A DNA stretch of 64,000 bases from Promethearchaeia archaeon (GTDB taxonomy: Archaea; Asgardarchaeota; Lokiarchaeia; Sigyniarchaeales; SOKP01), in assembly GCA_029856045.1 (NCBI GenBank), contig JAHQWG010000047.1, positions 160,001-224,000 on the forward strand. Direction: 5' to 3'. Position 1 is the first letter of the stretch, and the number at the start of each line of letters is the position of its first letter. Made by a program: the position numbers and the translations under genes. The notes beneath the pieces are model-generated. The model had not been told where the DNA came from, ran no database searches, and saw only the letters and a list, made by a program, of their open reading frames with translations. Below are positions 1-64,000 of the stretch, one piece after another.

Positions 1-581
1 TTGAATGTGGTACTTATTGTATGAGACATATCAATCTTCACAAATTTTTTCAAATCGACTATAAAATGCATAAATATTGTTTCAGCACACATTCCCAATA
101 AAACAACCGAACCGAAATAACAATTCAATTTAAATGATCGTAGAGACTCTAATAAAAATGTTTGTGCTACATCATCTACTAGATCAGAATTAAGTTCCAT
201 AAGTTTATTAAGATAAATATCAGAACTATACGGATCATAATCCTGATTTTCAATTAGATACTTTCCCAATTCAGTTAGGTGGAGATGTGGAAAGAATTTT
301 GAATCTCTATAATGTTTTTTACCCCCTGGAGATAAGATACCCGTTAGTACATAATTCCATATCTCATCTATACATTTCATTTCATCATCATGGGATAAAA
401 TGTTTGTGTGCATACTATGTGGATCTTCTATATACCCTAGATTAATAGCCGTTCGTTGAAGTGTTGAGTAAAAATTATCACTATTGATATTAATACCAGA
501 TTTATTTTGTTTGATTAATTCTTTCACAATCTTTTTTGCTTGATTATCATTTAATTTGTCTTCTTTACTATAAAGCATCAT
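1..581 (-). CDS. Partial CDS (runs off left edge): wHTH-like N-terminus plus HEPN/DUF4145-like domain protein
   Basis: Not in ORF track. Frame is open from ATG at 581 to the window edge: MMLYSKEDKL...WNYVLTGILSPGG...FPHLHLTELGK...YDPYSSDIYL...FLLESLRSFKLNCYFGSVVLLGMCAETIF. ATGA overlap with the stop of the upstream TIR gene. Confidence 0.7.
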   Translation of the reverse strand, partial: MMLYSKEDKLNDNQAKKIVKELIKQNKSGININSDNFYSTLQRTAINLGYIEDPHSMHTNILSHDDEMKCIDEIWNYVLTGILSPGGKKHYRDSKFFPHLHLTELGKYLIENQDYDPYSSDIYLNKLMELNSDLVDDVAQTFLLESLRSFKLNCYFGSVVLLGMCAETIFMHFIVDLKKFVKIDMSHTISTTF

Positions 582-1363
582 TTTATTATCCCACTTTTCC
601 TTAATGTTTTTAATAACATATCTTTCCAATTAGTTCCGTCAAAATCTTCCCATACATAACTACTTATATTGCTAGGTAAGACTGTTTCCTTTCTACGCAA
701 TAGAAAAAATTCTTTTATTTTACCTTTCTTCTTTCTATCCCGTATTATACCAAATTCATCAATGACATTTTGCCTTGCTTGCTTATTTCCGTTTTCGAGT
801 TTATCATCGGGAGAAAATAATACAATGGCAAACAAACAGCGATCTAGGTAATGAGTTATTTTATCGGGTATCGTTCCAGAATAAGGTTCTTCTGCTATAT
901 GAATGGGATTTAATCCTAATTCATTTATATATTCTTTTACTGTGTATAGCATTTCAGTATCTTGACCGTGACTAATAAAAACATTCTTATTATCCGATAT
1001 ATCCTCCTTATACGATTCGCCAACTAAACCAAGATATTTTTCCAACTTTTCTTTTACCATTTTGCCAAAATGTTTCATTTCAAATGGTTGTTTTGCGATT
1101 ATATTTACAGAAAAATTTTGTATGCAGTTCATCTCTTCGAACCTGATCGAACTATTGCGTTGAATTGGCATTTTTCCACCTTGAAGACCGTAATATACTA
1201 GCATATTCACCTTTTCTTCCATTTCTCTAGATATAGAATGCAACCACATATTATCATTTTCCGAAATGATAAAATTATCATTCAATATATTATTAGCAAT
1301 CTTTAATAATTTCTTGACTGCTTGGATTAATGTATTTTTTTCATTTGCCATTGTCTCAATCAT
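578..1363 (-). CDS. TIR-like (CAP12/Pycsar-type) nucleotide-binding domain protein
   Basis: C-terminal VFISHG...LGLNP...FAIVLFSPDD...ARQNVIDEFG motifs; putative catalytic Glu retained. Confidence 0.85.
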   Translation of the reverse strand: MIETMANEKNTLIQAVKKLLKIANNILNDNFIISENDNMWLHSISREMEEKVNMLVYYGLQGGKMPIQRNSSIRFEEMNCIQNFSVNIIAKQPFEMKHFGKMVKEKLEKYLGLVGESYKEDISDNKNVFISHGQDTEMLYTVKEYINELGLNPIHIAEEPYSGTIPDKITHYLDRCLFAIVLFSPDDKLENGNKQARQNVIDEFGIIRDRKKKGKIKEFFLLRRKETVLPSNISSYVWEDFDGTNWKDMLLKTLRKSGIIK

Positions 1364-1780
1364 TTATTATCCGTACCCATTTATGTATTTGTATGATATG
1401 CATCCATTTCTCTATATTTTAATCTTTCGGGGTTTTTTTTTAATAGTTATTATTTTAATATATTAATTAAAATGTGAATTTTTAAATAAAGAAAGAGTAA
1501 TAAAATACTTATTTTTATAAATTGATGGCAAAATTTATTAAAATCTTACTTTTTATCCAATATATCCAATACTTCAGATACTTGAACATTTATGAATAAA
1601 TTATTTTTTATTAATAATTTATTAATTTTTGAAATATCTAATTATGAAGTGTTTGGGTATGAAAAATTGATTATTGTATTGAATAAAAAAAAGGTAACTA
1701 TCTACTTATTTTATAATTTATGCGACAATAAACTAAAAAAGAATTAAACTTTAATTTAATCAAAATACTGTGCTAATTCT

Positions 1781-2299
1781 ATGAAAGAAGACCTAGAAAA
1801 ATTAACTAAGGAAAAGCTAATTGAGTACATCGAAGATATATCTAAAAACTGGATTGCGCTCGATGGTACCTGGTTTCAGGCAGTGGAAAATGACCTAGGA
1901 CTTGAAAAAGCCATGGAACTTAATATTAAACAATGGACGAGATTTACAGTTATTGAAGCTAAGAGAATTATGAAAAGATTTAATATTCCTCCAAACGGAG
2001 GTATTTCTGCATTGATTAAGGCTTTAAAATTCAGGGTTTATGCGAATATTAACGTACAAGAAATCGTTGAGATTTCCGAAAATCGCTGTGTATTTCGAAT
2101 GAACAATTGCCGCGTTCAGTATGCAAGAAAGCAACGAGGGTTACCAGATTTTCCTTGTAAGGGAGTTGGTTTGGTTGAATACGGTTTATTTGCTGAAACA
2201 ATAGACCCAAGAATAGAAACTAAATGCATTTGTTGTCCTCCAGATCCTCATCCGGAAGAATATTTTTGTGCTTGGGAATTTATTCTAAAGGATAAATAA
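1781..2299 (+). CDS. DUF6125-like protein
   Basis: KNWIALDGTWFQAVE, CRVQ.AR..GL.DFPCK and CICCPPDPHP...CAWEF motifs. Confidence 0.75.
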   Translation: MKEDLEKLTKEKLIEYIEDISKNWIALDGTWFQAVENDLGLEKAMELNIKQWTRFTVIEAKRIMKRFNIPPNGGISALIKALKFRVYANINVQEIVEISENRCVFRMNNCRVQYARKQRGLPDFPCKGVGLVEYGLFAETIDPRIETKCICCPPDPHPEEYFCAWEFILKDK

Positions 2300-2320
2300 A
2301 TAAAATAAAAAAAAAAGATT

Positions 2321-2944
2321 TTAAACTTCTTTATCAAATTTACTCAAAAGCCATAATATTGCGATAATTGCGAGTGGAATTCCAAAAATTATCAAAAACC
2401 AAACACCAACCGTTAGATAAGCGATGATGAAATAACTATATGATAGACTACCAAATGGGGTAAGCCAATTGCCATCAATAGCCACGTAAATACAAACTCC
2501 AATAAATAGGAAAAATGATAAACCACCACCGCCACCTTCATACTTTCTATTTTTCAATCTCTTCCATTTCTCCCTTTCCATCTCTTCTTTTTTTAATCTC
2601 TTCTTAATATCTTCTTTCTCATCAGCCGGTAAAATTTTAAACCATAGTAATGCGAATAAAATGGCAAAGAATGCTACTACTGGCAGTACAACAAGCAAAA
2701 ATTCCCATAAAATCAATAGCAATACCCATAAAATGGCTGTCCCCATAGAAAATTCATCAAATGTCCATGCACCGTTGCCTCCAACTTCTGAAGCTGGAAT
2801 ATACAATAAAGTGACTAAAATTCCTACTATTAAAGCTCCAACTACCGCAGCTCCACAGATTATAGTAATTACCCAATGTTTTCTTATCAATCGTTTCCAA
2901 AACCATTCATCTAAGACTCTCTTACTCTCTTCTTCACTACTCAT
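2321..2944 (-). CDS. Hypothetical membrane protein (about 4 TM)
   Basis: Hydrophobic segments flanking a charged linker; GAGGT SD upstream. Confidence 0.7.
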   Translation of the reverse strand: MSSEEESKRVLDEWFWKRLIRKHWVITIICGAAVVGALIVGILVTLLYIPASEVGGNGAWTFDEFSMGTAILWVLLLILWEFLLVVLPVVAFFAILFALLWFKILPADEKEDIKKRLKKEEMEREKWKRLKNRKYEGGGGGLSFFLFIGVCIYVAIDGNWLTPFGSLSYSYFIIAYLTVGVWFLIIFGIPLAIIAILWLLSKFDKEV

Positions 2945-3166
2945 AAATATTTCTACCTCGAAATATGTTTTGTTTTTAAATTAAATTAGAATTCTGTTTT
3001 AAATAAAAAACAGATCTAAATATAAAACTAGTCCTTATATTTTATTTATTTGATCAAAAAATTAAAGGAGTGATATATTTTAATAGCAGATTTTTATGAA
3101 ACTAAGGGTAATTATTATCTAAGAAATAATATTGTCATTTTTTGAAGATTAAAAAAGAATTGTTAC

Positions 3167-3406
3167 TTATCTTAGATTTTTTTTTAAAATCTTTTTTCTA
3201 CTTGTAATTTCTTATTCTAGTCTCTTTCTAACAACACAATAAACTTCACCGTTAAACATAGTCTTATAACATGAATTACAGCTAATACAATGTGCTGGCG
3301 AGATATCACCACTTTTCTAACCGTTTGGAGGGTCTGGTTCGTGTATAAGAGGTCTACTCATCGATATAAAATCTGTATAATTTTCGCCTTCAGGAAATTT
3401 TTTCAC
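3167..3406 (-). pseudogene. 3' remnant of NADH:flavin oxidoreductase (Old Yellow Enzyme family)
   Basis: Manual translation: DFISMSRPLIHEPDPPNG*KSGDISPAHCISCNSCY...; TAG replaces the usual Trp, a second stop follows, and the 5' part is absent. Confidence 0.75.
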
Positions 3407-3415
3407 AGAAAAAAT

Positions 3416-4492
3416 TTAATCTTTGGTTGCTTTTTGAATCCAACCAAACTTATCCTCCATATGTCCTGATTGAATTCCAGTTATTGTATCATATAGTTTT
3501 TGAGTCAGTTTTCCAACTTTGAAGTCGTTAATCTTATAATCTTTGCCTTTATATCCTAATAATCCGACAGGTGTAATTACTGCTGCAGTTCCACTTCCAA
3601 ATGCCTCATCTAATTTGCCATTCTCAAATGCAGTAATAACCTCATCTATGGATAGATTTCTCTCTTCGACTTTTATTCCTTCGGATTTACATAACTGTAT
3701 CACAGAGTCTCTTGTTATACCAGGTAAAATTGTTCCTGTTAGAGGTGAGGTTATTACAACTCCATCTATCACGAAAAAAATATTCATTGTGCCCACTTCT
3801 TCTATATATTTTCTTTCTTGGGCGTCTAGCCATAATACTTGTGCATATCCCTCTTTTTCCGCTTCTTTTGTTGCAAATAAACTAGCTGCATAATTTCCAC
3901 AAGTTTTTGCTTGACCAACACCACCATCTGCTGCACGAATATATTTATCTTCGACCTTAATTTTTACTGGACCAAAACCTGTGGAGTAATAAGCACCAAC
4001 AGGGGATAAAATTATATAAAATATATATTGACCACTCGGATGCACACCAAGAAACGGTTCTGAAGCAATGTAAGTTGGTCTTATGTAGAGAGATGTTCCT
4101 TCTGAATGAGGAACCCAATGTTGTTCAATAGTAAGTAGTTCTTTAAGAGCATCTAGGGCAAAATTGACGTCTATTCGGGGCATCACCATTCTAACGGCGG
4201 ACATTTGAAGTCTTTCAAAGTTTTTTTCTGGTCTAAATAAATTGATTTGGTCTTCTGTTCTATAAGCTTTCAATCCTTCGAATATTGCTTGTCCGTAATG
4301 GAGGACGCATGCAGCAGGATCAAGCATGAAAGGCTCATATTTTTTTATTTCTGCATTATGCCAACCTTTCATTTCATCATAATACATAAGAAACATATGA
4401 TCCGTGAAGATTTTACCAAAACCTAAGGTGTTCTCATCTTCTGGAAGTTTTCCTCTTTCATTTTTTGGAATTGTATTAATTTTTAATTCCAT
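3416..4492 (-). CDS. ilvE: Branched-chain amino acid aminotransferase
   Basis: LHYGQAIFEGLKAY, LYIRP, AKTCGNYA, EEVGTMN, ILPGITR, GTAAVITPVG. Confidence 0.95.
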   Translation of the reverse strand: MELKINTIPKNERGKLPEDENTLGFGKIFTDHMFLMYYDEMKGWHNAEIKKYEPFMLDPAACVLHYGQAIFEGLKAYRTEDQINLFRPEKNFERLQMSAVRMVMPRIDVNFALDALKELLTIEQHWVPHSEGTSLYIRPTYIASEPFLGVHPSGQYIFYIILSPVGAYYSTGFGPVKIKVEDKYIRAADGGVGQAKTCGNYAASLFATKEAEKEGYAQVLWLDAQERKYIEEVGTMNIFFVIDGVVITSPLTGTILPGITRDSVIQLCKSEGIKVEERNLSIDEVITAFENGKLDEAFGSGTAAVITPVGLLGYKGKDYKINDFKVGKLTQKLYDTITGIQSGHMEDKFGWIQKATKD

Positions 4493-4694
4493 ATTCTTTT
4501 AATTCCTTTCAATTTTAATCTTTATTAAACTAATTCGTTGTATTTAAAAAATTATAGTTATAATAATATAAAGATTTTGAAAAAAGTATACGGTCTTTAT
4601 GGGTTATTTTTCCAAATTTAAGTAAAAACTAAAAGAAATAATTAAAATTTTTTTGAATCGAATATTTATTAAGTTGAAAACTGGTGATATAGAA

Positions 4695-4880
4695 TTGAAA
4701 AAAACAAAATGTAAAGGTTGCGGAAAAAAATTAGATATAAAAGATAAAGATAGTTATGGTAAATGCCAAGATTGTGGAGAAATTTTTTGTGAGAAATGTT
4801 TAAGATCATGCCCTGATTGCGGCGCTTCTCCATTTTGCGCTGATTGTATGGAGGCACATTTAGCTGATCATGATTTTTAA
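4695..4880 (+). CDS. Small Cys-rich zinc-finger protein (five CxxC pairs)
   Basis: CKGC, CQDC, CEKC, CPDC, CADC...H; TTG at 4695 follows GGTGAT SD (track start 4653). Confidence 0.75.
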   Translation: MKKTKCKGCGKKLDIKDKDSYGKCQDCGEIFCEKCLRSCPDCGASPFCADCMEAHLADHDF

Positions 4881-4886
4881 TAAGAA

Positions 4887-5927
4887 TTAATATTGGCCAA
4901 ATTTTTCTATTAATGCTTTAGCATAACCAATATTCCTACTCGCCATTTCAAAAGGTTCCCATGGCCACTCGCATCCTGCAGCATACATGAACCTTCCACT
5001 TGGTTTTCCAGCTTCAATTGTTTTAGAAATTTCATTAATAACTTCCAAAGGTGAATATTTTGGGCTTCCAATTATCATGGTGTTGGTATTACCTCTAATG
5101 CAATTATTCTTTCCTATTTTCTCCTTTGCCATTTTTAAATCTACTTGATAATCTAAATCTAAGATTGCTGCTTTTGTGCTGGAGACCAATTTTAACATAT
5201 CTCGACCTTCTCTGTCAATTACTGAATTATCTCCGCAGATATGGTATAGAACAGGAACATCTTTTTGGATGTAGTTAAATAATTCTCTGGTGGCATCTAA
5301 GCAACATTTCTCATATCTCATCGGTCCAATTTGTGATATTGCTGAATCACCAGCGCCAATGATATCTGCTCCTGCTTCAATTTGTAATTTAGCAAATTCT
5401 TTTTGGATGGGCAAAATTCTATTAATAAACCCTTTAATTTCTTCTACCCAATTTTCTTTTTTGCATAATAATAAAATATTTATTAAATCGAATAAACAAC
5501 ATATCTCAGCAAATGGTGCTTCAATCCATCCAACAATGCATTGACTCCCTCCCACTTTCTCGTGAAGTTTTTTAACTGCAGCAACTCTGTTTTGAATTCT
5601 CTTATTTTCTAAAATAGTAGGAGTTTCAATGGAGCTAAAATCTTCAATTTTTATATTTTTTTTTGCAACAGGTGTGTGACTATCCCAATTAATTTCGACA
5701 CCCCATGCATTTGCTTCCCTATAGGCATCAGTTGAAACATTAACATGATCAATTCCAAAAAAATTAGAACATTTAATTTGTGCATTCGCTAAAATTTCGG
5801 GATTTTGGCAATATTCGTTATAACTTTTATGTAATAACATCGGGGCGAGATGCATGATGAATGGATTAAAGGGAATCTTTTCAGGAATTCCTTTAATTGC
5901 TGATAAGGTTAATTCAAGAGAATTCAT
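4887..5927 (-). CDS. Uroporphyrinogen decarboxylase / MtaA-CmuA methyltransferase family protein
   Basis: EAPF, QIEAGADII, HICG and C-terminal AGCE Zn ligands, RGN. Confidence 0.85.
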   Translation of the reverse strand: MNSLELTLSAIKGIPEKIPFNPFIMHLAPMLLHKSYNEYCQNPEILANAQIKCSNFFGIDHVNVSTDAYREANAWGVEINWDSHTPVAKKNIKIEDFSSIETPTILENKRIQNRVAAVKKLHEKVGGSQCIVGWIEAPFAEICCLFDLINILLLCKKENWVEEIKGFINRILPIQKEFAKLQIEAGADIIGAGDSAISQIGPMRYEKCCLDATRELFNYIQKDVPVLYHICGDNSVIDREGRDMLKLVSSTKAAILDLDYQVDLKMAKEKIGKNNCIRGNTNTMIIGSPKYSPLEVINEISKTIEAGKPSGRFMYAAGCEWPWEPFEMASRNIGYAKALIEKFGQY

Positions 5928-6835
5928 TTAAAATCATCATTCTTTAAGATTTTTATGAATTGATAAAAATACTTATATGCATTATTATAGTGTTTATCAT
6001 TTTTTGAATATTCTATTCCGTTGGAAAGTAATTTCTTGAATCCCTCCATATCTTTTGTTTTAATTGTTTTTCTATAAGATTTTAATAAGTGTTCAAATAA
6101 TTCAAGGATTTTTTGAAATTGTAAATTATCCATCTGAATTTCTCCAAGCATTTCAACTTCCTTTTGAATAATGCTTTCAGCGAAAAGTTTTTGTAATAAA
6201 AATGTTGTCCCGGTATATTTCATTAGCTCATCAAGAGGTTGATTTGATTCCTTTATTAGATTTAAAAAAAGAATGTTAAACATGTGTGGAACCCCCAATG
6301 TTAATGCTATCATCATATCATGAAAATCTTCTGTAGTTTCAGTAATTTTAAGGCCTTCTTTTTTAAAAAGACTAAAAAGCTCATTAGTAATTGACTCATA
6401 TAGATCGGTTCCGCCAATCTTTAGATATAACATTACATAATTCTTTAAATCTTTTATTCCAGGTCCAAACATAGGATGCAATGAAAAACAATTTATTGGA
6501 TATCTTTCTTGGACTTTTTTTAATGATTTAACGACTTCAGATTTTAATGAAGTTATATCGAAAATTAAAGCATTTACTTTTAAATATTGAGCAACTTTTT
6601 CTATCATTTCAGGTGAAGATCTAATAGGGATTGCAACCATCACAATATCAGCATTTAAAACACTTTTTTGAAGATTCAACTCATACTTCACACCAACTTC
6701 TTGTGATACATTCTTTAACCTTTCTTCATTTCTTGCCATCAACGTTACATCAAATCCGTGTTTTTTAAAAAATCTAGCAAATATTTTACCTAATCCACCC
6801 GAACCCCCAATAATTGTAATTTTTTTTCCTAACAT
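5924..6835 (-). CDS. tyrA: Prephenate dehydrogenase
   Basis: IIGGSGGLG, DITSLK, SLHPMFGP, HD..IA..LG.PH. Confidence 0.9.
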   Translation of the reverse strand: MLGKKITIIGGSGGLGKIFARFFKKHGFDVTLMARNEERLKNVSQEVGVKYELNLQKSVLNADIVMVAIPIRSSPEMIEKVAQYLKVNALIFDITSLKSEVVKSLKKVQERYPINCFSLHPMFGPGIKDLKNYVMLYLKIGGTDLYESITNELFSLFKKEGLKITETTEDFHDMMIALTLGVPHMFNILFLNLIKESNQPLDELMKYTGTTFLLQKLFAESIIQKEVEMLGEIQMDNLQFQKILELFEHLLKSYRKTIKTKDMEGFKKLLSNGIEYSKNDKHYNNAYKYFYQFIKILKNDDFK

Positions 6836-6837
6836 TT

Positions 6838-7698
6838 TTATTTAATCCCCAAAAACTTTTTTACAATATTTGTCATAAGTTCTTTTTTAGGAGCTTTTTC
6901 AGTCCACCATTCAAATGCTAAAAATCCTTGATTTACAAGCATATCTAACCCACCCAATGTCCTGCAACCGATATCTTCAGCATTTTTTAGTAATTTTGTT
7001 TTCAATGGATTATAAATTATATCAAAAACAAATAAGTTTTTATTTAGAAATTCTTTAGGAACTGGAGTTTCTTCAATTTTTGGATACATTCCAATCGGGG
7101 AAGTATTAATTAAGATATCAGATGTGGCACAAAATTTTTTCAAGTTGTAATTAGAAATAGCATCGGCAAATGTTTTTACTCCAGTTCTTTCATTTAATTC
7201 TTTCGCCAATAATTTTGATCTTTCTTTTCGAATATTTAAAAATATAATCTGAGCAACATCTTCTGCTATGAAGTAACTCAATGCTCTTGCAGCTCCACCG
7301 GCTCCTATAAACAATACCTTTTTATCTGATAGTTCAAAACCATTTTCAATTAACGATTGTTTTCCTCCAGCACCATCGGTATTTCTTGCTTTTAAATAAC
7401 CATTTTCGTTTTTAATTGTATTTACAGCCCCAATATTTTTTGCAATGGGATCAATCTCATCTAAATATTCCATTATTGCCTCTTTATGAGGTGTAGTGAC
7501 ACTAATTCCCTTGATATTTAATGCTCTAAAACCATCTATTGCTTTACTTAAATTTTGAGGTTCAATATCAAAAGCTAAATACACATAATCAAGATTAAGA
7601 TCATTAATTGCAGTATTATGCATTATAGGACTCATGCTATGCTTTATAGGGTGTCCAATAACTCCAAGTATCTTTGTTTTTGCCGTAATAGTGGGCAT
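6838..7698 (-). CDS. aroE: Shikimate dehydrogenase
   Basis: GHPIKHSMSP.MHN, TPHK, GAVNT, NTDG.G, GAGGAARA, DIIYNP. Confidence 0.95.
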   Translation of the reverse strand: MPTITAKTKILGVIGHPIKHSMSPIMHNTAINDLNLDYVYLAFDIEPQNLSKAIDGFRALNIKGISVTTPHKEAIMEYLDEIDPIAKNIGAVNTIKNENGYLKARNTDGAGGKQSLIENGFELSDKKVLFIGAGGAARALSYFIAEDVAQIIFLNIRKERSKLLAKELNERTGVKTFADAISNYNLKKFCATSDILINTSPIGMYPKIEETPVPKEFLNKNLFVFDIIYNPLKTKLLKNAEDIGCRTLGGLDMLVNQGFLAFEWWTEKAPKKELMTNIVKKFLGIK

Positions 7699-7789
7699 GA
7701 TTTATCAATAAATAATACTTAATACTTAAATTTTTAATATATTTTTGTTTTGATATTATTTAATTTAAATGATATGTAGGAAAAAATAA

Positions 7790-8314
7790 ATGGAAAAGCA
7801 TTCTATAGCTTTAATTGGTTTTATGGGAACTGGAAAAACAGTTGTAGGAAAAAATTTAGCAAATCAATTGGATAAAGACTATAAATTCATTGAGACTGAT
7901 GAGATTATTGAAGAGATGGCTGGAAAATCTATTCCAGAAATTTTTAAAGAAGATGGAGAAATTAGATTTAGAGAATTGGAAATTGCGGCCTGTAAGAAAG
8001 TTTCTCAATTAAAGAACGTTATTGTCTCTTGTGGGGGCGGTGTAGTTTTAAATAAAATAAATATTGATTATATTAAGCGTGATTTTCATATCGTTTTATT
8101 AACTGCAACCCCTGAGGAAATATTGAAAAGAATAATGAAAGAGGGGGAAAAAAAAAGACCGCTTCTAGATAAACCAGATCCAATGGAGGAAATTAAGATT
8201 TTATTAAAATTTAGATCATCTTTTTATGGCGCTCATGCAGTATTTACAGTCGATACAACTGGAAAGAGTATTGATGAGATTGTTTCTGAAATAATTATTA
8301 AAATTGGTATTTAA
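7790..8314 (+). CDS. aroK: Shikimate kinase (P-loop, bacterial type)
   Basis: GFMGTGKT, FRELE, SCGGG, RPLL. Confidence 0.92.
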   Translation: MEKHSIALIGFMGTGKTVVGKNLANQLDKDYKFIETDEIIEEMAGKSIPEIFKEDGEIRFRELEIAACKKVSQLKNVIVSCGGGVVLNKINIDYIKRDFHIVLLTATPEEILKRIMKEGEKKRPLLDKPDPMEEIKILLKFRSSFYGAHAVFTVDTTGKSIDEIVSEIIIKIGI

Positions 8315-8345
8315 TTAGTTCATTGAAAATTAATCTTATTTTAGA

Positions 8346-9083
8346 TTAGGAAACATATTTTAGAATTTCTCTTATTATAGTGATTGATATTTGTCCTGGA
8401 GCCGTTTGTTCTTTATAAGACCCATAAGTAAGATATGAGCCAGCTTTTAGACAAAAGATTCGGGATAGTATTCCCAACTCGCCCATACAAAAGCTAATAA
8501 TTTTTTGGTTTTCTGTTCCCAACTCTCTACAAATTCTTAAAGGAATAATGTTATCTTCAAAATTTTTCGCATAAAAAATCAATTTTATTAAATAATTTGA
8601 AGGAGATTTTTCTAAATTAACAGTAAGTTTATCAAATTTTGCTTTAAATTTTGATAATATTTCTATAACGGTCTCATAATCAGGAGTCTTATCAAAATTA
8701 TGGTAAGAAAAGATAATTTTAACATTCTTATTAGAAGCTTTTTGAATTGCATTTTGTAGGAACTCATCATCATTATCCATTTCAATATCCACATAGGTTG
8801 GGCTTAGATTTATCACTTGATTAATTATGTCATATCGTTTTTTATTTTCAATATCTAACTTACCACCTTCACTAAATTTTCTGAAAGTAAAGATCACGGG
8901 AATTTTAACTCCAATAAAAGTGAGTAGTTCTTTTAAGAAATGTGTAGTTAAGGATTCAATATCCTTAATATAATCTAATCGAAATTCAATGATATTAGGT
9001 CTTAATTTTAATAATTCTTCAATTTCTTTTTTCAATTGATGAATTTCATTTGTTTCTACTGGAACTGGAATACAAATATTCAT
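8346..9083 (-). CDS. aroD: Type I 3-dehydroquinate dehydratase
   Basis: IEFRLD, IFTFR..EGG, SYHNF.KTP, MGELG.LSR, TAPGQ. Confidence 0.92.
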   Translation of the reverse strand: MNICIPVPVETNEIHQLKKEIEELLKLRPNIIEFRLDYIKDIESLTTHFLKELLTFIGVKIPVIFTFRKFSEGGKLDIENKKRYDIINQVINLSPTYVDIEMDNDDEFLQNAIQKASNKNVKIIFSYHNFDKTPDYETVIEILSKFKAKFDKLTVNLEKSPSNYLIKLIFYAKNFEDNIIPLRICRELGTENQKIISFCMGELGILSRIFCLKAGSYLTYGSYKEQTAPGQISITIIREILKYVS

Positions 9084-9158
9084 TTTCTATTTTTTAACAG
9101 TTATTTTATTAAATATTTAAATTAAATTTAAGAAAAAAAGAATAAAAGAGAATAAATT

Positions 9159-9800
9159 TTAATCTCGATAACCAATTGTTTTTTTAATTTCTTCTTCAGA
9201 CATTGCTAATGTATCAGTAGAATCAATTTTTTGTAGTAAATTCTTATTCTTATAATGCCCTATTATTGGTTCAGCATTTTTTTTATATACATCCAACCTG
9301 TTATTTACTGTCTCTTCAGTATCATCTGAACGATGTTTTAATTCGGCACCACACTTATCACAAATCCCTTCCTTTTTTGGTGGTAAAGTATATATATTAT
9401 AAATCTCATTACACTTAGGGCAGGAGACCCTTCCTGTTAGCCGTTTCATGATAATATCGCGTGATACTTCTAATAATAAAAAGGCATCAATATCAGTTAT
9501 TTCATCAAGGGCTTCCGCTTGTTCTATAGTGCGTGGAAAACCATCAAGTAGAAAGCCATTCTCTTTTACATCATTTTGGCTTAACCTATCTTTTATCATG
9601 TCTATTACAACATCATCTGGAACAAGAGCACCATCATCCATGTACTTTTTTGCTTTCAACCCTAATTCGGTTTTATTCCTTAAATTCTCCCGAAAAATAT
9701 CCCCTGTGCTTATATGAGGTATTTTAAGTAAAACTTTTTTAATTTGTCCAGCAAATGTGCCCTTACCACCTCCAGGGGGGCCAAATAACACATATTTCAT
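9159..9800 (-). CDS. adk: Adenylate kinase with Zn-binding lid
   Basis: GPPGGGKGT, HISTGDIFR, LLDGFPR, CPKC...CDKC lid. Confidence 0.95.
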   Translation of the reverse strand: MKYVLFGPPGGGKGTFAGQIKKVLLKIPHISTGDIFRENLRNKTELGLKAKKYMDDGALVPDDVVIDMIKDRLSQNDVKENGFLLDGFPRTIEQAEALDEITDIDAFLLLEVSRDIIMKRLTGRVSCPKCNEIYNIYTLPPKKEGICDKCGAELKHRSDDTEETVNNRLDVYKKNAEPIIGHYKNKNLLQKIDSTDTLAMSEEEIKKTIGYRD

Positions 9801-9939
9801 ATTAAAATTTCACCAATAGCTAATATAGTTTGAATTATTAATATTTTATAATTAATATATCGTTTTTTTATAATTATTATTTACAGTTATAATAAATATT
9901 GTATTAACTTAATTTCTATAAATCAAAACTAAAGAAGAA

Positions 9940-10524
9940 GTGGTTTTTTTGAGTATTGAATTAACTGAGCCAAGAATAAAAGGGAGTAAAAGTCTGGAAG
10001 AGTGTATATTTGAGAGGGTAAGTGTTAGGAGTTTTAAGGATAAGGAAATTGAAATCGAAAAAATATCCCAAATTTTATGGGCAGGTCAAGGTAAAAAAGG
10101 GTATAAAAGGACCGTTCCATCTGCAGGTGCCACTTATCCTTTAGAGTTATATATTACAATTAAAAGTAAGGGTTTTTTTCATTACAATTCTAATAAAAAT
10201 CTATTGGAATTAAAAAAAGATAGTGATTTTGGAAAAGATTTAGCTCAAGCATCTTTAGATCAGATGTTTATCTATGAAGCACCGATAAATATCATAATTT
10301 GTGCTGATTTAAATAGAACATGCGATCATTATGGTAAAAGAGGTGTGAGATACGTTTATATGGAAATTGGCCACTGCGCACAAAATATTGAATTAGAAGC
10401 AGTTGCGTTAGGGTTAGCATCCGTTCCTATCGGTGCATTCCATGATGAAGAGGTAAAGAAAATATTAGATTTACCAAAAAATTTTGAACCATTATATATT
10501 ATTCCAATTGGATATCAAAAATAG
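9940..10524 (+). CDS. SagB/ThcOx-family nitroreductase
   Basis: R.SVR.F, RTVPSAGATYPLE, MEIGHCAQN, IGAF. Confidence 0.9.
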   Translation: MVFLSIELTEPRIKGSKSLEECIFERVSVRSFKDKEIEIEKISQILWAGQGKKGYKRTVPSAGATYPLELYITIKSKGFFHYNSNKNLLELKKDSDFGKDLAQASLDQMFIYEAPINIIICADLNRTCDHYGKRGVRYVYMEIGHCAQNIELEAVALGLASVPIGAFHDEEVKKILDLPKNFEPLYIIPIGYQK

Positions 10525-10596
10525 AATTTATTCTAATAAGAGGAAAAATTTATAAATCGACTTTAGATAATTTCAATTTTAAATCTACTTGCTATT

Positions 10597-12885
10597 TTAC
10601 ACAGCTTCGGGAATTAATATTACAAAATTACTTCCTTTCGTGTAGTCTCCTTTGACTCTATCCTCGACCCAAATTTCTCCATTATAACCTGTTAATATTT
10701 TTTTCACTAGCGATAATCCCAATCCCATCCCCTTTATGGATATATCTTTTTTATATCCTCTTTGAAAAATTATCTCTTTCTTAGAATCTTGTATTCCTAT
10801 GCCGTTATCTTTGAACTCAATTTTCAGATATTTAATCCCTTCTTTCTGAATTTTCGATAATAAAATAGAAATTTCTATAATTGGATTTTCATTATATTTT
10901 ACAGCATTAAATAGAATATTTTCAAAAACATCTATCAAAAGGTCATTCGCGTAGATATGTATCTTTTTCCAAGGGATGTCAACTTTTATTTTTAGTTTCC
11001 TTTCTTGAATACCGTCTTGAATAAATTTTACCGCTTTTTGTAAAATAGTATAAACTTCCGTTGATTGGGTAATAATTTGAGTTTCTTCCAATTGTGATAA
11101 TTTTAGAACATTTGAAATTAGATTTGCGCCTCTTTTAACTTGGTCTTTAAGAATTTTCAATAAATTACTCATATCTTTTAATTTTTCCGGTTCATATAGA
11201 TATAATTCACATAAGGCTGCTGAGGATAATATATTTTGAAGTATATTATTCATGTCATGAGCAAATAAGTCTTTATAAAAATCAGCAAGATTATAAGCTT
11301 CACGATATTTTTCTTCAGATTTAATTAATTTTTGTTCTGCTTTTTTTCTTTCAGTAATATCTCGAGTAAATCCATAAAAACCATTCTTTTGTCCTTGAGT
11401 ACTATATTTTAAATATATTGAACCTTCAAAAGATCGAATCTTCCCATCATTTCTTAAAACCTTACTTTCAAAATTTGATGTTGGAATTTCATTTTTATAG
11501 ACCTTATTAAAACTTTTAAATACATCCTCTATTGTTTCTTTGTCCAAAATATCACGATAATTCATACCTATCAGATCCTTCCTTGAATATCCTACAAGTT
11601 TACACATATAATCATTGAAAAAAATTAAATTTCCCTTGAGATCTACCTCAAAATACCCTTCTATAATATTTTCAAGAATTCCTCGATATTTTTTTTCAGA
11701 TTCTTTTAGTTTTTCTTCCACTTTTTTGCGATTGGTGATATCTCTTGAAACAAAAACACCTTTTATTGCCCCTTCTTTGTCTAAAAATGTTTTTCCTCCA
11801 AGTTCGACCCAAATATAAGTTCCATCTTTTTTTTTAATTCTTAATTCGGCCATTGCTTCTCCTTTTTTAAAACTTTCCCAAAAAACTTTACTGAGATTTT
11901 TAAAATCATCATTATGTATAAATTCTACTGCATCTTTACCGATTAAATCGTCTTTTGAATATCCTAAAATTTTCTGAGTAGTTATTTCATTAATGTATTC
12001 AAATTTAAATTTTTCATTAAGAATGGCAATCATATCTTTCGCATTTTCTGATATAAGTCGATATTTCTCCTCACTTTCTTTTAATGCCTCTTCTACCTTC
12101 TTTCCTTCAGTGATGTCTCTGGCGATACCACAAAGACCAAAAATATTTCCATTGGAATCCTTAAGCGGCACCTTGATTGTGTGAAAAGTATGAGGGATTC
12201 CACGAATAGGTATCGTTGGTTCTCCTTCAATAATTTCTCCGTTAATAACACGCCTGTCTACTTTCATCAAATGTTTTCCTACATTTTCTCCAAATAAGTC
12301 GATATCTGTTTTATTTTTTAATTCTTCTGCTGGTATGCCAGACAACTTCTCCATCGCCGGGTTTACTTGAATATATTGCAATGAACTATTCTTAATGAAG
12401 ATGCAGTCTTTAGCTGTCTCGATAATTGCTCGGTACATCTCTTCACTTTCCCGTAATTTTTGTTCAGCTTTTTTGAGTTTTGAAATATCTTTATCTATAC
12501 CTCTATAACCAAGCCAATTTCCATTTTTATCGTAAAAGGAAATTCCGTTTGTTAAAAAACAAACAAGATTTCCATTTTTATGCAAGTTCCAATTCTCTAA
12601 ATTAACAATTGGTTTTTGTTTTTCAGCTATTTCATTAAATATTGCAGAGACTCGAGTAGCCTCTTCTGATGGCATAAAATCGAAAGGAGTCTTTCCTAAT
12701 ATTTCTTGGGAAGTGTATCCTAAAAAATCTTTTATACGTTCACTACAGTAAGTATAGATACCGTCTTTATTTACTTCCCAAATCCAATCTATCTGGGTTG
12801 ATAAAATATCCTTATAAAAAGACTCATCATTCCTTAATTTTTCTAATAAAAGATCTCTGTCTTTTCTTTTCTCTTGTTGTTTCAT
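10597..12885 (-). CDS. Multi-PAS sensor histidine kinase
   Basis: About 4 PAS/PAC repeats (RDIT.RKK.E), HDMNN H-box, NAVKY, DNGIG, GMGLGL. Confidence 0.92.
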   Translation of the reverse strand: MKQQEKRKDRDLLLEKLRNDESFYKDILSTQIDWIWEVNKDGIYTYCSERIKDFLGYTSQEILGKTPFDFMPSEEATRVSAIFNEIAEKQKPIVNLENWNLHKNGNLVCFLTNGISFYDKNGNWLGYRGIDKDISKLKKAEQKLRESEEMYRAIIETAKDCIFIKNSSLQYIQVNPAMEKLSGIPAEELKNKTDIDLFGENVGKHLMKVDRRVINGEIIEGEPTIPIRGIPHTFHTIKVPLKDSNGNIFGLCGIARDITEGKKVEEALKESEEKYRLISENAKDMIAILNEKFKFEYINEITTQKILGYSKDDLIGKDAVEFIHNDDFKNLSKVFWESFKKGEAMAELRIKKKDGTYIWVELGGKTFLDKEGAIKGVFVSRDITNRKKVEEKLKESEKKYRGILENIIEGYFEVDLKGNLIFFNDYMCKLVGYSRKDLIGMNYRDILDKETIEDVFKSFNKVYKNEIPTSNFESKVLRNDGKIRSFEGSIYLKYSTQGQKNGFYGFTRDITERKKAEQKLIKSEEKYREAYNLADFYKDLFAHDMNNILQNILSSAALCELYLYEPEKLKDMSNLLKILKDQVKRGANLISNVLKLSQLEETQIITQSTEVYTILQKAVKFIQDGIQERKLKIKVDIPWKKIHIYANDLLIDVFENILFNAVKYNENPIIEISILLSKIQKEGIKYLKIEFKDNGIGIQDSKKEIIFQRGYKKDISIKGMGLGLSLVKKILTGYNGEIWVEDRVKGDYTKGSNFVILIPEAV

Positions 12886-13046
12886 ATAAAAATACCTTTA
12901 TTTTTCTTTTAGATATCAAAAATATCTTTTAATAATAAATAAAATCGTCATTATATCATGATATGGTAATAAAGAAAATCTTAAACTTCTTAAATAATAT
13001 CAATTCATTATATACATCATCACTGTAGGGTATTAATGATAAGATC

Positions 13047-13409
13047 CTAAAAATTTAAAACCTCTTTAATTTTTTTTACTAATTCTTCAAAATCAAAAGG
13101 TTTTTCAATAAAATCAGCCGCTCCAATTGAAAGTGCTTCTTCTCGAACAGTCTTATCTGCACTTGCAAAAATAATTTTTGGGTTTTTTCCAAGACTAATA
13201 ATTTCTTTTGTGGCATCAATCCCACTTTTGATCGGCATCCGATGATCCATTATAATAATATCCGGTTTTTCTGAAAATAATTTAAATTTATCAACAGCTT
13301 CCTGCCCATTTTTTGCAACCCCAATAATTTGAAATCCCCAAAAACTCAATAATTTTTGATATAGATCTCGGATTGCTCGATCATCCTCAACGATAAAAAT
13401 ATTGGTTAT
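13047..13409 (-). CDS. Single-domain response regulator (CheY-like); probable ATA start
   Basis: Frame extends upstream of the track start to ITNIFIVEDD, which contains the acidic pocket. MDHRMP and KPF present. Only ATA (13409) is available after an in-frame stop; GAGGT SD upstream. Confidence 0.85.
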   Translation of the reverse strand: MTNIFIVEDDRAIRDLYQKLLSFWGFQIIGVAKNGQEAVDKFKLFSEKPDIIIMDHRMPIKSGIDATKEIISLGKNPKIIFASADKTVREEALSIGAADFIEKPFDFEELVKKIKEVLNF

Positions 13410-13413
13410 TTTC

Positions 13414-16209
13414 CTAAACCTCTGGAATTATTATAATAAAATTACTCCCTTTTGAATAATCTCCTTGAACTTTATCTTCCACCCAAATTTCTCCATTACA
13501 AAGTGATACAATTTTTTTTACTAATGATAATCCCAACCCCATACCACTTGTGCTCTTATCTGCTCTATAAGCCCTTTCAAAAATTATCTCTTTTTGATCA
13601 TCAGAAATTCCGTAGCCATTATCAATAAATTCCATTTTAAGAAATTTACTACCCTCTTTTTTAATTTTTGAAAATTTAATGAGAATTTCAACAATTGAGC
13701 GTTCATTATATTTTACAGCATTAATTAATATGTTTTCAAATACATCTATTAAGAGATCATTTGCTTTAGCAAACAATTTTTTTTTTTCAGTCTCAATCTC
13801 TATATTAATTTTTCTCTTCTGGAAATTTTTCTTCAAAATCTCAACTGATTCCTTTAAAATCTTACAAACTTCTATAGATTGTGTAAGAATTTGAGCCTTA
13901 TCCAAATCAGAAAGTTTTTGTATATTTGAGATCAAGGTTGCACCCCTTCTAACTTGCTGTTTTGTGGTATTAAACATACTTCTTACTTCAGGTAATATAA
14001 TTTCCTCACCTAAATAATGAGTAGCAATTTCTATTGAAGATAATATATTTTGAAGAATATTATTCATATCGTGAGTAAAAAGATCCTTATAAAAATTAAC
14101 GCGATTATAAGCTTCACGATAATTCTCTTCCGATTCTTTTAGTTTTTGTTCTGCTTTTTTCCTCTCTGTGATATCCTGTATTATAAATTGTATCAATGAT
14201 TGATCTTCTATCTTTATTAAAGAACCATGGAGATTTGTCCATATTATACCTCCTATTGATCTACTTAATGGAAACTCAAATGATTCTGTAACTTCACCTC
14301 TAAGCGCTTCATTGAATTGCTTTTCGAATAATGATACAAGAGGTTTATTTCTCTCATTAAATGAGAAAATTTCTCTGAAATTTCTTCCGACTAAATAATC
14401 TTTTGTATGCGTAGAAAGAAAATGATTTGTAGCAGTATTACAATCTATAAGATTTCCTTTTAAATCCAAAAGCCCTATGGAATATGGAGAACTTTCGAAT
14501 AAATGTCGATATTTTTCTTCGGATTCCCTTAATTTTTGTTCCCAATTTTTTCTTTCAGTGATATCCCGTATAAGACCATAAAACCCAATCTTTTTTCCTT
14601 CAGAATCACGTTTTAAATAAACAGAACTTTCAATAAATCGTTGTTGTCCATCCTTTCTATTCGTTTTAAATTCTATTGTTGCTCGAGGAATCTCATCTTT
14701 ATAAACCATATTGAACTTCTTAAAAATGTCTTTAATATTTTCCGTATGAATCAATGTGCCATAATTCTTTCCCAATAATTCAGCTTTCGTATATCCAAGA
14801 TATTCAGCTAATCGATCATTGAAAAATTTGAGATTTCCTTTGAGATCTACCTCATAATATCCTTCCTTAATATCTTCAAGAATTCCTCGATATTTTTCTT
14901 CGGATTCTTTAATCTTCCGTTCTGCTAACACACGCTCAGTAATATCACGGCTGATTCCGAACAAGACATCTTGATCATCCCAACGACCTTTAGTAAAAAT
15001 TGTTTCAACGGGAATTATTTTCTCTTCCTTGGTAATAAATGGAATATTACAAGAATTAATTTTACCCTCAACTAAGTCTCTGAAAATTCTAAGCGCACGA
15101 TCGTTTTGGGCAGGGGGATAAATTTTTAATATATTCATTTTTAGCATTTCCTCTTCTGAATAATTTAAGGTTTTTAAAACGGAAGGATTAATGTTGAGAA
15201 AGCGCCCATCGAAATTCAGAACAAATATTAATTCTTGCATAGAATCGAATAACGTTTGTAAATTTGCCTGACTTTCTTGAAGAGCTTCTTCGGTTTGCAT
15301 TTTTTCTATAATTGCACCGGTTTCTTGTGCTATAGTTTGAAATATATTTTTTTCTTCGTTTGAGAAGAAATGACGATTTTTAAAGGCTATATTTATTGTT
15401 CCATAGACTTTATTTTTTACAAAAAAGGGGATACTGGCAAGGGATAATATTCCCCACTTTTTTGAACGCCTAGGATTAAGTTTAGAATAATCCTCGGCAA
15501 ATAGTGGCTGCCCTTCGTTAAAAACAATATTATAAGCACCTTCATCGATTTTAACTCGCTTCACATCTTTAATAAAATCGGAAGGAAGCCCTTTAAAACA
15601 TGCTAATTCAGCAATCCTTGTGCTTTCATCCACTAAATAAATACCTCCCCCTTCAAAATTCATCAATTCAAGGGTTGAATTTAATACATTTTCTAATAAC
15701 AATGATAAGTCCTTAATTTTATTTACTGCTATTATAATTCGGTTTAAAATTTCCATTTTTCTTGCGTATTCTTTTATATTTTCTTCTGCCTTCTTGCGTT
15801 CGGTTATATCTAGAAGTGATGCTACACTTTTTTTTGTTCTAGGAATCATATCGATATTTAGCAATATATCCCGAATATCACCTCTTTTATTGATGAAATG
15901 AAACTCGTAACTTTTTGGAGCAATGTCAGAGGTTTTTCTGCGTGAGTAATGATACTTTTTCATCATCTCTAATTCTTCTTTGATAACAAATTCAGTCCAT
16001 TTTTTTTTCCATTCAATCTCTTCTTTTGAATAACCAGAGAGTTCTTCAAATTTTTCGTTTGCAAGTGAAATAGTGGTGTCCTTCTCGATTATAACAGTTG
16101 CAGTACCTGTATTTTCGAAAATAGTTCGGTATTTTTCTTCAGATTCCTTTAAATTTATTTCCTTCTCTATTCGCTTTCTTGACTCCAAGTTTTTATCTTC
16201 ATTATTCAA
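13414..16209 (-). CDS. PAS-GAF-PAS sensor histidine kinase
   Basis: PAS, GAF, three further PAS, HDMNN H-box, HATPase motifs. Confidence 0.92.
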   Translation of the reverse strand: MNNEDKNLESRKRIEKEINLKESEEKYRTIFENTGTATVIIEKDTTISLANEKFEELSGYSKEEIEWKKKWTEFVIKEELEMMKKYHYSRRKTSDIAPKSYEFHFINKRGDIRDILLNIDMIPRTKKSVASLLDITERKKAEENIKEYARKMEILNRIIIAVNKIKDLSLLLENVLNSTLELMNFEGGGIYLVDESTRIAELACFKGLPSDFIKDVKRVKIDEGAYNIVFNEGQPLFAEDYSKLNPRRSKKWGILSLASIPFFVKNKVYGTINIAFKNRHFFSNEEKNIFQTIAQETGAIIEKMQTEEALQESQANLQTLFDSMQELIFVLNFDGRFLNINPSVLKTLNYSEEEMLKMNILKIYPPAQNDRALRIFRDLVEGKINSCNIPFITKEEKIIPVETIFTKGRWDDQDVLFGISRDITERVLAERKIKESEEKYRGILEDIKEGYYEVDLKGNLKFFNDRLAEYLGYTKAELLGKNYGTLIHTENIKDIFKKFNMVYKDEIPRATIEFKTNRKDGQQRFIESSVYLKRDSEGKKIGFYGLIRDITERKNWEQKLRESEEKYRHLFESSPYSIGLLDLKGNLIDCNTATNHFLSTHTKDYLVGRNFREIFSFNERNKPLVSLFEKQFNEALRGEVTESFEFPLSRSIGGIIWTNLHGSLIKIEDQSLIQFIIQDITERKKAEQKLKESEENYREAYNRVNFYKDLFTHDMNNILQNILSSIEIATHYLGEEIILPEVRSMFNTTKQQVRRGATLISNIQKLSDLDKAQILTQSIEVCKILKESVEILKKNFQKRKINIEIETEKKKLFAKANDLLIDVFENILINAVKYNERSIVEILIKFSKIKKEGSKFLKMEFIDNGYGISDDQKEIIFERAYRADKSTSGMGLGLSLVKKIVSLCNGEIWVEDKVQGDYSKGSNFIIIIPEV

Positions 16210-16450
16210 TTTTAATCATCATTTTTTTATTTTAATGTTAATACTCACATATTATCTAAAATTATTAAATTAAAATTTAAGTAGGAAAATAATTGAATTA
16301 GAAAATTTTGATTCTTGATCTTTATATTTAATACAAATATTTCATATAAAGTTTAAAATTATTTTATATACGAAATTCGATTATATTTAAAAATTTCATA
16401 AAAATTAATTTAGGATATAAATTAAGAAGAAAAAATGTAGGGATTTAAAT

Positions 16451-17242
16451 TTACATAAACAATTGCGAATATCTTTCCTTTGATCCGGGTTCTTTTTGCG
16501 ATAAATGCATCTGTTGAGCTTTTTGGGCTAATTCCATCATCTTATTTTTTATTTCTTTACCACGTTCTAATAAATCTGAGACATCAACTCCTAATTGATA
16601 AATAGTATTAAGAGCCTTAATTATTTCTGCACCTCCTTCTGGTGTCGGAATCTGCTGGTAAGCATCAGTAAATAAGATATATGCATCAATAGGGTTGTTT
16701 AAGCATTCATTTAATATTGTGGCTTCAGGTCCTACGACTAAACCTTTGGGTATAATTTCAAGTCCAAGCTTTTCAAGTTTTTCCTTTATCTCTTTCTCAG
16801 CAGCAAAGAAAACTTTAAATTTTTCTACCATATTCAATGTTGGAATACCTTGCAGTATTACCATTTCCTTAGCTTTTATATCTTGGGACAAAGCCCAATT
16901 ACAAATTGTCCTGGCGAGGTCAGAATAATCTTTTGGGGTAGAAAAGGGGAGATCGCAAACACCGACAACTATATTTTTACTTTCAGAATAGTATAATCTA
17001 AAGGGGCGCTTTAAGATCCCATCTGTAAACACTGCAATAGGCGGAAATGAATCGCTTGCAACAAACCCAATTTGTTTAATATCTTCAATTTTTTCAACTA
17101 ACTCGTTAGTCACAATTGGTCCAATTAATCCGATTCCTGCAAATCCTAAAATAACCGTGGAATTTGGCTGAATTTCTTTAGGATCAACCCCTAAAACAAT
17201 CCTACTTCTTTTGCCTTTCTCACAAATATATACTTTGGTCAT
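16451..17242 (-). CDS. Proteasome assembly chaperone (PAC2 family)
   Basis: ILGFAGIGLIG.I, FPPIAVF.DG...PFRLY, P.PEGGA, VD.SDL.E. Confidence 0.8.
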   Translation of the reverse strand: MTKVYICEKGKRSRIVLGVDPKEIQPNSTVILGFAGIGLIGPIVTNELVEKIEDIKQIGFVASDSFPPIAVFTDGILKRPFRLYYSESKNIVVGVCDLPFSTPKDYSDLARTICNWALSQDIKAKEMVILQGIPTLNMVEKFKVFFAAEKEIKEKLEKLGLEIIPKGLVVGPEATILNECLNNPIDAYILFTDAYQQIPTPEGGAEIIKALNTIYQLGVDVSDLLERGKEIKNKMMELAQKAQQMHLSQKEPGSKERYSQLFM

Positions 17243-17434
17243 AATATTCTCACAAAAATTTGAGTTTCAATAAAAGTAATTGTTTTGTATATAATTAATT
17301 ATTTTGTAATATTAACTAAAAACGATATATAAGAGAAAATTTTTATTAACTTCTAAGATATTAAAGAAAAAGTAAATTTATTAAAATCATAAAAGAGTAA
17401 TTAATATCATATAAGAAATTAATGGTGTGGAGAA

Positions 17435-18028
17435 ATTTCAAAGAATATTCCAGATGTATCAAATTTAATATATTTTATTCATTTTGGAACGAAGGAACAT
17501 ATATATTTTTCTTGGAAATCAAAATATAGACCAAAGGCTTTCATTTTTGATTACGCAATTGCAAAGAATGCCCTCAAAACCGATATATATTATCAATTGA
17601 ACAAGGGGGATGTTAAAATAGTTTATATTAAAAAAAATAGTTTTATTTATATAATTGGGGGGCATATTTCAGTCCAATATCAAATCCTTGAAGCATTAAT
17701 TGAACATCTTTCTATAAAATTTATTGAAATTTATGGAGATGTTCTAAAAGAAATTTTTGATATTGGAACAGATGATTTCTTTAAAGATTTTATTTCAAAA
17801 ATTGAAAATTCAATTAAACATATTCCTAATCAAATTGGGAAAATAATTAACGTATATTGCAGAATTTGTGGCGAATATGTAAATGTTTACGTGAAAGATA
17901 GCTTAATTGAAGATGCAGAAGATTACCCAGTCGCTTTAGTATATATGCACCATGGGCACTCTCTTTTGTTATATATTGATGCAGATTTTAAAGTGAGGGG
18001 AGCCGAAATCGTTTCAATTACCGGTTAG
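17435..18028 (+). CDS. Hypothetical protein, longin-like N-terminal part plus CxxC...HxxH C-terminal domain; probable ATT start
   Basis: Frame is open from 17423 (stop at 17420); ATT at 17435 follows GGTGTGGAG. C-terminal CRIC...YPV...HHGH.LLLYIDADFKVRG. Longin resemblance is inference. Confidence 0.65.
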   Translation: MSKNIPDVSNLIYFIHFGTKEHIYFSWKSKYRPKAFIFDYAIAKNALKTDIYYQLNKGDVKIVYIKKNSFIYIIGGHISVQYQILEALIEHLSIKFIEIYGDVLKEIFDIGTDDFFKDFISKIENSIKHIPNQIGKIINVYCRICGEYVNVYVKDSLIEDAEDYPVALVYMHHGHSLLLYIDADFKVRGAEIVSITG

Positions 18029-18643
18029 AGATAACCCCTCAACCTTTGTTTTTAAAAAGCGTTCTTGTTTGAATATTCTTCTTGTTAAAATATCAAAAGG
18101 CTCATTAATTTTGATACCAGTTTTTGAAGATACCTTTAAATAATCATCCAAATTATACCTTTCTCTCAATTCTAAAGGATAAATATCATCCACAGATATT
18201 TTTTCTCCTAAATCAAGTTTTGTTCCTAATAATAGGATCGGAAGGTTTGGATCCTCATCTCGAATCATTTTAACCCATTCTTCTATCCTATTAAGAGTAG
18301 TCATTCGAGTGAGATCAAACATCAAGAGAGCTCCGTATGCTCCGTTTAGATAATACTGCAAAATTGATCGAAATTGTATTTCTCCTCCTAAATCCCAGAG
18401 TTGCAACTTATACCCCATTCCGTCAATTATAATCTCTTTTAGAAAAAATTGAACACCTACCGTTAGCTTAGTATCAGGTATGAATTTTTCTTCTACATAT
18501 CGATGTAAGAAAGTTGTTTTACCTACACCACCTTCTCCTGCGACAATAATCTTTAAAAAATCTTTTGGTTTGGTTTCTTTCTTTTCCTTATCTTTTTTGA
18601 TGCTGACAGTAGGCTTTTTTTTTCGCTTTTTAAATAACTTCAT
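18014..18643 (-). CDS. Rab-like small GTPase (Ras superfamily)
   Basis: GEGGVGKT, LTVGVQF, LQLWDLGGE, GTKLD, SSK. Confidence 0.92.
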   Translation of the reverse strand: MKLFKKRKKKPTVSIKKDKEKKETKPKDFLKIIVAGEGGVGKTTFLHRYVEEKFIPDTKLTVGVQFFLKEIIIDGMGYKLQLWDLGGEIQFRSILQYYLNGAYGALLMFDLTRMTTLNRIEEWVKMIRDEDPNLPILLLGTKLDLGEKISVDDIYPLELRERYNLDDYLKVSSKTGIKINEPFDILTRRIFKQERFLKTKVEGLSLTGN

Positions 18644-18695
18644 AAAAATATGAATTCCATATTCTATTAGTTATTGAAAAATTTATTACTTTTTT

Positions 18696-19064
18696 CTAGA
18701 AATTCCACCATCCATAAATTATGGAAATAATACCCCCAATTAAAACAACGAGATTCAATACGAGATCGCCTTTATTTGAACTAAATCTACCTTGCTGTTT
18801 GTTATAAGTTAGATCTATTAAGCCTAAAAACACTAAAGCGCCTCCAGAAATTAAACTGAAAATTACTCCAAAACTTTCTCCTAAAAAATTTCCGATTGCA
18901 GCCAAGATCAAGATCGGAACAACCCAGCCAAGGTCAGGTACTGGAAAGCTTCTTTCATGGCTTAAATAAGCTTCTGAATTTTCCGGATTTTTATTTTGCA
19001 CCTTGAAAAAATCAATCCAAAACCAAATAATCGCTGCGCTTCCTAATATTTGCAAGATTGCCAT
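18696..19064 (-). CDS. Hypothetical membrane protein
   Basis: Four hydrophobic segments; HERSFPVPD loop. Confidence 0.7.
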   Translation of the reverse strand: MAILQILGSAAIIWFWIDFFKVQNKNPENSEAYLSHERSFPVPDLGWVVPILILAAIGNFLGESFGVIFSLISGGALVFLGLIDLTYNKQQGRFSSNKGDLVLNLVVLIGGIISIIYGWWNF

Positions 19065-19188
19065 TAAAATATTAAAAATTTTTTATCGACTCCAATTGAT
19101 TTAAAATTATTTAATATAATTATATGCATTTAATTAAATTAAGAGTTTTTCAAACTTTATATACTAAAATGTTTAAAGGTGATAAAAA

Positions 19189-19986
19189 ATTTTTGATAAA
19201 TTTTTAGAAGGAAAGGGTGCCGTTATAACTGGCGCTGCTTCTGGGTTTGGAAGAGATATTGCCTTAAAATACGCAGAATTAGGTGCAAACTTGGTTTTAA
19301 ATGATATTAATGAGGAAGGACTTGAAGAAACCACAAAAATGGTGAAATCAAAATTTGGTTCTGAAGTTCTACCTATTAAAGCTGATGTGTCAATTGGGGA
19401 TGAAGTAAATCAAATGAGGAAAAAAGCCTTTTCTACTTTTGATAATATATTTGTGCTAGTTAACAATGCAGGAGGAGGTGTCTCGTCTTTTAAAAATATT
19501 CTTGCCAGAACAGAAGAAGATTGGCATAAAATTTTAGATATTAATTTAAAAAGTCAATGGTTGATGGCTAAAGCGTTCTGTAGAAAAATGAAACCACAAA
19601 AATTTGAACCAATATCTGGGAAGGTAATTAATATGGCTTCAATAGCTGGTGTGCGGCCAGAAGCACAAACACCCGTGTATAGCATAGCTAAGGCTGGAAT
19701 TATTGCGTTAACAAAAATATTGGCAGCACAACTCGCACCAAAAATGACGGTTAATAGTATAGCTCCTGGATACCATATAACTGGACTGTATAATAATTCA
19801 GAACAAGCATTAAAAGACGCGATGGAGGTTCAGGGTATAAAAACCCCCTTAAATAGATTGGGAACAGTTGAAGATGTGTCAAAAGTTGCTGTATTTTTAG
19901 CTTCACCCCTCTCTGATTTCATTACAGCTCAAAATATCGTTGTAGATGGTGGCGTAATTACAGTAGGTGTGGCTGCACATTTATAA
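19189..19986 (+). CDS. SDR-family oxidoreductase (FabG-like); probable ATT start
   Basis: The Rossmann motif TGAASGFG lies upstream of the track start. In-frame stop at 19183, ATT at 19189 after AGGTGA SD. NNAG, YSIAK and VDGG present. Confidence 0.9.
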   Translation: MFDKFLEGKGAVITGAASGFGRDIALKYAELGANLVLNDINEEGLEETTKMVKSKFGSEVLPIKADVSIGDEVNQMRKKAFSTFDNIFVLVNNAGGGVSSFKNILARTEEDWHKILDINLKSQWLMAKAFCRKMKPQKFEPISGKVINMASIAGVRPEAQTPVYSIAKAGIIALTKILAAQLAPKMTVNSIAPGYHITGLYNNSEQALKDAMEVQGIKTPLNRLGTVEDVSKVAVFLASPLSDFITAQNIVVDGGVITVGVAAHL

Positions 19987-20224
19987 ACTAATTATTACCT
20001 AAAAATATTAAAATTTTATTTTTTCTTTCTATATAAAGGCGGAAATGAAAATCTTTTTTATCAAACGCTGGTTTTGGAAACAAGATTCTACTTCAAACTC
20101 ATTAAATATTAGTATATTGTTGGAAATAAACAAAATTTTAATCTGAAAAAAAATCATCTTACATTTATTAGTTCTTTCTAATAAAATATAAAAACAAATT
20201 TAAAATTAAGCCCATAACTATGAT

Positions 20225-21034
20225 TTGTTAGAAATTATGTCATCAGACGTTTTACTTTCAGTTAAGGATATTTCTATTTTCTCGGAAGATAGGCAGTGTA
20301 ATATTGTTGATACAATATCATTTGATGTGATTGAAGGAAGCATTCATTCGATAATTGGGCCGAATGGAGCAGGAAAATCAACCATAGGATATGCAATAAT
20401 GGGAATTTACCATCCATGTAGTGGTAAGATATTTTTTGAAGGGGAAAATATTTCAGACTTAACTATTACAGAGAGAGCAAAGAGAGGAATTACACTTGCT
20501 TGGCAGACTCCAGCTAGGTTTGATGGTTTATCAGTTTATGACTATATTGGTGTCGGTGTCAAAGATAAAAATCTAATTGAGCAAAGAGTGACAGAAGCGT
20601 TAGAAATAGTTAATTTAAATCCGGACATTTATCTTAAGCGAAAAGTAGATGCAAATTTGAGTGGAGGAGAGAGGAAGAGAATCGAATTAGCTTCAGTAAT
20701 CGCGATGCGTCCTAAGCTTGTTATTTTAGATGAAGCAGAGGCGGGAATGGATTTAATTGTTTTAGAGTCTTTTATGGACATTTTCAATAAAATTAAAGAG
20801 CTCAGAATGACCATCTTAATAATTACCCACCGAGAAGATATTGGAATGGTTTCGGATAATTCAACACTGATTTGGGATGGAAAAGTCTTGGCAAATGGCT
20901 CTTTTCGGGATATTATGGTCTTATATTGCCAAAAAGCGGGATTAAAAAAGATTTGCAGCAGAACATTGTTTAATCAGTTTGATGAATCTGTAGATAAAAT
21001 TATTGAAGAGGAAACACGGGAAAATAAAATATGA
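20225..21034 (+). CDS. sufC: SufC/SmsC-like ABC ATPase (ATG at 20237 is an alternative start)
   Basis: GPNGAGKST, ITLAWQ.PARF.G, LSGGERKRIELA, ILDE; overlaps sufBD by 4 bp. Confidence 0.85.
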   Translation: MLEIMSSDVLLSVKDISIFSEDRQCNIVDTISFDVIEGSIHSIIGPNGAGKSTIGYAIMGIYHPCSGKIFFEGENISDLTITERAKRGITLAWQTPARFDGLSVYDYIGVGVKDKNLIEQRVTEALEIVNLNPDIYLKRKVDANLSGGERKRIELASVIAMRPKLVILDEAEAGMDLIVLESFMDIFNKIKELRMTILIITHREDIGMVSDNSTLIWDGKVLANGSFRDIMVLYCQKAGLKKICSRTLFNQFDESVDKIIEEETRENKI

Positions 21035-21981
21035 GTGAAAGAAGTGATTCTAGTGAAATCTTAAATAGCTTAGAAAAGTATGATCTTGATATTAGTGATT
21101 ATCTTCCATCTCATAGTGGTCCAAAATTAGTTCTTAATTTTAATAAGATAACAACCGTTAGTGAAGTTGAGGGTATAATACTCAAAGGTCGAGAGATTGA
21201 GAATGGAATTATAGCTGACATTGTGATTAAAGAAGGAACTGTATTTGAAGATCCTATCCATTTATGTTTTGGAGTCAATAAAGAAACAGGGCTCCAAGAA
21301 ATTTTTCCTAGAATCATCGCAGAAGATAATAGCAGCGTGACTTTACAGGCTCATTGCTCTTTTCCAAATGCAAAAAACCTAACTCATAAAATGTTTGGAC
21401 ACATCTACGTTGGTAAAAATTGCAAATTCGTTTATAATGAAACACACTATCATGGTGAGCAGAATGGGGCTACTGTAGCGCCAGTATCTTATGTTTATGT
21501 TGGAGAAAATAGTTATTTCGAGAATAATTTCTTTTTAACACAGGGAACTATTGGTCGTATGAAGATTCAAATAGACATTTATGCTTTTAAGGATAGTAGA
21601 ATCAATTCAAATGTGAAAGCTTTTGGAAAAAATTCATTGGATTCAATTCGTGTAAGAGATGCAGTCTTTTTGGAGGGAGAAAATGCCAGAAGTATAATAA
21701 AAATGAAAGCTGCAGCCATTGGTGGAGGTGAAGTAATGATGTTCGGTATCACAGAGGGCAATGCAGCGAATACAACAGGTCATGTGGATTGCACTGAAAT
21801 CGTAAAGGACCGAGGATCTAGATGCCGAGCAATCCCCCTTATTAGGGCTACTGATGAGAGTTGTCATATAACTCATGAAGCAAGTTTAGGTAAGGTGGAT
21901 TCGGCACAGTTAAATGCATTAATGGCTCGTGGTTTGGATGAAGATGAAGCAACAGATTTAATTATAAAAAATATGCTTTAA
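21031..21981 (+). CDS. SufB/SufD (SmsB-like) Fe-S assembly protein
   Basis: PIHLCFG, AHCSFP, GHVDCTEIV, THEASLG, LMARGL. Confidence 0.88.
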   Translation: MSERSDSSEILNSLEKYDLDISDYLPSHSGPKLVLNFNKITTVSEVEGIILKGREIENGIIADIVIKEGTVFEDPIHLCFGVNKETGLQEIFPRIIAEDNSSVTLQAHCSFPNAKNLTHKMFGHIYVGKNCKFVYNETHYHGEQNGATVAPVSYVYVGENSYFENNFFLTQGTIGRMKIQIDIYAFKDSRINSNVKAFGKNSLDSIRVRDAVFLEGENARSIIKMKAAAIGGGEVMMFGITEGNAANTTGHVDCTEIVKDRGSRCRAIPLIRATDESCHITHEASLGKVDSAQLNALMARGLDEDEATDLIIKNML

Positions 21982-21996
21982 CGAGGTGTCAAAACA

Positions 21997-22644
21997 GTGA
22001 AAGAAAACACAAAATATAATATGCATAGATTTATAGGGAAGCAAATTATAGATGAGATTCAACCTTGGTTTGAATTTTCTACAAGCTTACCATGGGACGA
22101 AAGAAGTCCTCCGTGGGTATTTGATAATAAGGTAAGAAGGCAAATATTAGTTATATTATCTGAAAGTCCTTTAACTTTTGAAGAAATTATAGAACGAGTA
22201 TTGTTTAAACCAGCGCCATTGATAATAACAAAAGAAGAATATGAGCCAAAAATAATATATCAATGGGATAAAAGAACGATTGAGAATCATTTATTTAATT
22301 TAGAATGGTATGGACTTGTTAGAAAGAACGTTGATAAATATGAAATTAACTTTCCAATTATTAATAAAGAGCAACTAGACGATGTTGAGAATTACGTTAT
22401 TAAATTTGCAGAAAATTGGGTAAAAGTAATTGAGGAATCCAAGGAAGAAATTTTAAATAAATACCAAGGATTGCATAAGAACACTCCAATAATGGATATA
22501 ATTATTGAAAAAATTATTGAGAAATTATGGGAAACTCTTAAAAAGAAGGGATTAGTTCCCAATAAACCGAATCTCAAGCATCTATGGGGAGAACAGTTGA
22601 GAAAAACTAAATTCAATGAATGGGTCTTAAAAAATTTTAAATAA
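21997..22644 (+). CDS. Hypothetical protein with wHTH-like region
   Basis: RRQILVIL...PLTFEEI...IENHL..LEWYGLV; GAGGTG SD before GTG. Confidence 0.65.
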   Translation: MKENTKYNMHRFIGKQIIDEIQPWFEFSTSLPWDERSPPWVFDNKVRRQILVILSESPLTFEEIIERVLFKPAPLIITKEEYEPKIIYQWDKRTIENHLFNLEWYGLVRKNVDKYEINFPIINKEQLDDVENYVIKFAENWVKVIEESKEEILNKYQGLHKNTPIMDIIIEKIIEKLWETLKKKGLVPNKPNLKHLWGEQLRKTKFNEWVLKNFK

Positions 22645-22701
22645 CTATAAATTTCTTATTTTATGCATTCATTTTTTATTATGAAGTAAGGTGAAATTAA
22701 A

Positions 22702-23085
22702 ATGAAAATATTACACAATGGTTTAACATTTCGTTCTAAAGAAGAAAGCGATAAATTTCTCATAGATTTTCTGGGTTTAGAAATAAAACGTTCTTTTACA
22801 GGCGAAAAATGGCTAATGAAGGAATGTTTTGGGATAAATAAAGACATTGAAATAATTCACTATGGAAATGAAGAAGCCCTATTAGAAGTATTTATAAATG
22901 ATAATGTTTCAGAAAAAAAAGATAAAATTGTTCATATTTGTATAGAAGTCGATGATCGGGATTCCTTAGTAGATAAAGCAGCTGCTATAGGAATCGAATC
23001 AATAGTTATTCCAAGAAAAGATAGTGAGAAAGGTTATTACTTATTCATTCGGGATTCTTCAAATAATTTATATGAGATCAAATAA
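22702..23085 (+). CDS. VOC/glyoxalase family protein
   Basis: LHNGL, LEVF, HICIEV, FIRD..NNLYEI. Confidence 0.85.
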   Translation: MKILHNGLTFRSKEESDKFLIDFLGLEIKRSFTGEKWLMKECFGINKDIEIIHYGNEEALLEVFINDNVSEKKDKIVHICIEVDDRDSLVDKAAAIGIESIVIPRKDSEKGYYLFIRDSSNNLYEIK

Positions 23086-23119
23086 GTTTTAAATTGTTAT
23101 TTGATTTTGAGAAATTATA

Positions 23120-23713
23120 ATGCAATTATATTTCATATCAGATAGAGGATTTTTAATAAAAATAAATAAATATGATTTCTTAGATGAGGACGTTTATGTA
23201 ACTGATGATGGCAGCACTGTTTATATCTGGTATGGCCTAAATGCTTCGAAGGAGAAGAAAGAAGCGGCTTTGCGAACCGCACGGCATATAGTTAGAGAAA
23301 AAGTGGGTTCTGCAAAAATTCTCTTAATGAATCAAAATGATGAATATGGTGCTTTTTTAGCCATGATAGATGATTTAAGAGGTGGTATTTTAGAAGATGG
23401 ATCTTTTAAACCAAGACCTGAATTAGATTTGGAGGAGATCATAGAAGGACCAGAGAAAGATATAGGTCTGGAATCTATGATTAGAGTTGCAGCATATTAT
23501 ATCTCTTTAGAAAATTATACTTATGACGATTTATGTTGGCTTTTAGCCGAAAAACATCTAATCATAATGAAGGGGAAAGCAAACATAACGGAAGATAATA
23601 TCAAGCAGAAAGCGGAGGAGGTATATAAATCATCCACAACATACGATGAGTTATGTTGGTTGATGGGGGAACTTGATATATTGATCGATCAGGGCTATGT
23701 TGAATTAGAATAA
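23120..23713 (+). CDS. Gelsolin-domain protein with C-terminal helical repeat domain
   Basis: FLDEDVYVTDDG.TVYIWYG..AS..KK.AA...Q.DE...F gelsolin signature; two YD.LCWL repeats at the C-terminus. Confidence 0.8.
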   Translation: MQLYFISDRGFLIKINKYDFLDEDVYVTDDGSTVYIWYGLNASKEKKEAALRTARHIVREKVGSAKILLMNQNDEYGAFLAMIDDLRGGILEDGSFKPRPELDLEEIIEGPEKDIGLESMIRVAAYYISLENYTYDDLCWLLAEKHLIIMKGKANITEDNIKQKAEEVYKSSTTYDELCWLMGELDILIDQGYVELE

Positions 23714-23813
23714 AGAATTGAGCACCATTTTTTCTCTATTTTTTAAATCGATTAATTTTAAAAGATTTCCATATTTAAATCGAAATTCATAAATAAATAG
23801 AATTGTTGTTATT

Positions 23814-24056
23814 ATACCCAATATAACTTTCTCAATATCTAAAGATCTCTATGAGAAGATGAAACAATATCCTGAGATTAAGTGAAACACCTTATCTCTT
23901 AAGTGGATTGAACCACATCTTGATAAACTCGAAGATCCAAATATACAATCTATATCTGAACTTAGAGACCGGCTTAGGAAAAAAGGTATCTCTACGGATG
24001 ATTTAACTCATGAGAAAATAATAGAATCATATAAAAAGAGGGAATGTCCCAAATAA
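23814..24056 (+). pseudogene. Ribbon-helix-helix antitoxin-like gene interrupted by TGA
   Basis: Manual translation IPNITFSISKDLYEKMKQYPEIK*NTLS...; TGA at 23883 falls where this family usually has Trp (PEIKW); no toxin gene adjacent. Confidence 0.7.
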
Positions 24057-24123
24057 GGTTTATAATTGTAATAAAACAAAAGATAATAAATAATAATCAA
24101 ATTAAACATATCTAAATTTATTC

Positions 24124-24492
24124 TTATTTTTGTTTTGTTCTATAATTTTCTATTGCCTTACGTAATCCATCAGATGCTAAGTTAGAGCAGTGCATTTTAA
24201 TGGGTGGAAGACCATCTAAGGAACCTGCAATATCATCTCTTGTTATTTTCATAGCATCATCCAAAGTCTTTCCCTTGGCTAACTCCGTAATCATTGAAGA
24301 AGTAGCAATTGCTGCACCACACCCAAAAGTCTGGAAAGAAATATCGTCAATATGATTATTCTTTACTTTAATATAAATATACATTAAATCTCCACAGATT
24401 GGGTTTCCGATCTCTCCCACAGCATCTGCATCCTTCATTTCTCCCATATTTCGGGGGTTTCTAAAATGATCCATTACTTTTTCTGAATACAT
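24124..24492 (-). CDS. iscU: Fe-S scaffold IscU/NifU
   Basis: YSEKVMDHF.NPRN.G, CGD, FGCG, K.HCS. Confidence 0.95.
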   Translation of the reverse strand: MYSEKVMDHFRNPRNMGEMKDADAVGEIGNPICGDLMYIYIKVKNNHIDDISFQTFGCGAAIATSSMITELAKGKTLDDAMKITRDDIAGSLDGLPPIKMHCSNLASDGLRKAIENYRTKQK

Positions 24493-24537
24493 TTCATTTA
24501 TACCTTATTTTTAATCTTTAATTAATATTTTTATATT

Positions 24538-25776
24538 TTAATGGTGGTGGTTAGTTTCGTATGTTGGGTCAAACGTATATTTTTTCCCCTTTTTTAAGGG
24601 AGATATCTTTCTCAATTTTTCGATAATAGGAGGGAGTTTTTCTAAAAAATAGTCAATATCTGCTTCAGTTGTATATCTTCCCGTAGTAATTCTTAATGAA
24701 CCATGTACATCTTCAGGTTTTTGACCGATGGCTAATAATACATGAGAAGGTTCTAAAGATTTTGAAGAGCACGCTGAACCTGTAGAGGTGGCTATACCTT
24801 CCATATCCAAACTTAAAATTATGGATTCTCCTTCAATATATCTAAACCCTAAATTAACATTGTTTGGTAGACGCTTAGTATGGTGTCCATTAAGATAAAC
24901 ATCTTCAATATTTTCAGTAATTACCTTGATAATTTTATCTCTAAATTTTATTAGTTTTTCAGATTCTTCCTTCATATTCCGTTTGCATAATTCAACTGCT
25001 TTTGCAAACCCGGCAATACCCGGAACATTTTCTGTGCTTGACCTCAACCCCCTTTCATGCCCTCCACCATGAAATAGCGGTTCAATATACTTACCCCACC
25101 CTTTTCTTACACCGTGTCCCCTGATATATAATAATCCAACTCCTTTTGGTCCATATAGCTTGTGCGCCGAAGCTGAAAGTAGATCTATATTCATCTCTTC
25201 AACATCGATTGGAACTTTTCCAAGAGTTTGAACAGCATCAGTATGAAATATAACATCGTGTTTTTTTGCGATTTCACCAATTTCTTTTATTGGTTCGATT
25301 GTTCCTATTTCATTATTTGCAAACATTATGGATATCAAAATTGTTTTATTGGTGATGGTCTCTTCCAATTCTTTTAAATCAATCAATCCATATTCATCTA
25401 CAGGTAAGTAGGTTACTTTAAATCCTTGTGTTTCTAGATATTGACAAGTGTGTTGGACAGCATGATGTTCAATGCTTGAAGTAATTATATGATTACCACG
25501 TCCTTTATTTTTAAAAGCTACCCCTTTTATTGCTAAATTATCAGATTCGGTGCCTGATGATGTGAAAAATATTTCATCCGTTTTAGCGTTAATCAATGAA
25601 GCCACAATTTCTCTGGATTTTTGTAATATTTGGGCTGCATTTTGACCTATTTTATGAAAACTTGATGGATTTCCATAAGTTACTCTATAATGTTTCTCAA
25701 TTTCTTTAATAACCTCTGGATCCATGGGAGTTGTAGCAGCGTAGTCTAAATATACATTTTTCATTTCTACTTTCAC
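24538..25776 (-). CDS. iscS: Cysteine desulfurase
   Basis: YLDYAATTP, EH.AV, NNEIG, HTDAVQ, SAHK.YGPKG, STGSACSS. Confidence 0.95.
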   Translation of the reverse strand: MKVEMKNVYLDYAATTPMDPEVIKEIEKHYRVTYGNPSSFHKIGQNAAQILQKSREIVASLINAKTDEIFFTSSGTESDNLAIKGVAFKNKGRGNHIITSSIEHHAVQHTCQYLETQGFKVTYLPVDEYGLIDLKELEETITNKTILISIMFANNEIGTIEPIKEIGEIAKKHDVIFHTDAVQTLGKVPIDVEEMNIDLLSASAHKLYGPKGVGLLYIRGHGVRKGWGKYIEPLFHGGGHERGLRSSTENVPGIAGFAKAVELCKRNMKEESEKLIKFRDKIIKVITENIEDVYLNGHHTKRLPNNVNLGFRYIEGESIILSLDMEGIATSTGSACSSKSLEPSHVLLAIGQKPEDVHGSLRITTGRYTTEADIDYFLEKLPPIIEKLRKISPLKKGKKYTFDPTYETNHHH

Positions 25777-25912
25777 TTATAATTTAATTCCTTCTCAATA
25801 ATTTAATTATTTTTCTTATATTTTAAAAATGCTTTACTATTTGTTAGAACGCGAAAAAGCAAATTACGCATTACTTTTTAGAATTTATTAATTATCTTAA
25901 GATATATATCAA

Positions 25913-26500
25913 TTATGTCGTCTTAAAAGAATTTTCAACTTCTTTCAAGATATTTTCTATAGATTGTTTTTCTTTTAAATTGAATTCAGGAGCAAAATCA
26001 CATTTAATAGAATTACCATAATAAGAATTACCGAAAAATGTTTCACAATTCTTTATCGCTTTTAATAAGAATTTTTGATCCCCAAAATGTAAATATATTG
26101 ATATATCGTTGATAATTAGAATTGAAGTCGGTTTTTTCGCAAATTTTTTAAGCAATTTTAAAGTTAATTTATAATTATGATTTGCATTTCTATACAATTC
26201 CTCTCGATTTTTCGCATTCAAGCGTGGGGGAATAATTTCTCCTTGTAAATTAAGGTAATTACAGCTTTTACTTTTCTTATAAAAATCTTTTATTTTACCT
26301 GCAATTTTTTTTCCTTTAATCATCATTAACTTTGGTGCAAAGTCCAAAATGCTAATTTTCTTGGGATCTATTTGTTTATCTTCTAAAAGAAATCGTATAA
26401 GATTTGCTGTGTAAAATGTCTTTTTAGTATCGACTTCACCGTAGATAATAGTCGTATGTCCGATTAGACTCTCGAAATCTATATTATTATAGAAACTCAT
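25913..26500 (-). CDS. Hypothetical protein with degenerate P-loop features
   Basis: IYGEVDTKKT (Walker A-like), LIINDISIYLH (Walker B-like). Confidence 0.6.
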   Translation of the reverse strand: MSFYNNIDFESLIGHTTIIYGEVDTKKTFYTANLIRFLLEDKQIDPKKISILDFAPKLMMIKGKKIAGKIKDFYKKSKSCNYLNLQGEIIPPRLNAKNREELYRNANHNYKLTLKLLKKFAKKPTSILIINDISIYLHFGDQKFLLKAIKNCETFFGNSYYGNSIKCDFAPEFNLKEKQSIENILKEVENSFKTT

Positions 26501-26535
26501 TTTTCGATTAAAAATAATTTAAATTTATCTTTAAA

Positions 26536-27117
26536 TTAAAAGAAATCCTTCCAAGTTATTCCAGCTTTCTTTAAGACTTTCAGCATTAAAAATCCCAAAA
26601 TAGCTCCGGGGATACAACTTAACGAAAATAGACCCCACCAAAATAATATTCCTTGAAAAGTTGGGACACCATATATTGGTAGAAGAAAATCTGAAATGGT
26701 GCCGCCTATAAATACTGTGCCGATTGGATCCATTAAACTGGCGTAATCAACATATTTTGGTTTTTTTTTACGTAATACATAAGCAACTGTTCCAGTAATA
26801 ACTGCTCCAGAGACACCCCCAGGAAATGCTAATATGGAACCAATACCTAAACTAAAACGTAAGACTGCAATAGCTAATGCAGTTGTACATGCTAAACTTA
26901 ACCCCACCAACACACCCATCATACCATTTATCATATGGGCATATGGGTTAATTTTTGATCCAAAAATTTCAAAGTAAGCAAAAACATTTAAGTAGCTAAG
27001 AATTAATCCAACTCCAACAAATACAGCAGAAGTTGCAATTCTCTTATTTTTATTGGTTTTGAATAATTTTGTATCTTTTGACTCATCAGATGATTGATTA
27101 GAATTAATTTTTTCCAT
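26536..27117 (-). CDS. thiW: ECF transporter S component, ThiW family
   Basis: NP.AH.IN...GVL.G, LR...G.G...AFPG...GA, IGT..IGG. Confidence 0.8.
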   Translation of the reverse strand: MEKINSNQSSDESKDTKLFKTNKNKRIATSAVFVGVGLILSYLNVFAYFEIFGSKINPYAHMINGMMGVLVGLSLACTTALAIAVLRFSLGIGSILAFPGGVSGAVITGTVAYVLRKKKPKYVDYASLMDPIGTVFIGGTISDFLLPIYGVPTFQGILFWWGLFSLSCIPGAILGFLMLKVLKKAGITWKDFF

Positions 27118-27170
27118 ATCTCCAACTATTAATTCTATGTCTATTTACAGTAAAAAAAACATATTTGCAT

Positions 27171-28622
27171 TTATAATAGATAACCTTCTTTTAAATCTTC
27201 AATGTTAATCCCTAACTCTTTCAATTTTTCTCTTATATCATCAGAAATATCAAATATTTTCTTTTCCCTTAATTTGACGCGAGTCTCTGCAATAATATTC
27301 AATAAGGCTTTTATTAATTTATCTTTCTCATCCATTGAGTTAATCCCATATTCTGATATTCTTTGCTCTAAATTAGGGAATATTCCAAATATTTTATCAA
27401 TTTTGGTCATAAATTCAAAAAATTTATCTTTAAATTCTTGTGTAATTTTTAAATTCTTTTCCAAAATTTCTCTATTAAGCTCCCTTATTAACGATAACAA
27501 TTCTGCAATTGCGACAGGAGTGTTAAAATCATCATCCATCACTTCGATAATATTTGATTCAGTATCATTTATTTTTAAAAGTAAATTATCAACTTCAGAA
27601 GATCTCTCTTTTATTGGAGGAATTTGGAAAATTTTCTTTATTGTATTAAGTAATTTTTCATAATTTTTTTCAATCTGTTTCATATTCTCTAAAGAGTAAT
27701 TTATGGACTTCCGGTAATGCGAAGAAATTAAAAAGAATCTAACCACCATAGGGTCAAATTCCTTTACAACTTCAGTAACTGAAAAAATATTCCCCAAGCT
27801 TTTTGACATTTTCTCATCATCGAGATTTACAAAACCATTATGTAGAAAATAATTCGCAAATGTCTTACCTGTGAATGATTCAGATTGTGCAATTTCATTC
27901 CTATGATGAGGAAATTTCAAATCTTGACCACCTCCATGAATATCAATTGTTTCCCCTAAATAATAGATTGCCATTGCTGAACATTCGATGTGCCAACCGG
28001 GCCTCCCTTTACTCCACGGGCTTTTCCAATATGGTTCTCCTTCCTTCATTTTTTTCCATAAGGCAAAATCTCTTGGATCTAATTTGTCTTCGCCAAATGC
28101 AACATCTTGATCTTCTTCGATTTCTTGTTCAATTTCCTCTTCAATATCTAAGTTTTGAAAAATTGTCTTGTATTTCGGAAATGAATTTACAGAAAAATAT
28201 ACAGAGCCATTTTTCTCATAAGCAACACCTTTTTCTATCAGACCTTGAATAAATTTTACCATAAAGTCGATAGTCTCCGTGGCTTTGGGATTCAAATAAT
28301 CCTTTTCTATGTTTAAAACATCCATAATTTCAAAATATTCTTTTGTATACTGTTCGCTGAGAGTTTTTGTATCAATACCTTTCTCATTAGCCCTGTTAAT
28401 TATCTTATCATCAATGTCAGTGATGTTTTTTACGAGTTTAACATTAAAACCCTTGAATTCAAGATACTTGCGAATGATATCAAATACTACTGCTGACTTT
28501 GCATGCCCTAGATGAGGTGAACCATAAACTGTTGGACCACAGACATACATCAAAACTTCATTAGGACTTATCGGTTTAAATTCTTCTTTTTGAAATGTTA
28601 AACTATTATATACTTTCAGCAT
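27171..28622 (-). CDS. cysS: Cysteinyl-tRNA synthetase
   Basis: YVCGPTVY, HLGH, NITDIDDKII, DFALWK, GRPGWHIECS, KMSKS. Confidence 0.97.
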   Translation of the reverse strand: MLKVYNSLTFQKEEFKPISPNEVLMYVCGPTVYGSPHLGHAKSAVVFDIIRKYLEFKGFNVKLVKNITDIDDKIINRANEKGIDTKTLSEQYTKEYFEIMDVLNIEKDYLNPKATETIDFMVKFIQGLIEKGVAYEKNGSVYFSVNSFPKYKTIFQNLDIEEEIEQEIEEDQDVAFGEDKLDPRDFALWKKMKEGEPYWKSPWSKGRPGWHIECSAMAIYYLGETIDIHGGGQDLKFPHHRNEIAQSESFTGKTFANYFLHNGFVNLDDEKMSKSLGNIFSVTEVVKEFDPMVVRFFLISSHYRKSINYSLENMKQIEKNYEKLLNTIKKIFQIPPIKERSSEVDNLLLKINDTESNIIEVMDDDFNTPVAIAELLSLIRELNREILEKNLKITQEFKDKFFEFMTKIDKIFGIFPNLEQRISEYGINSMDEKDKLIKALLNIIAETRVKLREKKIFDISDDIREKLKELGINIEDLKEGYLL

Positions 28623-28668
28623 CCTTTGAGTAAGTTAATTAAATTTTTAAATGTTTTTAAACAAAATA

Positions 28669-28741
28669 AGCCAGTGGTGGGACTTGAACCCACGAATAAC
28701 CGCTCTGCAGGCGGTCTCCTTAGCCACTCGGATACACTGGC
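28669..28741 (-). tRNA. tRNA-Cys (GCA)
   Basis: Cloverleaf: GCCAGTG/CACTGGC acceptor stem, ACCGC-CTGCAGA-GCGGT anticodon arm, GTGGG-TTCAAGT-CCCAC T arm, U73 discriminator, CCA not encoded. Confidence 0.95.
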
Positions 28742-29089
28742 TTTTATTGCTGTCGAGTTATTAAAAATATGTATATTATATCAAATAAATTTTATTCTAA
28801 TATTCTTTTAAAATTATTCATTGAATTGTTCTCGCCATTCCTTGATGGATAACATATTAATATCCTCCTGAAAAATTTTCAATATAGCATCTATTTAAGC
28901 AATTTAAACATAATTCTGTGATGAATTACAATCATTAAATACTCAATTTTGCCAAAGCAAATGAATTTAAACCTTTTGGAACTATTAATGGAAAATAAGT
29001 ATGATGAAATATTGAGGGGCTTGATAGGGTCTTCGTGAAAATATTAAGGAATTTGATAATATTATAATAAAATTTTGAGAATGTAATTT

Positions 29090-30148
29090 CTAAGAGTCCC
29101 AAAAACCCCTTTTCTTTAAATATCTTCCCAAATAAACCAAGATTAGCATGATAGGAACTTCCCAGAATAACCCCATGGTTGTACCAAGTGCCGCCACTGA
29201 ACCAACTCCGTACATTGTAATAGCTGTGGCAATAGCTATTTCAAAGTGGCTTGAAGAACCAATAATAACTGTTATGATTGCTTCTCTATATTTCATTTTG
29301 AAGAGTTTTGTAATTAGTATGTTGTAGCCAACTACAATCATAAATCCAACCAATAATGGGATTGTAACTACTATTAACAAATCTGGATTATTAATCAACA
29401 CATTTCCATTCAATGAGAAAAGAATGACTAAAGTTGTCAATAATGCAATAATTGAAATTTTTCCAACAAATGGTCGATAATTATCATTAAACCATTCTAC
29501 TCCCTTGGAATTAATTATCAATTTTTTACTGACTATACCTAAGAATAATGGAATTCCGATAAAAAATAATAATGAAATTAATAAAAGTACCCAATCAATG
29601 GGAATATTTTGAATCCCTGTGAGTAATGTAACAATAGGAACATAAAGAAAAATTATAGTGATTGTATTTAAACTGGTATTAACCACATTTTGTTCTTGAT
29701 TACCCTTTGCCATATAACCCCATACTAGGACCATTGCTGTACAGGGTGATGAGCTAAGAAGAATAACCGCTACAATTAACTGTTCATTACCGTTTAAAAA
29801 TAGATTTACCATTACCAAGCCAACTATAGGCGCGATAACCCAATTGGATAAAATCGTCAATATTATTGGCTTAGGACTTTTTCTTAATTTTTTTAATTCT
29901 GATGCTTGTAGATTTAACATTGCGGGATACATCATTAAGAATAGGCAGATGCCAATTGGGATTGAAATACCCTGAATTTGCCAAGAATTAATCGATTCAC
30001 TTACTGCAGGTATAACTTGAGAAAAAATAATCCCAATGACCATACATAAGGCAACCCAAATTGGAAGATATTTTTCGAAAAAACCGATTCCTCTAGATCT
30101 TTCTTCTATTTTTTCCAGATCTGAGCTGTGTTCAGTTCCTATCACCAT
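29090..30148 (-). CDS. acr3: Arsenite efflux transporter, Acr3 family
   Basis: FFEKYL..WV, MMYP, PCTAMVLVW, S.HFEIAIA, EVP.M; divergent from arsR. Confidence 0.92.
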   Translation of the reverse strand: MVIGTEHSSDLEKIEERSRGIGFFEKYLPIWVALCMVIGIIFSQVIPAVSESINSWQIQGISIPIGICLFLMMYPAMLNLQASELKKLRKSPKPIILTILSNWVIAPIVGLVMVNLFLNGNEQLIVAVILLSSSPCTAMVLVWGYMAKGNQEQNVVNTSLNTITIIFLYVPIVTLLTGIQNIPIDWVLLLISLLFFIGIPLFLGIVSKKLIINSKGVEWFNDNYRPFVGKISIIALLTTLVILFSLNGNVLINNPDLLIVVTIPLLVGFMIVVGYNILITKLFKMKYREAIITVIIGSSSHFEIAIATAITMYGVGSVAALGTTMGLFWEVPIMLILVYLGRYLKKRGFWDS

Positions 30149-30153
30149 GATTC

Positions 30154-30235
30154 TTCAAATAGATTTATTTATTTTTTTTTGATAAGATCCTTATATCTAA
30201 AAATATGGATTCAGATTTAAGTTTATCTATTTGAA
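30154..30235. promoter_or_regulatory. Inverted repeat in the acr3/arsR divergent promoter (putative ArsR operator sites)
   Basis: TTCAAATAGAT (30154-30164) and ATCTATTTGAA (30225-30235) are exact reverse complements; the right copy also forms an imperfect palindrome with TTCAGATTTA (30210-30219). Confidence 0.55.
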
Positions 30236-30274
30236 TTCAAAAAAATTATTAGTCATGATTTTAATACTATAATT

Positions 30275-30625
30275 ATGGGATTAAAAAATGAAGAAGAACT
30301 TAGACGTTTAATCGAATGTGTTGGAATTGATAAAAACATTGTTGAATATATTGAGGAATTAAAGAAAAAAAGAGATGAAATTTTATCTAGAAAAGATTTT
30401 GAAAGCAATTTATCACGCTATAACGCACTCGGACATAAAATTAGATATTTAATTTATAATTTAATAAAAAAAAAAGAAATATGCATATGCGAGTTAAATG
30501 CGATTTTAGATTTAACTCAACCAACAATTTCCCATCATGTAAAAATTTTAGAACAAGCAGGTTTGATTATTGGGATTAAAAGCGGGAGATTTACCCATTA
30601 TCAAATTAAAAAAGAAATTAATTAG
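30275..30625 (+). CDS. arsR: ArsR family repressor
   Basis: CICEL metal site, TQPTISHH.KILE.AGL. Confidence 0.88.
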   Translation: MGLKNEEELRRLIECVGIDKNIVEYIEELKKKRDEILSRKDFESNLSRYNALGHKIRYLIYNLIKKKEICICELNAILDLTQPTISHHVKILEQAGLIIGIKSGRFTHYQIKKEIN

Positions 30626-30739
30626 ATTTTTTGAATGATTTAAAAATCAAAATTTTAATTAATTAAAAAAAATTGAGGTAAAGAGATTTCACTCACAATT
30701 TTAATGAAGCTTAAAATAAAATAAAAAAAAGAAATTGAA

Positions 30740-33700
30740 TTATTCTATAACTTCCATCTTAACTCCATGGTGTTCTGGGATAGGTTGTGCACCACAAGAG
30801 GCTCCCATCCAACACACCAATTGATCTCCCTCTTTATGCATGGGTTTCCCACAGTGCATTGGGAGTTCCATTATTTCTCCACATTCGGAACACTTCAATT
30901 TTCCCATAGTTATTTCACTATCTTTTTGTTTAATTTTTTCTTTTATAATTTTACCTTCTTCCTTTATTATATATTTTTCTGGATTATTCTTAAATTCAAT
31001 TTCACACGATTCATTGCAGAAATAATATTTTTTCCCTTTATATTCATATTCGATTGACTCGATTAACTTTATTTTCATACCACAGACGGGATCAGTAACT
31101 AATTCTTCAGATTCAGGTTTTTTATACATTAATTTTGGATCCATATGCTTATAATCCGCATATTTTTCCGGATTAGTTTTAAACTCTGTCTCACAGGATG
31201 AGCTGCAGAAGAAAAATTTCTCACCCTTATATTCATACTCAATTGATTGACTTGGAATTATTTCCATTCCGCAAATTGGATCGATTGCTTTCTTTTCGAT
31301 TAATAATTTTTCTTCTTGAATTTGTTGTTCAGTTCGTGGATCGAATCGTTTTAGGAATAATGCATTAGTGACCACGGAAACCGAGCTCGACGCCATAAAT
31401 AAAGCTGCCATATATGGTGGTAAGAAAAATCCCGTCAATGCATAAAGTAAGCCCGCAGCCATAGGGATTCCAATGATATTATAAATAAATGCCCAAAATA
31501 AATTGGTTATCATTTTTCTGTATGTTTTTTTAGATAATCTAATTGCCGAGACAACGTTTCTTAAATCTCCTCTCATTAAAACGATATCTGCAGTTTCAAT
31601 AGCTACATCAGTTCCGCTTCCTATTGCAATTCCAACATCAGCTTGTGCTAAGGCAGGAGCATCATTTATACCATCTCCAACCATTGCGACGATGTTACTT
31701 TCATTCAATTCTTGTGTAGATTTTACGGTTTTTGCTTTATCATTAGGCAAAACCTCTGCATATATATGGTTTTCTTCAAAATCTAATTCCTTTCCTATAC
31801 TTAAAGCTGTTTGCCTATTATCACCGGTAAGCATATATAGCTGAATCCCCATTTCTCTTAATTGATTAAGGGCATATGATGCTTGATCTTTGATTTTATC
31901 AGAGATTCCAATGATACCTCTAATTTTACTATCGACACTTAACAATATGGTAGTTATTCCACTATTTTGTAACTCCTTAAATTTGTTTTCAAATAGACCT
32001 AAACCAATTTTATTATCAAGTATTAATTTTTCATTACCAATCAAAACTTTCAAGTTATCAATTGTTGTTTCAATACCTTTTCCAGGTACTGCATTAAATT
32101 CTTTTGGTTCATTTAAGTCAATCATTTTTTGATTTGCTTCCTCAATAATTGCTTTTGCAATTGTATGTTCTGAGCCCAATTCTGCGCTTCCTGCAAAGTG
32201 AAGTATTTCTTCTTCAGTAAATCCAACTTTTTTTAATTCCTTTTCCGTTACAATTACAGAAACCTTAGGTTTTCCAATTGTTAATGTTCCCGTTTTATCA
32301 AATACGATATTATTAACATTATTTATTGCTTCTAATGAATCACCACCTTTTACTAATATACCAATCTCTGCTCCTTTTCCAGTTCCAACCATTATTGCAG
32401 TCGGGATTGCCAAACCTAGCGCACATGGACAAGCAATAACAACAACAGAAGTGAAAATTAATAATGACGTTTCAAAACCACGCTCCCCAATAAAAAACCA
32501 GTAAAGAAAAGCACTAAGAGCAACTATAATTACTATTGGTACGAAATAATTGCTTACTTTATCAGCTAATTGCTGTTTTGCTGCTTTTTTACTCTGTGCT
32601 TCCTTCACAAAGTCGATAATCTGAAATAATAATGTATCTTTTCCAACCTTTTCCGTCGTCATTTTAATTAACCCAGTTTGATTAACTGTCGCTCCAATAA
32701 CCTCATCTCCCGACGTCTTTTTAGCATAAACGCTTTCCCCAGTAATCATTGACTCATCAATTTTTGTTTTTCCTTCGATGATTTTTCCATCTACTGGAAT
32801 TTTCATTCCTGGTTTCACTATTAAAATATCCCCAACCTCAATTTCTTCAATTGGAATTTCTATTTCTTTACCATCTTTTAAAATTATTGCAGTTTTCGCT
32901 TGTAAACCAATTAATTTTTTTATAGCTTCAGATGCCTGACCCTTTGCTTTATGTTCAAGATATTTACCTAATAACAGAAATGTCAAAATCATACTCATAG
33001 CTTCATAGAATGTCTCACCTGGGATAAAAAATGTGGTCAATATTGAGTATATATAAGCCGTTCCTGTTCCCAATGAAACCAAAACATCCATATTAGTCGA
33101 TTTATTTTTAAGAGATTTATATGCTCCTATAAGGAAAAAAGATCCTCCAATCGCAAAATTTGCACTTGCTAAGAAAAATAAAATTAGTTTTATCGTAAAA
33201 GAAGGCTCAACAAACCAACTAATTGGAGTTATAATTAACGAGAGAATAGCGGATATAATAAATCTATTTAATCTTTTTTTTTGTTCCTTTTGCTGAACTT
33301 CAAATTCCTTGTCAATCACACCTGCAGATTTTTCTATTTTATAACCAAAATTCCTAAGTTTAGATATTAATTTGGATACACTTATTTCAAATTCATTAAA
33401 TTCAAGAAAAACTTTTTTTGCTTGATAATTCCCACGAATCTCATAAATTCCTTTTATATTTTTTGCGTTTTCTATTAAATTATCAAAATTTTTTTCTGAA
33501 ATATCATCGGTGATTACAACATCAATTCTCGAAAGATTCGCTCGATATCCTAAATTGATAATTGCTTGGCGAAATTTAAAGAAATCAACTTTGTTTGGAC
33601 TATATTCTACATTTGCTTCCTCATTAGCAAAATTTACAACAGAGGTTTCAACACCATTGAGAGATTTTAATTTATTTTCGATTTTAAGCGCACAATTAGC

Positions 33701-33754
33701 GCATGTCATTCCCCCAAGTTTAATAATAATTTTTTCTTTCGATTCAGGTTCCAT
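30740..33754 (-). CDS. copA: Cu(I)-translocating P1B ATPase with N-terminal HMA, two C-terminal YHS domains and a Cys/His-rich tail
   Basis: GMTCANC, TGES, CPC, DKTGT, GDGINDAP, YN...MA.SS; two DP.CGM...FC..C YHS repeats. Confidence 0.93.
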   Translation of the reverse strand: MEPESKEKIIIKLGGMTCANCALKIENKLKSLNGVETSVVNFANEEANVEYSPNKVDFFKFRQAIINLGYRANLSRIDVVITDDISEKNFDNLIENAKNIKGIYEIRGNYQAKKVFLEFNEFEISVSKLISKLRNFGYKIEKSAGVIDKEFEVQQKEQKKRLNRFIISAILSLIITPISWFVEPSFTIKLILFFLASANFAIGGSFFLIGAYKSLKNKSTNMDVLVSLGTGTAYIYSILTTFFIPGETFYEAMSMILTFLLLGKYLEHKAKGQASEAIKKLIGLQAKTAIILKDGKEIEIPIEEIEVGDILIVKPGMKIPVDGKIIEGKTKIDESMITGESVYAKKTSGDEVIGATVNQTGLIKMTTEKVGKDTLLFQIIDFVKEAQSKKAAKQQLADKVSNYFVPIVIIVALSAFLYWFFIGERGFETSLLIFTSVVVIACPCALGLAIPTAIMVGTGKGAEIGILVKGGDSLEAINNVNNIVFDKTGTLTIGKPKVSVIVTEKELKKVGFTEEEILHFAGSAELGSEHTIAKAIIEEANQKMIDLNEPKEFNAVPGKGIETTIDNLKVLIGNEKLILDNKIGLGLFENKFKELQNSGITTILLSVDSKIRGIIGISDKIKDQASYALNQLREMGIQLYMLTGDNRQTALSIGKELDFEENHIYAEVLPNDKAKTVKSTQELNESNIVAMVGDGINDAPALAQADVGIAIGSGTDVAIETADIVLMRGDLRNVVSAIRLSKKTYRKMITNLFWAFIYNIIGIPMAAGLLYALTGFFLPPYMAALFMASSSVSVVTNALFLKRFDPRTEQQIQEEKLLIEKKAIDPICGMEIIPSQSIEYEYKGEKFFFCSSSCETEFKTNPEKYADYKHMDPKLMYKKPESEELVTDPVCGMKIKLIESIEYEYKGKKYYFCNESCEIEFKNNPEKYIIKEEGKIIKEKIKQKDSEITMGKLKCSECGEIMELPMHCGKPMHKEGDQLVCWMGASCGAQPIPEHHGVKMEVIE

Positions 33755-34013
33755 AATAATACATCCAGAAATACCTTAAAAGTTGTAAAATTGTTTTTAA
33801 AAAAAGATTATATCTCTATCTTTTATTAAAGATTGTTTAGTTAAATATAAAAAAATTTTCAGTATAAATTATTAGTTTTAAAAGAAAATTCTAAACAAAT
33901 ATAGGTATTTCGTTTAATTTTTCTGTTAATAATTATAGATTCAAAAAATTTTTATAAAATAATTATTAAAGGTACAAAATATATTTTTATAGTTATTTGA
34001 ATAATTTCTATCT

Positions 34014-34307
34014 ATGGCAGAATCAAAAATTCCAATTATTATTACTAAAGAAGGATGCCACCGTTGTGAAGAATTAGAAGCTTGGCTAAAAAAGAATAAT
34101 GTTAATTATATTCACCAAGACATTGAAGATAAAAAATTTACTGAACAATTATTACATGATCCAAATTTTGTAGGCACTTTTTGTGATGCAGATGGCTGTA
34201 TTGTAAATACTCCTGTTGTCATACACAAAGGTAAATATTGGTTTAAGGAACTATGGGGCATTTCTGGATTACGAGAAAGAGAAGCTAAAAAACTCTTTCT
34301 AGATTAA
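34014..34307 (+). CDS. Glutaredoxin-like protein
   Basis: GCHRC, TPVV cis-Pro region, extra FCDADGC. Confidence 0.75.
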   Translation: MAESKIPIIITKEGCHRCEELEAWLKKNNVNYIHQDIEDKKFTEQLLHDPNFVGTFCDADGCIVNTPVVIHKGKYWFKELWGISGLREREAKKLFLD

Positions 34308-34331
34308 GATTTGTGTGGATTTTATAAATTT

Positions 34332-34937
34332 TTAATTTTTTTCTTTCAATTTAGCCATTTTATTAACTACTTTTTTGATAGCTCTTAGACCTTCTTCATC
34401 TTTCTCAATACCTTTTTTTCCTAGATCTTTCGACCATAAGCAAGCACCTAAATTTGCTCCAAAAGCACCACCAGAAACCGTTATTATGCCATTTTGTATA
34501 TAAAAGTCCAAAATTGTTCTAATGGCAGGTTCTTGACCTCCGTTCCTATCTCCCCCAACAGCTAACGCTATTCCATTCTTATTCCAGAAAATTTCAGGTT
34601 TTTTGGCTACTAATGCTCTACAACGGTCCATAACTGCTTTTAATTGTGCGGATAGATTCCCTTGAAATACTGGAGTTCCAAATAAAAAATATTTTGCGTT
34701 TTCTAACTTAGGATAAAGCTCCTGTAAATCGTCTTTTTGTATACAACCCTTTTTCTCCCTAATACAATAATCGCAATGGGTACAAAAACCAATTTTCTTA
34801 CCTCTGACAGTCCAAAATTCTGTTTCGAATCCAAATTTCTCAGTAGCATAATTTAAGGCATATTTTATGGAGAATTCTGTAGCTTGATTTCTCGGACTGC
34901 CGCATATTCCTAATAACAAGTTTTTATTTTCAACCAT
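34332..34937 (-). CDS. Iron-sulfur flavoprotein (Isf/flavodoxin-like)
   Basis: GSPR, CTHCDYC.....C, GTPVF.G, GGDRNGGQE. Confidence 0.9.
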   Translation of the reverse strand: MVENKNLLLGICGSPRNQATEFSIKYALNYATEKFGFETEFWTVRGKKIGFCTHCDYCIREKKGCIQKDDLQELYPKLENAKYFLFGTPVFQGNLSAQLKAVMDRCRALVAKKPEIFWNKNGIALAVGGDRNGGQEPAIRTILDFYIQNGIITVSGGAFGANLGACLWSKDLGKKGIEKDEEGLRAIKKVVNKMAKLKEKN

Positions 34938-35121
34938 AATTTATAATTTGTATTTTTTCTTTTATTTGTTTTTACAATATTCTTTTTCGGTGGATTAAGG
35001 AAAAATTATTAATATCCAGAATTTAATATTTAATGATGGATGAAAATAAACCGAGTTTAGCAAGGATTAGGATAAAATTTCCAGAACAATTCAAAAAAAG
35101 CAAAATATGAATATTTAAAAT

Positions 35122-36327
35122 ATGAAAGTAATTATTATTGGAAATGGAGTAGCAGGTACTTTTTCTGCTCAAAATATTATAAACATTGATAAGAGTGTAG
35201 ATATTAAAATAATAACTGAAGAGAAATATCCGTATTATTCCAGACCCAAATTACCTGAATTAATCTCTGAACAAGTATCAATCAACGATATTATCGTTTT
35301 TAAAGAAGATTGGTATAGGAAGAAAAATATAAAATTAATTTTAGCAAGGAAAGTTTTAGGAATTCATCCAAGACAAAAGCACCTCCTTCTTGAAGATCAA
35401 AAAGAATTCATTCAATATGATAAGTTAATTATTGCAACTGGAAGCAAACCTAATATTCCTCCAATTAAAAACGCAGTTGAACTATTAAAAAAAGGAGTTT
35501 TTACTTTACGCAATATTGATGATGCCATAGAAATACAGAATTATATTAAAGGAAATAAAGCTAAGAAGGCGATCATAATTGGGGGGGGGTTATTGGGTTT
35601 AGAATTGGCAAAACAAATCAAAAATTGCAATCTTGACACAACGATAGTTGAATTTTTTCCAAGGCTTTTACCTCGTCAATTAGACGATGAATGCGCAGAG
35701 ATGTTAAAAGCTGAAATTGAAAAAATGGGAATAAAAGTTATATTAAATGCTACAACTGAGGAAATTTTAGGAACTGATTCAGTTGAAGGAATAAAGATAA
35801 AGGATGGACCTGAAATTAAAGCCGATACTGTATTAATTCAAGCAGGAATAATACCAAGAACCGAACTAGCAGAAAAAGCAAAAATTCAACAGAATCGAGG
35901 TGTTATTGTCAATCAATTTTTACAAACAAGCGATAAAGACATTTTTGCTGTTGGTGATGTGATAGAATACAAATCTCAAACATGGGGGATAATTCCAGCA
36001 TGTATTGAGCAATCAAGAATTGTTGCAGCATCAGTTTTAAATAAAAAAGAGATTCAATATAAGGGAACTACTCCAAAAACCACTCTAAAAATTGTTGGAA
36101 TTAATTTAACATCTATAGGAATATTTGATCCTTCACAAGAAGAGGATATTGGATGGGAGATTCTAAAAAAAGTTGATCAAAATAATTGCTGCTATCAAAA
36201 ATTCGTTTTAAAGGATAATAAATTAAAAGGAGCAATTCTTTTTGGAGAAACAAAATCAATTCCATTTGTAAATAAGAATATAAATTCAAATGTTAATAAG
36301 GAAGAGATTAATAAATTATTAGAATAA
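35122..36327 (+). CDS. NAD(P)H:rubredoxin oxidoreductase-like FAD enzyme
   Basis: IIGNGVAG, Y.RP.L, ATGS, GGGLLGLE, TS..DIFAVGD; immediately upstream of rubredoxin. Confidence 0.88.
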   Translation: MKVIIIGNGVAGTFSAQNIINIDKSVDIKIITEEKYPYYSRPKLPELISEQVSINDIIVFKEDWYRKKNIKLILARKVLGIHPRQKHLLLEDQKEFIQYDKLIIATGSKPNIPPIKNAVELLKKGVFTLRNIDDAIEIQNYIKGNKAKKAIIIGGGLLGLELAKQIKNCNLDTTIVEFFPRLLPRQLDDECAEMLKAEIEKMGIKVILNATTEEILGTDSVEGIKIKDGPEIKADTVLIQAGIIPRTELAEKAKIQQNRGVIVNQFLQTSDKDIFAVGDVIEYKSQTWGIIPACIEQSRIVAASVLNKKEIQYKGTTPKTTLKIVGINLTSIGIFDPSQEEDIGWEILKKVDQNNCCYQKFVLKDNKLKGAILFGETKSIPFVNKNINSNVNKEEINKLLE

Positions 36328-36458
36328 AAACCAAAGTCCCTTTAAAAATAACACAATAAATATCTATTATTTTATTAATTTATAGTCTTAATATTTTTAA
36401 TATTTATTAATTTAAATTTCCTAATAATATATTAGAAAATATAAGAGGGGAAATAATT

Positions 36459-36593
36459 CTGGCAAAGTATGAATGTACGGCTTGTGGCTATATTTATGAC
36501 GAAGAAGTAGAAGGGACAAAATGGGAAGACCTCCCTGATGATTGGACATGCCCAGTATGCGGAGTAGGAAAAGATATGTTTGAAAAACTTTAA
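36459..36593 (+). CDS. Rubredoxin (44 aa, missed by track); CTG start
   Basis: (M)[43 protein letters not shown]; GAGGGG SD at 36445-36450. Confidence 0.93.
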
Positions 36594-36783
36594 AATTAAA
36601 ATTATTCCAAATTTTTTTTATTTTCTAAATTTTTTATTATTTTTCCTTTTAGTAATCTCACATGTCAATTGTATTATTTATAATTAAAAAAAAATAAATT
36701 TATAATCACTTTTTGAGTCTAATTAAATGTTATTCAAAGAAATTCAAAAAATCAATTAAATAAGAAAAAAAGGTGATAAAAAA

Positions 36784-37989
36784 ATGATTTATACTGAATT
36801 AATGAAGGATATTTATTACACAGGTTATGTAGATTGGGAGGTAAGAAATTTTCACGGATATTCTACACACAGGGGGTCATCATATAATGCTTATTTGGTA
36901 AAAGGAGAAAAAAATGTTTTGATAGATACGGTTAAACGTCCTTTTTTTAATTATTTCTTGGAGAATATAAAGAGCATCATTAATCCGGAAAAAATTGATT
37001 ATCTTATCATGAATCATATTGAAATGGACCATTCTGGCTCATTTCCATTAATCATTAAATATCTTCCAAACGCTCAAATTATAGCTTCTAAAAAGGGTGT
37101 TGAAATTTTAAGAGATCATTTTCATAAAGAAGTTGATGATGAAGTATTCAATAATATTCGAGCTGTGAAAGAAGGAGATACTTTAGATATTGGTAACGGT
37201 AAAAAATTTACATTTGTTCCAATCCCAATGATCCATTGGCCTGATTCAATGGTATCATTTATGACAGACGAAAATGGTAAAAACATTTTATTTTCAAATG
37301 ATGCTTTTGGACAACATTTCGCCACTTCCTCACGTTGGGATGATGAGAATGATTTTGACGTAATAATGGAAGAAGCGGTTAAATATTATGCAAATATTTT
37401 ACTTCATTTATCGAAACTGATCTCAAATGTTTTACCCAAAGTAGGTTCTTTGCCAATAGAAATTATTTGCCCTTCGCATGGAGTGTGTTGGAGGAAACAT
37501 GTAGGAGATATAGTTGAAAGGTATAAAAAGTGGTCAGCAGGAGACATTGATAATAAAACAGCAATAATTATATATGATTCAATGTGGGGAAGCACCGAAA
37601 TTATCGCAAAAGCCCTATACAAGGAATTGCAATATAGAGGGATAAAAGTGAAACGATATAAATTAACTAATGCAGACTATTCTGACGTAATAACAGAAGC
37701 TATGCTTTCAAAAGCAATTATTGTAGGAAGTCCAACTTTAAATAATGGAATGTATCCAACAGTGGCAGAATATGTCTGTTATCAGAAAGGTTTAAAGCCA
37801 ATGAATAAAATAGGACTAGCCTTTGGTTCGTATGGATGGGGTGGTGGAGCTGTGAAAGAAATTATTAAAGAGTTAGAAGCTTCTAAAATTGAAGTTTTAG
37901 ACGAACATATAGAAATTAAATTTGTTCCAAAGCCAGAAGATCTTAATTTCAAAAAGATTATCGATAAACTAATTGAGAAAATGGTATAA
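36784..37989 (+). CDS. fprA: Flavodiiron protein (FprA, class A)
   Basis: GSSYNAYL, NHIEMDHSG, HWPDS, SNDAFG, PSHG, flavodoxin domain YDSMWGST and FGSYGWGG. Confidence 0.95.
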   Translation: MIYTELMKDIYYTGYVDWEVRNFHGYSTHRGSSYNAYLVKGEKNVLIDTVKRPFFNYFLENIKSIINPEKIDYLIMNHIEMDHSGSFPLIIKYLPNAQIIASKKGVEILRDHFHKEVDDEVFNNIRAVKEGDTLDIGNGKKFTFVPIPMIHWPDSMVSFMTDENGKNILFSNDAFGQHFATSSRWDDENDFDVIMEEAVKYYANILLHLSKLISNVLPKVGSLPIEIICPSHGVCWRKHVGDIVERYKKWSAGDIDNKTAIIIYDSMWGSTEIIAKALYKELQYRGIKVKRYKLTNADYSDVITEAMLSKAIIVGSPTLNNGMYPTVAEYVCYQKGLKPMNKIGLAFGSYGWGGGAVKEIIKELEASKIEVLDEHIEIKFVPKPEDLNFKKIIDKLIEKMV

Positions 37990-38001
37990 AGGTTTTAAGA
38001 T

Positions 38002-39402
38002 ATGGATTTCAATTTAACAGACACTCAAAAAGAATTGCAAAAAAAAGCACAGGAATTTGCAATTAAGGAAATCTTGCCAGTAGCAGCTAGTTACGATGAA
38101 CATGGGAAATTTCCAATTGAAATTATTGAGAAAGCCTATAAGGCAGGTTTAGTGAATTTAGCAATTCCAAAAAAATATGGGGGACCTGGTTATGGTCTCT
38201 TAGAATCTGTAGTAGTTGTTGAGGAAATTGCTGCGGCTTGTCCCGGATTCGCAACATCCATATTTGCAAATAATTTAGGAGCAGAGCCAATAATTTTAGG
38301 AGGTAATGAAGAACAGAAAGATAGAATATTAGGAGAATTAGTAAAAAAATTTACTTTAATTTCTTTTGCTACCTCTGAACCTGGAATGGGTTCTGATGTT
38401 GCTGGAATTAATTGTCAAGCTCAAAAAGATGGAGAAGATTATATTTTAAATGGTACAAAGTATTGGATTACCAATGCAGGTTATGCAAAATATATTTCTC
38501 TATTTGCGACAACGGATCCAGCAAAAAAACATAAAGGAATATGTGCTTTTATTTTACCAACTAATTTAGTAGGAGTTAAAACAGGAAAACCAATTCCTAA
38601 ATTGGGGCATAGAGCATCGAATACCACTTCTGTGGTTTTAAAAAATGTGAGAATTCCAAAAGAAAATATATTGGCTCATCCAGGGAGAGGTTTTATTTTA
38701 GCAATGCAAACATTTGCTCACACTCGTCCAGCCATAGGAGCTTTTGCTACAGGTTTAGCAAGATCCGCTATGGAATATGTGATTGATTATGCAAAAAAAA
38801 GAGAGACTTTCGGAAGACCAATAGCAAATTATCAAGCTATTCAGTTCAAAATTGCAGAAATGTATAAAAATATTGAAGCTAGTCGATTATTAACCCATAA
38901 ATCAGCATGGGAGACAGATCAAGGGTTAGATAATACATTAAGTGCAGCATGTGCAAAAGCATTTGCCTCAGATGTTGCTATGCAAGTAGCTACTGAAGCT
39001 ATTCAAATAATGGGAGGTTACGGTTATATGAAAACATACCCATTAGAAAAGTTATTCAGAGATGCAAAACTATTTCAAATTTACGAAGGCACCTCAGAAA
39101 TCCAGAGAATAATTATTTCAAGATTTGTGATGAAACAATATAAACATGGAATGCCCAATTTATATGAACTCCCAAGAATTGAGGTAGAAAGAGAAGAAGA
39201 AGTTGAAATTCCGCCAATTTCATTAAAGACTAGTGAGGAACTGGGAGGAAAATACAGATGTACAGTGTGTGGATATATTTATGATCCTGTAAAAGGTGAT
39301 CCAGATAGTGGAATCTCTCCAGAAACTCCATTTGAAGAAATTCCAGATGATTGGCATTGTCCAGTATGCGGAGTTTCAAAGGATAAGTTTATAAAATTAT
39401 GA
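38002..39402 (+). CDS. Acyl-CoA dehydrogenase with C-terminal rubredoxin domain
   Basis: [31 protein letters not shown]; C-terminal [15 protein letters not shown]...WHCPVCG. Confidence 0.93.
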
Positions 39403-39426
39403 TTATTTTCTTGTAGGTGCGATAAA

Positions 39427-41085
39427 ATTACGGAAAAGAATGTATTCACATTTATAGTTGGGGGTAAAGCTGGTCAAGGTGTTAAAAAAGCAGGTTCAGT
39501 TGCTTCTCAACTTTTTATAAATAAGAGTCGTTTTGTATTTCAAATAGACGATTACATGAGTTTAATAAAAGGAGGACATAATTTCTCGATTGTTAGTACT
39601 TCTACTAGATGGATTAGTAGTCATTATATGAAAGCTGATCTAATTGTTAATTTTGATAAAAGAAGCTATGATAATCATATAGACCACCTTTCTGAAGGTG
39701 GTTTAATGGTCTATAATTCTGATATTAAAGGAAATATGGGTGGTATAGGTATTTCTTTAACAAGCGAAGCAAAAAGATTTCCTAATCCTAATTTAATGCT
39801 TGGAGTTGGTGCTATTGCTATATTAGGGGCGACCATTGGCGTTAATAAAACAGAGTTAAATGCATTAATAAAGAATGAATATTCTAAAGGTGTTAAAGAG
39901 AATATTTCTTATGCCAATATTATTTATGATATTGTTTATCCTATAATTGGAGGGAAATTCCAATTAGAAGGTGGATCTAAAAAAAGACCGAATATCTCGG
40001 GAAATCAAGCAATAGCATTAGGAGCAATAGCAGGTGGATTAGATTGTTATTACGCTTATCCTATGACACCAGCCACATCCATCCTACATTATCTTGCTGC
40101 AATAGCAGATGATTTTGGACTTGCAGTTATACATCCCGAAAATGAAATAGCAGTTATAAATATGGCTATAGGATCAACCTTTACTGGAGCGAGGTCAATG
40201 GTTGGTTCTAGCGGCGGAGGTTTTTCTTTGATGGCTGAGGGAATTTCATTAGCTGGTATAATCGAATCACCTGTATTAATTGTATTATCCATGAGACCTG
40301 GACCAGCTACGGGCGTTCCAACTTATACAGAACAAGGAGATTTAAATTTTGCTTTAAATGTGGGTCATGGGGAATTTTTACGCATCGTTGCTTCTCCAGG
40401 AACTATAGAGGAGGCATTTTTTCTTACAGCTCAAATGTTGGATTTAGTATGGAAGTTTCAAACTCCTGGAATATTACTCACAGAAAAACATTTATCAGAG
40501 AGTAGTATGACAGTCGATATAAATTTAAATGACACTATTTGGGCTGAACCACTGCTTTATAAAGATGGAGAATATAAAAGATATTTAGATACGAAGGATG
40601 GAATATCCCCCTTATTATTTCCACCATCAAAGGAAATACTCAAATGGAATAGTTATGAACATGATGAGTTTGGATTTACAACCGAAGATCCTCAATGGAT
40701 TAAAAGGATGCATGATAAACGAAATAAAAAGTTTAAATCATTAAAAAATTACCTTATGAAAAAAAAAACAATAAATATTTTTGGGGATAAGGGGCCAATA
40801 ATAATTACATATGGTTCAACGGTGATGAGCGTATTAGAAGCATTAAAGTATGGTAATATTGAGGCTAGAGTTGTACAACCAATTTTTTTGAGTCCGTTGC
40901 CTATTTGGGAGCTTGAAAAATTTAAAGACCAAGAAGTTATTGTTATAGAGCAAAGTGCTATAGGTCAATTTGCTAATTTACTTAAAGAAAATATGAATAT
41001 TCAATTAAAAAAAGTAATAAAGCAATACGATGGAAGACCTTTCGACCCAATAAAATTATCTAAAAAAATTAAGGATGTGGTATAA
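39427..41085 (+). CDS. korA: 2-oxoacid:ferredoxin oxidoreductase alpha subunit (gamma-alpha fusion); probable ATT start
   Basis: GGKAGQG lies upstream of the track ATG; in-frame stop at 39400, ATT at 39427 after AGGTG. YPMTP, ENEIA, RPGPATG.PT, GHGE present. Confidence 0.9.
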   Translation: MTEKNVFTFIVGGKAGQGVKKAGSVASQLFINKSRFVFQIDDYMSLIKGGHNFSIVSTSTRWISSHYMKADLIVNFDKRSYDNHIDHLSEGGLMVYNSDIKGNMGGIGISLTSEAKRFPNPNLMLGVGAIAILGATIGVNKTELNALIKNEYSKGVKENISYANIIYDIVYPIIGGKFQLEGGSKKRPNISGNQAIALGAIAGGLDCYYAYPMTPATSILHYLAAIADDFGLAVIHPENEIAVINMAIGSTFTGARSMVGSSGGGFSLMAEGISLAGIIESPVLIVLSMRPGPATGVPTYTEQGDLNFALNVGHGEFLRIVASPGTIEEAFFLTAQMLDLVWKFQTPGILLTEKHLSESSMTVDINLNDTIWAEPLLYKDGEYKRYLDTKDGISPLLFPPSKEILKWNSYEHDEFGFTTEDPQWIKRMHDKRNKKFKSLKNYLMKKKTINIFGDKGPIIITYGSTVMSVLEALKYGNIEARVVQPIFLSPLPIWELEKFKDQEVIVIEQSAIGQFANLLKENMNIQLKKVIKQYDGRPFDPIKLSKKIKDVV

Positions 41086-41929
41086 AATAGTGAAATTAGG
41101 AACTAATATCGAAAATACCTGGTGCCTAGGTTGCGGTAATTTTGGAATTTTAAATGCTTTCAAGAAAGCAATTGTTGAGCTTGAAGAAAAAGGAATTTCA
41201 CAAAATAATATTTTAATTGCTTCTGGTATTGGTTGTAGCGCAAAAATCTTTGATTATCTTAATCTCAGCGGTATTTATTCATTACATGGAAGAGATTTAG
41301 CTACAATAGAGGGAATTAAATTTGCCAATCCAAATTTAAAAACAATCACATTCTCAGGAGATGGAAATGCAATGGGCGAAGGTTTAACGCATTTACTATT
41401 TGCTGCAAAACGGAACGCAGATGTAACAATAATTATGCACAACAACGGTGTTTACGCCTTAACAACGGGACAATATACGCCGATTACTGAAAGAGGTTGG
41501 AAAGGACCTTCCACTCCCAAGGGAAGCGTTGAAGAACCTTTTAATGCTATATCTTTAGTTTTGGAAGCAGGAGCTACCTTCGTTGCTAGGTCCTATACAG
41601 CGAAAATACAGCACCTTACAGATATGATGGTTCAAGCGATAGAACATAAGGGTTTTTCTTTCTTAGAAGTTCTACAACCTTGTGTTAGCTATAATAATAC
41701 TTATAAATTATACAACGAAATTGTTGAAGAACTTGATGATATTCCTAAAAGCATTGAAGAAGCAAAATTATATGCAAAGAATAAAGATAAATTATTTATT
41801 GGAATATTTTATAGAACTGAGAAACCAACTTTTTGTGAGTTATTATATGGTGATCATAACCCAGTAGAGAAAAGGCAGTATAGAGAAGAGAGAATAAATA
41901 AAATAAAAAAAATATTAAATATTAAGTAG
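41075..41929 (+). CDS. korB: 2-oxoacid:ferredoxin oxidoreductase beta subunit (GTG at 41090 is a possible start)
   Basis: WCLGCG, SGIGCS, HGR, GDG, NNGVY.LT.GQ, LQPC. Confidence 0.92.
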   Translation: MWYKIVKLGTNIENTWCLGCGNFGILNAFKKAIVELEEKGISQNNILIASGIGCSAKIFDYLNLSGIYSLHGRDLATIEGIKFANPNLKTITFSGDGNAMGEGLTHLLFAAKRNADVTIIMHNNGVYALTTGQYTPITERGWKGPSTPKGSVEEPFNAISLVLEAGATFVARSYTAKIQHLTDMMVQAIEHKGFSFLEVLQPCVSYNNTYKLYNEIVEELDDIPKSIEEAKLYAKNKDKLFIGIFYRTEKPTFCELLYGDHNPVEKRQYREERINKIKKILNIK

Positions 41930-41974
41930 AATCGAAATTTTATTTTTTATTAAATAAATTTAGAGGTTCCTAAA

Positions 41975-42544
41975 ATGGATGTAAAAGAGGCAATAAATAA
42001 AAGAAGAGCGTATAGATCTCTTGATCCTATTAAAATTTCTGATGAATTAATACAAGATCTTGCAGAATCTGCACAATTGGCTCCATCTTGTATGAATAAA
42101 CAACCGTGGAGATTTATTTTTATTCATGATAAGAAAGTTTTAGAAAAATTATTTACTACATTAACATCGGGAAATAAATGGGTTGAAAAAGTATCTATGA
42201 TAATTGGTGTATTTAGCAATCCTAAAAATGATTGTATAATCGGAGAAAGATTTTATTATCTTTTTGATACTGGCATGGCTACAGCTTTTATTATATTAAG
42301 AGCTACTGAACTTGGGTTGATTGCGCATCCAATTGCTGGTTTTAATGAAGAGAAGGTCAAGAAAATTCTAGATCTTCCTGAAGAAATGAGATTAATTACA
42401 CTTGTGAATATTGGGAAACATTCTAAAGAAATAAATCCTAATCTTTCTGAAAGTATGAAGTTGGGAGAAAAACAACGCCCTCCGAGAAAATCAATTGATG
42501 ATTTTGTACATATTAATAAATATGACCCAAGTAAGGAAAAATAG
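41975..42544 (+). CDS. Nitroreductase family protein
   Basis: RRAYR, APSCMNKQPWRF, LRATELGL. Confidence 0.9.
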   Translation: MDVKEAINKRRAYRSLDPIKISDELIQDLAESAQLAPSCMNKQPWRFIFIHDKKVLEKLFTTLTSGNKWVEKVSMIIGVFSNPKNDCIIGERFYYLFDTGMATAFIILRATELGLIAHPIAGFNEEKVKKILDLPEEMRLITLVNIGKHSKEINPNLSESMKLGEKQRPPRKSIDDFVHINKYDPSKEK

Positions 42545-42562
42545 TTTTTAAGAGATTAAAAA

Positions 42563-44701
42563 ATGGAAAAAAGATTGTTGGATAAAAAAAAATTATCTCA
42601 AAATGATGAAATTACACATAATAAACTAATAAATGAGAAAAGTCCTTATTTACTTCAACATGCTGAAAATCCTGTTAATTGGTATCCATGGGGAAACGAA
42701 GCATTTGAAAAGGCACGAAAAGAAAATAAGCCAATATTCTTATCAATTGGATATTCTACTTGCCATTGGTGTCATGTTATGGCACATGAGTCTTTTGAAG
42801 ATACAGCAGTGGCAGAATTAATGAACGAAATCTTTGTTTCAATTAAAGTTGACAGAGAAGAGCGACCTGATATTGATAAGATCTATATGACTATATGTCA
42901 AATGATGACAGGTCAAGGGGGATGGCCACTTACGTTATTTTTAACTCCTGATAAAAAACCATTTTTTGCTGGAACCTATTTTCCTAAAGAAAGGAGATTT
43001 GGTCGAATAGGTTTGATAGAACTCATATTAAAAATAAAAGAGCTTTGGAAAATACAAAAAAACGATGTGTTAAGATCTGCAGATCAAATTACTTTTTCTT
43101 TACAAAATTTAGATTTTAAATCGCCCGGAGATAAACTTAACGAAAAAACCATTAAAAAAGCTTATAATCAATTATTGAGTCAATATGATAATAAAAATGG
43201 AGGTTTCAACAACGCTCCCAAATTTCCTACTCCACATAATCTTCTCTTTCTTTTAAGATTTTGGAAGCGTACTGGGAATAAAGAAGCTTTAGAGATGGTT
43301 GAAAATACCCTTCAAAAAATGAGGCTTGGTGGTATTTATGATCATATAGGATTTGGATTTCATCGATATTCTACAGATCCAGTTTGGCTTGTTCCCCATT
43401 TTGAAAAGATGCTCTACGATCAAGCTTTATTGGCAATTGCTTATACAGAAGCTTACCAAGCAACTAAAAAAAATATATACGCAAATACAGCTAAAGAAAT
43501 TTTTACTTATGTCTTACGTGATATGACTTCACCTGATGGGGGATTTTATTCAGCAGAGGATGCTGATAGTGAGGGTAAAGAAGGAAAGTTTTATGTATGG
43601 ACTATTGAAGAATTCCAACAAATACTTGAAGAGGAAGAAGAAGATTTAGCAAGAAAAATATTTAATTTAAAAAATCAAGGAAATTATTTAGAAGAAACAA
43701 CTAAAAAAAAGACAAGTCATAATATATTGCATCTTAAAGATTCATTGACCAACCTTTCTAAAGAATTAAACATTTCTGAAAAGGATTTAACATTTAGGAT
43801 AGAAAAAATTCGCGAAAAATTATTCAAAATTAGAGATGAACGAGTTCATCCCCATAAAGATGATAAGATATTAGCTGATTGGAACGGATTAATGATTGCT
43901 GCATTTGCTAAAGGAGCTCAAATTTTTGGCGATTCTATTTATTTAAATGTTGCAAAAAAAGCGGCAAATTTTATACTTTCAAATATGCGGAAACCAAACA
44001 ATAGATTATTACATCGATATAGAGAAGGAGATGCTGAAATTGATGCTTACCTAAATGATTATATCTTCTTAATATGGGGATTTATTGAATTATATGAAAC
44101 TAGTTTAGAAGTCACTTTTCTTAAGAATGCTCTGGAATTAAATAAAGAAGTAATAGATCATTTTTGGGATGATTCAGTAGGTGGTTTCTTTTTTACTGCC
44201 AATGATGGTGAGACACTTTTAACTCGTCAGAAAGAGATCTACGATGGAGCAATCCCATCAGGAAATTCTGTAGCTATGTTAAATTTATTAAGATTGAGTT
44301 ATTTAACTGGAGATCACGAGTTAGAAGAAAAAGCGGATATTTTAAGTAGAGTTTTTGCTGAACGAGTTAATAATTCACCGATTGCGCATACTCAATTAAT
44401 GGTTGCAGTTGATTTTAGCGTTGGTCCAACCTTTACAATAGTAATTGTTGGTGATGCTGAAGAAATTAATACGCAAGAAATGTTAGCATATATTCATAAT
44501 CAATTTCTCCCAAATATATCATTAATTCAGAGAAATATAAAACAGGTTCCTCCAGAAATCGATGTATTTATAAATTATATCCATAATTACAATAAAATAG
44601 ATAATAAAACTACTGCTTATATATGCACAAATAAAACCTGTAAACCTCCAATAACAGATGTCAATAAATTGTTAAAACTTATTAATCCAAGATGGAATTA
44701 A
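42563..44701 (+). CDS. YyaL/SPATA20-like thioredoxin-domain protein
   Basis: [47 protein letters not shown]. Confidence 0.93.
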
Positions 44702-45873
44702 AAGTTATGAATGGTATTTGGGATGTTAAATCCGATGTTGTGAAAAGAGGAGATAATAATAGAGATGTTTCGCCTTTAACTGGCAAAACAGGAAAGGATG
44801 AAAACGGTTTCACTCACTATGTATTCAGCAAAGTTTTATTTAATAATCCGTGGTATGTCATCCCTGATGATAACATTGAATTATTCGAGAAATTTTTAAA
44901 AGGAGGTTCAAGGCATTATCCATCCGATGGAAGCATACCTTGTGATATAGTTGCTAAGGAAACAAGAATAATTTTAAATAAAATAGTAGAAATCGCTAAT
45001 GACCCTAGCGATAAATATTATGAAGATGCGCGTAAAACATTAGAAAATGGTAAATATGCATTGGTTAGAGGGACTTTAAAATTATATTTAGGCAAATATG
45101 CTACGAGAGATTGGAGAAGAAAAAGATTTACTGATGATATTGACTTCTGGATTTTCAACATGGATTTATATGAGCACGTGTTAAAAGAAAATGGTTGGAA
45201 AAGGATATCAGATACAAAAGAATGGGAAAAACAAATTCAGTGGGTTAATCTTATTAGAAATGAAAGGGAAGCAAATATGCTTATTGCAGCAAATGATATA
45301 AACTTATTATTGGATTTCGGGTCAGGAGCTTATCTTGAAGGTACAAGCCTAAAGGCAATTTTTAGCAAAAAAATAAAAAGAGGTCATGATGTTGACCTTA
45401 GTGATTTATTAAATGTAGCCATAGTTAATGGATGCGATTATAAACATTGCGGAGAAAGGCTTAGAGAAGAAGAGTGGCTTAATGCTTGGATTGCATTTGA
45501 GGAGGCCGTTAATACAAGAAATACACGAACAACTTCGAATTTGATAACTCTTTGTCGATATTCGTTAGGAATTGCTGATCACTTAGAAAGGGTTGCAAAA
45601 TCGATAAATAAATATCATTATAAGATACTTGATAACTCTGAATATCCAGATAACGAATTAGAGAGAATATGTAGAATATCAATTCATTGGATTGAATTTC
45701 TTTCGTCTCATGGTCATAATAATACTCGGAAAATGCTTCATGATTATTTAATAGAGCAAAGAGATTTTAAATTTCAACATTCAAAAAATCTTAGAGCTTT
45801 TACTGAAAAAGTACTAAATCTTCTTAATTCTAAATATTCACATTTGAAGATTTTTTTTGAAATTGAAAATTAA
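44692..45873 (+). CDS. Hypothetical protein with a nucleotidyltransferase-like motif (ATG at 44707 is an alternative start)
   Basis: LVRGT...Y...R.TDDIDFW and K..R...D..D resemble AbiEii-type NTase motifs. Confidence 0.55.
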
Positions 45874-45992
45874 AAGAAAACTTTATTATAATCGAAATAA
45901 TTGATGGTTTATTTACAATAATAGACTTAAGTTTCTCAAGAGAATTAAATGGATTTTTAGTAATTCATAAAAAAAATGAAAAAAAAATAATT

Positions 45993-46787
45993 TCATTTAT
46001 CTTCAAGTAATATTACTTTATCCACAAATAACTCGTAATTATTATCTTCATCGAAATCGTGTATGACAACCTTTTCTACATCCTCAAATCCTTTTATTTC
46101 TAGAAGCTCAGATTCGTATATAATTTTAACATCAGATATTTTTAATTTTTCTTGTATTTCTGCATTACCAGGAGTAGATTTACTGTAAGTGACTACTACA
46201 ACTCTTCCAGTATGTTTTGTTAATTCTAATGCGATTTTTAAGGAATTGTCTCCGTTATCTACAATTAATACTCTTTTATCGTTAAATTCTGATAAATTAT
46301 CTGCTTTCTTATAAGTTCCCTTACCAAGAAACTCATTAAAACCTATGATATTTTTTTCTTCTAATTGACAAGCAGTAATTACATCAACTTCTGGATTTTC
46401 ACCGTCTCTATAATTGCGAATTGCTGCTTGAAGCGCATCAGCTGCCAAATTAGAACAATGCATTTTAATCGGTGGTAATCCATCGAGTTCATCTGCCACA
46501 TCAGATCTCGTTATTTTATACGCTTCGTTAAGCGTTTTTCCCTTGGCCATTTCAGTAATCATAGAAGAAGTCGCCACAGCAGAACCACAACCAAATGTTT
46601 TAAACTTAATATCTTCTATTATTTCCTCGCCTTTTTCGTTTTTACCGACCTTGATATAAATCCACATAAGATCTCCGCATACTGGATTTCCAACTTTTCC
46701 CATACCGTCTGGAGTTTCTATTTCTCCCATATTTCTTGGGTTTCTAAAGTGATCTAATACTTTTTCAGAATATGTTGTTGATTTCAT
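45993..46787 (-). CDS. IscU fused to a degenerate thioredoxin-reductase NADPH-binding domain
   Basis: N-terminal IscU with three Cys; C-terminal G..EFLGKG...KRVLIV..G..S...AL.L...EIKG...VE.V...EL.VD.V. Confidence 0.85.
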   Translation of the reverse strand: MKSTTYSEKVLDHFRNPRNMGEIETPDGMGKVGNPVCGDLMWIYIKVGKNEKGEEIIEDIKFKTFGCGSAVATSSMITEMAKGKTLNEAYKITRSDVADELDGLPPIKMHCSNLAADALQAAIRNYRDGENPEVDVITACQLEEKNIIGFNEFLGKGTYKKADNLSEFNDKRVLIVDNGDNSLKIALELTKHTGRVVVVTYSKSTPGNAEIQEKLKISDVKIIYESELLEIKGFEDVEKVVIHDFDEDNNYELFVDKVILLEDK

Positions 46788-46788
46788 A

Positions 46789-47982
46789 TTATTTTTTTAC
46801 CTCATTATATTGTTTTAATAAATCAGAAGGAGTTAAAGGTGATAAAATTCTTAATTTTTTAACAATATCAGGTAATACTTCTACAACTTTATCAATATCG
46901 GATTCTTTTGTGTATCGACCCATTGAGAGAAGTAAACTACCGTGAGCTTCTTCATGTAGCAATCCCATTGCGATAAGTGTGTGGGATGGCTCTAAAGTTT
47001 TAGAACTGCAAGCAGAACCTGTTGCTGCAGATACATTTTGATCTCTTAATGATAAGATTAATGATTCACCTTCAATATATTCAAATCTAAAATGAGCATT
47101 ACTGGGAAGCCTTTTGTCGGGATGGCCATTTAAATAAGATTTAGGTATTGACGATAAAACCTCCGAAATGAGCTTATCTTTAAAACCTTTCAAACGGTTT
47201 GCCTCTTGATTTATTTCTTGTTTCATAATTTCAGCTGCTTTACCAAATCCCACAATATCTTGCATATTTTCGGAGCCTGATCTCATACCTCTTTCTTGAC
47301 CACCTCCTATAATAATAGGATTCACTTTCACTCCTTTTTTTAAGTATAACGCACCAACACCTCGAGGTCCATAAATATCATTTGAAGAAAAAGTCATTAA
47401 ATCTACTGGAACATTTTGCACATCAATAGGAATAACATTTTCAATTGCTACAGCATCTGTGTGAAACAAAATACCTTTTTCTTGTGCTATCTCGCTAATC
47501 TCCGCTATGGGTTGGAGAGATCCTACTTCATTACTAGCAGAGGTAATTGAAATTAGAATTGTATTCTCTCTAATTAAACGTTTTAATTTTTCTATATTGA
47601 TGACACCAAATTTATCAACACCAACCCTTGAAACTTCAAAACCTTGTCTTTCTAAGTATTTTCCAATATTTAATATCGAAATATGCTCAATCTCAGAAAT
47701 TATAATATGATTTCCCTTTCTTTTTCTATTTAAAGCCGCACCAATTAGTCCTAAATTACTGGCTTCCGTTGCACTAGATGTAAATATTATACTCTCTGGA
47801 CTTGGAGCATTAATGAAATCCGCAATTTTTTGACGCGATTCTTTTAAGGCATTGGTAGCATCATCTCCATCAAAATGTAGAGATGCGGGATTTGCAAAAA
47901 TTTTATTATAATATGGTCTCATTGCAGATAGAACCCTTGGATCAACTGGTTTAGCTGCTTGATAATCTAAATATACACTCAT
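46789..47982 (-). CDS. Cysteine desulfurase family protein (second copy, atypical PLP motif)
   Basis: YLDY.A, EH.S, HTDAV, TGSACSS; SSND.YGP in place of SAHK.YGP. Confidence 0.85.
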   Translation of the reverse strand: MSVYLDYQAAKPVDPRVLSAMRPYYNKIFANPASLHFDGDDATNALKESRQKIADFINAPSPESIIFTSSATEASNLGLIGAALNRKRKGNHIIISEIEHISILNIGKYLERQGFEVSRVGVDKFGVINIEKLKRLIRENTILISITSASNEVGSLQPIAEISEIAQEKGILFHTDAVAIENVIPIDVQNVPVDLMTFSSNDIYGPRGVGALYLKKGVKVNPIIIGGGQERGMRSGSENMQDIVGFGKAAEIMKQEINQEANRLKGFKDKLISEVLSSIPKSYLNGHPDKRLPSNAHFRFEYIEGESLILSLRDQNVSAATGSACSSKTLEPSHTLIAMGLLHEEAHGSLLLSMGRYTKESDIDKVVEVLPDIVKKLRILSPLTPSDLLKQYNEVKK

Positions 47983-48042
47983 TTTATCAATTTTCCCTCC
48001 ACTTTAATTTTTGAAAATAATTTAATTTGTATTTTTTAAATG

Positions 48043-48405
48043 TTAAAACCACATAGTAGCATCTGCTTCTAAAACTAAATCGTTTAGAGTAGCAGCTCCA
48101 ACAATTTTTATTCCTGATATTAATTCAACTTTATCCAATCCTAACATTCTTTTTGAAGCTTCACAAACAAAAATCTCGACACCAGCTTCAAGAGTCTTGT
48201 CTAGCATTTCTTTCACAGATGGGAATTCTCCGAGTTTTATTCTATCCGCTTCTCCAGGCTTTAGTATTCGTAATCCTGTACCTAAATAATATACTTTTGC
48301 ATCAATATCCATAGCCTTAGCCGTTTGAGCTAAAACTAATGGAGAATATTGTTTTTCAGGATTGTCACTGGTTTGAACATATAATATAAACTTTTTCTCA
48401 CTCAT
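48043..48405 (-). CDS. DsrE/F-like protein
   Basis: P.VLA.TA.AM, VEIFVCE.S, GAATL. Confidence 0.8.
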   Translation of the reverse strand: MSEKKFILYVQTSDNPEKQYSPLVLAQTAKAMDIDAKVYYLGTGLRILKPGEADRIKLGEFPSVKEMLDKTLEAGVEIFVCEASKRMLGLDKVELISGIKIVGAATLNDLVLEADATMWF

Positions 48406-48418
48406 TTCTTTCCCTCCA

Positions 48419-48670
48419 TTATTTTATTAGTTTTTTAAATAAAAATATTAAATCATTATCTTCCTTTCTAAAACCTAAGATCTCGGTGCCAGTCCTTTTT
48501 GCCCACCTATGCAAATCTTCATCAGCAGCAGGATCATCTGCTATAACTTTGAAAATTTGGCCATAATCAAGTGTTTCGTATAAATTTCTAACCTCAAATA
48601 AGGGTTCAGGACAATACAATCCTCTTGTATCTAATTCTTCTTCAATTTCTTTATTTTCTTCACTTTTCAT
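48419..48670 (-). CDS. tusA: TusA/SirA sulfur carrier
   Basis: LDTRGLYCPEP, ADDP; ATG at 48670 after GGAG is preferred over the track TTG at 48691. Confidence 0.88.
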   Translation of the reverse strand: MKSEENKEIEEELDTRGLYCPEPLFEVRNLYETLDYGQIFKVIADDPAADEDLHRWAKRTGTEILGFRKEDNDLIFLFKKLIK

Positions 48671-48987
48671 TTTACGAGTCTCCTTTTTCAAATTTAAAAT
48701 ATTTAAATTACAAATTAAAAAGGATTTATTAATAAATTCTAATCCTTAAATAAAGACAAACCAGAAAAAACTTAAATATTCTCATTATTTTTTAATGAAA
48801 ATATTTGTATTTTGAAATACTACAATAAATACTATAGGAATTAATTTTATAATATATAAATTTCAAGCAAAATGATGATTAAAATCTATCAAATTCCAGT
48901 TTTGTTAATTTATAACTTTTTAAGATAAAGTCTTAAATGTATGATATTCTTAGTTATTTCATATTATTCTTTTAAATCAATGCGATT

Positions 48988-50319
48988 ATGACTAATGCTT
49001 TTTTACAAATAGTAGTAATAATTTGTTTCATTGTTTTAGTGATAGTGTTATTTTTCGAGAAACTAGATTATTTAATATACTCAATAGCTATTATTGTTGT
49101 GGCTGGATTGTTCACGGCAATTTTTATCCCTGAAGCTCAAGATTTAGAGAATTATTTTAATTCAATAGAATGGGAAATCGTTTTTTTTTTAATAACATTT
49201 TTCTGTATTGTAGAAATTCTAAATGAAAAAGGATTTTTTCACGAGCTTGCAAGACGACTTGTTAATCGATATAAATCAAATTTAAGAAAGCTATTTTATA
49301 TAATTTGTATAATATCAACTTTAACTGCAGCTTTTATTGAAGATTTATCAGTAGCAATTATTTTTGTCCCGATTATTATTCTAGCTTGTCAGGAACTCGA
49401 AATAAATTCTACTCCATTCTTATTGGGAATGACAATATGTATTAATTTAGCGTCAACCTTAACACCATTCGGTTCTGCTCAAAATATTTTAATTGCTAAT
49501 CATTTTAATTTATCTACATTATGGTTTATTATAAATTTGGGACCTTTTTTTGTGATTTCGACTGCTTTGACTTTATTTTTTTTAGATCAATTCGTACTCA
49601 CAAAAGAAGTTAAGCATCCAACTCCAGGCATGTGTGAGGATATTGAAGGAAAAGAAGTTCTTCAGCAAATTGAGGTTGAAGATAAAGTATTTAAGAACAA
49701 TTTTTATGGTTTTATCATTCTTATTATTTTATTAATTATAATTCCCAGTATTCTTATTGCAGGATTAATTGGATTAGTAATTTTTGTATTATTGAATCCT
49801 GTTAAAGATAAGAAAGGAAAATCCCATCCAAATGTATCGCATTATTTGCGTAAAGTTGATTATAAACTAATTTTTTTCTTCATATGTTTGTTTATATTAG
49901 TTTATCTAATGGAATTGAACGGGACAATCATATTCATTGAAGATTTCTTTGTTCAAATATCAACTGATAATCTTTTTCTGTTGTGCTTAATGATTTTAAT
50001 TATAACGAGCGTATTATCTGGTTTTATAGATAACACACCTGTTACTATTATGTTTATACCTATTGTAGAAATTCTTATTGGCATCGGAGGGGTTAATTCA
50101 ATTCCCGTGTTGATTGCATTTATCACTGGAATTAATATAGGTGGAAATTTCTTACCTCAAGGATCTGCTTGTGATATGATGACCTTAGAATTAGCAACGA
50201 AAGAGTGCGTTCCTGGAATGAATTACAAAAAATTAACAAAAATTGGAGGTATTTTTGCCTTAATTCATGTATTATTGGCGATTGGTTATATTACAATAAT
50301 TATTTTTTTATTCCCTTGA
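48988..50319 (+). CDS. ArsB/NhaD/SLC13-family ion transporter
   Basis: About 11 TM, TPFGS.QN, SGFIDNTP, GGN..P.GS. Confidence 0.85.
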   Translation: MTNAFLQIVVIICFIVLVIVLFFEKLDYLIYSIAIIVVAGLFTAIFIPEAQDLENYFNSIEWEIVFFLITFFCIVEILNEKGFFHELARRLVNRYKSNLRKLFYIICIISTLTAAFIEDLSVAIIFVPIIILACQELEINSTPFLLGMTICINLASTLTPFGSAQNILIANHFNLSTLWFIINLGPFFVISTALTLFFLDQFVLTKEVKHPTPGMCEDIEGKEVLQQIEVEDKVFKNNFYGFIILIILLIIIPSILIAGLIGLVIFVLLNPVKDKKGKSHPNVSHYLRKVDYKLIFFFICLFILVYLMELNGTIIFIEDFFVQISTDNLFLLCLMILIITSVLSGFIDNTPVTIMFIPIVEILIGIGGVNSIPVLIAFITGINIGGNFLPQGSACDMMTLELATKECVPGMNYKKLTKIGGIFALIHVLLAIGYITIIIFLFP

Positions 50320-50364
50320 GTATTTAATATCCAATTTTCACTTTTTTTAGATATTCAAATGCAG

Positions 50365-50515
50365 AATAAGTGGCAATTACTCCATCAGGTTGTTATTAAA
50401 GAGCAATATATAAATGAGTTGGTTCAAGTTGTTGATGATCTTTCGATTCCGCTAGAGATTTAACTTCAACAAAAGCTTCATGCAATTTTATTGAAAAACT
50501 ATCAAATCTCATCAT
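50365..50515 (-). pseudogene. clpB: 5' remnant of clpB
   Basis: ATG 11 bp after the dnaJ stop: MMRFDSFSIKLHEAFVEVKSLAESKDHQQLEPTHLYIAL**QPDGVI, matching the ClpB N-terminus; tandem TAA at 50393-50398, rest of gene absent. Confidence 0.75.
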
Positions 50516-50526
50516 TTTACATCACT

Positions 50527-51531
50527 TTATAATCCTAAATTTTTTAATTTTAATAATAAGTCTTTCTGTTCTCTCGTTAATTTTTTGGGAACTTTAATTT
50601 TTACTTTCACCAATAAATCACCTCTTTGATCTGAATTCAATTTATAAAATCCTTGATTTTTTAATCTAAGAGTGGCATAAGGTTGAGTTCTTGAAGGAAT
50701 ATTTACATTTAAAGTACCCCCATCGATTTTAGGAACTTTAATTTTACCCCCTAATGTTGCAACTGAGAATGGTATTTCTTTTTCAATATAGAGATCATTG
50801 GTTCTTCTTTCAAAAATTGTATGATTCTCAATGTGAATTGCGATATAAAGGTCGCCATTTGGACCACCATATTCTCCCGGAATACCTTTACCTTTAAGTC
50901 TTAATTTCTGATTATCATGTACTCCTCTAGGAATTTTTATTGATAGGGTAGTTTTTTTATTAGTAGCAGGATCTATATATTGAACCTTTCTAGTACCCCC
51001 ATAAAATGCTTCCATAAAATTAATTTCCATATCATATCTCAAATCATCACCTTCTCGAGGGATATTTGGTCTTACCCTTGCTCTTGTACTCCCACTTCTT
51101 TTATTTGAAAAAACATCAAATATATCTCCCAAATCGTTAAAGAAATCGAAATTGGATCCTGAGAATCCCCCCGAACCTCCCATATTTTTGAAAAATTCGC
51201 TAAAATCTCTAGGATTTCCGGAGCTAGTATATACATAAGTTTCATCAGGAGTTCTATTAAAATTTGAACGACTCCTACCAGGGGTAGCTTGATAATATGT
51301 TGAGCGATCACCATCTACTACTCCAAATTTATTGTACATCTCCCTCTTTTTATCATCATTCAAGACGCTATAAGCTTCATTAATTTCTTTAAATTTTTCT
51401 CCAGATTTTAGTTCGTCTGGATTTACATCAGGGTGATATTTTCTCGCCATTTTTCGAAAAGCGCGTTTTATTTCTTCCTTAGTAGCGCTTTTATCTATTC
51501 CTAAAATTTTATAATAATCTTTCTTTGGCAA
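50527..51531 (-). CDS. dnaJ: DnaJ class B / CbpA-like co-chaperone (no Zn finger)
   Basis: DYY.ILG, HPD, G/F-rich linker, C-terminal GDLY domains, no CxxCxGxG repeats. Confidence 0.9.
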
Positions 51532-51603
51532 AATTATTCACCCCAGCACAGTTCTTAATTTAAAAAAATAAAAAAATATTAAAAAAAAACAAATATTTTT
51601 ATT

Positions 51604-53484
51604 TTAGGATTCTTCATAATCTGCATCTACTACATCGTCTTGTCCAGAAGCTTTTCGATATTGTTCAGCTTGTTTTTCATGTTCTGGTCTATCATCTTGC
51701 GGTATTCCGCATGAACCACCAGGATAACCTTTATTAGTCTGATTTTGACCATAAATCCTCTCTGAAACTTGATGTAAAGCAGTTTGTAAATCTTCCATTG
51801 CGTTTTTAATCCTTGAAGGATCTTCTCCTTCATAAGATCCCTTCAACGCTAATACTTTTTGTTCAATAGTTGTTTTTAAGTCCCCGATTTTATCTTCGTG
51901 TTCTTTCATAATTTTCTCGGTTTGATATATTAGAGATTCCGCTTGGTTTTTTAAAGACATTAATTCTTTGATTTTCTTATCTTCCTCAGCATATTTCTCG
52001 GCTTCTCTGATTTTTGCATCTATTTCTGATTCAGACATATTTGTAGAAGCAGTAATAGTAATTCCAGTTTGTTTTCCAGTACCCTTGTCTTTTGCTTTTA
52101 CATTTAAAATGCCATTTTCATCGATGTCAAATGTCACCTCTATTTGTGGCACCCCTCTCGGAGCTGGTGGTATCCCAGTTAAATGAAATGTCCCTAAAGT
52201 AATATTATCAGCAGCCATTGGTCTCTCACCTTGAAGTACATGAATTTCAACTGCAGGTTGATTGTCTGACGCTGTCGAAAATACTTCAGTTTTTCTCGTA
52301 GGAATTGTCGTATTTCTTTCAATTAATTTAGTAAAAACTCCTCCCAATGTTTCGACACCCAAAGAGAGTGGCGTGACATCTAAGAGTAATAAATCCTTAA
52401 CTTCACCAGATAAAATTCCACCTTGGATTGAAGCACCCAGAGCAACACATTCCATCGGATCAATACCATGTTCTGGAGGCTTTCCAAAAAGTTCTTGGAA
52501 CTTTTTTTGAACGCTAGGCATTCTTGTAGGCCCTCCTACTAACAGAATCTTATTTATACTTGAAGACTGTAATTTTGCATCGCTTAACGCCTTTTTAATA
52601 GATATCTCTAATTTTTTTAAAATTGGGCTAATTAAACTCTCAAGTTTGGCTCTGGTTAAGGAGATATTTAAATGCTTAGGTCCATTTGCATCCGCAGTAA
52701 TGTACGGCAGATTTATTTCAGTTGTTAGCGTCGTGGATAACTCAATTTTTCCTTTTTCTGCTCCTTCTCTAATCCTTTCCATTGCTTTAGAATCTTTTCT
52801 CACGTCAATTCCTTGTTCCTTTTGAAATTCTGTAGCAATATAATCTACTAAAATTCTATCCATGTCAGTTCCTCCCAATTGAGTATCTCCAGCTGTGGAA
52901 ATGACTTCAAATACTTTATTTTCCATTTCGAGAATAGTAACATCAAATGTACCTCCTCCTAAATCAAGAACAGCAATTTTAATACTGATATCTTCCTTAT
53001 CTAAACCGTAGGCTACGGCTGCAGCAGTAGGTTCGTTAATTAATCTCTTTACGTTCAATCCTGCAATTTTTCCGGCGTCTTTTGTAGCTTGTCTTTGATT
53101 ATCGTTAAAATAGGCAGGTACCGTAATTATAACTTCATTTACTTCTTCTCCTAAAAAGGCACTTGCGTCTTCCTTTATTTTCCTTAAGATCATTGCTGAG
53201 ATTTCTTGCGGAGTATAATCTTTTCCATCGATTTTAACCTTGTAATTCATACCCATTTTTCGCTTAATGGCAGTGATGGTTCTATCAGGATTAGAAACAG
53301 CTTGTCTGCGAGCGGGTTCTCCTACTAATCGTTGTTTATCTTTCGTGAAGGCAACTACACTAGGAAAAGCTTTACCTCCAATGGTAAGGCCTTCAGCGCT
53401 CGGAATTAATGTGGGTTTTCCTCCAATTAATACAGCAGCAGCAGAATTTGAAGTTCCTAAGTCAATTCCAATTATTTTTCCCAT
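51604..53484 (-). CDS. dnaK: Hsp70 chaperone DnaK
   Basis: [47 protein letters not shown]. Confidence 0.98.
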
Positions 53485-53538
53485 TTTATTTACCTCATTT
53501 TTTTAGTTTTAATTTTTATAAAATTTGTTAATTTTTGC

Positions 53539-53587
53539 TTGTCAATCTATGATTGACAACCATTATTTATAAAATGTAAGCTTACAT
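53539..53587. promoter_or_regulatory. Two perfect palindromes flanking the likely dnaK TATA box
   Basis: TTGTCAATC-TAT-GATTGACAA (53539-53559) and ATGTAAGCTTACAT (53574-53587) flank TTTATAAA. Confidence 0.6.
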
Positions 53588-53688
53588 ATTTAAATGTTTG
53601 TTTAATAATAAATAAGTCTGTACTTGAGTTAAACTAAAAATAACTAACTATAACTAAAGAAAAATAAATAAAATATTAATTAAAAAAA

Positions 53689-54135
53689 TTAATATTCAAG
53701 ATTTAAATTCACTTCAATCCCTTCCCTAACAGCTGCAGTAACCGTGCAGTAATTCTCAAACATCTTTCGACATTGATCTGCTCTTTTACGGGCTTTAGGA
53801 TCGTCTATTTTAGAAATTATATCGACATCTACTTTTTTTACTCTTAAAAACCCCTTATTATTCCTCCCAATTACTACTTCGGCTTTTGCCATTAAATCGT
53901 CTATTGAAAAATTTCTTTTTTTTAAACAAAAAATAAAACTCGCACTTAAACACCCCAAAAGAGCCATCCCTAGAAGTTTTGATGGATTTGGACCCCACAT
54001 ATCTGCTTCTTCTTGATTGGTTTCGTCAATATAGCAGTCTTTAACTGCCATTTCACCCATATCGCATTTAAATATCATATCTTTTTTTAATTTTATACCT
54101 ACCTTTGTTTTCACTTCTTCCAACATAATTTTCAT
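53689..54135 (-). CDS. OsmC family protein
   Basis: DE, GPNP..LL..AL.GCL, FE.YCTV. Confidence 0.85.
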   Translation of the reverse strand: MKIMLEEVKTKVGIKLKKDMIFKCDMGEMAVKDCYIDETNQEEADMWGPNPSKLLGMALLGCLSASFIFCLKKRNFSIDDLMAKAEVVIGRNNKGFLRVKKVDVDIISKIDDPKARKRADQCRKMFENYCTVTAAVREGIEVNLNLEY

Positions 54136-54334
54136 CTATATTTTTATATTTTATTTATAAATTCAATTTTTATTAATTATTAGAATTAGATTTTTTTTTA
54201 AAGGATTAGTAAAAAAATTAGAATAATAATAAAAAAATTAGAATGAAAATAGGCTAAAATAATAGAATATAATTAGAGTAAATGCAAAACTATAGAAAGA
54301 AATAAATTAGAAATAAAAAGGGGATAAATTTACT

Positions 54335-54490
54335 ATGGCAAATAAAAATAAATTAGATGAATTGAAAAAGACTAAATTTACTTGTACTGGATGAGCAATT
54401 TTTGATACGATATCATTTCCATTTAGAAAACTAAAAAATTGGATAAACTGCAAGAAAACTAAAAAGCTAAATCATAATCTCAACAGTTAA
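54335..54490 (+). CDS. Candidate 51-aa selenoprotein with CxxU motif (in-frame TGA at 54392)
   Basis: AGGGGA SD then ATG; MANKNKLDELKKTKFTCTG[TGA]AIFDTISFPFRKLKNWINCKKTKKLNHNLNS-TAA. Confidence 0.45.
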
Positions 54491-54498
54491 TTCAAAAA

Positions 54499-54553
54499 AG
54501 CTAGGAATTGGCTGTAGGTTCCGCAAGAATCTGAGAATAAAAAATTTTTAGTT
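54499..54553 (+). other. Two-stem RNA hairpin immediately 3' of the CxxU ORF
   Basis: AGCTAGGAATT/AATTTTTAGTT lower stem (11 pairs including G-U), AGGTTC/GAATCT upper stem, CGCAA loop, GA 3' of the upper stem. Confidence 0.45.
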
Positions 54554-54828
54554 ATACACTTAAAAAAAATAGATAAAAATTTACTATTCTTTTTCAAAAA
54601 ATAATTCAAAAAATAGTTCCTTTTCTCCAACTTCGGGTGGTATTATTTTTGTATATCCTGATTTTTTAATAATATGAATCGTATTTTTATTTCTCAAATT
54701 AATTACAAATTTTTAAAAAATCTTCAAATATTAAATATATTTTTTAAAATGCGTGAATTAATTATATTCTTGAAGTTAGAATTAGAAATTAAAAATTAAA
54801 AATTAAAAATAAGAGGATAGTATAAAAT

Positions 54829-55116
54829 ATGACTTTATCTAAAATTCCCATTTCACTTAAAAAAATTAGTAAAAAAAATATGGATAAAGAAATTTTACGA
54901 ACTGGAATAATAGCAGAGCTAGATGCGATAAATCTTTATGAACAAATGGCAGAAATGACAGAAAATCTGCATGTAAAGACTATTTTACTAGATATTGCAA
55001 ATGAAGAAAAAGTACATGTTGGTGAATTTCAATATTTGTTATTAAAATATGATAAAGAACAAATAGAAGCGTTAGAAGAAGGTAATAAAGAAGTAAAAGA
55101 ACTTATGGAAAAATAA
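54829..55116 (+). CDS. Short ferritin-like protein (encapsulin-cargo-like family)
   Basis: AELDAINLYEQ...DIANEEKVHVGEF...D.EQ. Confidence 0.85.
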   Translation: MTLSKIPISLKKISKKNMDKEILRTGIIAELDAINLYEQMAEMTENLHVKTILLDIANEEKVHVGEFQYLLLKYDKEQIEALEEGNKEVKELMEK

Positions 55117-55221
55117 TATTATAATTCAAAACAAATCTTTTTAATTTTTTTTATTAATTTAAATGATCTTTAATAGCCAAAATATTTAGATTTTAAAAAA
55201 AAAATATTTTAAATTATTTTA

Positions 55222-55614
55222 TTATTTTGATTTCCATAAACCGTGAATATTACAGTATTCTCTAGCCCAGAGTCCTTCAGTATCTGCTACTACAAATGTT
55301 GCTTTAGGTTCATCGCCTGGCTTAAGAAATTTCCTTTTATAGCAATTATCCTTGCAAATTAATTCTATCCATTCAATCCAATGCTCATCAGTCATTGGAT
55401 GAGCCATATCTGCAACAATTCCAATCGAAACAGTCACTTTATTCCCATCAATTTCTATATAAGGAACATGTTTTTCTCCTTTATAATCAGCGGTTTTTGG
55501 TTCCATTAATTTCATATCTTGTCCGCAACATACGAGAGTACCGCCTCCAGTATGTAGGACTTCAACAATATTACCACAAACTTCACATTTATAAATTTCT
55601 TTTAATTGAGTCAA
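55222..55614 (-). CDS. dfx: Desulfoferrodoxin (2Fe superoxide reductase)
   Basis: YKCEVCGN...CCG, EKHVP, HPM..EH.IEWI, YCNIHGLW. Confidence 0.95.
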   Translation of the reverse strand: MTQLKEIYKCEVCGNIVEVLHTGGGTLVCCGQDMKLMEPKTADYKGEKHVPYIEIDGNKVTVSIGIVADMAHPMTDEHWIEWIELICKDNCYKRKFLKPGDEPKATFVVADTEGLWAREYCNIHGLWKSK

Positions 55615-55695
55615 GATTCTTTCACCCTTTTTTATATGTTTATTTATTGAATATTTTGATTTTAAAAATTATTTTCTAATAAATATTAAAATAAT

Positions 55696-56280
55696 TTAAA
55701 ATTCTTCACATTTTTTTCGGTAGTTTGCTCTTGGATGATCACAAGCAGGGCACCTCCAATCTTCTGGTAATTCGTCCATCTCTACTTCATAACCACACTC
55801 CATACATACCCAAACAATCTTCTTCCCACGTTTGAAGAATGCATCATCACCGACTAGTTTTAAAAGCTTACCATAGCGTTCTGAGTGATGTTTTTCTGCA
55901 CGAGCAATGGATCTCAATCTGTTAGCAATTTCTGGATATCCTTCCTTTTTTGCAATATCTGCAAATCCGGGATACATTTCCTGCCATTCATAATTTTCTC
56001 CAGCAATTGCAGATTTTAAGTTTTCCTCGGTCGTTCCATAAGTTGTAGGTCCTGCAGCTTGAACTTCCAAATCATCAAAACTTTCTTCTTTTTTTAGATC
56101 TTGTAACATTCTATAATTCCATGTTGCGTGTTCTTTCTCTTGGTCAGCGGTTTCAATAAAAAATTTTGATATTAATACATACCCTTCTTTTTGTGCTATT
56201 TTAGAAAACATGGTATATCTCATTCTTGCTTGAGATTCGCCCATAAAGGCAACCATTAAATTTTGTACTGTTTTTTTCAT
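55696..56280 (-). CDS. rbr: Rubrerythrin
   Basis: AF.GESQA, EKEHA, GE.YE...MYP, E.HH, CMECG...CPAC.H. Confidence 0.95.
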
Positions 56281-56499
56281 TATTTTTAACCCATCAATTT
56301 AATATTTATTTTTAAATATTTCTTAAGAAATTTTAATTTTTAAATAATGATATTTCCGTTAATGTAAATATCTAAAGATTATATTTTAAAAATTAAATTA
56401 AAAATTAACTTAAGATATAGGAATCTCTCTTTCTAAATGTTTAATAATATTTTAAAGTTAAATTGAAATTCTCATTTTAGCAAATATAAAGAAATAAAA

Positions 56500-56655
56500 T
56501 TATTTTTTTTTCATTTTAACCTTATCTCTCTGAAGTCCCGTTTCTCTGCTAGATGGAAGAGCAGTACCACAATGGTTTTTTTGAGCTTCTTTTAATTTAA
56601 AAGCTCTTTCCAATTCCTCTTCTACTTCTTTATCAGTTAATTCTTTATTACTCAT
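56500..56655 (-). CDS. Small hypothetical protein (51 aa)
   Basis: MSNKELTDKEVEEELERAF...HCGTALPS...; co-oriented between the FTR gene and rbr. Confidence 0.5.
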   Translation of the reverse strand: MSNKELTDKEVEEELERAFKLKEAQKNHCGTALPSSRETGLQRDKVKMKKK

Positions 56656-56700
56656 AATAATCAAAGAGAAAACGGAAAATAAAAAGATCACGTTTAAAAA

Positions 56701-57057
56701 TTATAAATTTTCTTCAGCTTTTCTTTGCAAATCAATTGGTCTCCTCTCAGGAACATTTACAAATTCCAAACCCTTTTCATAGAAATTTGAAGCTAAATAT
56801 AAATTGCAATAACATGCCCCATATTCTTTTATATCTGCTGGGGCATAATCACATGGACAAATTAAATCATGATCTAATTCCCTCTTTCCTGAAGCTAATC
56901 TACATGGACAAGATTGATATCCATATCTTAATTTATTATTTAATAATCCATCTATTAAATCCTTAAGAGTCTCTTTATCCTTATTAAGATTCCAATTATT
57001 GGTTTTAGCAACTTGCTTGCAATATTGAATCATCCCATCTTTAGTTGATAAATTCAT
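56701..57057 (-). CDS. Ferredoxin:thioredoxin reductase catalytic subunit
   Basis: CPC...CPC...CYC motifs, VPERRP. Confidence 0.92.
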   Translation of the reverse strand: MNLSTKDGMIQYCKQVAKTNNWNLNKDKETLKDLIDGLLNNKLRYGYQSCPCRLASGKRELDHDLICPCDYAPADIKEYGACYCNLYLASNFYEKGLEFVNVPERRPIDLQRKAEENL

Positions 57058-57064
57058 TTCATAC

Positions 57065-57388
57065 TCACTCCCTTTTAATTAATTTTTTATATTTTTCTGG
57101 ATCGTATCCAACGAGAGGTTGATCGTCAACGATTAAAAAAGGAAAAGCAATTCTTTCTTTATAGGTTTTTCTTAAACAATCTAAAATTGCTTTTTTTGTG
57201 TTTTTATCTATTTTATCTACATCGATAAATCTATACTTTATATTATTATCATTTAAATACTTCTTAGTTTTCTTACACCACATGCATGTACTTAAAGTAA
57301 ATAATGAAATCTTTTGAGAAGTTTTACTTCCATCGACTATATTAAATTCTTCTTTACAAAAATCGAACATTACATCAGCATTAGACAT
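57065..57388 (-). CDS. Glutaredoxin/NrdH-like protein
   Basis: LSTCMWCKK, FP, VGY; adjacent to FTR. Confidence 0.88.
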   Translation of the reverse strand: MSNADVMFDFCKEEFNIVDGSKTSQKISLFTLSTCMWCKKTKKYLNDNNIKYRFIDVDKIDKNTKKAILDCLRKTYKERIAFPFLIVDDQPLVGYDPEKYKKLIKRE

Positions 57389-57845
57389 TTCTTATTTTCT
57401 ACTCCCATTTTAATAATTGCTAATAATGATTATTTTTATTTATTACAAATTCAGTATTTTTTCAATTTTTTTGACATTTTCTTTCCAATTATATTCTTTT
57501 CCATCTCAAACTCAAGTAAATATTTGAAAAATTAGAATTTGTTGTATATAATTTATAGAAATTTTTTCTCAAATTAAAAATGAACAAGTTTATTTTTAAC
57601 TTTTTATGTATAAAATATTTAAAAAAAAAAAATGATAAGAGTAATTAGTGTTTTCTCTTCACTTCAATTGAAATCAAGAGAATTGCCTAAAAAATTTCTT
57701 AATTTAAAAATATCGCCAAATTTTATTATCAGTTAATATTAAATAAACGGAATTATATAATTTCTTTTTTAAAATTTATCCCTTTGCAATTTTCTTTTTA
57801 TTTTATAATCAATAAAATTAAAGTTTTTAATTAGTATTTTATCTT

Positions 57846-58073
57846 GTGGAAGTTTCAAACTGTTCAGCGAAAGCTTTTCATATTATTAGAGAGAATAAAT
57901 GCTCAAAATGTCAAACATTCGACTGTGAAAATGCATGCTTTAGAGGGATCTATAAAGTAATAAACAAGGATTTGGTACCAAAATGTATTGTGGTTAAAGA
58001 AAGAGAATCGTTCTGTGTAAAATGCCACCTTTGCACAACTGCATGCAAATATAAGGCAATCGAAATATTATAA
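57846..58073 (+). CDS. Small 2x[4Fe-4S] ferredoxin-like protein
   Basis: CSKC....CENAC and CVKCHLCTTAC..KAI. Confidence 0.8.
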   Translation: MEVSNCSAKAFHIIRENKCSKCQTFDCENACFRGIYKVINKDLVPKCIVVKERESFCVKCHLCTTACKYKAIEIL

Positions 58074-58168
58074 ACTTCTATTTAAGTATATCCAAAATAT
58101 ATGAAAATTTTATTATTACCATTTACACTTTATATTAATAAGAGTTAATAATGGAGTGAAAAAAGTAA

Positions 58169-58720
58169 ATGTCAAAACAAACCTTTAACGAGAAATTGGG
58201 AATTGACAATGATGATAAAAAAATAATAGAAATGCTTGAGGAGAATCCAGATTTAACGCATAGTTATATAGCTGAGGAAATAGGAAAGAGTCAGCCTGCT
58301 ATTGGAGCAAGAATTCTAAAATTGGAGCGAAAGCATCTTATAACCAAACAAGTTGGATTGAATCTTAGAAAAGTTGATTTAGATGTTGCAATTGTTCAAA
58401 TTTCTACACGAGATGTTGAAGAAATCATAAAAAAAGTTAAGGATTGCCCTTTCATTAATTATGTATTTAGAATATCTGGTGAATTTAATCTTATGGTTGT
58501 TTTGGCTGCCTCTGATTTAAACATTATAGAAAAAATAGTAGATCTATGTTTTCGTAATGATAAGAATGTATTAAACGTAAAAACCAATTTTATAATATCT
58601 GCAGAGAGAGATTTCGTTATACCTATTGATTTTAAGATTGAAAAATTTGATGGCAACTCTTGCGGACCAAATTGTTATCTAAATAAAAATAGACCAACAA
58701 TAAATATTAAAAGAGATTAA
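58169..58720 (+). CDS. Lrp/AsnC family regulator
   Basis: ID.DD.KII..L, SQPAIG.RI.KLE, SGEFN. Confidence 0.88.
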   Translation: MSKQTFNEKLGIDNDDKKIIEMLEENPDLTHSYIAEEIGKSQPAIGARILKLERKHLITKQVGLNLRKVDLDVAIVQISTRDVEEIIKKVKDCPFINYVFRISGEFNLMVVLAASDLNIIEKIVDLCFRNDKNVLNVKTNFIISAERDFVIPIDFKIEKFDGNSCGPNCYLNKNRPTINIKRD

Positions 58721-58731
58721 ACCTTTTCAAT

Positions 58732-59265
58732 CTACGCATTAACTTTTTCAATTAATCTTACACAATCTTCTCCACAACCTTTTTCTTTGGTGGGATTTTG
58801 ATCTTCAGACCTGAAATCCACTGGAAGGATTAAATCTTTAGCAATGTCAACTACAATTTCCATTTTAACATTTGTTATATTTTTATTGTTCCTGAAGTGA
58901 TAATTTACCATATTATCTAATTTATTCAAATTCGAGGCGGTGAGTAATAATAGGATATTTTCCTCGCCCGATAACTTAAAACAATTAATTATAAACGGGC
59001 AGACTTTCGCCATTTCAAAAATATCATTGGGATCTTTAGTTCTTAATGTCACCGATGCTAAAAATAGATCAACTTTCTTAAAATTAACACCTCTTTGCAA
59101 CTCCAGAAGTCCTTTTTCCTCCAATTTATGAATACGCATACCTACAGTAGGTTGGGATCTAGAAATCTTATCTGCTATTTCCATATGTGTCAAAGTGGGG
59201 TTTTCCTGCAACAAATCAATTATATTCCTGTCAACTTCGTCAATTCTAAATTTTGATTCAGTCAT
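58732..59265 (-). CDS. Lrp/AsnC family regulator
   Basis: IDEVDR.II.LL, SQPTVG.RI.KLE, SGEEN. Confidence 0.88.
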   Translation of the reverse strand: MTESKFRIDEVDRNIIDLLQENPTLTHMEIADKISRSQPTVGMRIHKLEEKGLLELQRGVNFKKVDLFLASVTLRTKDPNDIFEMAKVCPFIINCFKLSGEENILLLLTASNLNKLDNMVNYHFRNNKNITNVKMEIVVDIAKDLILPVDFRSEDQNPTKEKGCGEDCVRLIEKVNA

Positions 59266-59444
59266 TTTTTTAAAATCTTTTTTTTTACAATTTTAAATTG
59301 AAATTCGGATACTTATAAAATATAAATTAAAGGTTTTTAAAAAAATTTTACAAATTATTTTGATATTCTTTAAAAACTTTTTATGTTTTGATCATAATGA
59401 ATATTTTTTCAACACATAGGATATTTTATCCGTAATTCCTTAAA

Positions 59445-60395
59445 TTATCCACTTGAAATAATAATTACTGCTATTAAAATTAGAATACCTCCGAATAATG
59501 GAACCAAGATATCCTGCTCAATGCCTAAAACAAAAGAAAAAAGTAGAGTCAAGAAGGGTTCTGCATAGAGAAATGATGCGACTTTTGAAGCTTCAAGTTT
59601 TTTCATACTTGATGCCCACAAAATCCCTCCAATTACACTTGCGATAATTGCAAGATAAGCAACATTTAAGATAACAATGGGATTAAGGAAATTTTCAAAA
59701 AAGATAGGCAGTTCACCTAAAAATATAACAAATAAAAATAATTCAATAGTTCCAATATATATTACATAACGCATGGTTTGAGCGGGTGTTAATTTTTTTG
59801 TTAATTTTTTCAAGAGGATAGAATATGCAGCCCAAATAATTGGCTGGCCTATACCGAGAAGATTTCCAAATAAGTTTTGAGAAAACAGATTTAAATTATT
59901 AATATCGCCACGTGTCATTAATATTAATGTGCCTATTGTTGCTAAGATAAAACCGATAATTTTAAGATAATTTAATTTTTCCTTGAAGAAAATTATTGAT
60001 AATATCATAATGAAAATTGGGGATAATAAACATACTAATAAGGCGGATGTCGAAGGTCCAATCAATTCTATTGCGTTGTATTGGACAATATAAAAAAGGG
60101 AGCCTCCAAGAAAGCTGCAAGCTAAAATTAAAACATAATCTTTTTTTTTAAAATTTAAATTATTTATTATCTCTTCATTATTCTTAGAAATCTCTTGATC
60201 ATTTTTCATGGAACTATTCTTTTTTTTCCATATTTTTTCAAAAAATGTTATCAGTAAGAGAGCAAAAGATGCAATTATGAACCGATAAAAAGCAATTGTA
60301 ATTGGAGTTAAATAATTAATAAGATTATCGACTATAATAAATGAGAAACTCCAAAAAACTATTAGTATCCCCAATAGGACGTATTCTTTTTTCAT
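59445..60395 (-). CDS. EamA/DMT transporter
   Basis: 10 TM, FWS.SF, AF.RF, KEK, Y.EP. Confidence 0.88.
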   Translation of the reverse strand: MKKEYVLLGILIVFWSFSFIIVDNLINYLTPITIAFYRFIIASFALLLITFFEKIWKKKNSSMKNDQEISKNNEEIINNLNFKKKDYVLILACSFLGGSLFYIVQYNAIELIGPSTSALLVCLLSPIFIMILSIIFFKEKLNYLKIIGFILATIGTLILMTRGDINNLNLFSQNLFGNLLGIGQPIIWAAYSILLKKLTKKLTPAQTMRYVIYIGTIELFLFVIFLGELPIFFENFLNPIVILNVAYLAIIASVIGGILWASSMKKLEASKVASFLYAEPFLTLLFSFVLGIEQDILVPLFGGILILIAVIIISSG

Positions 60396-60561
60396 TGATG
60401 ATAAGCAGATATATTAAAAATGTTAATTTAAACAAAGAAGAGTGGTTTATTACTTTTTATCTTGAATAGATATGTAAATGAAAATTCCATATTATGTCGA
60501 TATTACATAGTAATATTTAGATCTACTTCAAATGTATATCTAGATAATATAACATAATTTC

Positions 60562-61773
60562 ATGATTTATATGGAATTTCAAGAGCCTATTATAAGAAAG
60601 GTCGATTCCTTTAATTTAGATTCCTTTCAAGATAGAAGATTAAAAACTTTTTTGAATGCAGGGATTAAAAATGCTTTTCCATCCAAAGAAGGCATTAATA
60701 TTCCGAAAAAGGGAGATTCCGATGAATTCTTAGCGGATTTATTAAATGTTTTGAATATTAAGACATTGGTTGTAGGAGTGGGAGGAGCCGGCAATAATAC
60801 AGTATCTCGATTGCAAGAGGGGGGGATTATTGGAGCTGAGACATTAAACGTAAATACAGATGCTCAAGATTTGTATTATTCACATGCGAGTTCAAAGTTA
60901 TTGATTGGAAAAGAAATTTCCAAAGGGTTGGGGTCAGGAAATAATCCTGAAATAGGAAAGGAATCTGCTGAATGTGACGTTAAAAGAATTAGAGAATTCA
61001 TGGATGCAGATGTAGTATTTTTAACGTGTGGATTAGGAGGAGGTACAGGAACTGGTGCTACTCCTATTATTGCAAGAGAAGCAAAAAAAGCAGGTGCCGT
61101 CGTTGTTACTTTCTGCACATTACCGTTTGGAATGGAGGGAGAAAAAAGGAGCTTGCGCGCGAATAGTGCATTAAGAGAATTAGCACAATATTCGGACTCG
61201 TTAATTCCCATTCCAAACGACCGTCTATTTAAGTTGGACCAAAACATTTCAATGATGACTGGATTTAAGATTATGGATGAAGTTCTTGTCAGAAGTTGCA
61301 GATCTTTGGTAGGTCTTATAAATAATTGTGGGATGGTCAATTTAGATTATGCTGATGTGAAAAATGTTCTTAGAAAAACTGGGAAATATCCATCAGGAAT
61401 TATTGGAATCGCTGAATCAGTAGGAGATAAAAATGACCTTATAAATAAAACAAAATTGGCTATTAATAATCCCCTTCTAGAACCCGATACAAAAAAAATT
61501 GATCAGTGCATAGTTTCAATATCTGGAGACCATGATATTCCATTATCAAAAATAGACAACGTAGTATCCACTGTTTCAAGTGAAATATCTAAAGAGGCCG
61601 ATTTAAAATTCGGTGCCATGATAAATCCAACTTTGGGTTCAAAAACTCAAATCCTATTTTTAGGAAAAGGACCGATTTCTCCATTATTACTTAAAGCGGT
61701 TAATTCGGAGGAAGGTAGGAACGATATTGAAGAAGATATGGGTTATAAAAATGTAATTAATCGCCTTTTTTGA
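60562..61773 (+). CDS. ftsZ: Cell division GTPase FtsZ
   Basis: VGVGGAGNN, NTDAQ, GLGGGTGTG, PF..EG, N.DYADV T7 loop. Confidence 0.93.
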   Translation: MIYMEFQEPIIRKVDSFNLDSFQDRRLKTFLNAGIKNAFPSKEGINIPKKGDSDEFLADLLNVLNIKTLVVGVGGAGNNTVSRLQEGGIIGAETLNVNTDAQDLYYSHASSKLLIGKEISKGLGSGNNPEIGKESAECDVKRIREFMDADVVFLTCGLGGGTGTGATPIIAREAKKAGAVVVTFCTLPFGMEGEKRSLRANSALRELAQYSDSLIPIPNDRLFKLDQNISMMTGFKIMDEVLVRSCRSLVGLINNCGMVNLDYADVKNVLRKTGKYPSGIIGIAESVGDKNDLINKTKLAINNPLLEPDTKKIDQCIVSISGDHDIPLSKIDNVVSTVSSEISKEADLKFGAMINPTLGSKTQILFLGKGPISPLLLKAVNSEEGRNDIEEDMGYKNVINRLF

Positions 61774-61901
61774 TTAATTACATCCTTTTAATTTTAAGTT
61801 GTTGATTATTTATTCTAATAATTCATATCATAGGCCAATATATTTCAAAATTATTCATTAGAGCAATTTTAAATTAGATATCATATTATGCTTTTTTAAC
61901 G

Positions 61902-62528
61902 ATGATTCAATTTGACATTAAAACCATAGTTTTTGATTTAGGTGGTGTATTATTCACATCGGGGACAACATTAGCTATAAAAAAAATTGCAATTAATTAT
62001 GGAATTAATTATAGAAAAGTCGGAGTAATATTTCTTGATAAAACTCATGAACTGGGCTATAAATTAAGGAGTGGAATGATCTCTATGGAAGAGTTCTTAG
62101 ATAATGTAATTAAAAAACTAAATTTGGAAGAAGAAGATAAAGAGCATATACAAAATATTTGGTTTAATTCGTATATACCTCATTTTGGAATGTTTGATTT
62201 AATAAAAAATTTGAAGAAAAATTATAGATTAGTGATTTTTAGCGGAAATGTTAAAACGAGGATAGCTTTTCTTAATAAAAGGTATGATTTTCTGAAATAT
62301 TTTGATGATTACGTTTTTAGTTATATTTATCATCATAATAAAAAAGAAATAGAATTTTATAATGAATTGATCAATCATCTTGGGTGTGAGCCAAATCAAT
62401 CTTTATTAATTGATGATAGTAGTAAGGCCGTTAAAATTGCCCGATCTCTTAATCTAAATGCAATAATTTATTATTATCCTGAGAAGTTAATTAAAGATTT
62501 AAAAAATTTTAATATAAAAATAAATTAA
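61902..62528 (+). CDS. HAD-superfamily hydrolase
   Basis: FDLGGVL, FSGN, K, LIDDS. Confidence 0.88.
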   Translation: MIQFDIKTIVFDLGGVLFTSGTTLAIKKIAINYGINYRKVGVIFLDKTHELGYKLRSGMISMEEFLDNVIKKLNLEEEDKEHIQNIWFNSYIPHFGMFDLIKNLKKNYRLVIFSGNVKTRIAFLNKRYDFLKYFDDYVFSYIYHHNKKEIEFYNELINHLGCEPNQSLLIDDSSKAVKIARSLNLNAIIYYYPEKLIKDLKNFNIKIN

Positions 62529-62542
62529 CGAGAGGGAATGCT

Positions 62543-62743
62543 ATTCCGAAGAAATGTAAATGGTATAATTGCTGCCCATTGAAATTTTTTTACGAGCAGG
62601 ACAATTTAGAAGAAAAATGGGTCAGAGATTATTGTTGGATAGGCAATAAAAATTGCATAAGATATCAAAAAGAAGAAGCTGGAATACCTCATCCAGATAA
62701 TATGATGCCAGATGGTAGTATAAGAGAGGATTTAAAATATTAA
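62543..62743 (+). CDS. Small Cys-rich protein (66 aa, missed by track); probable ATT start
   Basis: IPKKCKWYNCCPLKFFYEQ...WVRDYC...CIRYQ.EE.G.PHPD.M.PDG; GAGAGGG SD; ATG at 62538 is out of frame. Confidence 0.7.
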   Translation: MPKKCKWYNCCPLKFFYEQDNLEEKWVRDYCWIGNKNCIRYQKEEAGIPHPDNMMPDGSIREDLKY

Positions 62744-63412
62744 TGTGCTTCCAGCTTTTATTTCTACAAAATTATTGGGAAAATTTTTTCTTATTTTATT
62801 AGTTTTTGATGTACAATGACAGGGAGCAATTAAATCGATTCCTTCTAAAGCATATAACTTATCGAATCCGTGAAAACCTCCCAATACAGCGCGGATTTTT
62901 CCTAATTCCTTAGCATTTTCTATTATATTTTCTAAGCCTGGATGGGCACATCCTGTAATTATCACAATTCCTTCTTCTGACTTTAAAAATAAAGAGATTT
63001 CGGGTATTCCTGTTCCCAATTCTTTTGAGCAATAAATATTATCACCAATCTCAGTTATTTCCTTTATTCCATGAATCTTAACATCGGATGGCATTTGATT
63101 TGACATAAAATCTTTTTTTGAATAAGCTAGATAAAGTTCGATATTAGGATTTATTGCAATAAGACTCATTAATCCCCCAGCATGATCCATATGCGTATGA
63201 GAAAGAATTACTTTTTGAATTTTTTCAACTTCAATATTAAATTTATTAAGATTATGTGCCAATTTAGGAAAGTCACCACCGGTATCAAAGAGCAAAATCT
63301 TATTTGAATAATTATTCACAATAATTGCCCCAAATCCCCATCCAGATTGGAATCCAGGGAGGGCATTATTATCGAAGACTATTTTTACTTCAAAATTATG
63401 TTTATTTTTCAT
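62732..63412 (-). CDS. Metallo-beta-lactamase fold hydrolase
   Basis: LFDTG, SHTHMDH.GG, GCAHPG, GGFH, PCHCT. Confidence 0.9.
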   Translation of the reverse strand: MKNKHNFEVKIVFDNNALPGFQSGWGFGAIIVNNYSNKILLFDTGGDFPKLAHNLNKFNIEVEKIQKVILSHTHMDHAGGLMSLIAINPNIELYLAYSKKDFMSNQMPSDVKIHGIKEITEIGDNIYCSKELGTGIPEISLFLKSEEGIVIITGCAHPGLENIIENAKELGKIRAVLGGFHGFDKLYALEGIDLIAPCHCTSKTNKIRKNFPNNFVEIKAGSTLIF

Positions 63413-63501
63413 GAGATTATACCAATATCTTAAAAGAGATATGATTTAAAAAATTATTGAGCTTTATGATAAGAAAGAGAAATGAAATGATTATATCTAG
63501 A

Positions 63502-64000
63502 TTAAGATTTTTTGATTAAATCAATACAATATTCTAAAATAGCAGTTTCTTTTATTGTTTTATCAGGAATTAATCCTTGTCCGTAATTTAATTTACCTCC
63601 GCCTTTCCCTCCAAAATTTTGGACACAAGTCTTTATTATTTTGCCCATATTGAGATTGGATTTTTGAGAAGCTTCAGATCCTAACAAACCTAATAGAATT
63701 GTTCCCTGCTTTTCTTTACTGGTAAAAATTGTGATTGTCTCGGGGACTTTCTTAAAAATCTTAATTGATAAATTCTTCATATCATCTTGATTAATTGCAT
63801 CAAATGATCGCATAATGATTTTAAATTCTTTAAATTGTTTAGCATCTTCAATATATTTTTCAATTGCGCTATCACCAAAAATATTATTTATTTTTTCTAA
63901 TTTTTGTTTACTTTCCTCCCATTCGCCGTAGAATTTTTTAACTCTTTCTACGATAAGTTCAATTTGGGAATTTAGAATTTTGGCAACCTCTTCCAAGATA
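63502..64000 (-). CDS. alaS: 3' end of probable alanyl-tRNA synthetase (coiled coil plus DHHA1 domain); starts outside the window
   Basis: GGKGGG...GQG DHHA1 motif after a coiled coil; frame open to the window edge. Confidence 0.65.
   Translation of the reverse strand, partial: ILEEVAKILNSQIELIVERVKKFYGEWEESKQKLEKINNIFGDSAIEKYIEDAKQFKEFKIIMRSFDAINQDDMKNLSIKIFKKVPETITIFTSKEKQGTILLGLLGSEASQKSNLNMGKIIKTCVQNFGGKGGGKLNYGQGLIPDKTIKETAILEYCIDLIKKS

Follow-up and report, generated by a model that had tools for sequence, protein, structure and literature searches.

Near-cognate codons, chiefly ATT and ATA, as very probable translation starts in a Lokiarchaeial lineage

Results

Six window genes with a near-cognate codon at the expected N terminus

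The window analyzed here is a stretch of 64,000 nucleotides from an uncultured Promethearchaeia archaeon (contig JAHQWG010000047.1, positions 160,001 to 224,000). Six of its genes have a near-cognate codon just downstream of an SD motif at the position expected for the start:

13047..13409, minus strand: response-regulator (RR) gene, 120 aa; start ATA at 13409-13407, immediately behind the TAG at 13416-13414 that ends the histidine-kinase gene
13418..13422, minus strand: SD motif GAGGT of the RR gene, 8 nt before ATA 13409; normalized spacing 7, the mode for ATG starts
17435..18028, plus strand: hypothetical gene, 197 aa; candidate start ATT 17435; SD GGTG at 17424-17427, 7 nt upstream
19189..19986, plus strand: SDR gene, 265 aa; start ATT 19189; SD AGGTGA at 19177-19182, 6 nt upstream
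36459..36593, plus strand: rubredoxin gene, 44 aa; start CTG 36459; SD GAGGGG at 36445-36450, 8 nt upstream
39427..41085, plus strand: OFOR alpha gene (gamma-alpha fused), 552 aa; start ATT 39427; SD AGGTG at 39415-39419, 7 nt upstream
62543..62743, plus strand: Cys-rich gene, 66 aa; start ATT 62543; SD GAGAGGG at 62530-62536, 6 nt upstream

All six codons and their motifs were found again where a sequence-only reading of the window had placed them. That reading had also reported an in-frame stop upstream in four cases; the stops are real, but the count was too low. Each of the six genes is preceded, at a distance of 1-17 codons, by an in-frame stop, and no ATG, GTG or TTG occurs between it and the near-cognate codon. 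Stop and first canonical codon are TAA 13430-13428 and TTG 13349 for the RR gene, TAA 17420-17422 and TTG 17597 for the hypothetical gene, TAA 19183-19185 and TTG 19291 for the SDR gene, TGA 39400-39402 (the stop of the preceding gene) and ATG 39556 for OFOR alpha, and TAA 62510-62512 and TTG 62579 for the Cys-rich gene. The rubredoxin ORF contains no usable canonical start codon.

These first canonical codons fall within or past the Pfam domains of the long forms, which begin at residue 4 (Response_reg, residues 4-115 of the RR protein), 10 (adh_short), 3 (Rubredoxin) and 15 (POR), and the stretch from the upstream stop to the conserved N-terminal domain contains no in-frame ATG, GTG or TTG. 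As had been proposed, the SDR needs its ATT start to include TGxxxGxG, which is encoded upstream of TTG 19291, and OFOR alpha needs its ATT start for the GGxAGQG motif, present as GGKAGQG ahead of ATG 39556. The predicted N terminus of the long OFOR alpha form is M-TEKNVFTFIVGGK. In the Cys-rich gene, the CKWYNCCP motif precedes TTG 62579.

Three further ATT codons were considered and set aside. ATT 48733, a possible seventh start before a TusA-like gene, is followed by a normal ATG (MKSEEN...) at a plausible N terminus, and ATT 28962 and ATT 19079 were unconvincing.

Public gene calls bear out the expectation that annotation would truncate or hide such genes: OFOR alpha is shortened to 509 aa, with the loss of 43 residues, and the rubredoxin gene is omitted. 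Standard gene finders shorten or miss these proteins because the genes start at ATT or ATA (once CTG).

Conservation of the starts among relatives

For all six genes, alignment of N termini to orthologues placed a canonical start in other genera at the near-cognate site, with offsets in OFOR alpha and the hypothetical gene. At the RR start, three same-genus genomes retain ATA, followed by synonymous changes, and in other genera the codon is ATG or TTG, but also ATT or ATA. Same-genus genomes carry ATA at the SDR codon ATT 19189, where other genera have ATG or GTG. Three same-genus genomes share the rubredoxin CTG but not the ATT and ATA codons next to it, and in orthologues the position of the CTG holds ATG (17 loci) or TTG (1 locus), giving MAKY/WEC. 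The ATT of the Cys-rich gene is kept in three same-genus genomes and is ATC in a fourth; ATG or TTG occupies the same codon in other genera, giving MPKVCKWY. Two same-genus genomes share both the ATT and the AGGTG motif of OFOR alpha. Elsewhere, ATG stands one codon downstream in 14 genomes and at the aligned codon in one more; in two genera the codon one downstream is ATA, behind GGTGA.

Between the near-cognate and the first canonical codon, the third codon position accounts for 7/8 differences in the RR gene, 5/5 in the SDR gene and 5/6 in the OFOR gene; judged by these substitutions, the segments evolve as coding sequence. The hypothetical gene is a different case. Its same-genus orthologues begin at an ATG aligned with AAG 17441, without GGTG, and this ancestral ATG has been lost only in the present genome; the event is recent, and ATT 17435 is the best candidate start, unproven as a replacement for ATG. 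The gene evolves fast (82-84% identity, with 11-13 nonsynonymous versus 6-7 synonymous codon changes in the extension), although substitutions in the extension are still biased to the third position. Because the ATG was lost only here and evolution is fast, this gene may be decaying.

Base errors at the starts were looked for in relatives and independent contigs, and none was present at the sites compared. Four independent metagenome contigs match the window exactly in the start regions of OFOR and rubredoxin, although they show 12-76 differences from it in all. The SDR codon ATT 19189 is covered without difference by one contig (X7), and another (X4) lacks a single A of the spacer (1-nt deletion at 19184) with the ATT and frame kept.

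A genome-wide excess of in-frame ATT and ATA behind SD motifs

Across the genome, 116 strong SDs were classed as orphans, that is, located at ORF heads with no canonical codon behind them. Behind these, ATT occurred 30 times in frame versus 1 and 3 times in the two other frames, and ATA 34 times versus 7 and 2 (combined, 64 in frame versus 13 out of frame). ATT, ATA and ATG all lie most often 7 nt from the SD. In an interior control of 6900 SD-like 5-mers within genes, spacing 7 was rare (ATT 23/794, ATA 7/513) and the spacing profile was unlike that of ORF-head SDs. ATC is weak, with an in-frame excess only behind the strongest SDs, and neither CTG nor ACG showed a genome-wide in-frame excess. 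The start class is essentially ATT/ATA; because CTG has no such excess, the rubredoxin start is assigned by orthology alone.

Sixty-two ORFs with 5-mer SDs are ATT/ATA-started, and the background-corrected figure with 4-mer SDs is ~130 of 3212 ORFs. The sequence-only estimate that a tenth of genes have such starts holds within the window (6 of about 60); genome-wide, the share is at least ~4%, and a tenth lies near its upper edge. SD motifs themselves serve a minority of genes (~10% with a 5-mer SD), and ATT/ATA starts make up roughly a fifth of the SD-led genes. With an SD 5-10 nt upstream of the start, the mRNAs are more likely leadered than leaderless. Translational coupling was considered as an explanation and is not required, because just 31% of ATH-started genes, compared with 50% of canonical SD genes, have a same-strand ORF within 40 nt upstream.

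The near-cognate signal was also seen in AT-rich relatives from two families, with in-frame versus out-of-frame counts of 16 vs 10 (G020), 12 vs 7 (G032) and 8 vs 2 (G038), and was absent from a relative with 53% GC (G033, 3 vs 4); given the limited sequence sampled from the relatives (0.15-0.8 Mb) and the non-independence of related genomes, the p-values are only indicative.

Genetic code, initiator tRNA and the aIF1 gene

Within genes, ATA and ATT correspond to Ile in alignments, and to Met in 5% of cases at most. In OFOR alpha, internal ATA aligned with Ile in 57% and with Met in 5%, and ATG with Met in 68%. A general reassignment of AUA to Met is therefore not indicated. Inspection of the initiator tRNA turned up a single, canonical gene with A1:U72, GGG/CCC in the anticodon stem, a CAU anticodon and a normal loop. 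No second initiator tRNA was found within a tRNA set that is incomplete in this MAG (28 hits with Rfam RF00005, and only part of the set with ARAGORN, whether or not introns were allowed, or with a pattern search for anticodon arms).

In 15/20 loci of the family, the gene for aIF1, the start-codon fidelity factor, itself lacks a canonical codon ahead of the zinc knuckle. A conserved ATT, ATC or ATA stands 6-7 codons before the first Cys, with a long spacer, across 12 genera; aIF1A, aIF2 alpha and aIF2 beta start with TTG or ATG. The aIF1 gene thus has the conserved weak start site that characterizes autoregulated genes for fidelity factors.

Discussion

Taken together, the data make it very probable that the near-cognate codons are genuine translation starts in this Lokiarchaeial lineage. 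In this 30% GC lineage, the SD would pair with the 3' end of the 16S rRNA and place the codon ~7 nt downstream in the P site, where the ordinary initiator tRNA (anticodon CAU) would be accepted on AUU or AUA, and rarely on AUC or CUG. The tolerated mismatch would be at the third position for AUU, AUA and AUC and at the first for CUG, and the proteins would begin at the near-cognate codon, presumably with Met. AT mutation pressure may repeatedly turn ATG into ATA or ATT, a change that the machinery would tolerate. The observations themselves comprise position, conservation, frame, spacing, the excess across the genome and the damage to annotation. We infer that Met-tRNAi decodes these codons, that efficiency is lower than at AUG and that aIF1 exerts control; the starts may likewise reflect relaxed start selection that tunes expression, as the sequence-only reading proposed.

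Loss of the starts is one alternative: translation would begin only at the downstream canonical codon, or the genes would be decaying pseudogenes, with the upstream frame as a leftover. The hypothetical gene, in which a fast-evolving sequence dropped its ATG in this genome only, fits such an account. As a general explanation it is improbable. A truncated RR would lose the phospho-acceptor strand with DD, and truncation would remove TGxxxGxG from the SDR, GGxAGQG from OFOR and the first CxxC from rubredoxin. Nor would a leftover frame be expected to show the third-position, synonymous pattern of the extensions, near-cognate codons that persist across the genus and recur in other genera, or an excess of in-frame ATT and ATA located at SD spacing 7. 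Lost starts could also be mimicked by errors in base calling or assembly, or by a frameshift after an upstream ATG, and out-of-frame ATGs do lie shortly upstream of three sites (17422, 19169 and 62538), with an A6T5 homopolymer run between ATG 19169 and the SDR frame. This is the least credible of the alternatives, with a negligible chance of being right. ATG 19169 and ATG 17422 are absent in relatives, where the former is ATT, and the variant with the 19184 deletion leaves ATG 19169 out of frame and the ATT intact. Random errors could not produce the genome-wide frame and spacing signal, and since the near-cognate codons recur both within the genus and in contigs that come from separate samples and studies, errors and frameshifts are in effect excluded.

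Initiation could instead be genuine but non-standard, relying on an additional, dedicated initiator tRNA, on a C34 modified to read AUA or AUU (compare f5C34) or on a change to AUG in the mRNA. The recovered tRNA set is incomplete, and in animal mitochondria, where C34 of tRNA-Met is modified (f5C34), AUA, AUU and AUC starts are routine. We consider this unlikely, if marginally less so than loss of the starts: the only initiator-type tRNA found has a normal CAU anticodon loop, the internal ATA and ATT codons for Ile speak against code reassignment, and we know of no editing that converts U into G. Standard initiation at near-cognate codons accounts best for the observations.

More speculatively, aIF1 translated from a weak ATT/ATA start might limit its own level, and the 100 or more ATT/ATA genes might form a regulon that follows aIF1 availability. 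We put this forward as a tentative and rather doubtful proposal; were such feedback to operate, start-codon stringency in this Lokiarchaeial order might be set by an aIF1 loop. Near-cognate starts combined with a weak aIF1 start would in any case offer a testable system for the evolution of stringency on the line to eukaryotes.

Asgard proteomes are mined heavily for eukaryote-like proteins, and nearly all of them were produced by gene finders restricted to ATG, GTG and TTG. If ATT or ATA starts account for 4% or more of the genes in AT-rich Lokiarchaeia, many database proteins would lack N-terminal motifs and others would be missing altogether. An archaeon with eukaryote-type factors (aIF1, aIF1A and aIF2) would tolerate third-position mismatches at a frequency that we did not find in the archaeal literature searched. 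That search covered ATT/ATA starts in Asgard archaea and Lokiarchaeia, including the aIF1 start, and returned no description, which is not proof of absence.

Comparison with known systems

NCBI translation table 11 lists ATT, ATC, ATA and CTG as alternative initiators, and E. coli infC and pcnB are AUU-started bacterial genes behind an SD. The starts described here resemble infC and pcnB in having a near-cognate codon at normal SD spacing, read there by the ordinary initiator tRNA, as we infer here. In model bacteria, however, such starts are confined to a handful of special genes. Here, in an archaeon whose initiation factors are of eukaryote type, they would account for 4% or more of all genes and about one in five of those led by an SD, and they would occur across ordinary metabolic and signaling genes. 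Animal mitochondria and Mollicutes (NCBI tables 2, 4 and 5) likewise combine an AT-rich genome with frequent ATH starts, but in mitochondria internal AUA is Met and there is no SD, whereas here internal ATA and ATT are Ile and the starts are SD-dependent. Autoregulated fidelity-factor genes include infC, with an AUU start, and eIF1, with an AUG in poor context; the aIF1 gene resembles them in its conserved weak start and might be subject to feedback too, but in the present lineage many other genes share such a weak codon.

In bacteria, IF3 discriminates against near-cognate starts (PMC4705826). On S. solfataricus 30S this role falls to aIF1, which rejects AUU (PMC4705826, PMC6237735). Lokiarchaeial SD sequences have been described as "not prevalent" (PMC7531240) and "rare" (PMC12993045), which agrees with their minority use here (~10%, 5-mer). 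The same two papers give only AUG, GUG and UUG as archaeal start codons; the present lineage departs from this view in its probable use of ATT and ATA.

Six genes in the window open at near-cognate codons

Re-reading of the DNA bore out the coordinates, codons and Shine-Dalgarno (SD) motifs reported by the sequence-only reading at all six sites: a response regulator (ATA 13409, - strand), a hypothetical gene (ATT 17435), an SDR (ATT 19189), a rubredoxin (CTG 36459), OFOR alpha (ATT 39427) and a Cys-rich protein (ATT 62543). Upstream in-frame stops had been claimed for four sites; all six frames have one, 1–17 codons upstream, with no ATG, GTG or TTG between. Read from the first canonical codon, the next in-frame ATG, GTG or TTG downstream, the response regulator is 20 residues shorter and lacks the IFIVEDD strand, the SDR loses 34 residues with TGxxxGxG, OFOR alpha 43 with GGKAGQG, the hypothetical protein 54 and the Cys-rich protein 12, and the first CxxC of rubredoxin is gone. 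Pfam domains start at residues 3–15 of the long forms, which are the proteins read from the near-cognate codons. A TusA-like small gene (48419–48733, - strand; ATT 48733 behind AGGA) was rejected as a false candidate because a plausible ATG (MKSEEN...) lies downstream.

The expectation that such starts truncate or hide genes in annotation held for two of these genes: OFOR alpha is recorded as 509 aa from ATG 39556 in 12 public contigs with the gene, and no gene is called at the rubredoxin position in the four public contigs displayed. Directly upstream of OFOR alpha, Pfam matches in public gene calls mark the following gene:

38002–39402, + strand, acyl-CoA dehydrogenase with a C-terminal rubredoxin domain

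The cluster around it also holds a flavo-diiron-type protein, a rubredoxin-reductase-like gene and a free rubredoxin.

Start codons of three genes are unchanged in independent samples

The genome is metagenome assembled (3.34 Mb, 55 contigs, 30% GC), and runs on marine sediment and salt marsh, drawn from 15 studies, contain DNA near-identical to the window. Its genes include Ras-like GTPases and a tRNA-Sec, and because of the latter the organism probably makes selenoproteins:

C1:2264–2356 (contig C1 of this genome), - strand, tRNA-Sec gene

Base errors could in principle create apparent near-cognate starts. The OFOR alpha and rubredoxin start regions are identical in four independent-sample contigs that differ from the window at 12–76 positions, and a contig from public run X7 spans 18926–20120 with zero differences; start regions unchanged in independent contigs rule out sequencing error. 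In a contig from run X4 (a salt-marsh strain), the A-run separating the SD from ATT 19189 of the SDR is one A shorter (at 19184), which shortens the SD spacing by one, leaves ATT and frame unharmed and keeps ATG 19169 out of frame. This ATG, a hint of a frameshift upstream of the SDR, is ATT in relatives. SD-start spacing of the SDR is thus 7 versus 6 nt within the population, and it differs likewise between this genome and other members of its genus.

Orthologues place the starts at or near the same codons

Each of the six proteins was searched against 25–40 related genomes, and the DNA was read at the aligned N termini. The response regulator ATA is retained in three same-genus genomes, in which codons 2–3 differ synonymously, and is ATG, TTG, ATT or ATA in other genera. 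For the SDR, ATA replaces ATT in three same-genus genomes, and the codon is ATG or GTG in other genera. The rubredoxin CTG is also retained in three, where the adjacent ATT/ATA is not, and the codon aligned with it is ATG at 17 loci and TTG at one (MAKY/WEC...). For the Cys-rich gene, ATT is present in three same-genus genomes, a fourth has ATC, and other genera have ATG or TTG. For OFOR alpha, AGGTG-7 nt-ATT is retained in two same-genus genomes; among other genera, ATG lies one codon downstream in 14 genomes and at the aligned codon in one, and two genera (G008 and G009) have ATA behind GGTGA at the position of the other genera's ATG. Between the near-cognate and first canonical codons, third positions account for 7 of 8 differences in the response regulator, 5 of 5 in the SDR and 5 of 6 in OFOR alpha.

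The hypothetical gene appears to be the least secure of the six cases and its ATT a recent replacement, since the ATG start of three same-genus genomes (loci L042–L044) is AAG 17441 here and GGTG-7 nt-ATT, two codons upstream, is found in this genome only, so that start loss and SD gain occur together. Its identity to same-genus orthologues is 82–84%, and that of neighboring genes 89–97%.

Near-cognate starts recur across the genome

We examined stop-to-stop ORFs with a minimum of 120 codons (n = 2655), representing 85% of the genome. At canonical starts, 5-mers of AGGAGGTGA peak at 7–8 nt between the GGTG position and the start codon. Orphan SDs were defined as 5-mers that precede the first canonical codon within an open frame, at too great a distance to serve it (n = 116). 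At spacings of 5–10 behind them, ATT occurred 30 times in frame versus 1 and 3 in the other frames, ATA 34 versus 7 and 2, ATC 8 versus 1 and 4, and CTG 3 versus 2 and 0; in-frame ATT and ATA were most frequent at spacing 7 (14 and 13 cases). As a control, 6900 SD-like 5-mers within genes had only 0.19 ATT plus ATA per site, with almost none at spacing 7. TCA was also in excess in frame at spacing 7–8 behind orphan SDs (13 versus 3 and 0), which may reflect the codon that follows a start lying nearer the SD.

A near-cognate start with a 5-mer SD was found in 62 ORFs, compared with 255 with such an SD at the first canonical start, and a looser scan (4-mer SDs, ORFs of at least 60 codons) gave approximately 130 of 3212 ORFs after background correction. 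By these counts, near-cognate starts affect about 4% of genes or more, and approximately one-fifth of those led by an SD. The earlier estimate of a tenth fits the window (10%), but genome-wide it is the upper edge of looser scans. Genes started by ATT, ATA or ATC are not confined to operon-internal positions, which hold 31% of them versus 50% of canonical SD genes.

The orphan-SD test was repeated on relatives' samples of 0.15–0.8 Mb. In these small samples from genomes related to one another, in-frame excess was seen in two other genera of the family (G020, 16 versus 10; G014, 6 versus 3) and two genomes of a second family (G032, 12 versus 7; G038, 8 versus 2), but not in the sampled DNA of a relative with 53% GC from a third family (G033, 3 versus 4). 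The pattern is consistent with a trait of the order's AT-rich members.

Initiation machinery

Within OFOR alpha, ATA aligns with Ile (57%), as does ATT (52%), and both rarely with Met, with which internal ATG aligns; this argues that the genetic code is unchanged and the effect confined to starts. In the incomplete tRNA set recovered (28 hits), one initiator-type tRNA-Met gene was found:

C27:220560–220656 (contig C27 of this genome), - strand, initiator-type tRNA-Met gene, outside the window

It has A1:U72, three G:C anticodon-stem pairs (GGG/CCC), a CUCAUAA loop (CAU) and encoded CCA, and its anticodon loop is interrupted by a 21-nt intron; ARAGORN did not call it in the whole genome with introns disallowed or allowed.

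Initiation at near-cognate codons behind an SD is a known mechanism, and translation table 11 lists such starts. In reviews of translation in archaea, Asgards included, AUG, GUG and UUG are the only start codons named and SDs are called rare in Lokiarchaea; our literature search turned up no account of ATT/ATA being used routinely as starts in Asgard archaea. In the simplest reading, a good SD would fix the codon in the P site and a third-position mismatch would be accepted. Because aIF1 causes AUU rejection by S. solfataricus 30S complexes (PMC4705826, PMC6237735), this lineage must either put up with inefficient initiation or apply a laxer checkpoint.

Inspection of the initiation factors, suggested alongside that of the initiator tRNA, identified TTG starts for aIF1A and aIF2 beta, ATG for aIF2 alpha and a near-cognate start for aIF1 itself:

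C27:190754–191113, + strand, aIF1 (SUI1) gene, outside the window

This gene contains zero ATG, and its sole GTG lies within the SD-like AAGGTAGTG. Nine nt past that motif is ATA CCT AAT..., reading (M)PNDQNICPKC; M. jannaschii aIF1 starts two residues ahead of the aligned EICPRC. Among relatives' loci (L247–L276), 15 of the family's 20 loci (12 genera) have a frame that opens just 7–12 codons before the first Cys and includes no canonical codon; 6–7 codons before this Cys, which belongs to the zinc knuckle, they share a conserved ATT that is replaced by ATC in one genus and by ATA in the genus of this genome. In the second family, aIF1 starts with TTG, GTG, ATG or ATA. The near-cognate start of aIF1 resembles those of infC, which opens at AUU, and of eIF1, whose start codon lies in poor context (PMC4705826), a likeness in the start site only.

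Follow-up and report, generated by a model that had tools for sequence, protein, structure and literature searches.

The window, i.e. the whole analysed stretch of 64,000 nucleotides from a Promethearchaeia archaeon, carries the genes of an NADH:rubredoxin oxidoreductase (NROR), a free rubredoxin (Rd), a flavodiiron protein (FDP, FprA), an acyl-CoA dehydrogenase with C-terminal rubredoxin (ACAD-Rd) and the alpha and beta subunits of an OFOR, all on the + strand, in agreement with the initial annotation. NROR (35122..36327, +, 401 aa) possesses Pyr_redox_2 (PF07992, 2.4e-60), Pyr_redox (PF00070, 1.8e-21) and Rubredoxin_C (PF18267, 3.1e-15) domains, and the rubredoxin gene is located 128 nt downstream. 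NROR orthologs precede Rd, FDP and ACAD in most related loci. The free rubredoxin (36459..36593, +; NCBIfam rubredoxin 1.2e-15, PF00301 50.8 bits) is about 44 aa long, has a shortened loop and starts at a non-canonical codon. Its stop-to-stop frame (36411-36593) contains two Cys-x-x-Cys motifs, and ATG, GTG or TTG starts are absent from this frame. The start is probably CTG 36459, which is in frame, 8 nt after a GAGGGG site and kept in the three species of the genus; the alternative, ATT 36456, is not conserved across these species. Other genera possess ATG or GTG at the equivalent position. The FDP (36784..37989, +, 401 aa; ODP 2.9e-23, Flavodoxin_1 1.7e-17) is of class A, with an ODP/Lactamase_B domain, a C-terminal Flavodoxin_1 domain and nothing beyond these two. 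Its residues H78, E80, D82, H83, H151, D173 and H232 are invariant among 56 homologs and match the canonical di-iron ligand pattern. FprA proteins 72-79% identical to it are widespread among Asgard MAGs.

The stop of the FDP and the start of ACAD-Rd (38002..39402, +, 466 aa) are 12 nt apart, the spacing noted at the outset. ACAD-Rd comprises three ACAD domains and a C-terminal Rubredoxin Pfam domain. The ACAD core (38002..39135, +, aa 1-378; Acyl-CoA_dh_N, _M, _1) carries the catalytic Glu362 in a Y-E-G-T motif, invariant in 75 sequences; E362, G363, T364, T157 and W155 show little or no variation. The closest solved structures are the MCADs of T. thermophilus, pig and human (388-373 bits), with Bcd/SCAD at 280-295 bits, and the core has its nearest sequence relatives among medium-chain ACADs rather than butyryl-CoA dehydrogenase. 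ACAD-Rd stays below the cut-off of every NCBIfam equivalog, the top resemblance being to acryloyl-CoA reductase AcrC (373 vs 640 bits). The linker (39136..39249, +, aa 379-416) begins with the conserved motif Y-x-H-x-M-P-N-L-x-x-L-P, common to truncated Asgard orthologs and bacterial ACAD-RUBY_RBDX proteins, and continues into an acidic stretch; its pLDDT in the AF2 model is low (61-69). The rubredoxin domain (39250..39390, +, aa 417-463; PF00301 2.5e-23, profile positions 1-47 of 47, and 86.6 bits in a search of the whole genome) contains Cys420, 423, 453 and 456 with pLDDT of 84-93, and its extent bears out the complete domain previously placed from about 39245. PF00766 and PF01012 (ETF_alpha etc.) have no match in ACAD-Rd, ACAD and Rd being parted by the 38-residue linker only. 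Only two full rubredoxin domains are present in the whole genome, both of them within the NROR-Rd-FDP-ACAD-Rd operon.

OFOR alpha (39427..41085, +, 552 aa from ATT; POR_N 6.5e-43, POR 1.6e-07), which has an N-terminal gamma-type domain, starts 24 nt beyond the stop codon of ACAD-Rd and overlaps by 11 nt with OFOR beta (41075..41929, +, 284 aa; TPP_enzyme_C 5.8e-23, PFO_beta_C 5.7e-09). Reading alpha from the listed ATG 39556 cuts off the gamma-type domain; only from ATT 39427 does it pass the TIGR03710 cut-off (488.5 bits against 482.75, profile positions 2-561 of 561). This ATT is preceded by AGGTG 7 nt upstream, both being conserved in L051 and L052, and the predicted start is accordingly upstream of the listed ATG, at the conserved ATT. 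OFOR beta scores 257.5 bits with TIGR02177, just below the cut-off of 261.9. A gamma-fused alpha and a Pfam TPP-binding beta subunit identify a two-subunit OFOR (OAFO_sf / KorAB-like).

A nitroreductase-family gene (41975-42544, +, Pfam Nitroreductase 1.1e-20) and a DUF255 thioredoxin-like gene (42563-44701, +, Thioredox_DsbH 6.3e-80) follow tightly after OFOR and probably form one transcription unit with the operon; both are found directly 3' of ACAD-Rd in G148/L053, a locus without FDP and OFOR. Divergent from the operon lies an NADPH-dependent FMN reductase-like gene (34332..34937, -, Pfam FMN_red 2.7e-26), which occurs beside NROR at the matching position in L051, L053, L055, L058, L059, L061, L063 and others. 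The rubredoxin-dependent oxidative-stress enzymes, a desulfoferrodoxin-type superoxide reductase (55222-55614, -, Pfam Desulfoferrodox 1.2e-23) and a rubrerythrin (55696-56280, -, Pfam Rubrerythrin 6.6e-34), belong, together with OsmC, to the same oxidative-stress island, and the superoxide reductase and rubrerythrin genes also flank the FDP-ACAD pair in L020, L082, L083 and L084.

Of 400 Asgard genomes, 97 possess the ACAD orthogroup, and these belong to a single Lokiarchaeia-type family. The Rd-fused form is a minority (30 genomes of the orthogroup); about two thirds of the orthologs have no Rd domain yet occupy the same position in the locus, and these look like truncations. At 51 of 56 assessable non-fused loci, 13-25 nt separate the end of the orthologous FDP from the ACAD that follows, with Rd about 1.37 kb upstream of ACAD and NROR farther upstream; in L084 the non-fused ACAD directly follows Rd. 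Because most Rd-less orthologs stay in place after FDP, the association of FDP and ACAD does not depend on the Rd fusion. The same 13-25 nt arrangement is found at 11 of 24 assessable fused loci, from three genera, and a gap of 12-25 nt between FDP and ACAD is kept across about ten genera. A synteny survey, suggested as a check in the initial annotation, thus finds the pairing conserved family-wide, and this synteny, spanning about 80 species-level genomes, argues strongly for a functional link between this ACAD and Rd/FDP.

The remaining 13 of the 24 fused loci have no adjacent FDP, an observation that speaks against O2 as the electron sink. Six of the 24 possess NROR and Rd upstream of ACAD-Rd and no FDP, while seven have neither Rd, NROR nor FDP as neighbour. 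Five fused genomes without adjacent FDP hold only FDP paralogs of 32-44% identity; ACAD-Rd can therefore persist without its presumed partner. In G148/L053, a genome of this genus with 100% completeness, NROR and Rd precede ACAD-Rd, and the orthologous FDP is absent. Within the fused subgroup, NROR and Rd are steadier neighbours than FDP.

The description of the system as ETF-free holds at the locus, as no ETF match is present on the contig of the window, but not genome-wide, where at least two etfBA sets occur; contigs C41, C32 and C55 carry these ETF genes, with other ACADs as neighbours. EtfA and EtfB were not detected within 6 kb of the ACAD orthogroup gene at 67 Asgard loci. For the most part, ACAD-Rd shows conservative retention of the residues that we take to form the ETF-docking pocket of MCAD; this, like the ETFs encoded in the genome, weighs against an ETF bypass to O2.

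Judged by domain content, intact catalytic and metal residues and gene order, NROR, rubredoxin, class A FDP and MCAD-like ACAD constitute a conserved four-gene module situated in an oxidative-stress island. We see an even chance that this module passes electrons from acyl-CoA via rubredoxin and FDP to O2, bypassing ETF. The ACAD would oxidise an acyl-CoA, straight-chain and probably of short to medium length, to the corresponding enoyl-CoA. From its FAD, electrons would move one at a time to the tethered rubredoxin, which in the truncated orthologs would be replaced by the free one; rubredoxin would then reduce the FMN and di-iron site of FDP, where O2 would be converted to water. Such an acyl-CoA-fuelled O2 sink would operate beside the usual route from NADH through NROR and Rd to FDP and would correspond in function to the butyryl-CoA:oxygen oxidoreductase (BOOR) of bacteria. 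What we infer here is the way the electrons run, the substrate, direct transfer from Rd to FDP and any physical complex.

The constancy of NROR and Rd in the fused subgroup would fit a reverse flow equally well, in which electrons pass from NADH through NROR and rubredoxin to the tethered Rd and on to the ACAD flavin, the enzyme acting as an ETF-independent, non-bifurcating enoyl-CoA reductase and FDP as a competing, O2-dependent outlet of the Rd pool instead of a partner of the ACAD. The passage from NADH via Rd to crotonyl-CoA is downhill or near-neutral according to established redox potentials, and the fused loci with NROR and Rd before ACAD-Rd and no FDP (including the complete genome G148/L053), the Rd-ACAD succession of L084 and the sub-cut-off resemblance to AcrC all point the same way. 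We nevertheless consider it rather unlikely: a plain fermentative reductase leaves unexplained why FDP right before ACAD, at a gap of 13-25 nt, is the dominating arrangement, the module sits among oxidative-stress genes, energy conservable by the ETF-linked ACADs of the genome would be wasted, and in the sole ACAD-Rd system characterised so far electrons go from acyl-CoA to O2 (PMC12288474). Co-regulation alone, i.e. an ordinary ETF-dependent ACAD of beta-oxidation or fermentation co-transcribed with stress genes, the Rd domain being an accessory, for instance a redox sensor, a means of protection or a minor alternative outlet, would need no dedicated chain from ACAD to FDP. It accords with the ETF genes of the genome, with the loss of the Rd domain in about two thirds of the orthologs still at the locus, with the seven fused loci free of any Rd, NROR or FDP neighbour, and with the known leak of electrons from ACADs to O2 (PMC12288474, citing DuPlessis et al. 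1998). What makes this explanation distinctly improbable is that etfAB is nearby in none of the 67 orthogroup loci, although etf genes do adjoin other ACADs in this genome, and that the narrow FDP-ACAD gap is kept over about ten genera; moreover, it is difficult to see why an ACAD would have a tethered one-electron carrier other than as an electron outlet or inlet, and a related Cys4 domain is retained on the bacterial sister clade.

The initial annotation had joined OFOR, producing acyl-CoA from 2-oxoacids, with oxidation by ACAD-Rd and O2 reduction by FDP into one catabolic module. OFOR alpha, 24 nt away, is indeed probably co-transcribed with ACAD-Rd, and two sister species have the same gene arrangement. 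However, OFOR directly follows ACAD only in three species of this genus (the window, L051/L086 and L052/L085), and the locus lacks it in this genus's fourth species as well as in all other genera examined (>75 loci). Acetyl-CoA and succinyl-CoA, common OFOR products, are not ACAD substrates, branched-chain OFOR products normally go to IVD/IBD-type ACADs, whereas the present ACAD is MCAD-like, and OFOR requires its own low-potential acceptor. An integrated chain is thus highly doubtful: its link between ACAD-Rd and FDP is upheld by synteny, while the leg from 2-oxoacid to acyl-CoA, confined to one genus, does not belong to the conserved module, and the OFOR genes are a genus-specific addition and at most an optional feeder.

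The acyl-CoA-to-O2 reading has its nearest precedent in BOOR of F. nucleatum and butyrogenic Firmicutes, where BCR, composed of Bcd, the EtfA C-terminal domain and a rubredoxin, is adjacent to a class A FDP (PMC12288474, citing Bystrom & Wolthers 2024), and where in vitro the reduction of O2 is coupled to the oxidation of butyryl-CoA (PMC12288474; PMC12630350, ref. 70). This is the Fusobacterium chain of butyryl-CoA dehydrogenase, rubredoxin and FDP that the initial annotation had named, correctly so according to PMC12288474. A BCR-FDP pair was recovered here in L081 (P0161, genes 4 nt apart). Both systems combine an ACAD with C-terminal rubredoxin and a neighbouring class A FDP in an anaerobe and in an oxidative-stress context, and share the proposed flow from acyl-CoA through Rd and FDP to O2. 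They differ in that ACAD-Rd (466 aa vs 638 aa in BCR) is devoid of the ETF-derived domain, as anticipated, whereas BCR-type P0161 possesses ETF_alpha at 437-517; the extra FAD-binding EtfA domain of BOOR between ACAD and Rd tells against extending its O2-sink function to ACAD-Rd. Furthermore, FDP precedes ACAD here, the reverse of BOOR, the ACAD-Rd core is MCAD-like and 40% identical to the BCR core (P0161), NROR and free Rd share the operon with the Asgard ACAD-Rd, and the Asgard system is archaeal, with most orthologs lacking the Rd domain. BCR falls outside the Asgard/bacterial ACAD clade in two trees, far from ACAD-Rd, and the Rd fusion of ACAD-Rd therefore arose independently of BOOR.

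The canonical O2/NO-reducing chain of NROR, rubredoxin and FDP (Clostridium, Moorella, Desulfovibrio) is represented by its three components, intact and co-oriented; here, in contrast, ACAD is a conserved fourth member 12-25 nt after FDP, and in this genome brings a second, tethered rubredoxin. MCADs with ETF as acceptor (PDB 1UKW, 3MDD, 1EGE/1T9G) match the core best and over the full length, and ACAD-Rd keeps their catalytic Glu (position of MCAD E376) as well as the Trp that corresponds to MCAD W166; unlike them, it has a linker and C-terminal rubredoxin, an operon setting with Rd and FDP, and no adjacent ETF. Uncharacterised bacterial proteins of ACAD and rubrerythrin-type Cys4 domain (Desulfobacterales and Spirochaetota MAGs, 445-451 aa) have a 61% identical ACAD core, the linker motif Y-x-x-x-M-P-x-L-x-x-L-P and a C-terminal Fe(Cys)4-type domain, and group with the Asgard proteins in a single well-supported clade. 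Their metal domain, however, is of the short RUBY_RBDX type and not a full rubredoxin, and at the one annotated locus (L153) neither FDP, Rd nor NROR was seen. If acyl-CoA electrons do reach O2 by way of rubredoxin and FDP, an anaerobic Asgard archaeon would dispose of a BOOR-like route to O2 that dispenses with the EtfA domain.

All sizeable ORFs between positions 35122 and 44701 of the window lie on the + strand. Pfam and NCBIfam searches identify an NADH:rubredoxin oxidoreductase (NROR, 35122-36327), a free rubredoxin (Rd, frame 36411-36593), a class A flavodiiron protein (FDP, 36784-37989), a 466-aa acyl-CoA dehydrogenase with a C-terminal rubredoxin (ACAD-Rd, 38002-39402), both subunits (alpha and beta) of a 2-oxoacid:acceptor oxidoreductase (OFOR), a nitroreductase-family protein and a DUF255 thioredoxin-like protein. 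The initial annotation had listed NROR, Rd, FDP, an ACAD with complete rubredoxin and OFOR as co-oriented, and all are recovered. Only 12 nt separate the FDP stop from the ACAD-Rd start, and the final 50 residues of ACAD-Rd form a full rubredoxin (PF00301, 2.5e-23, aa 417-463). The last ORF of the co-oriented run (44692-45873, +, 393 aa) overlaps the DUF255 stop by 10 nt and has no match in Pfam. Genes for CitMHS, OsmC, superoxide reductase and rubrerythrin follow further downstream in the same island. A scan for sigma-70 promoters and terminators, a bacterial model not applicable to an archaeon, returned fewer sites than shuffles. DNA of this stretch is present in salt-marsh and marine-sediment metagenomes.

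Two genes of the operon have unusual starts. The free Rd frame possesses no ATG, GTG or TTG; its probable start is CTG 36459, located 3' of a GAGGGG site and kept in three species of the genus, and the equivalent codon is ATG or GTG in other genera. The alternative start ATT 36456 is ACT in the sister species. The conserved CTG, together with ATG/GTG elsewhere, indicates that the gene is real and its start non-canonical here. OFOR alpha appears from its sequence to start at ATT 39427, with AGGTG 7 nt upstream (39415-39429). The first ATG gives a truncated product, and only the ATT reading matches TIGR03710 end to end, just clearing the curated cut-off. Two sister species (loci L051 and L052) preserve the ATT codon, the AGGTG site and the coding sequence that precedes the first ATG.

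The genome, 3.34 Mb on 55 contigs and 100% complete as judged by markers, contains 12 ACAD-domain matches and just two full rubredoxin domains, both in the NROR-Rd-FDP-ACAD-Rd operon. The reported absence of etf genes holds for the contig of the window, which has no ETF match, and for its relatives, as EtfA/EtfB were detected within 6 kb of the ACAD in 0 of 67 Asgard loci. It does not hold for the genome: ETF genes adjoin other ACADs on three other contigs, one of which (C41) encodes EtfAB, so "ETF-free" describes the locus, not the organism. The closest other ACAD of the genome (contig C32) lies beside etfBA and is 41% identical to the ACAD-Rd core.

For synteny, the proteins of the window served as queries against as much as 20 kb surrounding each of 29 fused genes, and 24 of these loci were assessable. 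The orthologous FDP lies immediately upstream in 11 of the 24 (three genera), NROR and/or Rd occur upstream without FDP in six, and seven have no NROR, Rd or FDP. Among 58 species-level loci of orthologs without Rd, 56 were assessable for FDP, and in 51 of them a gap of 13-25 nt separates the end of the orthologous FDP from the ACAD downstream; these counts come from related genomes and are not independent, but span about ten genera. In these non-fused loci Rd is typically found ~1.37 kb upstream of the ACAD, with NROR beyond. The expected conservation of gene order is borne out for the FDP-ACAD pair but not for OFOR, whose position 3' of the ACAD is restricted to the window and two sister species. 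The complete genome of a fourth species of the genus (G148, loci L053 and L165) has the order NROR-Rd-ACAD-Rd-nitroreductase-DUF255, with FDP and OFOR absent from the locus; its sole FDP lies elsewhere and is 44% identical. The presence of FDP and OFOR in the operon thus differs between species of a single genus.

Truncated orthologs occupy the same place as fused ones. Gene calls at three truncated loci give NROR-Rd-FDP-ACAD or NROR...Rd-ACAD, in an island with hybrid-cluster protein, superoxide reductase, rubrerythrin and a CitMHS transporter. At three loci of relatives (L083:5743-6984, L107 and L121) the FDP upstream of a truncated ACAD is a divergent 413-aa paralog replacing the orthologous FprA (~36% identity, weak FMN_red match, 179-245 nt from the ACAD). 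NROR with its own C-terminal rubredoxin (444-451 aa) occurs in L017:6348-7682, L020:3295-4641 and L082:3827-5179, so some operons hold three Rd modules, namely NROR-Rd, free Rd and ACAD-Rd.

A protein search returned ~48 clusters of ~467-aa ACAD-Rd (68-78% identity), all from Asgard MAGs, and many 392-394-aa proteins without Rd (72-75% identity). In 400 Asgard species genomes, queried with the last 100 residues, the full fusion is present in 30, all of the window's own family. The ACAD orthogroup (core query, >=70% identity) is present in 97 of the 400, and by family in 96 of 134 genomes of the window's family versus 0 of 266 elsewhere, usually in one copy per genome, fused or not. The orthogroup is also found in many MAGs titled Hodarchaeota, Hermodarchaeota, Odinarchaeota and Thorarchaeota (L094, L101, L105, L117, L126, L128, L133 and others); those record labels, or the 400-genome sampling, disagree with the family-level taxonomy used in the survey.

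Among solved structures the ACAD core is nearest to medium-chain enzymes (MCAD; Thermus thermophilus 1UKW, 388 bits; pig and human MCAD, 380-373 bits), with butyryl-CoA/short-chain enzymes well below (5OL2_C, 294 bits; 1BUC, 280 bits). Conservation extends to the catalytic Glu E362 (in Y-E-G-T) and to the Trp that corresponds to W166 of MCAD. None of the NCBIfam equivalogs matches the ACAD at its own cut-off. The AF2 monomer of ACAD-Rd (pLDDT 93, pTM 0.82) has a confident core and Rd, joined by a low-confidence linker. Fused and truncated orthologs differ at 13 group-specific positions, among them a cluster at 30-37 and Tyr versus Phe at 154, adjoining the W166-equivalent Trp. Docking of ETF on MCAD is described, in general terms, as involving helix C and a Leu195 pocket (PMC3546729).

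The nearest non-Asgard relatives are 445-451-aa ACADs of Desulfobacterales and a Spirochaetota MAG, 61% identical to the Asgard core. They have the linker motif Y-x-x-x-M-P-x-L-x-x-L-P in common with the Asgard proteins, and after it comes a rubrerythrin-type Cys4 domain of the short RUBY_RBDX kind. This bacterial family, at loci L152-L164 (e.g. L153:5998-7338) and L080:180-1535 (P0122) from Desulfobacterales, Spirochaetota and one unassigned metagenomic contig, is 57-61% identical to the Asgard core and a likely partner in an inter-domain transfer. The neighbourhood of L153 contains a universal stress protein and a Cu/Zn superoxide dismutase, and no FDP. Fused Asgard, truncated Asgard and bacterial proteins form one clade with support of 99, a long stem and unresolved internal order. 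Truncated Asgard proteins still encode the start of the linker, followed by a stop, which suggests that the fusion is ancestral and the truncation derived; the trees differ on the order: in one quick tree the truncated clade is nested next to a fused protein, and the other gives a polytomy with a monophyletic fused clade. In the simplest reading, the ancestral protein would have carried an iron-cysteine domain at its C-terminus and been transferred between bacteria and archaea, with later loss of that iron-cysteine domain in most of the Asgard family. A search of representatives returned other odd ACADs, including tandem double ACADs of ~770 aa (P0121, P0123, P0125, P0127 and others), a 686-aa fusion to an ETF (PF01012) domain (P0224) and a 663-aa fusion to a glyoxalase-fold domain (P0248).

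The conserved unit comprises NROR, Rd, FDP and ACAD, with the ACAD as a putative second source of electrons for O2 reduction through rubredoxin and FDP. By analogy with the bacterial butyryl-CoA:oxygen oxidoreductase (BOOR), we give this role about an even chance. It is favoured by how closely the ACAD gene follows that of FDP, by the oxidative-stress surroundings, by the one-electron carrier tethered to the ACAD and by the complete absence of ETF genes nearby. The main alternative is reverse flow, from NADH through NROR and Rd to enoyl-CoA; it draws support from several loci and five whole genomes that keep ACAD-Rd with NROR and Rd and without a cognate FDP, but we regard it as unlikely. That the genes are merely co-regulated, the ACAD still using ETF, seems decidedly unlikely. 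The initial annotation, partly supported overall, had proposed an integrated chain in which OFOR-made acyl-CoA feeds ACAD-Rd and, via FDP, O2. This we consider highly improbable: its 2-oxoacid leg depends on a genus-specific gene insertion and fits poorly with an MCAD-like enzyme.

With the ACAD as donor, a broader proposal can be made tentatively. Across the Lokiarchaeia-type family an MCAD-like ACAD, with mitochondrial MCAD among its closest solved relatives, may pass electrons to tethered or free Rd, FDP and O2, bypassing ETF. Such a system would amount to an archaeal acyl-CoA:O2 oxidoreductase of independent evolutionary origin, through which "strict anaerobes" burn fatty-acyl-CoA electrons, its ACAD having been exchanged with Desulfobacterales. 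The latter are sulfate reducers and typical sediment neighbours of Lokiarchaeia-type archaea. If the chain works, the ACAD flavin would be drained directly by rubredoxin, and the Asgard lineage of the cultured Lokiarchaeia would have a specific way of scavenging O2 that is common to a whole family; O2 tolerance and the handling of fatty-acid- or amino-acid-derived reducing equivalents in that lineage bear on syntrophy and eukaryogenesis scenarios. Fused and truncated orthologs at the same locus offer a natural comparison for the effect of tethering the carrier, and the proposed function is directly testable with two or three soluble proteins.

The literature searched for Asgard with ACAD, rubredoxin or flavodiiron, with incomplete coverage, yielded no description of this archaeal module. 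A working chain would give BOOR its first counterpart in archaea, in a simpler form that lacks the ETF-derived flavin domain. In BOOR, the subunit BCR joins butyryl-CoA dehydrogenase to a C-terminal segment of EtfA and to rubredoxin; BCR and the FDP encoded next to it assemble into an alpha4beta4 complex that couples butyryl-CoA oxidation to O2 reduction (PMC12288474; PMC12630350, ref. 70 therein, Bystrom & Wolthers, Biochemistry 2024). Exactly this BCR architecture is found in P0161, a 638-aa protein from the representative search (ETF_alpha 437-517, Rd 586-631), with FDP 4 nt downstream. P0161 is 40% identical to the ACAD core of the window, both trees place it at a great distance from the Asgard clade, and the FDPs of the two systems are 30% identical, which argues that the Asgard module is an independent, simpler solution. 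Unlike BOOR, the Asgard module has no ETF-derived domain, an MCAD-like core in place of butyryl-CoA dehydrogenase, the reverse gene order, and NROR and a free Rd in its operon. It is a BOOR-like module without the ETF domain, conserved across one Asgard family, whose function we infer.
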